In this document: piece by piece, positions 1-43,127 of the stretch
How positions within the stretch are numbered: the first letter of the stretch is position 1
Layout of the letters: each line of letters starts with the position of its first letter
Source of the DNA: Reclinomonas americana ATCC 50394
Lineage: Eukaryota
Assembly: GCA_048213135.1 (NCBI GenBank)
Contig: PS015502.1
Span: 39,993 to 83,119, forward strand
DNA length: 43,127 bases
Direction of reading: 5' to 3'
Notes under the pieces: model-generated
The model's database searches: none
What the model saw: the letters and a program-made list of their open reading frames with translations, nothing else
Told to the model about the DNA's origin: nothing
Made by a program: the position numbers and the translations under genes

Positions 1-1080
1 AACGAAGAGCGCTGGTGACAGCACTGGGAACGCACAATGCAGGGTTACGTCGGCGTGCGCGCACACGTGTGTGTGTGTGCATTTTGCGCTGTGCTGTTGT
101 TGATTGATGATTGTGTGTCGTCCTCAGGGCTCCGTTTACCATTCAGCGATTGTGTGAGTTGCTGGTGGACCCGCATCGCCACTATCGCAGTCTGCGCAAG
201 TTTGTGTGCGCTGTGGACAAGGTGTTGAATGTGGTGTCACCGTCTACCGTGGCCACGGCGACCGACGACGAAATGGTGGCTGTCGACGATTCGGAGGAGC
301 CCGCCGTGCCCATGGAGGAGGAGCCACCGGTGCGTCGGCCCCTCCCCCTCTGCTTCGCCGCATGCACTCATATTGTGCACAGGTTACTCCCTCGGTGCCA
401 TCGCCGTTGCCGTCACCCGGTCGCACATCGTCGCTCTTCTTCGGAAGCCACAGTCCGAATCGCGTGCCGCTGATTCCACAGCACGCCATCAGCGAGCCTC
501 ACCCGTTGCATCACCAGCCACCACCTGAACCGTTCGAGGCGAATCCGTTGCCTTTCGAGGCTCACATGCCGCTGGATCCGCACCACGCTTCCGGCTCCGG
601 CAGCTCCAGTGGCAGCACCTCACCACTTCTTCATCGACCGCAGTCGACGGCTTCCATGCGACCGTTGTCGCCGCCACCGTCGCCGCCGCGAGGCCTGCTC
701 GGCGCCAGCCACGTGGTACACCCACCAATGTCACCACCGCGGCTCCTGTCACAGCAGCAGCCGCCAATGTCGCCACCATCTCCCAATGGTTTGTTGCTTC
801 CCCCCCCCCCCCGTGTGTGTTGACAAGTGATGGAATGGGGCCTGACGGCAACAACAACGCAGCACCAAGCTCGCTCTTCCACACACAACACCCGCCATCG
901 GCGGTGGGTGCTCTCTGGCGGGCTCATGTTGCCACGGTGGAGGAGCCCGACGAACTGGCTCCGGTTGAAATACGTCCTCGACCGCCACCACCGCCGCCGG
1001 CAGTACAGCAGCAGCAGCAGAGTAGCAGCATGTCGGCGAGTGGGGACGCGGAAATGCGCGATGTCCAAGCGCCGGAATAA
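1..1080 (+). CDS. PPP4R2: Serine/threonine-protein phosphatase 4 regulatory subunit 2 (5' end outside the window; multi-exon)
   Basis: The spliced frame reads ...ALGTHNAG|APFTIQRLCELLVDPHRHYRSLRKFVCAVDKVLNV. PFTIQRLCELL is the hallmark of the PPP4R2/Psy4 family. It is followed by a low-complexity P/S/Q-rich tail ending at TAA 1078-1080. Introns at about 44-127, 330-381 and 789-863. Confidence 0.85.
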
Positions 1081-1152
1081 AGAGAATGCAAAGTTGGTAC
1101 GCTCTCGCCGCGGCAGGACACACACACACATGCACCGCGGTGCGAGCAGCGA

Positions 1153-3684
1153 ATGAGCGTAGCCTTTGTCGACAATCCAGTGTTTGCCGAGTACCTCGAT
1201 GGTACACGCAGCAGCGCGTACGCTCGTGTGTGAGCGGAGTGGACAACTGAGTGTGCCCTCTCTCTCTCTCTCTCTCTTTCTCCCTCATCGCAGAGTTGCA
1301 GCAGTCTGGCATTGAGCTGCCCGCCGTCGACATTGTACCAGCACATGCCTTGCAGCACGAGTCCGAGGAGAAGGAGCTGGAGCAGCACGCACGAGACGAG
1401 GTCAGATGCTTCGCGTGCGTGTTGGAGAGTGCGCACAAACTCAATCAACGTGCGCCTGTGCAGAGCTTGTCTCGCACGCCACCGTCGATAGCACATGTTG
1501 CACCCGCGGTACCTCGTTCTGATGGACTGACTCGTCTCTGGCGGAGGCGCCGAGCGCATGGTGCGGACTGATGAATGCAGGATCAGTTTCTTCACCTTGT
1601 CTCCGTGTGTGACCATTGGCTGCGGACCAGATTCTGTGTGGCAGTGGAGTGCGGTGGCCCCCAGCGGCGAGCAGCAGGTCGTGGCCAGCGATTCCACCGA
1701 CGAGGGCCAGCTGCAGCTCGTGGTCACGTGGCCGGTGACTGTCGCAGTGATCGCCGTGGTGCTTGCTCTGCAGTCAGAGTGCTGGATCTGTGTCTGCGTC
1801 GTCATGGCGTTGTTTGCGTTGCTGCTGGCGGTGGATTGGGTGCGTTGATTCGGGAAGGATGCAGCGTTTGTTCATGTTGTGTTGACTGAGTTTGTGCAGT
1901 ACCGGTGGGTGTTGCGGTCGTGTCGACTGGCGAATGTCGCGGCAGTAGATCGGCATTTGAGTGCGTGGCAGGAGGCAGAGCGGGCACTGGATGCGTGTGC
2001 TCGAGCCATTCGAGATGTGGAGGCTGTGCGTCGAGGATACTCGCTGTTGCGTTCTGCACTGCCCCTCTCATGTCCATCAAGTGCGCTCACGAGCCGGTTG
2101 CAGTCGCTTCTCAGCCCCCATGTTTGTGCCCGATGGCAGTGAGCCGTCGTCGCAGCCGCTTCGCCGTGAAGTGTTGGGTATTGTGTGTGATCTGCGCTAC
2201 AATGTGTACCAGCGCCTCGGCGCGCTGCTGCCCGAGCGGTCACTGCCCGCATCCTCGCCTGTCGGCGCTTCGGAAAATCTGGAGGACATTGGCCACGTGT
2301 TTACTGAGGCCGTCAGCACAGTGGCTGCCGTCTTTGACAGTGACCGCCTGTGCGTGGCGATCTCTCTCTTGCCTGGCCTGCATGCATCTCTGCTGGCCAT
2401 AGTCTCTCGATTGTGGCAAGCATCGCGATTGGCGTGCACAGCGACTGCGGACGAACTCGCTGGCGACGATGCGAGCGCACTCAATGTGCTGCGAGTGCAT
2501 GCCAGCCAGTTTGGGCGCGAACTGGCAGCCGATGTGCGCGAGATGCAAGTGCATTTGTGGAGCATCGAGAGTCTCCTCGGACAGACAGCAAGCGCGGACT
2601 CGTCCGCGACACCGGTCCAGGTCATGTGCGAGCTGCTCGATCGCTGCCTCCGCATGTCGCAGGCGTTTGCGATGTGGCAGGATCGCCTGTGGCCGCAAGG
2701 CCGTGTCGGGAGTGCTGCTGGCACCTCGAGTACCTCGTCGTTGCGTGACGCTACAATGACCGAGAGTGTCCTTTTGTTGAATGCACGCTCACGGCTAATG
2801 CCGCTCACGTAGCACCTCGGCTGCACTGGCGCGTCTGAACCCGTGGACGCAATACGTGCAAGCGGTGCTGGGAGACGGACTCGCGGATAGAGTATCGCTG
2901 TTGGCGGCGGATTGTTGCGCTGCATCACGCACCATCGTGTGCATGGTGACCTTTCTGCTGATGACATATGGCGATAGATTTTGCGAGGACGGGAACGGCG
3001 GTCGGTCGCCCAAAGCCGATACCAGCCGAGGGAGACGAGCAAGAGGAGCACGCAGCGGGCGGTGACTGGAGAGCACCGCTGGCGAGTGCGCGTCTCGCAG
3101 ACCTGCTGCAAATGGAGACGACAACGTTGGAGGTCGAGGCACTTGAAGTGGTGAGACACTGATGCGTGCAGTTGATAAATCTCTGGTGGTGCATGACCGT
3201 GGAGGGGCGCGTGCTTTCACAGGCGACAGAGAGTGCACGGCGTGAGGCGGCTACCGGTTTGTGTTTCTCGTGTTACCGATGAAAGTTCGCATTGTGCTCA
3301 TGCGTCTTCTGTCCCCTCGGCAGGCAGGTTTGCGTTGCCGCCTTTGCCGATGCAGTTCGCCATGCGAGCACAGCGGCGAGAAGAGGCCAGCATTGATGTC
3401 GACGATGTTGCGGCCGCCATGACCTCAAGCATGCCCAGCAGGGGTGCACCTACCACCCTCGGCGACAGTGACACCGATGATGATGATGCCGGCGCCGCGA
3501 GGTTCGATGTTTGTGCACGCACTGTGCCGTCTCATTTTTTCGACTCACTGCATTTCCATTCAGCGGCAGTCCGCTGCTGATGCGCGAACTGAGTGCCGTG
3601 CTGCGCAATCGTCGGGAGATTCGTGAGTCACGAATCGAAGCAGGACGTCAGCCAGCAGCACCACCGGCGCCACCTGCGTCGTGA
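1153..3684 (+). CDS. Vezatin-like membrane protein (multi-exon)
   Basis: N-terminus MSVAFVDNPVFAEYLD|ELQQSG. Two adjacent hydrophobic helices (VVTWPVTVAVIAVVLAL, CWICVCVVMALFALLLAV) are followed by ALDACARAIRDVEAVRRGYSL, which resembles the vezatin I(Q/R)E(V/T)ExxxRG(Y/F) motif. C-terminal LLMRELSAVLRNR; stop TGA 3682-3684. Family assignment is by motif recall. Confidence 0.6.
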
Positions 3685-3827
3685 GCAAGCGACGACAAAC
3701 CCCCGCATGCACGGACTGCACTTGTCATATTGTGCAAGTGTTCACTCAAGAGACCTGGTCACACCGAAAGAGTGTGCCAAGTCATCCCCAGCAGCTCCAT
3801 CTAAACGCATCACGTGCGGCAGAAGGC

Positions 3828-6243
3828 TTAGATAGACAGCGGTTCATCCTGCGAGAATCGAACACACGAAATAAGTGAACAATCGCATCGCGTACTGGGA
3901 AACAACTCCTACAGTGAATGTACTCACTGCGCGTCCCAGAGCGCCAATGCCAGACGCCGACGACGACGACGAGCCACCAACTCGCACCGATGCACGTGAG
4001 TCGCCGCCAGACACTGTCGACGGTCTCTGCTGCACGCCACAAGATAACCATTGAAGTGAGTGACCTCTTCTTCTGAGTGCGTAGCAGCACAGCGAGGGAG
4101 TCGGCACACACCTCCGCAGTGGGCGAGCCGCGAATCATCTCCAGCAGTCGGTTGCACTGCTCAATCATCTGCACAAGCAAAAAAAGTCAGCATATACCCC
4201 CGACAGTCTTCAACCACGAGTGCACACACACACACACACACCTGGTCGGCTGAATCGCTCTCGTCGCGTCCCGACAGGCTGAGAGCATTGGCCGTGGCCC
4301 ACACCTTCTCGCGAATGAATCTCCGGTACTCGGCAGTGAGGTTCTCCAACACGCCCTCGAAACGAGCCTTCTGGAACTCGAGGCACGTCTCGTGCTGTAC
4401 CAACGGCCGTTAGGGAAGGGGAGAGGACAACATAGCGAGGAAATAAATGAAGCACGGACCTTCTTGATCTCCTCGTCGAGCGCATTGATCTTCTTGGCCG
4501 AGTCGGTCTTTTGGCGCTTGGTGATTGCATCGGCAAGGTCGCCAGAGGAGAAATCGTACAGCTGCTGTGCCTCGGGGCGGCTCTTGATCCAATCCTGCAT
4601 ATACACACACCCTCGTCAACCACACAAACAACTGCGAGGGAGATTGCTGCATGACGAACCACAAAAGAGCCAGAGGAGCGGTCGAAGAAATCGGCCACAT
4701 CACCCACATTTCGGTCCAGCGAGAATGCCTGGTACGGCAGGGGTGCAAGAGTCAGACACGCACGTACTCTGCAGAGTGAGATGAAACCGATTGCCACCAC
4801 GCACCGTGGCCTCCATGTCCTTGCCCATGGCACCAGTGATGCGATCCAGCTCGAGCCACAGCCGCTTCGTCGTGTCGTCACTCTCGTGAATGCCGAACGA
4901 CTTGAAGCCGTCTGCCACGCTCGTCATCGACTCGGCCATGGCTGCTCTCCGTGTGAGAACGATATAAGGAATGGGCATCACATGCTGCCCGCTCACCGTG
5001 CTTGCCCTTGGCCAGCTTCGAGCACACCTGGGAGAGGTGGTGCAGATCCTTGCCCACGGCCTCCATGTACTCGATGGTGGACTGCTCCTTGCCTGACAGA
5101 CGCAGTGGATCGCCCTCGCCGGGCTTCGAAAACACGCCCTTGATCTTCTTGAGGCCCATCAAGAAGGACGACTTGGTGCTGCGCTTGCGCGACTCGGTGA
5201 GCGCCTTGGCACGAAGCACGGTCTCGGAGAACAACTGTGCTGGATGCACGCGTGTCAGCTCGCTGCACGACTCACACGCATGCTGCATGCCGACGCAACA
5301 TCGGCCGAGTCCGAGATGAAGTGACGCAGATTCTGCGACGAGCGCAGCTGGTGGTGATCCGCAATCTTTTCCAAGAAGAGCTGCAGGCCTGCGACGCGCT
5401 GATCCTCAAACGTTGACGACAGCCGGTCTGTCACCGGCACACAAGGGTGAGCGAGAGCAAGAGAGGGAGAGGGGAGAGAGATCGCGTCATGACACACCGA
5501 CAAGAGACGAGTCGGGGGTCGGCGGAATCACAACGCCAGTGAACTCCTCCGCCAGCACCGAGCGCAGCCACTCAAAGTCAGCATACCGGCGGTACACAGA
5601 CAGCTGTTGGCCGGCGCCCTCGCCTTGCACAATCTGCGCACACGCACGCACACCATGAGACGAGCGAGGACAGATAGAGAGAGAGACACCGCCGCGCCAA
5701 CCTGCGTGTCGATCTGATAGAACGTGGTCTTGTCGATCTTGGTCAGCGACACCGCAAAGCGCATGAACGGGTCGCCAAACGTCACCAAGCAACTGCGTCG
5801 CCCGAGGAGCACAAGTGAATGCGAGGTCACGCGGGGCGGCATGTTGTTGCAGAAATAAGTGGACATCTCTCTCTCGCCCTCACTCATTCAGCAGACAGCG
5901 TGGTGATGAATGCCACTGTGTGTGTACATGCATGTGTGCGTGTGCACGCAACGGCCGCTGCTGCAACACCGGAGAGGCGAGCCCCGACGCCGAGGCATAC
6001 ACCGAGGCGCGCGAGCCAGCTGCCGAGCCACTCACATCACTCCATCCAGGTGCCGACGACGATGACGCCTGCAGGCATGCACAAGAGACACAGAGAGAGA
6101 GAGAGACAAAGAGAGAGCGCGAGACAGTGAGTGAGCCATTTCGCCCCCCACGCCAACTCTCACACACACACGCATGCGCGCACAACAAAGAGCAGGTGAA
6201 AGAGGGAGAGCGTAGAGGCAGACAGGCGCTGCACACGCACCAT
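3828..6243 (-). CDS. Sorting nexin, PX plus BAR (Vps5/SNX1-like architecture)
   Basis: PX motifs TFYQIDTQ, VYRRYADFEWLRSVLAEEFTGVVIPPTP and QRVAGLQLFLEKIADHHQLRSSQNLRHFI, followed by helical BAR-like exons (CLEFQKARFEGVLENLTAEYRRF). The start ATG (6243-6241) is inferred to be followed directly by an intron; inferred stop at 3830-3828. Confidence 0.85.
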
Positions 6244-6328
6244 GATTTGCTGCAAGAGTATACTAGTAGAAGTAAAGCGAGCAATGACAAATTACATATA
6301 TCACACACACACTCTGAGAGCACACAAC
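6244..6328. promoter_or_regulatory. Putative bidirectional promoter between the sorting nexin and PRPS genes
   Basis: 85 nt of AT-richer sequence between divergent ATGs (6243 on -, 6329 on +). Confidence 0.55.
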
Positions 6329-7886
6329 ATGCAGTCACCGCCTGACTCCAGCGATGATCGTTCCGGAGAGTTCTTCCGAGTTGCGTCTCTCACACTCTCA
6401 CACACGCACAGGCACACACGCACTGTTCATTGACACGCTCGTCATCATCGCAGTTGGGCTCGCGGATTGGCGAGTATGGCATCCTCGCAGGCTCTGCGTC
6501 CACGGAGCTCGCTGAGCGCACTGCCACCGCCCTCGGCATTCACCTCATTCCCGCCAAAGTCTCCCGCTTTGCCGACGGAGAGGTGTGTGTGTGTGTGTGT
6601 GTGTTTTGGGAGTTGTTCCGCGACAACATCTACAGCACAAACTCATCTCCGATCGTCCGCCTTTTTTTCTTTGACAACACAGATTGGCGTCAAGGTGCTG
6701 GAGAATGTCCGTGAGAAGAACGGTACCGTTGTGTGTGTGTCTTGTGTGGCTTTGCTTTTCTCCGCTTTGCATCTGATGCACCTGTATCTGTAACAGTGTT
6801 TGTGGTGCAATCGACGGCACCGCCGGTCAACGACAACCTCATGGAGTTGTTGCTGCTGATTGATGCGCTGCGTCGTGCCTCGTGCAAGGTCTCTACTGTT
6901 GATGTGGTTCGTCTTTTTTGCTGTTGTCATGGCGATCTCACATGGACCGCCATGCAGAACATTTATGCGGTCATTCCGTATTACGGGTACGCGCGACAGG
7001 ATCGCAAGACGCAGCCGCGTGTGCCCATCTCGGCGGCCTTGGTGGCCAAGATCATTGAGGGCGTCGGCGTGCATGCTGTCATTGCCGTCGACTTGCACTG
7101 GTACGCTACCACGCTGACTGATGACGATGATGTGTGCGTTCGTGTCGCTGAACCTCCGAGCCCACAGTGGCCAGATTCAGGGCTTCTTCGAGCGACCAGT
7201 CGACAACCTCTACGGCAGTGTGGTGATCAAGGACTACTTCCTGCAGCCCGAGTTCCGCGTGCCCAACCTGGTGGTGGTGTCGCCCGACGCCGGTGGTGCC
7301 GAGCGCGCCGACAAGTTCCGCTCGTACCTCGTGCAGGAGGGATTGGATGTGGGTTTTGCCATCATGAACAAGACTCGCCCGCGTGCCAACGAGGTGCGCT
7401 GTGTGGTGTTTCTCGCTACTGCAATAAGAAGAAAGGCGATGCGAGTCAACTGAACTTCGTGCGCGTGGCAGATCTCGCACATGGAGCTGATTGGCGACGT
7501 CAGTGGCGCGACCGTCATTATTGTCGATGACATGATCGACACTGCCGGCACTCTCTGCAAGGCTGCGCAGGTGCTGCGTGATGCCGGTGCAGGCGACATT
7601 TACGCGTGCGCCTCGCACGGTCTCTTCAGCGGCGAGGCTGTGGAGCGCATTGAGGCCAGCGTGCTTTCGAAGGTGTGCTTTCGTTCACCAATCATTTCAA
7701 TAGAATGCGTTTCGCTCATCGCGCCCGACCCAGGTGGTGGTGCTCGACACCGTTCACACGGAAAAGACCAGCGAGAAGATTGTCACGCTGTCGGTGGCAC
7801 CCTTGGTCGCCTCCGCCATTCGCCACGCCGGCGAGGGCCGCTCTGTCAACCAGCTTTTCGCCATGGCTGGTGTCTCCGGCCACTGA
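6329..7886 (+). CDS. PRPS: Ribose-phosphate pyrophosphokinase (class I PRPP synthetase), 8 exons
   Basis: Motifs [78 protein letters not shown] and ASHGLFSG are joined in frame by GT-AG introns. ATG 6329; TGA 7884-7886. Confidence 0.96.
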
Positions 7887-8036
7887 AATCCTGTGGCCAC
7901 GTGGTCACACTGTGGACGTAGGAGCAGCGCACCGTGTGTGCCCCCTCCTCACAATGAACTCCGTCAATCTCCCGCGTTGTCCTTGGAAGTCCTCGGTTGT
8001 CCTTGTGTGTTTGTGATTGCGGAGTGGGCAGGGACC

Positions 8037-8264
8037 ATGTGCAGCCGCGCTCCTCGTGTTTTCTTCTTCTCATTCCTCGGCCTCGTGGTTTTCATCGTCG
8101 CCATTCAAGCGTGGATGATGGCCGTGCCGCACTGGGTGGTCAGTATTTCTCCGCATCTCCACTCGCACTCGCACACACGCGTGGTCGACACACACACACA
8201 CACACACACGTGCCTCGTGTGCACGAGCTCTCTCCGACGCACAGCACACGTACATGCACACACA

Positions 8265-8302
<38 letters not shown>

Positions 8303-9002
8303 GTGTGTGTCGGTAGTTGTCTTCTCACCCTTCCGCATCACGACACGCAGAAGGGCAACTTTGATTCGTCGGCCACAGTCACCGCCGGCCTTCTCAAGGA
8401 GGTCCTCTGCATCGACGGTGCATGCATCACGGCCGACCTCGATGGCGACCTGCAGTCACAAGGCAAACAGGTTCGGAAATGACTTGTCGGTGCGCTCGTG
8501 CGAGTGTGCACTGCTGACGATGTGTGTGCGTCTGTTGCGCACAGACTCTCATCTTCCTGATCTTTGGCGAGATTGCGGTTGGTATCGCTCTGGCATTCTA
8601 CATTGTGTTCTGGCTGAAGGGATACCGCTTCCTGTGGAAACTGCTGGCCATTCTGTTCCATGGTGCTGGCGTCGCTCTCTGCTTCATTGGAGTCATCAAG
8701 TACACCACGGGTGTAAATCGCCAGGGTGGCAGCTGGGACTACTCGTACATTGTCACGTGGTTGATTACCCTCGTCGGCGCCCTGATCGTGTTCTTCCCGC
8801 TGTTCTTGAGACCGACGCCCGAAGACAAGATGAAGCGGCCGCTGTCGGAGCACATGGGTGGACCCGAGCGGAGTGACACGCTGTTGCGTCTCTGTCTCTT
8901 GCGTTCTCTCGTCGCGTCTCCTGCTTTGTCACTCGCCCTCACTTTCCGTCGCGTGACTGCAGCATGGTGCCTGCAAAGCATCCACACAGCGATTCCGTGT
9001 AA
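8037..9002 (+). CDS. Claudin/PMP22-superfamily-like four-TM membrane protein
   Basis: TM1 (VFFFSFLGLVVFIVAIQAWMM), then a loop with PHW...GLLKEVLCIDGAC (W-GL-C-C pattern), three further TMs, and GGSWDYSY before TM4. The inferred last exon gives ...PHSDSV* (TAA 9000-9002). Confidence 0.6.
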
Positions 9003-9118
9003 TAAGGACCTCTTCTCCGCCAGCTGCATCGCAGCAGCTCGTAGGGCCATGAAATGAAACTCATCGGCGTACAAGACATTTTCTGCTTCGTGTACTACAC
9101 TCTGCGTGCCCCATTTTT

Positions 9119-12100
9119 TCATGGTGGTGGCGCGGCAGCTGACGCCGACGGCGGCTTGGCGGTGGCATCCTGGTAATGGTGATTGTAGTCGAGCCGCACG
9201 AGCAAGTCTCGCAGGTGTGGCTGACTGCGGTAGCGCCGCTCGTCGAGACGCGAGAGCACCGTGACCAGAAAATTGGTGCACTCGCGGAACACATGCTGAC
9301 TCTGCGCCAGTGGCTGATGCAGCGGGTGCTGTGTGGCACGCACAGATGGATGAACACGAAAATGTACAAGTGAGCTTGACGGCACAAGAATTGGCACGCA
9401 CAATGGTCAACAGCTCCGGATAGTCGAGACAGTCACGCAAGTCCTCGCACTGGGAGTCGAATAACCGCTCAAACTTGACGGCCTCCCGATGCAGCTCGCG
9501 GAACACTTGCTGGAGCGAGCTGGCCTTCTCGTTCAGCAGACATCTGCGCGCACAAATACACGAGCATCGTACCGTCAGTGACACACACACAGACCAACAG
9601 CCAGTGGCAACGACAAGAGGCGTCACCTTTGGAGGGCTCGATTCAGGTAGGCCTCGTGCAGGTTGCGCAGCGCCTCCACCGACTGCACCTGGTCGAGTCG
9701 CTCCACAAAGTCCGACCAGTTGACATCCAGCACTTGCGTCATGAGATATTGCTGCATGATGCTGATAAAGTGTTGCATCTCGTGGCGGAACAGCGACAGC
9801 TGTGTAGTGAGGCCCGAATGGTTCATCTTGAAACCGGCCTCTCGCAGCTTCACCCACATGCGCTTGATTGCCGCAGACAGTGCCATGTAGCGCATGAAGA
9901 AACGGAAGAGCACATTGTACGCTTGCAATGTGCGCTCCGTGATCACCACATTCAGAGGCCAACCGACACAGTAGTCAACTTCGAGGCAGTCCATCAGACT
10001 GAGATCTGTATTGGGTGAAAAGGAATGAGCAAACGAGACGCACGATGCAGCCTCGCTGTCGAACGACTCACCGTCGACTGATTCGAGTTCGCTGAACAGC
10101 GGACGCAGGCGGAACCGCAATCGATGATGATGTGGCAACGACGACTCGTAGTTCATGCTCTTCAGGCAGCGAGTGAACACGGCCTGCACGTCGAGGTGCC
10201 ATGGACTCGCCGAGGTTCGTATCTGCCCCCAACAACAGGTCAACAGCCCTGTTCAGCTCCCGTCCAACTAGAAACCCTTGAGACGAGCAAAAACACACAC
10301 CGCAGTGACAAACTCGCTGGCAAACATGTCGAACAGATCACCCTGTTGCGTGAGCAGGTACCGACGGAGAGACTCAAGGTGCCCAGCCAAGTCGACATCG
10401 TTGATGAGGAAATGAAGCGCGGCCTCCTCCACTGCTTGTCGCCTGTACGCACGCACACACAGCCGAGTTAGCTCCATGGTCGTATTACATCGGAACACCG
10501 AGACACATAACTGCGCCATCAGTGGACGAATCACGTTTTCGTGAATCACCACGTCCAGCGGCACCTCCAGATCCACACCATAGTCATCGTGCTCCAGCTC
10601 ATCATCATCGCCACGGCCATCGTCGTCGTCGTCCTCATCGTCGCCACCGTCGTCATTGTCGGCAATGTCACTATCGTCGCCACCGGCATCGTTGGCGATT
10701 GCTGCTACAGCGTCAGCTGATGGTGCTTCTGATGCCTCCGGTGGAACTGACTGCGCAGCAACAACAAGCGGGGCCGGTTCAGCGGCGGACAGCGACTGCA
10801 ACTCGCTGCGCTGCACGACCTCGTCCACAATCGATCGCAGAGCAGAAACCGGCGTGGACGCAGCCACCATGACTGCCACCGCACTCGGCAGCTCGCCGTC
10901 GTCATCATCCGCCAGCTCAATGTGCACAGAGCCAGCGACTGCAGCGTCGCTGGAAGCCGTAACCACCTCCGCTGCACTGCTGTCGCCACCACCAGCGACG
11001 GTAGCGATGGCGATCACAGTGCCCGCCGCCTGTTCGGTAGATTCCGCGGCCGACACCTCGGGCATATCGAAGCTTAGCCGACGGAACGGACGCGCCAACG
11101 GGCTCCCACTGTCGCTGTGGACAGCATCGCCTCTGGCGACGGCAGCCAGCTCTGCTTGCAGTCGCGATTCTTCCTCGCGCAGCATCCGTCGGCGCTTCTC
11201 GGAGCTCTCCAATCTTCTCCGTCGCCACTGACTTCGAGCTAGTTTGCGTGCACTCTGTGTACGAGAGATACTTGAGCACGAGGAGGCAGATAGATCATTA
11301 CCAGATCGATTACACACCCTTTCAGTCATCTCCTTGTACTCGCGCTCAATCTGCTTGCGTGCTGCGTCGAGCAGTAGGCGATCGCTCTCCAGCTGTCGTT
11401 GCTCTCGATCGAGCTCCTGCAAGCGCACCCAGAGTCAGGCGAGACAAGCTCTCCCGAATACACAACACAACAACACTCAACTTCACGCTGACGCTGCGCG
11501 GCCTCCTCGCGCGCGTGCTGCAGTTGCGCTTGATGCGCGCTCTGCATCTCCGTCATGAGCCGTCGCCGCCGTGAGACCTCCTGCATCGCCAGCTCTCGCC
11601 GTTGCTGTCGCCACCGTTTGAACAAGTACGTTTCCTGCGATAGGGAAGCACTTGCACGATGAACAACAACAGCACACACACACACGGAAGGCACATCTGC
11701 TACACAGATCGCAACTCGCTCTGCCAGTGTGAGAAGTCGTGGCACACCGGTCAGTGATGCCGGCTCTTCGCCAGTGATAGCTGTTCGGATGGTCACCATT
11801 CGGTCGCGAAGTTCGCTGGCGTACTGCTCCTCCCGCCTTGTCAGCACCAGTTGCCGCAGCACTCGCTGCTGTTGTGTCAGATGGACGATTTTCTGTGGAC
11901 TGACAGTGAGAGACGACCGAAAACCACCGCACATTATCGCGAGAAAAAAAACGACGCACATCATGTGTCAGGCCGACTCGACGTTGTTTGCTCCGCACGT
12001 CGAAGCGAGGCCGCAGAGTCTCCCACTCCAACACACATTCGTCAACATGCGCGAATCCAAGGCCCGTCAGCGAGCGCAACAGCAGCAAAGTGCGACCGGT

Positions 12101-15071
12101 GCGGGCAATGTCACGGGCAACCGATTGCAGAAACTGCACGGGACCGAGTTGAGAACTCTCGCAGCAGACAAGAAAGGCGCAATACGTGATGAACGAGCGG
12201 CACCTCTGGCACGCGCGATACGGCCCCCTGCGCAAACGACTCGTGGAATGCATCGATCCAGAATGCTTCTCCGGCGGCAATGTTGAAGCGCTTGTCGTGT
12301 GCCTCCTGGCCATCTTGCTGTGCCGACAGGATATCTGCGAGTGCGCATGTGAGACTCGCAGCGACCGTGTGCATTCCACACAACACCGCACTGACAAACC
12401 GGCACAATCATTGTCTTCGAACAGATGCAGATCTGCGTCGGGAGCTGCACGCTGCACTGTTCCTCGGTGACTGGCTTTCTCCACGGGTTTCATGGCCGGT
12501 GCGGCCAGTGACGGGCTGTACGCCATGAGGAACTCGCCATGTTCATCCTGTCGCGAAAGAAAAAAGCAATGAGGAATGCAGGCCGGTCACATGTCCCCGG
12601 CAGGTGATCTCACCTGCAAACGGCCCTCGAAACACCAGGCGGCCACCATGCGCAGGTACGGGCGCGCAAGTGCTACTAGCAGCTCTTGCAGGAAGCCGCG
12701 AACGTGCGCCTGCGCACGGACACACTCGGCGTACACAAGCGACAGCAATTCGGGTCCTTCACGAAGCGACCGCACGGATTCCAGCGGCAGAAACTCCACC
12801 AATGGCACCACTGCATTGTGCTTGCCAGGGTCAGGAAAACATGAATGGCCTGTGGGTGGCACCACGAAAGGAAGGTACGCACCGCCGGTATGCCCATTGA
12901 TGCGGATCGCTGGTTCGTCGGCACAATCACCAGCGCAGTGGCACAGGCTGGCGACGTACTCGACTTGGAGACGAAGTCGATTCGACAGCAGATGCACCTG
13001 TGGAGTATGAAGAAGTGAGGGGCTGGAGAGAAACGAAGCACAAGAACAACAACATCGCAACCTGCAGCATGGTGATGCGACTCGCCCCACCCTGACGGTC
13101 GGCCAGCGCGGCTGACAGCTGCAGAATGGACTTGCGATACGAGAAGACGAAGCGCTCAATGACCGTCAAGAATGCCTGCACAATCAGGCCTCGCCTACAG
13201 TACACAGTCAGCGGCAGCATTCGACGTTCGCCGACAGCGAATGACATCACCGATGGGCATGTGGCGATCGGTAGAAATTCACAAACGCCTCCAGACGTCG
13301 AGCAAAGGTTCCGGCGTCAGCAAATGGTTGCAGGAGCGACAATGTGCTGCGAAAGGGAGCGCATACAGTTAGCAGTATGCTCATTGTATCATCACTTCCA
13401 ACACGCTTACCTCGACACGCTGGTGGACGGTGTCCGCACACGCAATGCGACGAGCGATTTTGTGTTGCGACACAGTGCAAACGCAGACGAAGGCACACCA
13501 AGCAGCGCATGGAAGCAGTTCGCCACCAGTTCAGCCTCCGACAGCGATGGTCCGCGTGTCCACGGGCGATGGACGAATTGCCTGCGCGGTGCTCCCTATT
13601 CAGCTCACGTGCACACACGCACACACATACGCGACGTGCGAATCGATTGCGCACCGCTTGTGCAACGCATTCAGCAGCGCGGGGGCGTCAATCTCCGAGA
13701 GGTACGCCGATCCTTGGCGCACCTTCGACACCCAGTCGGTGTGTGCATCAATGTCGGCAGTCTCGGTGAAGATCATCACCGAGCGGTCAACACTGGCGGG
13801 TGACGACGCCGACGACGACACGGCGGCCGACGATGGTGAAGAGTAAACGCCGCCATGATTGTCTTCTTCACCGTCGTGGTGGTGGTCGCCGTCCGCGGAC
13901 TCCCGTACTCGTGGTGTTGGCGGCTCCGCCACTGTGTACAAGTGCTGTTGCGACACAAAACTCGCCCCGTCGCTTTCGTCGTCGCTCTGCGAGTCGGTAT
14001 TCCACCGCAATGAGTCGTGGGGGAGAAGAGAGAGTTGGGAGAAAGATATGCTGACGCACCAACAAGGCGCGTTGAGTGCCAAAGAAGCGCGACAGGAGAC
14101 GAGCTTGCCTGTGGACAGACGTGTGTTGTGTTAACAGACACACACAAATGCCCCAGACAAGCACAATGGCACAACTCTGTATGCTGTGGCGGTCGCAACA
14201 CGCCAGCCTCCCTCTCGTCCAGCGCGGGCTGGCGGAAAAGCTCGCTTATCTGCACCACGTGGTGAGCATGCGAACGGCTACACGGGAATGAGTGTGTGAC
14301 TGCCGCACCGTCTGTCGCTGCAGTGCATCCACAGGCGCCATCTCCGACGAGTAGCCCGTACAAAACGAAGTAAAGAACCCGCCAGTTCGCCCACTGCCAC
14401 CAACAACCGCAACCTGCTGCTGCTGCTGCACCTCCTCCTTGCCGACGAGTTGCAACTGCTGCTGCTGCTGCTGCTGCTGCGACTCTCTTTCTGCCGGCAA
14501 CAGAATGGAATCGCTGGAGAGGTCGCCCGCCAGCGCAATCACAGCTCGCAACGCCAACAGCAGGGTGTGCGCACTCGACGATCCAGACTCGCAGAGCCTG
14601 CAACGGGGTGAGCGACTGCCCCGCAGACAACTGCGGCAAAACCCTCCTCTCTTGCTCGCAACTGCACGGCGCGACGAGCGAGGCGTTCAACAGCCTCCGC
14701 ATGCTGCGCTCTGCCGAGTCGGCGGAAGCGGTACGCGGCACTTGCCAGTTGGATCACCACCAACGAATGATCCTCGGCCTGTGATGATGTGCGCCACCGT
14801 GATGGTGCCGGTCGAAACTGCACAGGCGCGTGTGAGTCACCGCAGTCGTCATCACATCAACGTTCATCCACGCAACTCGTGGATGCATGTCGAGCAGCAC
14901 GGCAAAGGCAGCGTGACGCGTTGCCGAGGATAATGATGATGATGATGTTGAAGAAGAAGAAGAAGAAGAAGAAGAGGCATGCACTCGCGACACCAGCGAT
15001 CGCATCTGCTCGATGATGCTCACCGAGCACACCGCACCCTCATCGGCGGCGGACTTCCGCTCCCCACTCAT
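9119..15071 (-). CDS. TUBGCP6: Gamma-tubulin complex component 6 (multi-exon)
   Basis: GRIP motifs (RPYLRMVAAWCFEGRLQ|DEHGEF; HLESLRRYLLTQQGD; LEVDYCVGWPLNVVITERTLQAYNVLFRF; HEMQHFISIMQQYL; LHEAYL), C-terminal HLRDLLVRLDYNHHY, and the large coiled-coil/acidic insertion between GRIP1 and GRIP2 that is typical of GCP6. Confidence 0.88.
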
Positions 15072-15148
15072 CGGTGTGTGTGTCAGTGTGATTTTTGGCG
15101 CGAACGCGGGTCGACCGACAACTCACAGAAAGAGGAGAGAGGAGAGAG
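15072..15148. promoter_or_regulatory. Putative bidirectional promoter between GCP6 and the coiled-coil gene
   Basis: 77 nt between divergent ATGs. Contains TTTTTGGCGCG, which resembles an E2F-type site. Confidence 0.5.
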
Positions 15149-17809
15149 ATGGAGTCGGCGACGACGCAGCAGCGGCAGCTGTTGGAGTCTCTTTGTTGCG
15201 TGCTCGTGTGTGTGTGTGCGCGCGCGCGCACGTGTGTGTTAGCGTGTGTGCCTGTGTGTGTGATCCATGACATCAACTCACGTGTGTGGCAGTGGAGCGC
15301 GTGGAGACCGTTGACACGGCGATGCGGCGATTGGAGAGCGCGATGGAACACATGAAGGATCACACTGCGCCAGGTGCCATGTCATCTCATCGCAGCGCGT
15401 GGTGATCGGTCAATCAATTTCTCATGCCTTCTTGTACCGCTGCACAGTGTTCTCGCAAGCCTGGGGCGCCATGTCGAATGAGCTGCGCGTTCGCGGCTTT
15501 GCCTCTAACTCTCCCACCGCCGCAGCCGACGCCGAGTTGATCGACTTTGGAACTCAATGATCGAGTCGAGTAGAGTGTGTAAAGCAAAACTGTAAATGAC
15601 ACAGCATCACCGCCGAAAACGCCTCGCGCAAAACGCACTCCATTTTGCTGCAATCACACTTGGTCACGGGCTGTTGCCGCGTGCACCATGTCAGACGCCT
15701 CAGTTGCCGAAGTGCTGCCGGTGACGATGATGCACAAGGCACCTGTGAGCGACGACAGTGAAGTCGGCAGGCCCACGACGCCGGCGGTGGCGGCTCGCAG
15801 TGTTCGGTGGCGGAGTACGCAGTCGAGCCCGACGGTGAGTGTGCGCGCGTGTGCATGCGTGTTGCAAAAAAACGAATGGAGGGGAGAAGCAGCTGGCTCA
15901 CACACGTAAGACGCAGAGAACAAGTTCTCCGCTGCGCTCCACGCTCCTCCCCAAATCAGCACTGGCCTCCCTGCTTCCTCCGCGTCTCGGTGTGCGTTCG
16001 GCGCCGCTGAGCGAAATGACAGAGGCCGTCAACCGCCGAGCCAACACAACTCTGGCAATCCTGGAGAGCACAGCGTCGGCGGTGGATGCACCAGTTCCCA
16101 ACACCGACAAGCCGCCTTCCCGGTTCGAGGCTCTCTCTCTCTCTCTCTCTCCTTTTCGCCACAGTCAAACTCACCCACTGGTGCAGCAATGCAAGGCAGC
16201 AGCACCACGGTGGGTTCCGAATACAGCCTGTGGGTGGAGGTGGAGGATCACGCGGTGCATCCACGGCGGCGTCGTCCGTCAAGAGCACCGCGCGCCGAGT
16301 TGCGGTGCGTGTGCACATGCCGCAGAGAGAATGCTGTTTAGATGGTCGTTTCCTGACCGATCCTGATGTGCGTGCACAGCATGGCGCCACTGCCGACGGC
16401 ACGGCCTTTATGCTCTCGTTGATTGGCAAGGCGGATCTGCATCAGTTCACTGAGCTGGAGAGAAATATGGGTGAGGGGGAGAGCGAGAGAATGGACAGGA
16501 GATCTGCGACGGTTGCGCTTAAGCTTACTGTGCGTCGGGGACCGGAATGCAGAGTGGCTCACCAGCGTGATCCAAGAGCCGCAAAGGCGCGTTCCTCGTT
16601 CACGCGGAGGGGCGAGACCGTCGGGCCTTACCCTGCCACCTCTTCAAACAGGTGCGTGTTGTGTGTCGATCTTTCCATTCCGCGGAGTAGTCAGCGAACT
16701 GATTGTGCGCAGAGGGCAAACCTCGGAGACCTGTGGATGCGGACAGCGGTAGGCAGCCGGTGGCCAGCGGCAACGATGTGGCGCGTGGAGCCGGTCTCAG
16801 TGCTGCCAAACCGAGACCAGCGCGCATGAGCAACATGCAAGCCATTGTGCGCGCCACATGTGACAAGTACGTTGCCGATCCGAAGCTGCTGCAAGAGCTG
16901 TTTTCACGTGCAGGTGTGTGCTGGCGCTCGTTAAGCAGGAGTGCTGCGTCCTCAATTGACTCGTCATGTTGCAGAGGCGGCTGAGGCCGAGATTCGACGG
17001 GAGGCCAAGGAACAGCAGCTGCGGTGGAGTGCGTGCGATCATTTGCAAACCAACAAGGCGCAGCTGCAGTCGTTCTCGCCGGAAATCCATCGCGAGCTGC
17101 AAGACGCCAAGATCCAACAGCGCCGCATGCACTTTGAACTCGTGACGCATCGACACGACGAAGTCGTGCAAACCACCGCCGCTGACTTGGAGGAATCGTA
17201 CAATTCGTTTGAGGAGCGACTTGCACGTGCAGAGAGCATCAAGCAGGAGGCGCTGCTGCTGCCGAAATTCCGACGTCTGCAATGCACGTGGATGACGGCG
17301 GTGATGGCTGCCTGTCGCGTTGTGTTCTTTGCCGAGACTCTGTTGGTGAGTGCGATGGCCTGTTTGTAGCCGCGCGCGGCACCTCCTGCATGCTCACATT
17401 TTTTCTCTCTTCGACAGACGAGTCAGGTGTTGTGGAAGCAGCAGCGCGCAGTGCGTGTGCTTGAAGTGCTGTTCATGCCAAGGGTGCGCACACAGTCCAC
17501 GTGCCTTNNNNNNNNNNNNNNNNNNNNTAGGACCGCGGCCAGTTTGGCGGGTGCGTTGGAGAAGATCCTTTACTTTCCGTTCTCTCACGTTCTCTGCGTC
17601 GTACCCACCGCCACTTGCGTCCGCAGACACTGCTCACCGATTGCGAGTTGCTGGAGATGCTGGTGGAATGCATCGCCGACGTGCGACTGAAGCCTCGGCC
17701 CTCAGCGGTCGCGGCGTCGGAAGCCACGAGCTCTCACATCTTGAAAAATCGCAGTCTGGCTGCGCGGCGTACGTTTGGAGGCTCCGGGACCTTCTTCATG
17801 CCGTCATAA
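15149..17809 (+). CDS. Uncharacterised coiled-coil protein (multi-exon, interrupted by a 20-N gap)
   Basis: ATG 15149 MESATTQQRQLLESL|LERVETVDTAMRRLES..., a helical exon EIHRELQDAKIQQRRMHFELVTHRHDEVVQ..., GT-AG introns, and an end at TAA 17807-17809. No family recognised. Confidence 0.55.
17508..17527. other. Assembly gap (20 N)
   Basis: Run of N. Confidence 1.
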
Positions 17810-17871
17810 AAACCAGCAGCTTTTGTTCGCACTTTGAAGCAATTTGTTCGCATTTTGTGATTTTCATTTGG

Positions 17872-20016
17872 ATGGGAGAGCAGGCACGACAAACGTTTCG
17901 ACAGCCGCCGCCCAAGGCGTGGACGCTGGACGCACACATCGACCCAGCTTTCCGCGGTCTCACCGATCACGACGGTGGATTCAGGTGTGTGTGAGGCACA
18001 CGGAGAGTGAATGAATGGCATTGGGCGTTGTGCGTGCCGTTGAGTGTTGGTGCGACTGATTCCTCACAATGTTGTGTCTATGTAGCTGGCTGCCTGGTCC
18101 TGGATGGCGCCCAGAAGCACGTGCTCTGACCAAGCATGAGAGTTGCGCACGCGCAGCGTGAGTGTTTGTAAGAGAGCGAGTGACTATCTCACACAAATCA
18201 ACAACACAGCAAGCCGACAGGGCAACACCTACTTCCATCACGGAGCATCGCGTCGCGACCCTCACGCCTCACTGGTGAGTGATCGCGTGGTACCGCACAC
18301 ATCCACACACAAGGCCCTGCTCGTCCTCCTTCTCCTCCTTCTCCTCCTCCTACCACTGACCGTTCCTCGTTGTAGCATGTCGGTGATCCGTTTGTCGACG
18401 CCACGAAGCGACCGCCTTATCGCGAGGATGATCAGCGACGCTGGCTGGCGGCCAACCGCAATCCAACACGGGTCGACACACGACTGCAGTGGCAGCCGAG
18501 TGGCGACAACCGCCCGACAGAAGCGCCAAAATCCGAGTCGGCTCTCCGCTCCATGCGTGTCGGTGGCAAGCCGCCGACCAGTCACTACGAGTACAGGGTG
18601 CGTGTTTGTGTAGGCATCGTAGAGGATCACACCCAGCTCTCATCTCGTCTCTGTGCAGTCGGATCCATTCCACGATCCGCCGCGTGTGCACTACTCGGGT
18701 CCTGGTATCGGTGGTTCTCGTGTTGGGGGAGCGTTCGACAAGAACCCCTATCGCTACGTGGAGATGCCAGAAGCCAACGAGGACGCACCAAAGCCGCGCA
18801 AGCCGGAACGAGTGGTGCAGCCGTATCAGCCGCGAACACACAGTACATTTAGTGCGGCGCCGGCGTACGCCTCGGACGCACCGCAGTCGTCGGCTGGAGT
18901 CGACGACATTGAGCAGATGCAGGGAGTCGCCGGCCAAGAGAAGACGCCACCGATGCGCTTCGGTGGTGCCGGTAAGAATGCCGACAATCGCTATCCGACG
19001 CTGGCAGTCGGCGACGAGTACGTGGATCGGTCGCGAATCAGTTGCGTCGAAAAAAAGTAGCGGGCTGTCACCACCGCGACATCTCTCGCTGAAGCCACCG
19101 TCTCTGCAAACAGGACCGACACCCAGACTCGGTTTCTCCACGAAGCGCGCCAATGCCGATTTCTCACGTCCAGGCTCGCTGGCGGTTGGCGACCCCTTCC
19201 GTGACAAGTCGACGTCTTTCCGTGATAACAAACGGCCAGGCAGTGCACCGGCGTGGAAGTCGGGCAGGTTGGTGGTGTTGAAGAATGGTGGTGGATGCGC
19301 TTTTGTTCATCCGCCGACCACCCATCCGTTACCGGTCTCTCTCTCTCTCTCTCGTGCAGCAAGAAAACGGCGCTCAAGTCGCACTACGAGTGGATCCCGT
19401 CTCCGGAAGTCGCACAGAATGCACCACGTGCCTCTGCCAGTGCGCGTCCATCGGGTTCGAGTGCGGCGGCTGCACGCTCCAACATTGCCGGCGTCTTCAG
19501 CTCTGCGAGTCAATGGATGCCCGATCCGTACCAGGAGCCGAAGCATGTTGCGTCGAGGCGTCGTCAGTGCGTACTCGGTGAAACTGCTCGAGTAACTGTG
19601 CAAACGTGGTGCAGGAGCCACGCGGACGCATGCGTGTGGACCGACCGAAAGGGACGTTTGACTCGAACCCGTACCGCCATGTGGAGGTGCCGGAGAGCGG
19701 TAGCGGCGCAGATAATATCGACATGCAGCCGGCCAAGGTGCGTGTGTGTGTATCCGCTCCAGATCCATCAATGCTGCTGCTGTGTGAGCTGAACTTGTAT
19801 TGTTCGCAGACGAAGCGCGTGGTTACCGCGTTCCAAGTGCGCAAACACGACACGATCGGTGCGCCGCCGCCAGTGATGAGTGAGCCGTACGAGGACAAGC
19901 CAGCGCGCGACAGTGCACCGCGCAAGGGACTCGTTCTGAAGGGTATCACATCGCACACTCGCCCCACTGCTGCGTACCACGACGGATGGCTTGGCGATCG
20001 GCCGCAGCGATTCTGA
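17872..20016 (+). CDS. Low-complexity repeat protein, possibly CFAP96/C4orf47 (DUF4586)-like ciliary protein
   Basis: Spliced peptides YPTLAVGDEYVD, SLAVGDPFRDK, YEWIPSP, QWMPDPYQEPK, MSEPYEDKP and duplicated FDKNPYRYVEMPE/FDSNPYRHVEVPE. The GD(E/P)(Y/F) and (W/Y)xPxPY repeats recall DUF4586 (from memory). Confidence 0.45.
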
Positions 20017-20084
20017 ATGTGGTTTTTTCGGTCTACAGTCAGTGTACGATTCTGTTTTATGCAAACAGAAAGAATTTGTGTTTT

Positions 20085-21964
20085 TTATTCTAGCCCAGCA
20101 GGTAGGGGTCTCCGCTGCATTACTACAACAAGCTTCCAGATGGACAGTGCCGTGCACCCAATCGCCAGCAATGTGCCAAATATTATAAGCAACCAGTCGC
20201 CGACCTTGGCCCAGAAACTCGTGCCCTCCTTGCTGACCAGTTTCCAGTGCAGCAAACCAGGGAACAACAGACCCAGTGTCGCGCCGCCAAAGCTTCCCAC
20301 AATGCTGCGTCCCGCATCAACAACAGTCAGCCACACTGACAACACCAACGAGAGCACAGCTCAAAGTGTAACGTACCCTACAAACTCTCCAAAGTGCGGA
20401 ATGATGACGGCCACCACAGTGATAAAGGCCACTACCAAGGTGCGAATAATCACTCGTTTTAGCAGAGCACTGCACAGTTGAGGTGAGTGTCGGCGGTGAT
20501 GATCACTTCTGGAGCGAACACACACACACGCACCAGAAGCTGGATTGAGCGCGAGACTGGCGCCGACCACTACTTCTGTCGTCCTCCTCCTCGTCGGCAG
20601 CGCCGCTGCCGCAGCCGTCGAGCATGCGGTCGACAATCTCCAACACCGGAAACAGTTGAATGGGGAAGGTGCCGAGGAGCGAAAACACCACCAGCGCCTT
20701 GATGGCCACTGCGAGTGGCGTGATGAGACGAAAACGAGAGGCAAGTGAGTGACACGAGCGCGCGCGCGCACGCGGACGTACCGGAGAGGGGATCCTTTGG
20801 GAGGAGCGGCAAGATCAGCGCATTGTGCATGCGGTCCGCAAACGCCATGTATCCCAGCAGGCCGAAAGACAGCACCAGAATAAACACCAAGGTGTAGCCG
20901 GTGATGAGAATGAGATTAAAACGCGATGGCGTCTTCATCGACTGGTGGATCGGCAGAATGGTGCCGACGCCCTCCACGGCAAACAAAAAGGTGCCGATGC
21001 TGATCGGGAACATCCAGTTCACCAGCGTGGTGGCCGCCACGCTCTCGCGGCTCATCAGTGTGACATCCCAGTACAACACGCACACAATGGCCGCAAACAA
21101 GGTGCCGTTGGCCAGCATGCTGAGAGCGAGCGAAGAGCACATGAGCGATCGGTGTGCGAGTACCACATGCGTGGCACGAGAGCGCACCTGACAGGCGCCA
21201 CATAGTCGAGCGAGTTTAGCCACGAAATGGGCGTCAGCGCACCGGCACACACAAACACCCACGCCCACTGCGGCATGATCGGCACCAGATGAACCAGCGT
21301 CGCCGACGTGAAAATCAGGTACGCCACACAGCAGCCGGCTTGCGAAAAGATGAGCAGGATGTCGATCTGTCGTCAACGTTTGTGAGACGCGCGAAAGCAA
21401 GTAAAACAAGACCACAAGAGAGTCGCACTCACCGCCACGTGACACACTCGCCCGTACGCCGCATTGCCAATCTCCCCATACTGCGTCTTGCCGCAGCGCA
21501 ACTTGGCCGCCACCAGCAGATGCGAGCACCAGCCAGAGACCAGCACCACCGACAGCAGAAGCAGAGAGCCAAGCTGCCAAAGGCGTCATGATCAGTGACA
21601 CACACACACACACACACAAGAACGTGAGAGGTGTAAACTCACCACTGTGCCAGCGTGTTTGAAGGCGAACGGAATGGCGAGAATGCCACTGCCGACCGAA
21701 CCCTTGAGCAGATTCAACCACGCAAAACACGTTCTGTGCGCCTTGTGTCAGTCTCTGTGGCCCTCTACACAAACACACACAGAGAGAGAGAGAGACACAC
21801 ACACAGACGCGCACGCACCCGCTCTTGGCCTTGTCATCGCGCACCGCCACTGGCGACGACGAGTACTTTCCACCCTCCTCGTCGCCTTTGCGCGTGTTGT
21901 TGTTGTGTGAAGAGGCCGGCAACAGTGGCTCATTCTCAGGCGACGAAGGCGACGATCGCTTCAT
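20085..21964 (-). CDS. Amino-acid transporter, Aa_trans (AAAP; SLC36/AVT3-like)
   Basis: NLLKGSVGSGILAIPFAFKHAG, IGTFLFAVEGVGTILPIHQSMKTPSRF, FGLLGYMAF, TFPIQLFPV, IPHFGEF, VGSFGGATLGLLFPGLLH, with multiple TMs. N-terminal ENEPLL dileucine motif. Confidence 0.92.
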
Positions 21965-22112
21965 CGGCAACGAGAGAAAACGACGACGACGACGACGATG
22001 ATCGTAACGTTGTGATTTGGCGCCCACAAACACACAATGATATCCCCGTGAACAATACCGCTCGCGCTCAATTGTCCTTGCTATTCTCACACGCACGCAC
22101 GCACGCGCATCG

Positions 22113-25100
22113 ATGTCAGGGCGCCGCGGTGGAAGTGGAAACGGCAGTGGAGGCAGTGCAAACTCGCCTCCATCGTCTCCAAAAAGTGGCGGCAAACACG
22201 TGTCATCTCCTCCACTCCTGCGAACTCCGCCGCCGTTGCCGCCTCCATCAGTGCTCCAACAGCACATGTCACTTGTGCAACAACAGCAACAACAGCAACA
22301 GCAGCAACAGCAACCACAGCCGCGCTCATCTCCGCCTCTGCCGCCGCCACCACCGCCGCCTGCTGTGCCTGTGCGCTCGTCGTATGTGTCGCCCTCGGCG
22401 ATGAGTGGCAGCAGCTATGTGGTGGCGGGAGTACCAGCTGCTACCAGTACTACTGCTACTGCCACTACAGCGGTGCCAGTGGATGTGTCGCGGCGTCATC
22501 ATCATCATCACCCGCAACAGCAGCCGCACAATCATCATCACCAGCTCCAACCGCATTCACCGCACCTTCCGCAGCATCACTCACCACAGCAGCAGCAGCC
22601 GCGGTCACAGCAGCAACAGCAGCAGCAACAGGTGTCGCCGCCTGTGCCGGGAGTGGCTTTTCATGAGAGACATCCTTTGCAACCGCAATCTAGGTCGTCG
22701 CCACCACAGCAGCAGCAGCAGCAGCATGGTCGGCGACGACGCTCGCCAATGTCGCAGTCGCGTCCGCATGTGGTGTTTCAGCAGCCGGTGGATGACGTGG
22801 CGGGCGACGGCGATGATGATGCAGGAGGAGACGACGATGAGGCGTCTGAGGATGCGGTCGGCTCGCCAGACGGTGGTGACTGTGCGCGAGTTGCGTGGGG
22901 AGGCAGCGTGCCTTTGCGTGTGTGTGTGTGTGTGTGATGGGAACGCGAATCGTTACTCTTGTTGTTGCGTAGATGGGCGGTGCTTCGTCCTCGCTGGCCT
23001 CCACAGCGGTGCTGTCGCTTACCATGCCGTCTGCGCTCTTGCCCGGCGTCGCGAGTACCACACCGAGCGATGCGGCGACCCCCGCCACGGTCACACTGAC
23101 GACCAACACGTTCTTGCGAGGATTCCATACGTTCCTGCGCAGCGGCGAGTTTGCCGATTTCACTCTTGTTCTGCCGTCGGCGACCATGAAGCGCGCTCCG
23201 CTGTCGCTGGCGAGCCACATACGGCAGCACAGCTCGTCGTCGGAGCGAGACGGTGATGTGGATAGCGAGGTTCTTGGCTCACCCGACGTCGATGCGGAGG
23301 CCGCCGAGACAGGCAAGCGCCTCCCCGCCGTCGTCGGATCGTCGAGTACGGTCGCCGCGTCGCAACCAAAGAGACCACCACCGGCTGTCAGCGTGCTGCG
23401 AGGCGACGACGAGCGCCGGGTTCACCGCATCCTCCTCTCGCATCAGTCGGGATACTTTCGCGCCCTGCTCTCTGGCGACTTTCGAGAAAAGGACGAGGTG
23501 AGTCTGAGCAAAGCGTCGCCAGAAAGAAGGGCAAAAAAAAACTCACTTGATAAGTTTGCAGGGCCGTGTGGACCTCAGTGAGTTGGCCGACCCCTACCGC
23601 GTGTTCCCGACCCTGCTGGAATACTTTTACACGGGCTCGGTGGAAGTGACAGACGACACCATTATTCCGCTCATCTCCATGGCGCAGGTGTGTGTTGCAG
23701 TGCGGCGAGTGTCGAGAGGAAGTAACTGGTGACGCTAATGTGCGTGTTTGTGACTGCAGTTCTTTGAGGTGCCGGAGTTGTCCAAGTCGCTGGTAGATCA
23801 CGTGCACGCTCGCTGCCGTGATTCCACGGCGCCGCTGGTGCAATTCCTGCGCCTGGCCATCGATCAGTCGCTGGCTGACCTGGAGTCGTTGTTGCGTCTC
23901 GTCAGGATCGCCTAAACCAATCTCTTTTTTTCTGTGTGATTCATTGTCGTGTGCACAGCTTCCTGAGTTGGGTGGCGCGACGCTTCTCGCTGTACTGCTC
24001 AGACGAGCAGCTGGCGAGCCTCCCCACCGACAAGCTTATCGAGCTGCTGAGATTGGACGAGTTCTTTGCCGAGGGCGTTACCGACGTTGCGCACCGCATG
24101 CCTCGTCGAGCTCTGCACACGTGTGCGTCGCTCACACTTCCTCCAGGTGGCGACCTTTGCGTGCCTGCACATTCGGCTGGCCAGGGAGGTGTCGGCCAAC
24201 GAGTTCTGCGCCTTGTACGAACACGTGGACAAGGTGTGCTAGTGTTGATGATGTACCGTACCTCGTTGTCGAAAAACTGACCATGTGGTGCCATTAGATG
24301 TTGCCGGCCGACGCAGCATTCCTCTTGCGCCGTGCCATTTGCCTCGGCTGCGACATGCCAACGTCGGTGTTTATCGAGGCCATGGCTCGCGACATGTCGC
24401 AGCTAAGACCAGAGGCTCTTGTCGACCTGCCACTGGAAGGTTTGTCGTGGCGGGGTACCAGCCAGTGGTTGCAGTTCCCTTGCTGACGAGATGTGGGGTA
24501 CAGTCGTGGTCGCGCTGCTGTCCAGTGACATGTTGCACGTCGAGTCGGAGATGACAGTGTACCGTTGTGTGCACACGGTCGCCTCGGCTCGGCGTGAGAC
24601 CCTGGCACAGCAGGATCTGTGCAAGCTGTACGGCACAATTCGCTTCTCGTTCCTCACCGAAGAAGAGCTGCTGCTGGTGCGCTGCCAGCTGGGAGTTGAG
24701 AGTCTCCTTACCCCGTTTTTTTGCCTCACCCTCGGCCGTACATGTGCAGGTTCGCAACGACCCGCTCATCCCGCGTGAACTGCTGCTGGACGAGCTGATG
24801 ACGCTTGTCACCTCGAAGCACCGCATCATTCCCCAAAAGTTTGTGTGTGTGAGAGATGTGCTCTGTGGTTTGCACAGTTTTGCTGACTTGTTGCATTGTT
24901 GCCAGGTGCCGCTTTTACGTGCAAAAAGTGCGCTTCAGTGCCACTCTGCACGGGTCTCGCATCCATGTTGCGCCTTTCTTGATTGTCCTGCCATGGGAAA
25001 ATAAGGTCGTGTTACTGAGTGTGGCACTGCAGTTGTCGGACGATCGCTTGATGGCCGAGTGCGTCAACAAGGGCAATGCCGTCGTTCTCAGCGACGAGCA

Positions 25101-26030
25101 GTTCAGTGCCGGTCGTCATTATGTCGAAGTGGAGATCACAGGCGACAACGGCGAGGTAAGTATTTGATGAAATTGCTTCTTGTAGGGTGTTTCGAGTTCT
25201 CATTCTCTCGCACTTGGCACAGTATTATGTGGCCGTCGGAGTGGCGCGCAGTGACATCAACGTTGACAGCGACCTCGGCTGCCACGACACCAAGAGCTTT
25301 GGCTATTGGTCATTAGGTGCGGAACGAGGGGGGTCCTCGGCTTTCTCTTTTCTCTTTTCTGCCTGTCACGCAAGCCCCCAAAGCCGAATTGGTGTCGCGC
25401 GAGTTCCACGCGGCACTAATGGTCATGGCATTGCAAGATTGAGAAAAAGGGAGTGGTGTAGTGGTTGCAGCAGAGTGGGCTCCGTGTGCCACACAACTTG
25501 TGGATCACGTGTGCCTCGGTTGAAGAGCACTTTTGAGGCGTGCTTGGGTTTTAGCGCCTCTTTACATGCGGCTGCACCAGCACGTCGCAGGGGTTGTGAC
25601 TTTGCTGACACTCGTGATATCATCGTGTGTGTGGTACACTTGTCTATCGGTTGCACACTGTTCCACCTCCTTCCGAGCGAACCCCAGGCCGCTCGTGCCC
25701 AGCGATGAGCTTGTGACTCGCGCATGAGCGAAGTGGGTACTTTCGCACATTTTTTCTCCTATTCCTCCTCCTCCTCCTCTTCCTCCTCTGCCGTCGCCTG
25801 TCTCTTCTGTTGCCGTTCTCTTGGTGCGCAACTAATGTCGTTGGTGCAGGCAAGCTATACCCGAACAATGTGCAGTACGGCGAACGCTTCACCAAGGGTG
25901 ACCGCGTGGGCGTCTTTTTGGATTTCACCGCTGGCACTCTCCACTTTTACAAGGTGCGTTCACGCAGCTGTGCCTCGTTTCTTACCCCGTGTGCGCGCAT
26001 CTCTCATCCTCCACCTCATACAGAACGACC
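22113..26030 (+). CDS. BTB/POZ-BACK-SPRY domain protein (3' end runs into the assembly gap)
   Basis: Q/P/H-rich N-terminus. BTB: FADFTLV...RVHRILLSHQSGYFRALLSGDFREKDE, FPTLLEYFYTGSVEV. BACK-like: LLSSDMLHVESEMTVY, IRFSFLT. SPRY: GRHYVEVEI, VAVGVA, SFGYWS, YGERFTKGDRVGVFLDFTAGTLHFYK|N. Confidence 0.88.
25370..25755 (+). ncRNA. Candidate structured non-coding RNA inside the 533-nt intron (25317-25849) of the BTB-SPRY gene; class undetermined
   Basis: Multiple helices with G-U pairs on the + strand (25388-25399/25409-25420; 25479-25501/25705-25729; 25535-25540/25555-25560; 25578-25589/25595-25607). ANANNA-type AGAAAA at 25442, ACA at 25747-25749, then TTTTTT. Confidence 0.5.
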
Positions 26031-27025
26031 NNNNNNNNNNNNNNNNNNNNNNNNNNNNNNNNNNNNNNNNNNNNNNNNNNNNNNNNNNNNNNNNNNNNNN
26101 NNNNNNNNNNNNNNNNNNNNNNNNNNNNNNNNNNNNNNNNNNNNNNNNNNNNNNNNNNNNNNNNNNNNNNNNNNNNNNNNNNNNNNNNNNNNNNNNNNNN
26201 NNNNNNNNNNNNNNNNNNNNNNNNNNNNNNNNNNNNNNNNNNNNNNNNNNNNNNNNNNNNNNNNNNNNNNNNNNNNNNNNNNNNNNNNNNNNNNNNNNNN
26301 NNNNNNNNNNNNNNNNNNNNNNNNNNNNNNNNNNNNNNNNNNNNNNNNNNNNNNNNNNNNNNNNNNNNNNNNNNNNNNNNNNNNNNNNNNNNNNNNNNNN
26401 NNNNNNNNNNNNNNNNNNNNNNNNNNNNNNNNNNNNNNNNNNNNNNNNNNNNNNNNNNNNNNNNNNNNNNNNNNNNNNNNNNNNNNNNNNNNNNNNNNNN
26501 NNNNNNNNNNNNNNNNNNNNNNNNNNNNNNNNNNNNNNNNNNNNNNNNNNNNNNNNNNNNNNNNNNNNNNNNNNNNNNNNNNNNNNNNNNNNNNNNNNNN
26601 NNNNNNNNNNNNNNNNNNNNNNNNNNNNNNNNNNNNNNNNNNNNNNNNNNNNNNNNNNNNNNNNNNNNNNNNNNNNNNNNNNNNNNNNNNNNNNNNNNNN
26701 NNNNNNNNNNNNNNNNNNNNNNNNNNNNNNNNNNNNNNNNNNNNNNNNNNNNNNNNNNNNNNNNNNNNNNNNNNNNNNNNNNNNNNNNNNNNNNNNNNNN
26801 NNNNNNNNNNNNNNNNNNNNNNNNNNNNNNNNNNNNNNNNNNNNNNNNNNNNNNNNNNNNNNNNNNNNNNNNNNNNNNNNNNNNNNNNNNNNNNNNNNNN
26901 NNNNNNNNNNNNNNNNNNNNNNNNNNNNNNNNNNNNNNNNNNNNNNNNNNNNNNNNNNNNNNNNNNNNNNNNNNNNNNNNNNNNNNNNNNNNNNNNNNNN
27001 NNNNNNNNNNNNNNNNNNNNNNNNN
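26031..27025. other. Assembly gap (995 N) hiding the 3' end of the BTB-SPRY gene and the 5' end of the next gene
   Basis: Run of N. Confidence 1.
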
Positions 27026-30000
27026 GCTGTCATCGACCCCCGCCGGCGCTGGCGCCACTGGACCTCTCTCGCTCACGCTTTCCTACGATGATGGGAGGCG
27101 GCGACTTGGGCCGGATGGCGATGAAGACGACGAGGAGGACGACGATGATGATGATGATGACGACGATGAGGATGACTTGGATGAGGATGATGATGGAGAG
27201 GAGGAGGACACGGCGCAGATGGAGAGTGCGCGAGGTGTGGATGACGATGGTGGAGGCATTGGTGTTTCTCGGTACGTGTGTGTGTGTGTGTGCTTGTGCA
27301 TGCGGTGCGAGGGAATGACAACTGAGATGCAATGCAGGCGGCGGTCGCGGTTGCGGCGCGCGGCGCGTCAGCCGTCGCTGCAGGAGTTGCCAGGGTTTGT
27401 GTTCGTAAAGTGCCGCGCAGGGTGCGTTCGACCTGACGCGGTCTCTTTCTGTGTCTGTGTGTGTGTTCCCCCGCGCGCAGTGTGCTGCCAATTCCGATGG
27501 AGTGGGAGATCGCATTCTACGCGCTGGCGCACTTGGTCTTCAAGCAGGGGGCGCTGGACGATGCGAATCGTGATCCAGTGACCTTTATTCCGGAGAGTGC
27601 GGCCGCGGCAGTTCGCCTCGTTTCGTATGCCGCGATGGCTGAGAGCGTGTGTGAGTTGAGGTGACTGAAAAACTCGCGACCATTAGGGTCTAGCGCCCGG
27701 TACCTCCGACCCCAAGGCCAATCGACGACTTGAAGCCATTGCACGCGTGCTGGTGGAGGCGTTTGACGAGCAGGACGTGAGCAGCGACATGATCAAGGCG
27801 TTTGTGGACTCGTCAGCAGATCGCTCTGACGCGTTTGCCGAACTGCCGTTGCGTGTTGTGCTGCGACTCCACGTCTGCCTACTCACTCACCCATTCACTT
27901 TCCACTGCCGCGCCTGCCTATTTTTGCAGTCGGATGGGAGATGAGGTCCGTGACCGCACTGGCAAGCTGGTGCAGCGCTACAAGTTCTTCCAGCCCCAGT
28001 GGCAGAGTGTGTTTGGTGCCGGCCATCGCGCACGCAACCTGGACGCTCTCAAGCAAGCCATTGTTCGCATGCGCACCGCGTACAACCGCTCTGGTGTGCA
28101 CGTGCATGTGGATGTGTGCGATCCAGTTGTCGGTTCTCACTGATCGCTCGCCCTGCAGATCTGGCAGAGGAAATGGTGCGACGCCGATCCGACGATGCAC
28201 GCATGCTGGAGCGCATTGACAAGGGACTCCGGCTGCGCTTGAGTCATCTGCTGAAGAAGGAGGTGTTCTTCTATCGGTGAGACATGCCCTTCTATTGATG
28301 TGCATGTTGCACTCGCACGTGGACTCATCAAGTCTGCAGCTACGTGTGGGTCAACGGAGCGCACTATTATTTGTGCTTGTGCGCCAAGAGCTTCTGCCTT
28401 GTGCGTGGCAAGCCGCTGCGCGACGTCGACAGCGTACTGTACGCACACATTACGCGTATCACGGAGGACGAGGAAGACATGGGACTTGTGCAGCTGACCA
28501 TCCAGAACCACGTTGCGCTGGCACTCGGTGTGCTCACAAGATCGTTGAGTGCATGCAATTCACACTCTGTGCGTGCACAGGACGACCTCTTTATCCAGGC
28601 GGACTGTCTTCGCGAGATCGTCACCGAGCTGTGTGTGCAGTGGAAGACCGACTACATGATGCGCAAGCGCGAGGTGAAGAACATTGCCGTGGAACGCGGC
28701 ATCTGCCGCTTCCCGCGTGGCCTCAAGCGCCCGTACGAACAGTACGCATCGTTCATTACGCCGCCGTTTGGGTGCGTTGTGTGGGTGCGCTTGCGATGTT
28801 GGTGCACATGCATGCTCACTCTGCGCGTGAGCAGCATGAGCCTCGTGCGCTTCGGTGTGGGTGAGCACACAAACCATTACTTCTTTTTCAAGCCCGACAA
28901 CTTCGTCTTCAATCAGCAACGCACGGATGCGATTCTTCGCCGACACCGCGATGAGGATCAGCAGCGGTTCGCCGAGAGGAAGCCACCGAAACATCGTGAT
29001 CGTCAGTACCTGGCATTCCACAATGGTTTGCATTGTTGATGCACACAGGCGTGATTGTATCGCTGACAAATCTGTGGCAGAGACGGAGACTCCACCAGTG
29101 GCGTTCCTCACGGTCGAAGTGAAGCCGCCCAAGGTTGTTCACTTTGTCAATCGCAGTGACAAGATTGTGTGTCGCCTGAAGGCCGAGACGCGAGCCAAGC
29201 GCGTGTTTGTTGCGTGCCAGTGCGCCGTCATGACTGTACCCCCCTCCAGTGTCTCACTTCGAAGTGCAGAATGTGTTCGAGGACTTTGAGTCCATGCGGT
29301 CGCACTCGTACCGCAAGCGCGCAAATCTTTCGTGTGATCCCTCCACGTGGTACTGCCATGAGGTTCGTAAGAGAGGGAGAGAGCGGTTGTGCTTTGTTGC
29401 TCAACGATATCGGTGATTTATAGGTGCATCTCAAGTCGGGGAAGCGCTCAGTTGGCGTCATTTACGCTCGTCGCAAGTGTTCGTCACCGTTATTTGTTTG
29501 TACCCCGTCTCCAATTGTTGCGTCGGCTAATGTCGCTATGTGTGTGTGCGCGCACAGTCATTCCGCCGGATGCCGACACATATCAGGACTTTGTGCTTGT
29601 GCTGGAGCAGAACCGCACCAGCGTGGACGGTAAGATGATGCGCGTGCGTGTGCCGCAGATCTATTCGTGATTGACCATGTTGGACACACTTTGGCAGCCT
29701 CCGTGAAGCAAACTCGAAAGGATTTGACTGGTTTGTTACTTGAGTGTGCGCACATGCACGTTGCCACCGTGCACTAAGTGTTGGCGTTGTGTGCAGCTGA
29801 GCTGTGGGAGAAGATTCATCTGTATGACAAGCTCCACTATGACAGCAAACGCAGCTTCCAACAGCGTGTCCTCGATCCCATTGGTGAGCACGTGAGCGCA
29901 ACCAAGTATCTCACAATCGTGTTTCACACTGTCTTCTGGGTGCAGACGGCAGTCAAAAGGTGCTCTTCAGTGACGAGATTGTTCGACCGCGGCGGCAGGA

Positions 30001-33000
30001 CGATGGCGCGAATGGTTTGCACACACATACAATTAGCATGACGCGTTCCCTTGTAGACTCACGTCAAGCGTTCCCCCTGGACAGCGGAGGAGGTGAATCA
30101 AGCGATTGTCATCACCAACTGGGGTGTGTATTTTGTGGAGCCAGCGTTTCAGGATTCACTGCGCGAGTCCTTCTCCTGGCATCATGTGCATCGTTGCGTC
30201 ACTTCTTCCTCTCTAACTACGAGGGTGCGTTCTCACGGCAGTGCAGGCGTCGAGATCCACGACTTCACCACGGCGCCGTCGTCGGACGGCTTTATCCACG
30301 TGCCGGATCCCGACGTCATTGGCAATTCATCCCGCAGCAGTGTGACCAATGTCAACACGACGCCTTCAGAGCTCTTGCTCCGGCCAGGACTGCTGTACAT
30401 GCGCCTTGTTCGCCTGGAGGTGCGCGCCGAGTCGTTTGCTCGTCATGGCCGCAGTCGTGTGTCACAGTGCTGGGTTGTTTGTGCTGCAGCGCGCGGCTGG
30501 CCATTCGAGTACATACATTGGTCCGCTGTTTGCCTGCGCCAACCGGAACACCCTTGTGCCGCTGGTGTGCCGCATCATGAAGCTGCTCGTCAGTCGTCCG
30601 ATCATGCCGTGGGTTGCGTTCGACCATCCTTTTGTTTGAGTTGTGGTAACGATGCCCGCTCGGAACTGACAGACATTGGTGTGCAGACCTTCCAAGACGG
30701 CGTCCCTGTTGGCGATGTTGGTGGCCCCTTGCAGCCCGGCGACACACATGGCACTCAACTGCGAGGCTCCGAGAGTCGAGTCGATCTCGACGTGGACCCC
30801 GTGGTGAATGCCATCGGCACCGAGTTGTCTACGGGTTCGTGAGTTTTTCGCGATATGTATCCTCGTCTCCGCACCAGCTAATGATGATGATGATGATGCA
30901 CGCAGATGTATTCATGGCACCACTGCAAGAAATGTGTGACACCCTATCGCACTTCCCCATCGAGTTCCAGTACGACTTGCTGCGCATGCGTGCCAAACTG
31001 GAGACCTTGGCATATCCTTTGTTCTTGCTCGTTCCCCGCTCAGTGTGTATTGTCGTGTGACACTTGACTCGGTTGTTTGCGTGCGCCACTGTTGACGTCC
31101 CGACGTTGGAGTGGGCAGACGTGCATTTGCAGATGCGACCGGTGCTGGAGACCATTCGAGATCATCCCGACCCGCAAGCTCGCAGATTCCCAGGTGCAAT
31201 CGGTCGCCTCAACTGCGCTATCGTGCCTCGCTTCGCCTCACACCACCCCCTTGTGCAGGACTGGAGTACGACGCCGAGCCAGAAACGCCAGCGCAGCGGT
31301 TGACCAGTCGTGATCGCGCCATGACTTTTTATCGCGCTGTGACGCAGCTCCTGGAGGAGACCAATCCCAACCTGGCCCGAGATTTCGAAAAGTTGAGCGC
31401 CCATGATGAGCGATGTGTCCTCATCCGCTGCACGCCAGTACTCACCTGTTATCTACGCGCAGTGATGATCCTTCGCGACCCGTGGACGAGCGCAAGGCGC
31501 TGTGCTGGGTGCGCCGTGGCGCGACAGTGGCCGATGTGATTGAGCATCTGGAGAACAATGTCGACTCGCCTGGTGAGAGCGGGGTGCTGCCACTGTGCGG
31601 AATGCCATTGATGAATTCGTTCACACGCCTTTGTTGCGCAAATGCAGAGGTGGCCACACCGAATCTGGTGATGCCTGAGAATGCTGGTACGTACCAGCCG
31701 GGGGGCGCTGCATCGTTCCACGCGTGCACTCATTGCTTGTGTGTGTTGCGCAGACATCAACGAGGAAGAAGTTCGCTTGATGTACCCACCGAAGCGAGCT
31801 GTAGTCATCAACGACACTGTGGTGTACTTCAAGTTCTACTTCCGCCCGCGCAATTCTGCGCAACTGGCGCAAGGAGTTGCGTCGCTGACTGCGTTGACGG
31901 CCACCCTGTCGGTAACTACGCACGCTCATCCGTGCGCGTGTAATAGGACGATGTGCCATACGACAGCCAGTACATCATTGTGCGAGTCGTCAACAAGTCG
32001 AACGTCGTTCTCAACGGCCCCATCCAGAGCGATGGGTTGCGTATCGGCGACGCACTACCGTACGAACCCTCGTATCGCTATGTCTTCCGCTGGAAGGTCT
32101 GTTGTTTGTCGCCAGCTGGCGCAACTGTAGATCTGTGTGCTCAACTGTAGGTAGGTGCCACCGACGGCGCTTGCCCTGCCGTCCAAGTCGTACCGACTGG
32201 AGGTGCATCACCGCAACTTGACGCAGCACGCATACTCCGAGTACTTCCCCATCGAGGTCTCCGAGGACTGGGAACGGTGGCGAGCAAGGCTCAGTGCCTA
32301 CCTAGCCTCGTTCATCGATGGCGTTCTGGGCTGTCCGTGCTCCCTTGCGGACGTGGTGGGCGCGGTCATTCAGTACGAGGAGGAACTGGCCGGCCGCATG
32401 TCGCGCCTGGTGAACACGCTGCTGTTGGTTGGTGGAACTCAAAGTGGTTTCAGGAGAGAAGGAGGTACTCATTGCTGTACTGCCACAGAAACCGTCGATT
32501 GCAGGTCTCGTGCACGGCGGCATGGCTGGCAGCCGTGGTGCGCTCATCGGTTCCACCGACTCCATACAGCGGCAGGGCACAGATTCGCGTTTCGCGGGTC
32601 GTGTTTCCACTGGTTCCATCCCAACGTGCGTGTTATGCGCTGTGTGGTTTCGATTGATTTGTGAGACTCATCATCATCATCATCATGTCGTTTTGTCGCA
32701 GGACCGTGACGGCAACGTCGTCGGGATCGCTACCAGTGGTGCAAGTTGTGGGCGAGGACGAGATTCACCAGGAGTCGCAGCGCACAAAGGCATTGCTGAA
32801 GCAGGTATCGTCATACGCACGCACGCGGAATGTGCACGCTGCCGTCTTTGACACAGATGTGATGCAGTTGCACGAGCTGCTGGATTACTTTATGCATCTG
32901 CGGCCAGTGGTTGGATCACTCGACATTATCACAGAGCACCCAAAGCTCGCCGATCGGGAGGGTTTGTGTTTGGCAGTCAGTGAGAACACAAGGGCTGTCG

Positions 33001-36000
33001 TGGTCATTTATTGACCTTTGAGGTGTGTCACCAGTGGCCACCATTCGCACGGCTGGTCCTGCGCAGCAGGCCCTGCCACCACTCGAGGTTGCTGCCGGCG
33101 ACTGGCTTCCAGGCATGGCGCCGTCGTCTGTCGGCTCGCCAATGTCTGTCGATGTGCGTTGTCGATTGGTTGATGACTTGAAACATGGTCGAAAGCTCAC
33201 TGTTTTATTCGTGTAGGGTGCCGGTATCGGCGTTGGCTTTGGTGGTGGAGGGGGCGGTTTCGGTCACTCACAGCCGCCGCGTGGAGGAGTGCAGGAACCG
33301 AGTTCGTTTTTGGCCAATGTCACATCAGCAGCGGCGGCTCCTGTGAGTTTTCTTCCGGTTGTTGTTGTTATGGTAGCATACATATCGCATGGTGCTCACG
33401 GTGGATGGATATCGTGCAGGGCTTTGGTGACGAAAGCGGCTCCGCAGCTGGCCGTGTGATGCGTGATGTGGCGCTGTCGCACGCTTCTGGCGCCGCTCCA
33501 AGCCTGGAAGTGGCGGATCCGTATCGTGTGGGTCGCGAGGCTGGTGCGGTGGCGTTCGCAGAGACCAGCGAAGCGCTGTGGCTGCTGGAGAAACGTTGAG
33601 TATCGTCGAGTGCACACACAGACACAAATAACTACATGATGCTGACTCTGATCACAGGTCTTCCGGTTCCGTCTGGCGGCCTTGCTGGTGATCGCAGCGG
33701 TACGCATCGCGAGGCTCGACCACGCGTCACCACAGCCTTTGTCGGAGAGGCGTTCAGTTATCAGATGATGCCCTTGCGGCAGCGGGTGAGATGCATGTTG
33801 CGACTCTCACGCACGTGCATGCCGAGTGCTCACTGCTGAAGATCCTCAGTTCCGTCGCGTCACTGAGCGACGCACCGAGCTGTTGGACGCCGACGAGGTT
33901 CGGTTCAAGGAGGAGCGCGGCCAGGTGGACTACCCGATCCTCGAGTACCGACCAGATCACTATCCACTTCGCGTGGAGAAGCTCGTCCGTTTCGCCTTCA
34001 ACGAGCACGTATTCCTTGCGCTGTTGGACGCCAAGTATTTCGAGTACGTGTTCCGCGTACGACCCGGTGAGAATGAGCAGGGTGAAGGGGAAAGTGAATC
34101 GGTGTGGTTGCTAACGTGTGTGCTGCAGACTCCGACCCGGATCTCATGCGCTTGGCGCAGCTGGAGGACGTGCTCAAGGCCGCTCGACCGCAACCTGATC
34201 TGGCCACAGTTGTTCGCTTGCGCCGACGCAGTGAGCGACAGTGTCGCATGTTACGGAGACACCGAATGATGATGGTGATGATGGATGACAGAGCACTGAA
34301 TCATTAGCTCTTCTGTGCAGGTTTGTCGGCTTCTTCATGCAGATTCTGCAGCAGCCGCTGCTGTCGGATCAGTTGGTGGCTGTTGTGTGCCAGTACCTTG
34401 CTGCATGGGTCACCAAGCGCTACTACATTCACCAGATCATGGCCTACTCGCACGAATGCATCACAACACTCCTTCGATTGTTCCCGGTACGCATGTGCGT
34501 ACTCCTCTGATGTTTGTCCGTGTTTCGCCAATGGCGATTGTTGCATGTGGCAGGGTTCCGACTTGTCAGTCGGACATGCGCACAAGGACGAGACAGCATT
34601 GATCACTGTGACCACCATGCTGATCAATCTCACGGCTACACCCGCTGCCGGCAACCGTGGTACGCACACACTGTCGCGGAGACTTGAGTGCCACTGTTGT
34701 TGTTCTTCTTGTTTGTCATCGTTATCACATTGTGCAGACATCTTGGCTCGCTCGCGAGGAACAACGGTCTGTGTGTCGGTCACTTTATCGATGGCCTTCT
34801 TTTTAGTAGTCTGGGCTCACTCTTGGCAACACAGGACGCACACAGCAGCCACACCGGCGATCATCTTGAGAGCGTACAAGAGGTTGCTCGTCGAAACATC
34901 TTCTTTCACGTTGCGTCTTTACGGTAATCCGTCGTCATTGTCATCCATTTGTTGTTAACAATTCGTCTCTGTCTGCAGTTGCGGCTCCTGCGACCATTGA
35001 TCAACCGGCTGTCGAAGCGCGATGTCCGGCTGTCGGCGTACCTTACCAAGCTCTTTGGCAACATTGTCAGCAACCCCGAGTCTCCCACGCGACCACTGCT
35101 GCTGCATCACGCTCGTGCGTCCACCGTGTGTGACCACCCACGGCGCACATTACCGTCAAGATTTTCTCACCGTATTGTGTGTCAGGTCTCACGGAGAAAC
35201 TGATTGCGTTGCTGGAGCCATCGCAATTCCCAACAAAGTCCAAGGAAGACATGTGGGACGCGGCGGCAAACTGCTTGTGGTGCGTAGTGCACTCTTTTGT
35301 TTGTTTGCATGTTCCACTAAAAGCTGCGTAGGAAAATGTGTCGTGCCGTCGACGACGTGCGCATGGCCGTGGTCAAGGACACCAGTGCTGTGCCATACCT
35401 CACTCGACTCCTGGCGCAGCGCTGCCCCAGTGACACCATGCGCTTGCAGAAGACTGTTGCGTCAATGGAACAGTGCTTTGCATGGTGGTGCATTTCGTCC
35501 CTCACGCTCGGCTCTTTGCCAGGTGGCGGGCACGTTGATGCATCTGTGCAAGAAGCCGGTGGTCACCGAAGACGGTCCAAACAAACAGGCCGAGGACGTG
35601 TGTCTGATGGCGCAAAACAAGGCACGCAAAGCCAACGCAGTGGCGTACCTGCTGGAGAACTTGAGGGTTTGTCTGATGATCATCAGAGGTTTTTGTTTCA
35701 GTGGACTGATTCACGATTGATAGGCGGCAAACACATCGCTCACGGACGCGGCCAACCCGCGAGAAGAGGCCGTGCAGCAGATGCTGAGTAGCATGACCAG
35801 TTTTGTCGGTAAGTCGCACTTTTGCAACATTTGTTCTTCATTTCAAGTCTCACCCCTTTTTTGCGTACAGCGTGTCTTCTGGCCTTGAGCGACAACCGCG
35901 AGTGTGTGGCACACATGTGCTCGTCGGCCTCGCCGACACGCGAGCTGCTGTCACAAATAAGAACGAAGCAGCAACGCATGCGGGACAGCTACGACACCGA

Positions 36001-36145
36001 AGAGCCCGTTATCCAGTTTTGGAGGTACCTCACGGCACTGGACGTGAAGCTGCAGCGGGAGGATGATCGACAGCGACGAGAGGCGACTGGTGTATCATCG
36101 CATGCATCAGTGGCCAGTGCAGCGGTCGCATCTGCGCCTGTCTGA
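27026..36145 (+). CDS. Very large uncharacterised protein with acidic N-terminal region, PH-like segment and C-terminal ARM-like helical repeats (5' end in the gap)
   Basis: A continuous chain of in-frame exons joined by short introns: a D/E tract (27115-27210), YVWVNGAHYYLCLCAKSFCLVRG...LCVQWKTDYMMR, and C-terminal ALITVTTMLINLT, VVKDTSAVPYLTRLL, VAGTLMHLC. Stop TGA 36143-36145. Domain calls are inference. Confidence 0.6.
31012..31089 (+). other. U12-type (minor spliceosome) AT-AC intron
   Basis: Donor ATATCCTTT, branch-like CACTTGAC, acceptor CAC|. Removal joins LETLA|VDVPTLEW in frame (phase 2) and eliminates the in-frame TGA at 31058-31060. Confidence 0.85.
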
Positions 36146-36189
36146 CGGGATGTAGTACAACGAAAAGGTTCTTCTTTTTTATCACAAGT

Positions 36190-37349
36190 TCATCGTCTGC
36201 CTCGAAAAGGTGCACGACGCTTCTGTCGCTGCAACTCGCGATCTTCGGCGACAGCCTTTTGGAGGTCGAACTCAAAGGCATCGCACTCGACGACGGGAGG
36301 CACCTGATCACTGCTGATCGGAGTCAATTGTGAGTCAGCACGCAGCAGCCTCAGTGACAGCGAAAACACACGAGCATGCAACTGATGCAGTTGAGGATCG
36401 TGACGGGTCGCCTTGTCCGGCGTCGGGAGCTGCACAATGGCGGAGAGTGCATCGCCAACAGTCGACGAATGCGACTGACAGTCGGACTCAAACACGAGAT
36501 CGTTGTGCCAGCTGGGGGTGCCTTCACCTTCGGATCCACACAGCGTCACCCCTTCCGGCCCGAAATCATCGAACGAAAGAGCTCCTTCGTAGACATCCGA
36601 ATCCTCCTCACACGCCAAGTCCACGTCGCTTGACATGTCGTCAACAGTTTCGTCGTCCAACACGTGAGTGGGACCGCGACCGGCCAGCTGGTACAAAGCT
36701 TGCGAGGCCTCCTGCTCCACAAGTGTCAGCATTTTTCGTTGCTCGCATTAATCACAGCGTCACCTCTCACCCGATGCATCTCAAACACGGAATGCCCACG
36801 TCCATGAACCGCCTGAATCTGTTACAACGCACGGGTGAGCAGGGAGTACCTGCACATGAAACAACTTCGAACATACCCGACCGTCCGGAAACAAAACAAC
36901 TCTTTGGCAGAGCAGAATAATGTCCACCAGCGGGTAATCCATGGTGTCACACAGGGGCTCCACAATGCTGCACAAGAGACGGACTTCTCGGCTGGTCAAC
37001 TGCCAGGCGCCGACGAGATCACCACAAAGCCGGACAACTTGACCTAATTGAAGTGATGGACCAATTCGTTCAATCGACCAATTTTCCCGAGCATGCACAC
37101 TGCGATCAATTCACCTGGCATCAGTCGAGCGCCCAGCGCACGATGGACCACGCAGCAGGCGTTGACATGGTGTCCGGTGCGGCGGAACAAAATGGAGACG
37201 TCGAATGAGTCGGCAAATATCGATGTTGAGTTTCGCCGCATGTGTGCTTCTGCTTGTCGGTGGTTATCGGTGGAGGACACTGAAACATGTGCCATGACAG
37301 CGCACAGTTCGCCTGCGGCAGCATCCTCACTTTCGACCTCTCTCCACAT
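36190..37349 (-). CDS. Hypothetical protein (multi-exon)
   Basis: ATG 37349 MWREVESEDAAAG...ARLMP|GQVVRLCGDLVG...LFHVQ|IQAVHGRGHSVFEMHR|EASQALYQLAGRG..., with an acidic middle region and GT-AG introns. The frame of the final exon is uncertain. Confidence 0.5.
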
Positions 37350-37374
37350 CTGGCGTGGTGTTCGTTTCGTTTTA

Positions 37375-38938
37375 TCAACTCAAAGTCCCTTGGGACGACA
37401 ATGGAACAGGGAAGCCACGGCGAAGGCGTGACAAGGGGTGCCGGACCGTGTGCTCACTGATTGCCAGCGTGCCCGTGCAGCAGCCACTGTGGCGCGACTG
37501 GTCCTCGTCCTCGATCGGAGCGGGCCACACAATGCCGTCTTTCAGCGGCAATTCGTGCCCCGCAGCCTCCTGCAACACGCGGACCACGTGCTCGCCAATG
37601 CCCAGCGACGCAGTGACACCCGTGGAGCGAATTCCCGCACAGGTGATCCACTGTCGCCCATCGACGGCCTCGATGATGTAATCCGACGTCTCACGAGTAG
37701 CCGGACGGAGGCCCACGTAGCCGACCACCGGCACTCCATCCTTGGCGCGCGCCAACTGCGGTACATGATGCGTCGCTAGATCGGCCAGACGTGCAGCCAC
37801 GGTGTCTTCCAGTGTTGCATACCGGGCAGCCGCAGCGTCGCGCTGTTCGTCGGGTCCGTCGTCGGCCGTCGGACCCACTAGCAGACCACCGTACAATGTT
37901 GGTGTCAGCAGAGCGCCCTTGGTACGCGCGTTGGGCACCGGCAGAATGATGGACGATAGCAGCTGGCGACCGAGTGCACCGTCGTACAGGAGAAACTGTC
38001 CACGTCGTGGCACAATGTGGAACTGACTGCATCGCGCGCGCGTGCCGGGGAGCAGAGTGAGTTACTGGATCCGGAGGCGACTGTGGATGGGGAACAGATG
38101 ACGCAACGGAGTGCGACAGAGCGCTTCGACATGGTCTCCGTGCAAACCAGCGCAGTTGATCACCCATTGTGCCCTGACAAGTCGTCCGTCTGCAGCGCGG
38201 ATGCGCCACTCACGCTCGATACTGCAAAACTCTGCCAATGCAACAAGCGTTAGTTACTTTGATTGCTTGCTTTGTTGGGATGCCGCGTACCGCACCTGCC
38301 GAGGCCACTGCAAAGTTGAGCAGCACGCTTGCTCCATTGGCCACCGCCTGCCGCGCATACGACAGCGGCACCTGCACCGGATCCACCGTGTACTCGCGCG
38401 GGATCCACAACGCACCGAGTGCCTCGTGCGAGAGAGCCGGCTCGCGCTGCCGCAACTCATCACGACTCACCAGCACCACATCGGCACAGCCGCGCTCCTC
38501 ACGCGCCACGCGCATGATCTCCGGCAGAGCCTCCTCCAGCTCCTCCTTGGTCCACGCAACCAGCAGCGCACCGGCTGCGTGGCGGCGAATGCCGAGGCGC
38601 GACAGACACGAGTCGGCGAGTGCGTTGGATTCGTCGAGACAGGCGGCCTCCAGTGTGCCTGGCTTCGCATCAAAGCCGCAGTGCCAGATGCCCGTGTTGC
38701 CTGCGGAGGCGCCGTTGGCCAGTGCGTCTGTGGCCTCGACAAGCACGCACGAGGCCGGCAGGCGACGCACGGAAAGCGCGCGCAACACTGCACAGCCGAC
38801 CACGCCGCCGCCAATCACACACACGTGGTGGCGATGGTCGTGCTCACCACTGCATGGTTCTGCGGTAGTGCTCTCTGTCGCGGCAGAGGGCGATGTAGAG
38901 TGGAGGTGGCGTAGGAGTACGCGAATGCGTGTCTCCAT
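37375..38938 (-). CDS. FAD-dependent oxidoreductase (GlpA/LhgO-like, DAO superfamily) with N-terminal PTS2
   Basis: Rossmann motif VCVIGGGVVG, GASAGNTGIWHCGFDAKPGTLEA, PRRGQFLLY, PVPNARTKGALLTPTLYGGLLVGPTA, YVGLRPAT, GIRSTGVTASLGIGEHV. Begins METRIRVLLRHL. Confidence 0.85.
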
Positions 38939-38981
38939 GTGTTCAGAATGCAACTAATTTTCCGATGATTTTCACTTTCGT

Positions 38982-41900
38982 TCATGATGAGGGACTGGGC
39001 GCGAGTGGCGAGTGGTTGCCAGACACTGTGGAGAGGAGATTGTGGTGAGTCAGTGGGTGAGACGACGTGTAGCGTCACAAATGTGCATGTCACGCAACTT
39101 GAACGGCGAATCAGTGAAGACGGCAGCGCATCGCGCGATGTCTGGCGATGCGATCGTTCGCGTCGGTGGGCGCGCTCCGAGGCCAGGATGGACACGTCGC
39201 GCAGATGCTTGGTGTGCTGGTTGAGGAAACCGTGTTGCATCTGCGCATCGTCGTCTGCAGCTGCAGCGGTAGCAGCGGCGGCGGCGCGAGGAGGAAGAGG
39301 CGGCAGCGGCCGGTGCGCCACTGGCACTCCGGTCACGATCGCGTCGTCCACTCCCGCCCCGGCGTGTGCACCCGCCACGGCGACCACGGCGGCACCGACG
39401 CTTGGTTTCTTCGGGCGCGGCGGATTGGACGAACCGGTGCCGGCTGTCGGCGAGGTACCGGGGGGTCGGCTACCGACCGTCAACTCGACCGCGGCACTGG
39501 TGCCTTCGTTTGGCAGCTTTGCCGGTGGTGGTGGTGGCGGTGGAGCCTGTACATGGCTGGTTAGTGACCTTACGAGCCCGTCGCACGCGCTGTGTTGCAC
39601 TCTTACCTCGCACTCGACGCACTGCACAAAGACGTCGATGGTCTCGAAAAACGATGGCATCGAGAACGTCTTGGGGTCTTCTGCAAAGTAGGCGCGCACT
39701 TGGTCCCGCAGTGCAGGCACACGCGCCGCATCTGCCAGCAGACTCTTGTATTGAGCCTCGTGCCGCTGTGTGAGGCAATACAATGAGCATAAAAAAGTGA
39801 ATCGAAGCCACAAGTCTGGTCCGGCGACATGCACACCTGCAGTTCAGAGAGAACAGCCGGACCGAGTGGGTCATGCGGATGTGACAACGAGGCAGCAGCC
39901 ACCTTTTGTGCCAGTTCCCATGCCGCGCGCAATTGGTTGACAGATTGCAAGGTGACTGTGTGTGCGTGTGTGAGTTAATGCACTCGTTATTGGAGAACGA
40001 GTAAAAGAAGAGACCAACCATCAACATTAACTGCGACAACGAAACAAGAAAACGTGAGCAACGAGACGGTGATGGAGGGCGATACAGTGCGTGGGACTCA
40101 CCGGCGCGGGCGTCGACAATGTGTGGAAGCTGTGACGAGGGATCATGAGGCGTTTCGCGATTGCGAGACCGTGTGTGCTGATGAAGATTTCAAATGCACG
40201 TACCTCAGAGCGCACGTCGAGCAAATCGTGTTCCGAGTGCGCAATGTGCTCCGCGATGCACTTGAGGAGTGTGGTGCCCCGATTGCTCCTCGTTTCCCGC
40301 AGCTATTGTAGTAGTGCGTGAGGAAGAGCTGTTGTGGGTGCGAGGACGAGTGTCGATACTTCGCTCACCTTGGTCAGTGACTCCAGCTTGAAGCCAAAGG
40401 TGTTACCGCGGTGCGTGTTGCCGTTGACGTAGTTGCCGATGGCGAGAACGACAGTGAGAAGCCGCACAAGCCGCCTACTTTGCAGCACCTACAGGAGGAG
40501 GTACACACACAATGTCACCGTCGTGTGCCCACACATGCAGCGGACTACAGAGCAAGCAAACCTCGGTGCACGCAAACACCACATCTTCCACTTTCTGCGA
40601 CACCATACACGCACTGGTTAGATCGCCACGAGGGAATGCCGCAGTTCCAACACCTCCGCTCCACTCACTCTGTGCAGCTCGTCCAGTGCCGCCGCACATC
40701 GAAGGGAGAACAACCAAGTGTTGAGTCGATCCAACAGGCGTGGCACAGCAGTCACCTGATGAAGGTACCGATCATCAGTGACACGAACCTCGTCGGGGCA
40801 GCACCGGCCTGCAGCACTCACCGCTCGAATGAATCGCTCCGGAGCATCCAGCGCGTCCTCTGGTCCCTCAAAGGACTGCACGAGAGTCACCTACAAGGCA
40901 TGGACCAACATCCAGTGAGCACGTGCTTGCCATCTGCGCTGCAGTTCTTTCAATGTAGACCTCATCCTCGGTGGGAATTTGCATCGCAGCGATCAGTGAT
41001 TCCACCTGTCGTGCCAGCAGGAATGGTTAGCTGTAGGGAGAGTGGACGGACTGCTCTCGACTGCCACGTGCCTTTTCTTCGGTGAGGAAGTTGCGGTCCA
41101 TCATTGCGATTGCGTGCTGCACACGGTCGAACGGGGGTTGCTCAAAGACGCGACGGACAATGATGCCTGCAGCAAAAGTGTACACAGAGTCAGAGAGGCA
41201 TCAACGGGCACATATACGTGTGAGGCCAGCCAGTTGCTTGCGAAACTCATGTTGAGATGTCGTCGTCCCTCCAGCAGCTGCAGTTTACGCACAGCTACGA
41301 AAAAACCACGGGAGGTGACATCACTGCCGAACGCGCTCTCCAAGCAGTCACAACATTCACGCAACTTGGCTTCGGCTCCGGCGCGGGTGGCCCGTTGTGC
41401 TCATCGTGCCGCACTGGTGCTGGCGCCGGTGCATCGAGAACACCGAACAACGTACACAGTCGTGTCTCATCCAAGTGCACCGTCGACACGAGTTGGTCCG
41501 TCTGCAGTGATCGATGCGGTCAGAAGCAACAGAAGGGTGTTGAGTGAGGAGGACGGCTCACCTTTCCCAGCTCCCACACAGTTCCCTTGAGCTTCTCGCT
41601 GCACACCGATGAGAAATCGACGACGGATGAGACACCGCTGACGAGACAGCTGCAGAGAAAAACACGACTCACAAAGGCAGCTGGCTCCACTGAAAACCTC
41701 GCATCTTCATCGGCGGAGTCGGAACATTGATCTTGCGCTGTGTAAACTGGTTTGGAGCAGGAGGGGCAGGTGGTGCCAGAGGACCCGGTGGAGCAGGTGG
41801 TGCGGGTGGTGCGGGTGGTGCGGGCGGTCCAGGTGGGCCGGGTGGGGCTGGCGGAGCGGGTGGCGCAGGTGGGGCCGGTCGTGCATGCTGCTCTTGAGGC

Positions 41901-43127
41901 CTGGGTGGAGCAGGTGGAGCGGGTGGTGCTGGCGGAGCCGGCGGGGCGGGTGGTGCTGGCGGCGCTGGTGGCGCAGGTGGCGCTGGTGGCGCTGGCGCAT
42001 GCTGATCTTGAGCAGGCGCTGCGCTGTGCGACCCGTTTGCTTGTCGCTGGCTGAGGGCGTCGTGGAGTAGTTCTTGCACCGCGAGGCCGAGCTGCATAGG
42101 CGTACTTTATGATACACACGTTCGCGCCTTGTGCTCCATCAAGATTCACACACACCTTGGACTTGAACGCGGCAGCGCGCAAACGCTCAGCAACCGATGC
42201 CGGGTCCGCATGAAGCACATCACGAAGCATGTCCACGTCTTCTTGCTGGCTGAGTTCGCGCTATGCGAACGACAAAAGCAACTCAGCAATCACAGCTACT
42301 GTCGATCGAGCGCGCACGCTTCTCACCGCCATGTGCTCTTTGTGCAGCGACTGCAGCTTTGCGCGATCGCTCTGCTCGATAGAACGGTCGGTGATGCCGT
42401 GACCTGGTGGAGAACACAACATGTGAGCACCGCATCACTTTGTTACAGAGTGCAATGGACACACCAGTCTCAAACTCGCGTCCAGTACTCTGCACAAAGC
42501 GTGCCAGCGCTCGCCAAAACACGGTCACCGAATCCGGTTGCCTGCCGTGTGCGTGTTAACGAGGTGGAGAAATAGCTGTGTCGTAAGCGCACGGCGACGC
42601 AACTCGTCAACATGCTGCGACACTCGCAGCAACTCCTGCAGTGCACGGATAAAGTGACCCAGCGATTCGCTGCTGTTGCTGAGTTCCACTGCGGTGGCAT
42701 CGGCAAGAGCTGCTGGATCCGTGACAATCACACAGCGAGTTAAGGAACACATCAAAGCAGTGCATCAAATGGAAGGCAAGGCACACAATTGACAAGAGCA
42801 AAGGATATTCAACATCGAGAAAGAGCAGGTCGTCTGACGGATCTCGGACCTCCTCTAGCAGTTCGTTGAGATGCTCAGCAACTTCACGCGAAATCGCTGA
42901 CTGTGTATCGAGCTCCTCGGCGACCCTCTGTCAGTATGCATGATGATGAGCGTGTGCAAGACCGGTGTTACACGGTCTAGAGATTCCAGCAGTGTTACCA
43001 TGCAGACGTCGACCAGGTGGGCGGCACGCAGCTCGCGCTTCAGCTTCCCGCGCATGTGCTCGGCCACATCCAGCATCACGTTAAAGTACGTGATGCAAGC
43101 AAGCTGCCACGTACGCGAGACACGTTT
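38982..43127 (-). CDS. Formin (FH3-FH1-FH2); 5' end outside the window
   Basis: FH3-like LACITYFNVML; FH1 (PPA)n; FH2 PMKMRGFQWSQL, KGTVW, LLEGRRHLNMSI, VLAIGNYVNGNTHRGNTFGFKLESLTKL, GTTLL, YFAEDP...FF. Inferred stop TGA 38984-38982. Confidence 0.93.
41006..41071 (-). other. GC-AG intron in the formin FH2 region
   Basis: AAG|GCACGT donor, GCTAAC branch, CAG acceptor. Joins NFLTEEK|VESLIAAM and removes an in-frame TAA. Confidence 0.7.
41757..42000 (-). repeat. Coding 9-bp degenerate tandem repeat encoding the (PPA/PPG)n FH1 domain
   Basis: The + strand shows repeated ggtggcgct/ggtggtgcg/ggtggagca units. The minus translation is APAPPAPPAPPA... Confidence 0.9.
42721..42808 (-). other. U12-type (minor spliceosome) AT-AC intron in the formin gene
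   Basis: Minus-strand donor ATATCCTTT (42808-42800), perfect branch point TTCCTTAAC (42747-42739), acceptor CAC| at 42721. Joins LFLDVE|DPAALAD in frame (phase 2). Confidence 0.93.

What the first reader, a model, noticed from the sequence alone, without database searches (positions are those of the whole stretch)
44..42603. Abundant class of '+1 T-inserted' 5' splice sites (GTTGCGT / GTTGAGT / GTTACGT / GTTATGT)
Seen in the sequence: ordinary donors here are GTGCG, GTGAG, GTACG, GTGTG and GTTTG (G at +5). About two dozen frame-consistent donors instead carry the same motif displaced by one extra T, so the conserved G sits at +6. On +: 44, 2046, 6380, 8883, 15195, 19041, 19547, 22890, 27848, 28512, 30193, 30613, 31876, 33595, 34910, 35456. 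On -: 5299, 10511, 11481, 11715, 13061, 39098, 41365, 42603. Most follow an exon base other than G. Established knowledge: rare human 5' splice sites of the GUUAAGU type are read by U1 in a shifted or bulged register. Inference: here this looks like a major sub-class (very roughly 15-20% of introns by hand estimate), implying routine bulged U1 pairing, or a variant U1/U6 snRNA or auxiliary factor in this lineage.
Basis: partly seen in the sequence, partly recalled or inferred. Interest (0 to 1): 0.8.

Follow-up and report, generated by a model that had tools for sequence, protein, structure and literature searches.

The report
Second intron-start motif, GTTGCGT
In this unidentified, intron-rich eukaryote about one intron in five appears to begin with GTTGCGT instead of the usual GTGCGT-type signal, a shifted form of the splice signal that is very rare in humans, but no RNA data were available to prove it.

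Summary
All 24 listed sites carry GTT[GA][CAT]G. A gene finder given only GT..YAG, a codon model and an acceptor matrix, with no donor information, chose GTTGCG as the commonest donor hexamer: 15 of 100 introns, against 44 of 2567 sense-strand GTs (odds ratio 14.8, p = 2e-11). Positional independence predicts 0.7. With the sister forms the class is 21 of 100 introns, or 30 of 134 after self-training.

These introns match the others in length, composition, branch-like motif and acceptor. They share no sequence family.

- G at -1 is depleted: 2 of 30, against 55 of 71 ordinary donors.
- The extra base must be T.
- GTTGCGT equals the ordinary G|GTGCGT with its +1 G changed to T. That fits a register shifted by one base.

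Two results fit neither register on a standard U1. The class demands C at +5, and it is predicted to pair with the canonical U1 end more weakly than non-donor GTs do. An altered or second U1 stays open.

No RNA reads, whole genome or snRNA gene could be examined. The intron calls and the mechanism are therefore inferred.

The parts
44..127 (+). T-class intron, donor GTTACGT, 84 nt, PPP4R2-like gene
   Evidence: Motif; chosen by the donor-blind and self-trained parses. The next exon matches Pfam PPP4R2.
2046..2103 (+). T-class intron, donor GTTGCGT, 58 nt
   Evidence: No alternative donor with G at +5 links the flanking frames.
2740..2812 (+).
   Evidence: Self-trained parse only.
6380..6453 (+). 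T-class first intron of the PRPP synthetase gene, donor GTTGCGT, 74 nt
   Evidence: The exon-2 frame has no ATG from 6358 to 6520. The ATG at 6329 lies in another frame. Only this GT, or one leaving a 29-nt intron, can join them.
8883..8962 (+). T-class intron, donor GTTGCGT, acceptor at 80 or 107 nt
15195..15201 (+). Listed GTTGCGT site not supported as a donor
   Evidence: No gene model covers it. Seven alternative donors with G at +5 are possible.
19041..19113 (+). T-class intron, donor GTTGCGT, 73 nt
   Evidence: Read-through hits a stop 17 nt on. Open frames of 139 and 159 codons flank it.
19547..19614 (+). T-class intron, donor GTTGCGT, 68 nt
22890..22972 (+). T-class intron, donor GTTGCGT, 83 nt, BTB/BACK gene
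23891..23958 (+).
   Evidence: When banned, the only substitute is GTTGTTG 3 nt upstream.
24086..24146 (+). T-class intron not listed, donor GTTGCGC, 61 nt
24695..24749 (+). T-class intron not listed, donor GTTGAGA, 55 nt
27848..27929 (+). T-class intron, donor GTTGCGT, 82 nt
28512..28580 (+). T-class intron, donor GTTGCGC, 69 nt
   Evidence: Self-trained parse only. The donor-blind parse took GTGCTCA 18 nt downstream with the same acceptor.
29209..29269 (+). T-class intron not listed, donor GTTGCGT, 61 nt
   Evidence: Banning it costs 0.0, because an in-frame GTGTTTG lies 6 nt upstream.
30193..30246 (+). T-class intron, donor GTTGCGT, 54 nt
   Evidence: Self-trained parse. No alternative donor with G at +5.
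30613..30686 (+). Listed GTTGCGT site, ambiguous
   Evidence: The self-trained parse preferred GTTTGAG 21 nt downstream with the same acceptor.
31392..31462 (+). T-class intron not listed, donor GTTGAGC, 71 nt
   Evidence: Banning it costs 8.5.
31633..31753 (+). T-class intron not listed, donor GTTGCGC, 121 nt
31876..31946 (+). T-class intron, donor GTTGCGT, 71 nt
   Evidence: The donor-blind stage-A parse chose GTCGGTA 32 nt downstream.
33595..33657 (+). T-class intron, donor GTTGAGT, 63 nt
   Evidence: The only GT that can join the flanking open frames. Read-through stops 2 nt on.
34910..34978 (+). Listed GTTGCGT site, probable 69-nt intron
   Evidence: Both parses instead drew a roughly 200-nt intron to the same acceptor. 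Only one other GT is possible.
35456..35522 (+). T-class intron, donor GTTGCGT, 67 nt
   Evidence: The only GT that can join the flanking open frames..
5235..5299 (-). T-class intron, donor GTTGCGT, 65 nt, PX-domain sorting-nexin gene
   Evidence: A conventional GTGAGTC lies in frame 24 nt downstream and would leave a 41-nt intron, so this one is ambiguous.
10443..10511 (-). Listed GTTATGT site, unsupported
   Evidence: The 69-nt candidate is in frame and has no stop, so no parse needed an intron here.
11417..11481 (-). T-class intron, donor GTTGAGT, 65 nt, gamma-tubulin-complex gene
11635..11715 (-). T-class intron, donor GTTGCGA, 81 nt
   Evidence: The length is a multiple of 3 and several alternatives exist. 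Banning it costs 0.4.
12998..13061 (-). T-class intron, donor GTTGCGA, 64 nt
   Evidence: Banning it costs 8.7. Only one other GT is possible.
14598..14662 (-). T-class intron not listed, donor GTTGCGA, 65 nt
39026..39098 (-). T-class donor GTTGCGT, acceptor at 73 or 239 nt
   Evidence: Self-trained parse. Only one other GT is possible, GTTCAAG 6 nt upstream.
41295..41365 (-). T-class donor GTTGCGT in the formin gene, acceptor at 71 nt (my reading) or 199 nt (parse)
   Evidence: The 71-nt reading is by eye and exposes a short exon.
42542..42603 (-). T-class intron, donor GTTGCGT, 62 nt
   Evidence: Self-trained parse. No alternative donor with G at +5.

Best explanation
GTTGCGT, with the rarer GTTGAGT, GTTACGT and GTTGCG[AC], is a genuine second 5' splice-site consensus of ordinary short GT-AG (U2-type) introns in this eukaryote. 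It starts roughly one intron in five.

The heptamer is the ordinary exon-G plus GTGCGT with the G at the cut changed to T. The 5' splice-site recognition surface, U1 first, therefore most likely lies on it in the same place as on an ordinary donor. The only GT then sits one base further upstream, so the cut falls one base upstream. This is the 'shifted register' known from a few human sites, not a bulge.

My confidence that these are real donors is about 0.8, shown only by gene-structure statistics. My confidence in the shifted geometry is about 0.45, inferred from base statistics. The demand for C at +5 and the weak fit to a canonical U1 are unexplained. They mean the recognising RNA or protein may not be the standard one.
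For: - A donor-blind parse picks GTTGCG as the top donor hexamer: 15 of 100 introns, odds ratio 14.8, p = 2e-11.
- The same class came up in the cruder parse, 11 of 68.
- Banning GTTGCG costs 37.2 log-odds units, against 16.0, 8.2 and 7.4 for GTGTGT, GTGCGT and GTGAGT.
- The median loss per banned donor is 2.4 for the class, against 1.5 for ordinary donors.
- 18 of the 29 GTTGCGT heptamers in the window are modelled donors. 5 more lie inside over-long modelled introns.
- At 33595 and 35456 it is the only GT that can join the flanking frames. In 13 of 24 slots no alternative donor has G at +5.
- The PRPP synthetase gene needs the 6380 intron to have a start codon.
- Class introns match the rest: median length 71 against 70 nt; branch-like motif 18 against 17 nt from the 3' end; C at acceptor position -3 in 27 of 30 against 94 of 104. 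They occur in 8 of 11 gene models.
- For the shift: G at -1 in 2 of 30 against 55 of 71 (p = 1.6e-11), or 2 of 21 against 26 of 37 in the donor-blind set.
- In the self-trained set the class's -1 composition does not differ from position -2 of ordinary donors (p = 0.16).
- Only T is accepted at +3.
Against: - There is no RNA evidence. Every intron outside the PRPP synthetase gene is an ab initio call from 43 kb.
- The parser misplaced 2 of the 6 homology-fixed PRPP synthetase donors.
- The self-trained parse can reinforce a motif it has already learned.
5299 has a conventional GTGAGT in frame 24 nt downstream.
- Against a simple shift on a standard U1: the class has C at +5 in 25 of 29, against C 20, A 21, T 20 at the matching position of ordinary donors (p = 1.3e-6; donor-blind set p = 0.0014). 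A canonical U1 would favour A there.
- Predicted duplexes with the canonical U1 end average -1.26 kcal/mol, weaker than non-donor GTs at -2.39.
- In the noisier donor-blind set the class's -1 composition does differ from ordinary -2 (p = 0.005).
Confidence: 0.55

Rival explanations
1. Class-specific recognition. The organism's U1 has a non-standard 5' end (for example G and C in place of the two pseudouridines), or it has a second U1 paralogue or a protein factor that reads GUUGCGU directly. The class is then a second code, not a strained reading of the first.
For: - The class is conserved at every position from +1 to +7: +4 G in 29 of 30, +5 C in 25 of 29, +7 T in 21 of 30.
- It prefers C where a canonical U1 wants A.
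- Its predicted pairing with the canonical U1 is weaker than that of non-donor GTs.
- Of 16 in-silico variants at U1 positions 5-6, the G-C variant gave the strongest mean pairing for both classes: -6.46 and -10.04 kcal/mol.
- Variant U1 snRNAs are known in humans (PMC3561869 and PMC10870369, abstracts seen in the listing).
Against: - No snRNA gene could be examined.
- As far as I recall, the U1 5' end is nearly invariant among eukaryotes.
- At +4 of ordinary donors A is as common as C (21 against 20), although A is only 18% of intron bodies. That looks like a standard U opposite +4.
- The G-C variant also raised pairing of non-donor controls, to -5.34.
Confidence: 0.2
2. A standard U1 pairs in the canonical register and the extra U at +2/+3 bulges out.
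For: - The motif is formally an ordinary donor with one inserted T.
- Human sites with a bulge at +2/+3 are documented: 68 predicted, with the +3 (or +2) bulge register listed in the paper as published (PMC4856993, passages read).
Against: - A bulged register keeps the -1 G:C9 pair, yet G at -1 is depleted below the exon average: 2 of 30 against an exon G fraction of 0.31, p = 0.0015.
- Other bases at +3 are never used: 0 of 22, 0 of 41, 0 of 2.
- Folding that allows bulges gives only -1.26 kcal/mol.
Confidence: 0.1
3. These are not the donors used. Splicing uses nearby conventional GTs, or a GC three bases downstream (GTT|GCGT), or some modelled introns are not introns. The enrichment would be a by-product of gene modelling.
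For: - Conventional in-frame alternatives exist at some sites: 44, 15195, 22890, 5299, 11715.
- The parser is imperfect.
- 10511 and 11715 are in frame and have no stop.
Against: - The enrichment was found without any donor model.
- Substitutes chosen when the class is banned are mostly non-consensus: GTCTCTG, GTCGCGA, GTACTCG, GTGCCTT, GTTGTTG.
- 13 of 24 slots hold no alternative donor with G at +5.
- A GC donor three bases on would need an invariant GTT exon end. It would give GA, AC or AT donors in the sister forms GTTGAGT, GTTACGT and GTTATGT.
Confidence: 0.1
4. The class marks a family of transposon-derived introns ('introners') whose conserved end happens to be GTTGCGT.
For: The first 7-8 bases are unusually uniform; GTTGCGT is followed by C or G in 22 of 30.
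Against: - All-against-all comparison of the 134 modelled introns found only microsatellite matches.
- No 5- or 6-mer is enriched in class intron bodies beyond what about 1000 tests would give; the best is p = 0.009.
Confidence: 0.05

Closest known systems
Shifted-register 5' splice sites of humans (Roca & Krainer 2009, Nat Struct Mol Biol 16:176). The paper is not held. It is known to me from the introduction, figure legend, table and reference list of PMC4856993.
   Same: - The donor looks like the consensus moved one base into the intron, with G at +6 and U at +7.
- U1 is thought to bind one base off while the cut stays at the GU.
- The exon -1 G is not needed.
   Different: - In humans these are isolated atypical sites. 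All validated noncanonical registers together make up 1.5% of 201,541 sites (PMC4856993). Here the class is about 20%.
- The human form has A-rich bases that pair with the U1 pseudouridines. This class has G-C-G, which does not give a stable helix with a canonical U1.
Bulge +2/+3 register (Roca et al. 2012, Genes Dev 26:1098; not held; Tan et al. 2016, PMC4856993, passages read)
   Same: One extra nucleotide lies between the GU and the +5G-equivalent.
   Different: - G at -1 is depleted, and only T serves as the extra base.
- In humans 68 such sites were predicted, 54 of them kept after curation.
U12-type (minor-spliceosome) introns, including their large expansion in Physarum (recalled, not looked up)
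   Same: A second, rigid 5' consensus without exon-side preference, present beside the ordinary class. Physarum is a precedent for a second class reaching a large share of introns.
   Different: - The 5' motif is not [AG]TATCCTT.
- The branch-like motif, its distance and the acceptor are those of the ordinary introns of this window.
Strict GTGCG(T/C) donors with ACTGAC branch sites in Ostreococcus
   Same: The ordinary donors of this window (GTGCGT the commonest, 15 of 134) and its CTGAC/CTCAC branch-like motifs resemble that grammar.
   Different: - That genome is intron-poor and has one donor form.
- This window has about ten introns per gene, a loose ordinary consensus and the extra T class.

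Membership tests
U2-type GT-AG spliceosomal intron | GT at the 5' end and AG at the 3' end, joining two coding frames | tested here: met
U2-type GT-AG spliceosomal intron | Branch-site-like YTSAY shortly upstream of the 3' end, with length and composition like the other introns | tested here: met
   23 of 26 class introns of 130 nt or less have the motif, median 18 nt from the 3' end. Among other introns it is 64 of 80, median 17 nt. Median length is 71 against 70 nt.
U2-type GT-AG spliceosomal intron | Removal from the transcript at these exact bases | not testable with these tools
   No RNA run could be listed. The organism's own proteins and close relatives are not in the databases.
Shifted-register 5' splice site | Sequence equals the ordinary -1 to +6 consensus with the +1 G replaced, so the GU lies one base upstream | tested here: met
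   GTTGCGT against G|GTGCGT. +4 is G in 29 of 30, +6 is G by definition, and +7 is T in 21 of 30, against +6 T in 42 of 71 ordinary donors.
Shifted-register 5' splice site | No preference for G at -1; the -1 base behaves like ordinary -2 | tested here: met
   G at -1 in 2 of 30 against 55 of 71. Compared with ordinary -2, p = 0.16 in the self-trained set but p = 0.005 in the donor-blind set.
Shifted-register 5' splice site | A stable helix with the U1 5' end in the shifted register | tested here: not met
   With the canonical 11-mer the mean predicted energy is -1.26 kcal/mol. The shifted register gives 6.4 pairs on average, but they are interrupted. The organism's own U1 is unknown.
Shifted-register 5' splice site | Rescue by compensatory U1 mutations in the shifted register only | not testable with these tools
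   This needs an experiment.
Bulged (+2/+3) register 5' splice site | Canonical pairing kept on both sides of the bulge, including -1 G with C9 | tested here: not met
   G at -1 is depleted below the exon G fraction (2 of 30 against 0.31, p = 0.0015).
U12-type intron | 5' motif [AG]TATCCTT and branch motif TCCTTAAC near the 3' end (recalled consensus) | tested here: not met
   The donors are GTT[GA][CAT]G. No k-mer distinguishes class intron bodies, and the branch-like motifs match those of other introns.
Introner (transposon-derived intron family) | Sequence similarity among copies beyond the splice signals | tested here: not met
   blastn-short all-against-all of the 134 modelled introns gave only microsatellite matches.

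The most novel reading that the evidence does not exclude
This lineage runs two 5' splice-site codes within its major spliceosome. GTTGCGT introns, about one in five, would be read by a recognition RNA that differs from the near-universal U1 5' end. Either the sole U1 carries G-C where other eukaryotes have two pseudouridines, making a one-base-shifted helix stable, or a second U1 paralogue (or a dedicated protein) is specialised for this class.
Probability: 0.2. Interest if true: 0.85.

Novelty: new variant of a known kind. Interest (0 to 1): 0.62.

Why it matters
In the organisms studied so far, 5' splice sites are read by one invariant U1 sequence. Off-register pairing is a rarity there: 1.5% of human sites for all validated noncanonical registers together (PMC4856993).

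A genome in which one intron in five uses a fixed off-register heptamer would be a natural test bed for several open questions:
- How the cut site is fixed after U1 leaves.
- How U6 copes with an extra base between the GU and the paired G.
- Whether the U1 5' end can evolve.

Practically, gene finders trained on a single donor matrix would misplace about 20% of the exon ends in this genome.

Tried and rejected
- RNA evidence: no RNA holder was listed for window 27100-37099, so read laying could not be used.
- Whole genome: none is held, so U1 and U6 genes could not be sought. Rfam at gathering thresholds found nothing in the window.
- Annotated gene models: two protein searches returned no protein of this organism and no close relative. 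The best hits were 35% identity for the gamma-tubulin-complex piece and 57% for the PRPP synthetase piece.
- Comparative test: the metagenome scan gave 11 loci, at most 43% identical over long matches (53-56% over 34-36 residues). That is too distant to compare intron positions.
- Earlier notes of this scan: nothing on this genome or on look-alike stretches.
- First gene finder (codon usage only, low penalties): it produced many tiny genes and GAAG/GGAG acceptors, and was discarded.
- Antisense control of the parser: it predicted 0 introns and so gave no background rate. I used non-donor GTs of the sense strand instead.
- Literature: whole-word searches for GTTGCGT, GUUGCGU, GTTGCG, GUUGCG and for GTTGAGT, GUUGAGU, GUUAAGU, GTTAAGT, GTTACGT, GUUACGU found no paper using them as splice sites. 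A keyword search on U1, donor site, GTT, intron-rich and protist found nothing relevant. These searches cover only the held library. The two Roca papers are not held.
- Considered and rejected: a GC-AG reading three bases downstream, U12-type introns, an introner family, and a sequencing artefact. An inserted T would leave G at -1 as common as in ordinary donors. A G-to-T error at +1 would put the frame off by one, whereas the frames close with the cut before GTT.
- The organism was not identified.

Full report
**What the window is.** It is a 43,127-base stretch of a eukaryotic nuclear genome with about 59% G+C and two N gaps (17508-17527 and 26031-27025). Pfam matches on open frames show these genes:
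- a PPP4R2-like gene (1-1080, +)
- a PX-domain sorting nexin (about 3.8-5.9 kb, -)
- PRPP synthetase (6.3-7.9 kb, +)
- a gamma-tubulin-complex protein (9.1-13.2 kb, -)
- an amino-acid transporter (20.1-22.0 kb, -)
- a BTB/BACK protein (22.3-25.2 kb, +)
- an FAD oxidoreductase (37.4-39.0 kb, -)

Exon translations also show a formin with a proline-rich stretch and a formin-homology-2-like exon at 39.6-43.1 kb on the - strand (my reading, not scanned). Introns are short, with a median of about 70 nt, and numerous.

The organism was not identified. Its own proteins are not in the protein collection, and the nearest relatives are distant. No genome is held, no RNA run could be listed, and the window holds no Rfam family.

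**Checking the observation.** All 24 coordinates carry the stated motif: 17 GTTGCGT, 3 GTTGCG[AC], 2 GTTGAGT, 1 GTTACGT, 1 GTTATGT. The preceding exon base is G at only 3 of 24.

To test whether these are donors without using the motif, I wrote a dynamic-programming gene finder. It knows only a 3-periodic codon model, GT at the donor, [CT]AG at the acceptor and an intron-length penalty. Strand conflicts are resolved by score.
- The crudest usable version gave 68 introns, 11 of them with GTTGCG donors.
- Adding an acceptor matrix, still with no donor information, gave 100 introns. GTTGCG was the commonest donor hexamer (15), ahead of GTGTGT (8) and GTGCGT (5). With GTTGAG (5) and GTTACG (1) the class makes 21 of 100.
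- On the sense strand of the modelled genes there are 2567 GTs, 44 of them GTTGCG. So 15 of 44 are used, against 85 of 2523 others (odds ratio 14.8, p = 2.3e-11).
- The antisense strand of the same spans holds only 15 GTTGCG in 1912 GTs.
- Restricting to GTT sites, to exclude a bias from the rare GTT codon, 15 of 33 donors continue GCG against 29 of 488 non-donors (p = 2.5e-9). The 15 lie in all three phases (8, 2, 5).
Independent positional frequencies predict 0.71 GTTGCG donors and 15 are seen.

Forbidding GTTGCG as a donor costs the parse 37.2 log-odds units, more than forbidding GTGTGT (16.0), GTGCGT (8.2) or GTGAGT (7.4). Five abundant non-donor hexamers cost 0.0, GTGCAG 1.0 and GTGCGC 2.4. 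Forbidding single donors costs a median of 2.4 for the class against 1.5 for ordinary GT[GA]NG donors. The substitutes the parser then picks are mostly non-consensus.

After self-training a first-order donor model, the parse has 134 introns with 25 GTTGCG and 30 class members. This figure can be inflated by self-reinforcement, so I give both. In gene models with a Pfam domain, 15 of 62 introns of 45-130 nt belong to the class.

**Site by site.** Neither used 15195, 30613, 34910 or 10511.
- For each slot I listed every GT that can join the flanking open frames through any AG. At 33595 and 35456 the class donor is the only one.
- At 6380, 34910, 13061 and 39098 there is one other.
- In 13 of 24 slots no alternative has G at +5.
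- The best single case is 6380. Homologues fix the PRPP synthetase protein from about residue 7 in exon 2. That exon's frame is open from 6358 but has no ATG up to 6520. The only upstream ATG (6329) is in another frame and runs into a stop. The two frames can be joined only through GTTGCGT, or through a GT that would leave a 29-nt intron.
- Weak cases are 5299 (a conventional GTGAGT in frame 24 nt downstream), 10511 and 11715 (in frame, no stop) and 15195 (no gene model).

The same homology check shows the limits of my parser. It misplaced two of the six homology-fixed PRPP synthetase donors. The true ones there, GTACCGT and GTCTCTA, lack G at +5.

**What kind of introns these are.** Class introns are like the others:
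- median length 71 against 70 nt
- body composition within 3 percentage points per base
- a YTSAY branch-like motif in 23 of 26 against 64 of 80, at a median of 18 against 17 nt from the 3' end
- C at acceptor position -3 in 27 of 30 against 94 of 104
- present in 8 of 11 gene models

They share no sequence beyond microsatellites, and no k-mer marks them. They are therefore ordinary U2-type introns with a different start. They are not U12-type introns and not an introner family.

**Which register.** Three statistics separate the models.
1. G at -1 is found in 2 of 30 class donors against 55 of 71 ordinary ones (p = 1.6e-11). In the donor-blind set it is 2 of 21 against 26 of 37 (p = 7e-6). It is even below the exon G fraction of 0.31 (p = 0.0015). 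A bulged register keeps the -1 G:C pair and should keep this preference.
2. Only T works as the extra base. GTTGCG is used 15 of 44 times; GTCGCG 0 of 22, GTGGCG 0 of 41, GTAGCG 0 of 2.
3. GTTGCGT is G|GTGCGT with the +1 G changed to T. In the self-trained set the class's -1 base composition does not differ from position -2 of ordinary donors (p = 0.16), though it does in the noisier donor-blind set (p = 0.005).

These fit the shifted register described for atypical human sites. In it every pair moves by one position and the cut stays at the GU (PMC4856993, introduction and Figure 1 legend).

**What does not fit.** In ordinary donors the base between the two Gs is C 20, A 21, T 20. In the class it is C 25, A 4 (p = 1.3e-6; donor-blind set C 15, A 5 against C 9, A 9, T 14, G 1, p = 0.0014). 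A standard U1 has a pseudouridine opposite that base and would favour A, as in the shifted-register test sequence of that paper.

ViennaRNA duplex folding, which allows bulges, was run against the canonical U1 11-mer. Mean energies were:
- -1.26 kcal/mol for the class
- -6.80 for ordinary donors
- -2.39 for 400 non-donor GTs

So a standard U1 is not predicted to hold these sites in any register. Among 16 in-silico changes at U1 positions 5-6, G-C gave the strongest pairing for both classes, but it also raised the controls. This is a hint, not evidence. An altered U1, a second paralogue or a protein factor remains a live rival, and I could not test it.

**Comparison with what is known.** Off-register U1 pairing is established in humans but rare. 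Validated noncanonical registers cover 3119 of 201,541 sites (1.5%), with 68 predicted sites for a +2/+3 bulge (PMC4856993, passages read). Variant human U1 snRNAs exist (abstracts seen).

I found no paper in the held library that names GTTGCGT or its sister heptamers as splice sites. What is new here is the scale, about one intron in five, and the G-C-G core. Both rest on computation from 43 kb.

**Verdict.**
- I rate it a new variant of a known kind.
- RNA junctions and the organism's U1 gene would settle it.

Noticed in passing
window 6723 and 6889 (+), PRPP synthetase gene: Alignment to homologues fixes two donors that lack G at +5: GTACCGT and GTCTCTA. The first reads like GTACGT with an extra C, so one-base-longer donors may not be limited to the T class. 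Taking in-frame GTs further downstream instead would add 3 or 4 residues to a conserved stretch.
   Followed up: partly
window 39600-43127 (-): A formin-like gene with a long proline-rich (PPAPP-type) stretch at about 41.7-42.1 kb and a formin-homology-2-like exon near 40.4 kb. My parser probably missed a short exon after the donor at 41365.
   Followed up: no
ordinary donors across the window: G at +4 is almost absent from ordinary GTG-N-G donors (1 of 62 in the self-trained set, 1 of 33 in the donor-blind set), while A, C and T are equally common. G at +3 far outnumbers A (62 against 9).
   Followed up: no
window 29539-29910 (-): An open frame antisense to the large + strand gene matches Pfam Circovirus ORF3 (E = 4.7e-6, 27.4 bits against a cut-off of 25). 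It is probably a chance match in a G+C-rich antisense frame.
   Followed up: no
window 14876, 38107 (-); 29517, 22964 (+): GTTGCGT heptamers lie inside modelled introns on the sense strand, three of them 176-295 nt long (the one at 22964 is in the 83-nt intron from 22890). Some may be real donors next to short exons that the parser missed, so the class may be undercounted.
   Followed up: no
whole window: Long (GT)n, (CA)n and (CT)n microsatellites are common in introns and between genes. They account for all intron-to-intron similarity found.
   Followed up: partly

Follow-up and report, generated by a model that had tools for sequence, protein, structure and literature searches.

The window, by which we mean the whole 43,127-nucleotide stretch of DNA that was analysed, is eukaryotic nuclear DNA with a GC content of about 58%, and its intron-rich genes are tightly packed. 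Among the Pfam hits on its open reading frames are PRPP synthetase, BTB, a PX domain, an FAD oxidoreductase, a gamma-tubulin complex component and an amino-acid transporter. Here, we focus on one intron in a gene on the + strand which starts with an ATG at 22973 and encodes BTB, BACK (E 7e-5) and SPRY (E 1.3e-6) domains according to Pfam, the BTB and BACK domains lying upstream of the exon at 25223..25316. An initial annotation of this DNA had pointed to an outsized intron of 533 nt at 25317..25849, and this claim was borne out. Between 22973 and 26030, the possible GT-AG boundaries of 11 introns were enumerated with intron 25317-25849 held fixed. This left 36 stop-free gene models, and in every one of them the other 10 introns of the host gene measure only 55-86 nt, making this one about eight times longer. 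It also splits the SPRY domain: the exon on its 3' side corresponds to positions 57-84 of the SPRY profile (PF00622), and the domain becomes contiguous once 25317..25849 is removed. The intron lies in phase 1 and carries CTAAT 14 nt 5' of its terminal CAG. It is thus a genuine GT-AG intron and an outsized one. The five nucleotides GGTGC are found at both of its ends, where they represent donor and acceptor consensus. The coordinates of the exons, the splice signals and the predicted RNA elements are collected in Table 1.

Table 1. Features of the outsized intron and its flanking exons (positions within the window; energies and z scores are from folding predictions).
Feature	Position	Strand	Evidence or predicted stability
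SPRY-domain exon 5' of the intron, host BTB-BACK-SPRY gene	25223..25316	+	ends in phase 1; reading frame and GT-AG model
Outsized spliceosomal intron, 533 nt	25317..25849	+	GTGCGG donor, CAG acceptor; present in 36/36 stop-free models
TTTCTCT x 2.7 pyrimidine repeat, 5' flank of the intron	25342..25360	+	Tandem Repeats Finder
5' hairpin (HP1), core 12-bp stem 25388-25420	25383..25430	+	-22.0 kcal/mol, z -2.82, 4/300 shuffles as stable
GAGAAAAA, 5' half of the predicted 8-bp domain-closing stem, includes AGAAAA	25441..25448	+	MFE and centroid folds both pair it with 25751-25758
Predicted unbranched rod, 223 nt, 86 bp (70 Watson-Crick + 16 G-U)	25449..25671	+	-100.9 kcal/mol, z -4.36
3' hairpin (HP3), 70 nt, 22 bp, ends directly 5' of ACA	25677..25746	+	-28.8 kcal/mol, z -2.06, 9/300 shuffles as stable
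ACA, then T6 and CTC	25747..25758	+	motif position; 25751-25758 pairs with 25441-25448 in the closing stem
TCC / CTCCTCTTC simple repeat (pyrimidine tract)	25756..25789	+	Tandem Repeats Finder
Branch-site-like CTAAT and 3' splice site (…GGTGCAG)	25832..25849	+	read from the sequence; neighbouring short introns have the same layout
Downstream SPRY exon	25850..25953	+	Pfam SPRY PF00622, E 1.3e-6, 29 bits (cutoff 26.3)

An intron of this length could conceal a coding or cassette exon, or could be retained to give a different protein isoform. Two features of the sequence speak for such a role. Translation in the upstream exon's frame would run 130 codons into the intron before meeting a stop (P = 0.031, 5000 shuffles), and 25317-25438, with its GT, CTAAT and AAG, has by itself the look of a full short intron. 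However, an open run equally long in any frame is reached by 22% of shuffles, and the codon statistics are those of non-coding sequence: GC at codon positions 1/2/3 is 0.57/0.62/0.50 in the in-phase intron frame as opposed to 0.62/0.42/0.76 in the host CDS, and each of the three intron frames has negative codon log-odds. No Pfam domain was found in the intron frame. A comparison of the 129-aa intron frame with 1.84 billion protein representatives gave four weak matches (E 1e-5 to 9e-4), all of them multi-repeat C-type lysozymes; these were judged to be chance matches since 4-9 repeated stretches inflate the score, a single stretch reaching about 28 bits at 31% identity. Moreover, splicing at 25438 would create an immediate in-frame TGA, and the SPRY domain is contiguous without the intron. 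Nested or recursive splicing was rejected on similar grounds, as the splice at 25438 regenerates no donor in addition to creating this stop. A coding role of the intron is rejected, and a hidden exon or retained isoform is accordingly hard to credit.

At the RNA level, the favoured fold of the intron's interior pairs 25449-25560 with 25568-25671 to produce a single unbranched rod with TTTACAT (25561-25567) as its apical loop. The longest uninterrupted helix of the rod, 25484-25495 with 25628-25639, is 12 bp, and bulges appear each 3-8 bp. Predicted in the context 25217-25953, the rod has a mean pair probability of 0.88, with 61 of the 86 pairs above 0.9, while the 3' and 5' hairpins have mean values of 0.85 (HP3) and 0.69 (HP1). 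The rod and HP3 are enclosed in this prediction by a closing stem of 8 bp, GAGAAAAA/UUUUUCUC, formed by 25441-48 with 25751-58. The probabilities of its pairs are 0.34-0.65, and in the MFE fold of the whole intron 25441..25448 pairs instead with an upstream U run. The 3' arm of HP1 includes the branch-site-like sequence CACTAAT. Tandem Repeats Finder reported TTTCTCT and TCC as the only tandem repeats of the intron, both in its flanks. Apart from low-complexity matches to the TCC / CTCCTCTTC tract, no part of the intron has look-alikes in the rest of the window.

This architecture differs from the one drawn in the initial annotation, where the rod was to be formed by 25470-25521 and 25680-25746. 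The two segments are able to pair as an isolated duplex (-39.1 kcal/mol). Enforced in the full domain, however, the drawn rod yields -91.9 kcal/mol against -137.1 for the free fold, which is weaker even than the shuffle mean (-113), and so it is disfavoured. The three hairpins that it was thought to enclose each fold when taken alone (-10.3, -12.1 and -5.9 kcal/mol), but in context they give way to rod pairs with probabilities of 0.9-1.0. A kissing contact between the GGGGT loop and AACCCC had been suggested as well; with GGGG 25590-93 base paired inside the rod rather than looped, this contact is likewise not favoured. The motifs themselves had been placed correctly to within one base (AGAAAA at 25442, TGGTGTAGTGG at 25454, AACCCC at 25680, and ACA with T6 at 25747). 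GGGGT is at 25590 as described, with a second copy at 25330, and the 12-bp hairpin at 25388-25420 is present with -17.3 kcal/mol.

The annotation had also held that the core is more structured than expected by chance, and shuffling agreed: on the + strand, 25440-25760 has a z of -4.04, none of 100 shuffles being as stable. For the rod alone (25449-25671), z against dinucleotide shuffles is -4.36, and among 150 shuffles there was neither one as stable nor one that folded unbranched. Real intron sequence served as a further control. None of 400 windows of 223 nt concatenated from 10 neighbouring introns was as stable as the rod; their mean is -69.7 (sd 7.1) and their minimum -92.2, compared to -100.9 for the rod. 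When stability was adjusted for GC, the stretch ranked first among 515 windows x 2 strands in the 43 kb (-3.06 sd), and the rod region came top of 3318 windows of its own length, 223 nt (-3.15 sd, the runner-up being at -2.77). Unbranched folds were adopted by 11 of these 3318 windows. Shuffle z scores ranged from -1.72 to +1.96 for 22 random windows and from -2.37 to -3.17 for the next four best windows. Taken as a whole, the intron is weaker, with z of -2.25 (+ strand) and -0.72 (- strand). The region therefore ranks first after GC adjustment yet is no gross outlier, its value being about the expected extreme of some 1000 windows with a normal background. Inferred from the lengths, the chance that the most structured stretch of the window falls inside one 533-nt intron is about 1.3%. 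Even so, the most structured stretch of the 43 kb coincides with the sole outsized intron, which holds about 1.3% of the bases, and we take the predicted structure to be beyond chance. All of the structural evidence is thermodynamic prediction from one sequence.

The predicted fold is also specific to one strand. On the + strand the rod reaches -100.9 kcal/mol, whereas the - strand reaches -72.6 with three hairpin loops, and the symmetric loops of the rod hold no A-C oppositions, against 16 G-U pairs in the rod. The initial annotation had attributed a preference for the + strand to G-U pairs. This much was confirmed, but the number of such pairs did not set the rod apart: 16 is what the composition of this G+T-rich sequence would lead one to expect (14.2 +/- 2.8 in shuffles). 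Since the shuffles hold equally many G-U pairs, the asymmetry is weak evidence of selection. It does, however, tie the predicted fold to the sense RNA.

Searches for known RNA classes gave no match. With Rfam 15 there were no matches at the gathering score in the whole window and none at E<=10 in 25100-26030; no miRNA family in Rfam was matched, the window holds no rRNA according to Rfam, and ARAGORN reported no tRNAs. The initial annotation was right to describe an unusually structured element at the RNA level, on the + strand, that fits no named family. The more specific suggestions of the initial annotation fared less well. For an H/ACA RNA, the ACA at 25747 does directly adjoin HP3; in RNAs of this class the ACA lies three nucleotides from the 3' end. 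ANANNA occurs at 25442, 25491, 25524 and 25617 in the intron, but it is absent from the hinge between the rod and HP3 (25672-25676), where an H box would be expected in single-stranded sequence between two hairpins and where the nearest candidate, AGCGAA, has a C at position 3. The AGAAAA at 25442 is instead found between HP1 and the rod and is followed by two hairpins rather than one. A pseudouridylation pocket, for which a sizeable internal loop some 14-16 nt 5' of the box would be needed, is missing too: HP1 has no internal loop, and that of HP3, which is located 14 nt 5' of the ACA, is too small (3+3 nt). Without an ANANNA box in the hinge, without a guide pocket and with no Rfam matches, an H/ACA identity is unsupported.

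The same applies to a Pol III gene, the other identity put forward. With one mismatch allowed, the A-box consensus has 20 matches in the window where 18.7 +/- 4.0 are expected, so that its occurrence is at chance level. None of the window's 93 matches to the B box (<=2 mismatches) is inside 25317-25849. The T6 run lies at 25750-25755, and T7 runs are also present in normal introns nearby (near 23925 and 24716, for instance). A C/D snoRNA was considered and rejected because the sole C-like motif, GCGATGA (1 mismatch, 25702), is downstream of the sole CTGA (25605). The m1 and m2 motifs of snR30/U17 and telomerase template motifs gave no convincing match by eye. No sno/scaRNA, SRP, RNase P/MRP or U3 RNA is known to have the shape of a 223-nt unbranched rod. 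On balance, the observation in the initial annotation was partly confirmed and its interpretation partly supported.

Relatives of the intron were sought at the level of both DNA and protein. The core has no copy in the other 42 kb of the window, and an exact 26-nt core pattern had no matches in prokaryote genomes and none in viral contigs. A metagenome scan with the intron's open frame gave 190 pattern matches, none of which was confirmed. The corresponding scan with the 83-aa SPRY exon found one locus (L001) with 40% identity, which is GC-rich and bacterial-looking by eye and was treated as spurious. No relative of the host BTB-SPRY exon was found in a protein search among longer proteins; for the PRPP-synthetase exon the best protein match has 57% identity over 37% of the query. 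As DNA, the arms of the rod make a poor inverted repeat. Their alignment score of 19 (null 15.8 +/- 2.2) is reached by 11% of shuffles, and the longest ungapped inverted pair in the intron is 12 nt and is the sole long one. Internal direct or inverted duplication is not above chance. Reading of the intron ends revealed no target-site duplication, nor does one flank the 8-nt GAGAAAAA/TTTTTCTC ends. A MITE, a foldback element or an internally symmetrical intron was therefore rejected, the arms being no inverted repeat beyond chance and a target-site duplication being absent.

Whether the fold could assist splicing was approached through the distance between splice signals. Measured as a graph distance, the 5' splice site lies 17 from the branch site in the MFE fold and 21.5 in the ensemble. 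Shuffled interiors (n=112) give 17.0 and 16.7, and 77% of them are as short or shorter. With a native distance no shorter than the shuffled one, a yeast-type zipper stem was rejected, and a splicing benefit from the predicted fold is not shown by this comparison. Were the domain looped out, an intron of about 170-215 nt would be left, which is 2-3 times the normal length.

How, then, is this intron best understood? The reading that we favour, tentatively and with slightly less than even confidence, is that of a structured long intron which would act in cis and resemble fungal introner-like elements, rather than that of a separate gene. On the sense strand, and there only, the extra sequence of about 320 nt (25441-25758) would form a self-contained domain of the pre-mRNA or of the excised intron. 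This domain would comprise the 223-nt rod and the 70-nt hairpin, loosely closed by the stem between an A run and a U run, with a further hairpin upstream. It may be inserted or expanded sequence which survives by packing itself away from the splice signals. Alternatively, it may belong to a family of structured mobile introns like the fungal introner-like elements. On either option the fold would form in vivo and might have a part in splicing or in the spread of the intron, and no discrete RNA would be released.

The competing readings diverge from this cis-acting intron chiefly in what becomes of the fold. The intron might host a stable ncRNA of an undescribed or diverged class, about 320-380 nt long and running from 25383 or 25441 to about 25752, though we regard this as unlikely; we are equally doubtful that such an RNA would be trimmed from the excised intron, as intronic snoRNAs are, and act in trans. 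Where the introns of a genome are short, hosting a snoRNA is a known reason for an intron to be longer, and the sense-strand fold is highly stable, strand-specific and well defined, with HP3 ending directly before ACA and with an AGAAAA that fits ANANNA between two hairpins. Against this stand the lack of any Rfam match at E<=10, the lack of a C box before the D box, and a hinge with no ANANNA and hairpins with no pseudouridylation pocket, besides which the rod shape is atypical and a BTB-BACK-SPRY gene is not a typical snoRNA host. Cleavage of the rod by a Dicer-type enzyme during or after splicing, which would make it an intronic precursor of small RNAs (miRNA-like or hairpin-RNA), seems to us quite improbable. 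A long, imperfect and unbranched hairpin on the sense strand has the general form of such a precursor, and several 21-nt stretches, the best of the rod, have 18 nt paired with 3+2 unpaired (for example 25500-25520/25604-25623 and 25527-25547/25578-25597). However, no Rfam miRNA family matches, no helix exceeds 12 bp, bulges recur each 3-8 bp, and the arms are no recognisable inverted DNA duplication, as 11% of shuffles reach their score.

It might also be that the intron has no function at all, having grown neutrally by insertion and simple-repeat expansion into a G+T-rich sequence that happens to occupy the extreme tail of foldability. A value of -3.1 sd among about 1000-3300 overlapping windows is near the normal extreme, unbranched folds occur in 11 of 3318 windows, the rod's G-U count follows from composition, simple repeats are found in both flanks, and any shuffled 533-mer also brings the intron ends together. 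Against such a neutral origin, which we consider unlikely, stand the strength of the controls (shuffle z -4.0 to -4.4, with 0/100, 0/150 and 0/400 controls as stable, where the next best windows have z of -2.4 to -3.2), the very high pair probabilities, and the coincidence of the most structured stretch with the sole outsized intron, expected in about 1.3% of cases by length. The bolder versions of the other readings are just as doubtful. We would not expect the locus to reveal a new class of rod-shaped ncRNA of about 320-380 nt, or the lineage's first family of structured, self-propagating introns whose fold drives their spread. As a class, the ncRNA would combine a hairpin, a 223-nt rod and an ACA-ending hairpin, a prospect to which we give little credence. 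Its source would be a eukaryotic lineage sampled so thinly that the protein searches gave no relative for the BTB-SPRY exon and none above 57% identity for the PRPP-synthetase exon.

A 533-nt intron whose very stable predicted fold is confined to the sense strand, set among introns of about 55-86 nt, provides a test case for how a long intron survives under a spliceosome tuned to short ones. It also raises the question whether structured introns spread as mobile elements beyond the few fungi and algae for which this has been described. Should RNA data reveal a discrete product, an under-sampled lineage would have yielded a medium-sized ncRNA outside the known classes. The evidence is thermodynamic only: what we present is a well-supported structure prediction, and the element is a candidate, not yet a discovery.

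Several known systems share some of these properties. As with intron-encoded H/ACA and C/D sno/scaRNAs, the element is on the sense strand in an intron of a protein-coding gene and has an ACA after hairpins and an ANANNA-type motif. Unlike them, it has an atypical size (about 320-380 nt) and a 223-nt rod, and it lacks the C/D order, the hinge H box and the pocket. In budding yeast, structured long introns have 'zipper stems' that connect the region of the 5' splice site with that of the branch point. Those introns are similar to the present one in exceptional length and in a stable internal structure able to loop out the extra sequence; here, however, the main predicted stem lies in the interior without joining the two splice signals, and the predicted distance from the 5' splice site to the branch site is no shorter than in shuffles. 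The internally symmetrical introns and stwintrons of the Hypoxylaceae, together with transposon-derived introns, are alike in having an interior that can fold into a long hairpin. Those elements are symmetrical at the DNA level and repeated, in contrast to the non-aligning arms found here and a predicted fold on one strand only. The closest resemblance in our favoured reading is to the introner-like elements of fungi. These are spliceosomal introns with 'stable predicted secondary structures' that are 'significantly longer' than the regular introns of their genomes; they are present in hundreds of copies and later decay toward normal introns (PMC3609843). Near-identical copies in unrelated genes are their defining property, and the present intron has no second copy in the 43-kb window. 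Canonical splice sites, excess length, low predicted folding energy and non-coding sequence are common to the introner-like elements and to this intron.

The initial 122 nt of the outsized intron (533 nt, + strand) in the BTB-BACK-SPRY host gene resemble a complete short intron, with a 5' GT, a branch-like CACTAAT within the 12-bp hairpin and a terminal GCAAG. Short repeats (CTATTGGTCAT/CTAATGGTCAT, GCGGCACTAATG/GCGCAACTAATG) connect these 122 nt with the end of the exon as well as with the true branch region, a CTAAT near the 3' end of the outsized intron. Splicing at their 3' end would lead at once to an in-frame TGA. Read without splicing, the upstream exon's frame continues 130 codons into the intron with no stop, and 3.1% of shuffles do likewise. 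When translated, this open stretch returned four weak matches, all multi-repeat C-type lysozymes (E between 1e-5 and 9e-4), which we judged to be due to chance because repeats inflate the scores and the codon statistics are non-coding.

Elsewhere in the host gene, a GT...AG piece, in frame and without stops, lies between two coding stretches of the SPRY region; it falls below the intron size of this genome and is probably itself coding. The donors of four introns are weak or ambiguous (GTCGTT, GTTGCG, GTCAGG, GTTACC, GTTGAG and GTTTGT among others) and their exact 5' ends are therefore uncertain; every alternative gives a length within 55-86 nt. The longer of two N runs begins 8 nt past the host gene's next intron, so that part of the SPRY region and anything downstream are unreadable. 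The shorter one looks like an assembly gap.

Coordinates of the features in the window
Feature	Position	Length	Strand
Intron-like 5' piece	25317-25438	122 nt	+
Open frame into outsized intron	25316-25708	130 codons	+
GT...AG piece	25006-25032	27 nt	+
Introns with weak or ambiguous donors	23885-23958, 24061-24146, 24677-24749, 24839-24905		+
N runs	26031-27025; 17508-17527	995 nt; 20 nt	
(GT)n microsatellites	22917-22937, 27272-27290, 27452-27468		
GGTGGNGCN repeat region	41780-42010		
Hairpin in repeat region	41876		+
Motifs ending in AGTGG	25454, 25468, 25726		+

Several helices of the rod, the predicted 86-bp unbranched hairpin inside the outsized intron, are made from GT- and CA-rich words. 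Three (GT)n microsatellites are found immediately upstream of and inside the host gene region. An unbranched hairpin (-113 kcal/mol) is also predicted in the GC-rich (~70%) GGTGGNGCN repeat region, which looks like low-complexity sequence rather than a discrete RNA.

Over the whole window, the count of A-box-like motifs is at chance level. Three motifs ending in AGTGG are grouped in the outsized intron, and all have at most one mismatch to the tRNA A-box consensus.

Follow-up and report, generated by a model that had tools for sequence, protein, structure and literature searches.

The window, a stretch of 43,127 nucleotides from Reclinomonas americana ATCC 50394, carries a U12-type AT-AC intron in a formin gene, as the initial annotation had proposed; its motifs, its reading frame, its position relative to human DIAPH1-3 and a genome-wide family of such introns all agree. 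The intron at 42808-42721 is real and is an ordinary member of its class, its splicing being predicted from the sequence. As a single intron it is textbook, but it is remarkable in age. We consider it likely that the following hold jointly: the intron is an ancestral U12-type intron of the A subtype, a minor spliceosome is resident in this organism, the repertoire of this spliceosome is ~96% AT-AC, and the skew was produced by a sieve.

The AT-AC intron of the formin gene

The gene and the elements of the predicted intron are located as follows.

39050..43127, minus strand: host formin gene, GBD-FH3-FH1-FH2, with its 5' part beyond the window and its 3' end approximate
42809..42927, minus strand: upstream exon of 119 nt, beginning in phase 0 and ending in phase 2
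42721..42808, minus strand: U12-type AT-AC intron of the diaphanous-type formin, 88 nt, phase 2, located in its FH3/dimerisation region
42800..42808, minus strand: U12-type donor ATATCCTTT, of which +5 to +9 can pair with the 5' end of the genome's U11
42739..42747, minus strand: U12-type branch-point motif TTCCTTAAC, at 18 nt from the 3' end of the intron
42721..42723, minus strand: CAC acceptor, kept in the second haplotype
42604..42720, minus strand: downstream exon of 117 nt, beginning and ending in phase 2, with GTTGCG as the next donor

The formin was modelled with 22 exons from 43103 to 39050, and the model is open throughout with the AT-AC join; the 5' exons of the gene were read from the second haplotype. 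The spliced N-terminal GBD-FH3 protein matched a profile of 14 database formins with an E value of 3.6e-35, unbroken across the join; taken one by one, the FH3 exons yielded nothing useful in Pfam or PDB. An FH2 Pfam match (43 bits) was found on one exon and a proline-rich FH1 was visible, which gives the order GBD/FH3, FH1, FH2. By this domain order the predicted protein is a diaphanous-related formin, the domains identified being GBD, FH3, FH1 and FH2, with no DAD among them. The 21 introns of the model are short (median 70 nt), and the U12 branch motif is absent from the other 20. These 20 non-AT introns show 14 different donor hexamers. Donors of the GTTGCG/GTTTCG/GTTTGC/GTTGGT type, which lack an exonic G, were observed at 42603, 41365, 41246, 40561 and 40018 on the minus strand and at 4669 of L107, and one GC donor occurs in the gene at 41071. 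The gene immediately upstream of the formin encodes a DRG-type GTPase. Just beyond the window, a 2.4-kb gap of Ns (L005, 4621-6995) corresponds to ~120 bases in the other haplotype (L107), which indicates that gap sizes in the assembly are unreliable.

On the minus strand, the upstream exon ends with GATGTTGA and is followed by ATATCCTTTG from 42808, and the 3' junction at 42721 reads TGTCAC followed by GGATCCA. The intron length of 88 nt is not a multiple of three, and the split codon is GA plus G. Splicing out the 88 nt yields LFLDVE-DPAAL in phase 2, with the AC acceptor restoring the frame, whereas retention leads to a frameshift and stops. Thus, the donor, the branch point 18 nt from the end, phase 2 and the restoration of the frame between DVE and DPA were all reproduced as first described. 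The donor ATATCCTTT at 42808 agrees with the 5' splice-site consensus RTATCCTT, and TTCCTTAAC, at 18 nt from the end, agrees with the branch consensus TTCCTTRAC and its distance of at most ~45 nt from the 3' end. Because both U12 motifs are perfect, the intron falls outside the U2-type AT-AC class, which lacks the U12 consensus. A strict pattern of donor, branch motif and AC matched once in the whole window. The expected numbers on both strands together, from a third-order Markov model trained on the window, are 0.046 for ATATCCTTT and 0.016 for TTCCTTAAC, and the product of the two expectations predicts the pair within ~60 nt about once per million windows.

The second haplotype (contig C163, 97% identical, recognised by DNA similarity) keeps the donor, the branch point and the acceptor, and 3 of the 53 bases of the intron interior differ between the haplotypes. 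When possible joins were scored with the protein profile, the AT-AC join ranked fifth among 195 open alternatives (8.4 bits); the best one (13.7 bits) combined the donor of the AT-AC intron with an acceptor 6 nt upstream. Hence, it is the consensus and the human junction, and not the profile score, that determine the acceptor.

The corresponding junction in human DIAPH genes

When the formin was compared with animal diaphanous formins, as the initial annotation had suggested, the predicted intron proved to share its alignment column, phase and AT-AC subtype with the minor intron of human DIAPH1/2/3. The profile alignment puts the split codon at residue D456 of protein P0045, and the PDB alignment places this column at the first Asp of IRMEMDDF in mDia1. 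The human DIAPH1 junction is given as type AT_AC, with TGGAGATGGA before and ATATCCTTTT after the donor boundary and TTCCAC followed by TGACTT at the acceptor (PMC8280824, supplement file 1); in the same source, DIAPH2 and DIAPH3 are likewise AT_AC and in phase 2 after the GA of an Asp codon. The hg19 limits of the DIAPH1 intron (PMC6800510) together with the variant c.1051 at chr5:140957904 (PMC13227654, Table 1) provide an independent placement of this intron after c.1163 in phase 2.

The first AT-AC intron of human DIAPH1-3 resembles that of the formin in lying in the FH3/dimerisation column, in following an exon end GA, and in having the ATATCCTTT donor and a YAC acceptor. The lengths differ: 88 nt here, compared with 633 nt in DIAPH1 (reference intron hg38 chr5:141577592-141578224), 1914 nt in DIAPH2 and 793 nt in DIAPH3. 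The second DIAPH AT-AC intron, in FH2, had no counterpart at that codon of the formin model in a by-eye alignment. The exons flanking the human intron are, we presume, 119 and 117 nt long, as in the R. americana formin. A paralogous formin (L088), recognised by an FH3 Pfam match, carries an AT-AC intron at the site of the formin intron and offers a 117-nt exon ending at GTTGCG, as the downstream exon of the formin does.

The supplement files of PMC4066798 that were examined contained no DIAPH rows. The literature searched did not mention the DIAPH intron in any organism other than animals; the main text of PMC10639083 contains neither "formin" nor "diaphanous", its FigShare and supplementary tables being outside the search. 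The match to the DIAPH1-3 junction dates the AT-AC intron and its subtype to before the split between animals and this protist, and suggests that the intron is older than some formin duplications.

The genome-wide AT-AC repertoire

The pattern ATATCCTT-N35-65-CTTRAC matched 165 times in the genome, a two-haplotype assembly, against 5 matches in the reversed control, and its GT version matched 12 times against 5. The excess over the control, 160 versus 7, corresponds to ~96% AT-type among introns with the canonical branch point and spacing; without background subtraction and with the upper-bound GT count, the AT-type share is at least 88%. This share covers one spacing band (N35-65) and the fixed branch motif CTTRAC and can miss deviant GT-type introns. 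Of the 165 matches, 100 were listed; 76 of these were examined and 24 were skipped by eye as alleles or as already covered, which yielded at least 70 distinct AT-type sites, 64 of them with CCTTRAC.

In 59 of the 64 AT-type introns, the first AC or AG at least 7 nt past the branch is AC (p 2.5e-11), the AC background being 54% (10,030/18,618). The branch motif is CCTTGAC, with G as the purine, in 59 of the 64 distinct introns; TTCCTTAAC of the formin represents the minority form. By a codon-usage heuristic, which carried an AC bonus and misplaced at least three acceptors that were then corrected, 10, 33 and 21 of the 64 introns are in phases 0, 1 and 2, respectively. A phase bias of this kind is typical of minor introns (PMC10639083, section 29). 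The interiors of the AT-type introns are unrelated in sequence. Between alleles (8 pairs), the motifs differed at 0 of 136 positions versus 37 of 400 inside the introns, a comparison that is largely circular because seven of the eight pairs had been chosen by motif; only the formin pair is independent.

The window itself contains one further candidate.

31012..31089, plus strand: second AT-AC candidate, 78 nt, phase 2, with donor ATATCCTTTG and the weaker branch-like CACTTGAC

Its allele on C163 (L074) keeps both motifs, and the unspliced frame stops. The host is a long multi-exon gene at roughly 27000-36000. Elsewhere, minor-type introns of both kinds, one AT-AC and one GT-AG, occur in a gene for a voltage-gated channel, and two AT-AC introns occur in a two-pore-channel-like gene (L018 and L058 on contig C20; L103). 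AT-AC introns were also observed in telomerase, casein kinase II beta, UDPGP-family, RmlD-like and NagB-like genes (L084, L072, L089, L108 and L022), none of which is, to our knowledge, known as a minor-intron gene. The largest contigs, C1-C2 (L006, L056), look bacterial, and the assembly probably includes other organisms, so that any count per megabase is too low. We rejected an expansion like that of Physarum, the counts being modest for a genome with ~5 introns per kb in its formin gene.

We regard it as unlikely, though a serious alternative, that the search itself created the AT-AC excess, the repertoire being ordinary and its GT-type introns having been missed on account of greater length or deviant branch points. 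The pattern fixes CTTRAC and a gap of 35-65 nt and missed the GT-type donor of CENATAC, and in 468 kb of this genome one real-looking GT-type (CENATAC) and one AT-type (L023) site, both in unselected flanks, lay outside the pattern. However, a looser GT donor pattern gave no excess over the control (25 versus 29), and two GT-type allele pairs that look like real GT-AG minor introns share their length and branch motif with the AT-type introns. Major introns are short as well, with a median of 70 nt, and an ordinary AT-AC share of 25-30% would need several hundred hidden GT-type copies.

Just as doubtful is the proposal that the skew came from active gain of AT-AC minor introns or from switching of GT to AT, and not from loss of GT-AG introns. 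We compared 23 host-gene terms, named partly by Pfam and partly by eye, with the human minor-intron list. Gain would be consistent with the 15 terms that have no row in this list, with four more whose human rows lie at other sites (among the rows listed for MAPK, CACNA1, SCN and TBC1D), and with hosts such as the telomerase, casein kinase II beta, UDPGP and RmlD-like genes. Four terms appeared to fall at the same site when short flanks were compared by eye: POLE2 and CACNA1/SCN are AT-AC in both species, whereas the SAC phosphatase intron (SACM1L) is AT-AC here and GT-AG in human, as switching would predict. The human list may be incomplete, however, and the total of 165 copies in a two-haplotype assembly and one spacing band is modest, with nothing like the expansion in Physarum. 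The unrelated interiors of the AT-type introns and their phase bias, which is that of old minor introns, also argue against this proposal.

Section 24 of PMC10639083 puts the AT-AC share of minor introns at ~26% for human and at 77% for Blastocystis. Blastocystis sp. subtype 1, with 196 AT-AC introns out of 253, is like R. americana in being AT-AC-rich with short introns (PMC10639083), but its introns are 49% phase 0 and ~42 nt long, whereas those of R. americana are ~16% phase 0 (10/64, by the heuristic) and ~85 nt long, with a higher AT-AC share. Section 24 of PMC10639083 also gives 90 minor introns and massive minor-to-major conversion for Pelomyxa schiedti and 265 minor introns for Protostelium aurantium. 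As far as these sources describe them, Acanthamoeba castellanii, P. schiedti, P. aurantium and Physarum share with R. americana U11, a U6atac of the CC type and minor introns numbering about a hundred. According to the Physarum preprint, Physarum polycephalum has 3021 GT versus 627 AT perfect donors (627/3648), compared with ~96% AT-type here; its branch point has changed to TTTGA, whereas R. americana keeps CCTTRAC. The preprint also describes AT-AC introns as missing from the annotation, in line with the expectation in the initial annotation that standard gene predictors would mis-model such a junction. No AT-AC share above 77% was found reported in the literature searched, the subtype tables of PMC10639083, which may include amoebozoan ones, being outside the search. 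If true, a repertoire of almost nothing but AT-AC introns would be the most one-sided among the reports found. Minor splicing in protists and AT-AC enrichment are already known; the repertoire described here is probably an unusual variant.

Minor-spliceosome components and the origin of the skew

The further inference that this organism retains minor splicing was supported by U11 and U6atac, in two copies each, and by CENATAC; U12 and U4atac, the other two of the four snRNAs named in the initial annotation, were not found. In Rfam searches of the genome, U11 scored 51 bits against a cut-off of 39 and U6atac 37.8 and 34.9 bits against a cut-off of 33, the two copies being allele-like in both cases. 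The CENATAC/CCDC84 family PF14968 was above its cut-off at two places that are 96% identical. In silico, the 5' end of U11 can pair with donor positions +5 to +9 (duplex -4.4 kcal/mol). The donor-pairing box of U6atac is ACCGA, versus AAGGA in the Rfam consensus, and cannot pair well with the donor. We rejected this altered box as a novelty because it is the published CC variant, which has been reported in Acanthamoeba, Physarum, oomycetes and others and is left unexplained in that account (PMC2396436, section 16). The 5' part of the CC-type U6atac (L003 1501-1632; L004 1501-1630) can fold back over the box as ACCG-AGAGA-CGGT.

Neither U12 nor U4atac gave an Rfam match in the genome or the control, with 42 of 1907 and 50 of 876 first-look candidates scored, respectively; given the few candidates scored and the gapped assembly, this non-detection is no evidence of absence. 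Promoter-anchored patterns for U12 and U4atac matched 2 times versus 2 in the control and 16 versus 10, and cmscan identified no snRNA among them. The element WCCCACAAYCG was observed ~70 nt upstream of U11 (L001/L002) and also upstream of U6atac (L003/L004); we take it to resemble the snRNA upstream elements of Dictyostelium and plants. The likeness to Dictyostelium and the CC-type U6atac may hint at an amoebozoan affinity. The U11 element matched 85 times, and among the 82 loci read and the 40 scanned there was no U12 or U4atac, most matches being chance or coding. It also precedes ~95-nt units (two copies in L179, and L182) whose ends, GAGAGAGG and CCTCTCT, can pair and which had no Rfam match.

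The CENATAC gene has two competing donors in both of its copies.

L194, minus strand: major donor at 1972, U12-type donor at 1952, acceptor at 1835
L195: major donor at 1970, U12-type donor at 1950, acceptor at 1832

The in-frame major-type donor GTGCGT defines a 138-nt intron. A U12-type GT donor, GTATCCTTTT, lies 20 nt further downstream, 118 nt from the acceptor and with a branch-like TTCCTAAAC; its use with the acceptor of the GTGCGT intron shifts the frame. In animals, competing major (productive) and minor (unproductive) donors of CENATAC constitute an autoregulatory circuit, and the arrangement here, an in-frame major donor near an out-of-frame U12-type donor, is like those described for animals and plants (PMC8280824). 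The donor pair, seen as sequence in two haplotypes, is thus a candidate for an autoregulatory switch like that of animals.

It is highly improbable that the AT-AC introns are relics of U12-type sequence now removed by the major spliceosome in the manner of U2-type AT-AC introns, the minor machinery being incomplete. Such a reading would account for the missing Rfam matches to U12 and U4atac, but in at least 64 distinct introns donor and branch motif conform to the consensus over their full length, and such motifs would decay without snRNAs reading them; U11, U6atac and CENATAC, moreover, look intact in both haplotypes. That the formin stretch is not spliced at its AT-AC ends, and instead reflects a nearby GT/GC-AG intron or a broken gene, is scarcely credible: 97 GT/GC-AG joins are formally open and profile scores separate them poorly, but these joins delete conserved residues or translate intron-like sequence, whereas the AT-AC junction exactly matches those of human DIAPH and the paralogue L088, with its signals in both haplotypes.

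Most likely, R. americana has an ancestral working minor spliceosome of which the GT-AG substrates were mostly lost or converted to the major type. We lean towards the stronger version, in which this spliceosome serves almost only AT-AC introns (roughly at least nine in ten) after wholesale GT-AG conversion, with the CENATAC feedback switch kept. With such an ancestral spliceosome, the formin intron would descend from one already present in the ancestor that this protist shares with animals. U11 would pair with donor positions +5 to +9, as the in silico duplex suggests, and a putative U12 would pair with the branch motif. The CC-type U6atac, for which the gene was found, may form the catalytic core, and the CENATAC protein may assist A-type splicing, a role known from human work. 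The proposed sieve would operate through the donor: GT-AG minor introns could become major introns by donor decay alone, a conversion that the loose major donors of this genome may ease, and AT-AC introns, which would need changes at both ends, would remain.

A CDK/MAPK-type kinase may illustrate such a conversion. A 55-nt major-type GTTGCG-AG intron without the U12 branch motif interrupts it in phase 1, roughly where human MAPK10/12/14 carry their G-type minor intron. Two additional codons precede the donor, and part of the protein context of the human site is our assumption. As the kinase family is loosely assigned, this intron is a hint only. The sieve thus has a single uncertain example. 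The intron of the SAC phosphatase either points in the opposite direction or goes back to a switch on the animal side.

About 100 genes of this genome need AT-AC-aware annotation. If confirmed by RNA, the AT-AC skew would bear on whether conversion, a process expected to leave AT-AC introns in place, is the main way in which minor introns disappear, and on what A-type-specific factors such as CENATAC do. If the reading is true, R. americana would offer a natural test bed for the persistence of A-type introns and the direction of subtype switching, as well as for the working of a CC-type U6atac that does not pair with the donor.
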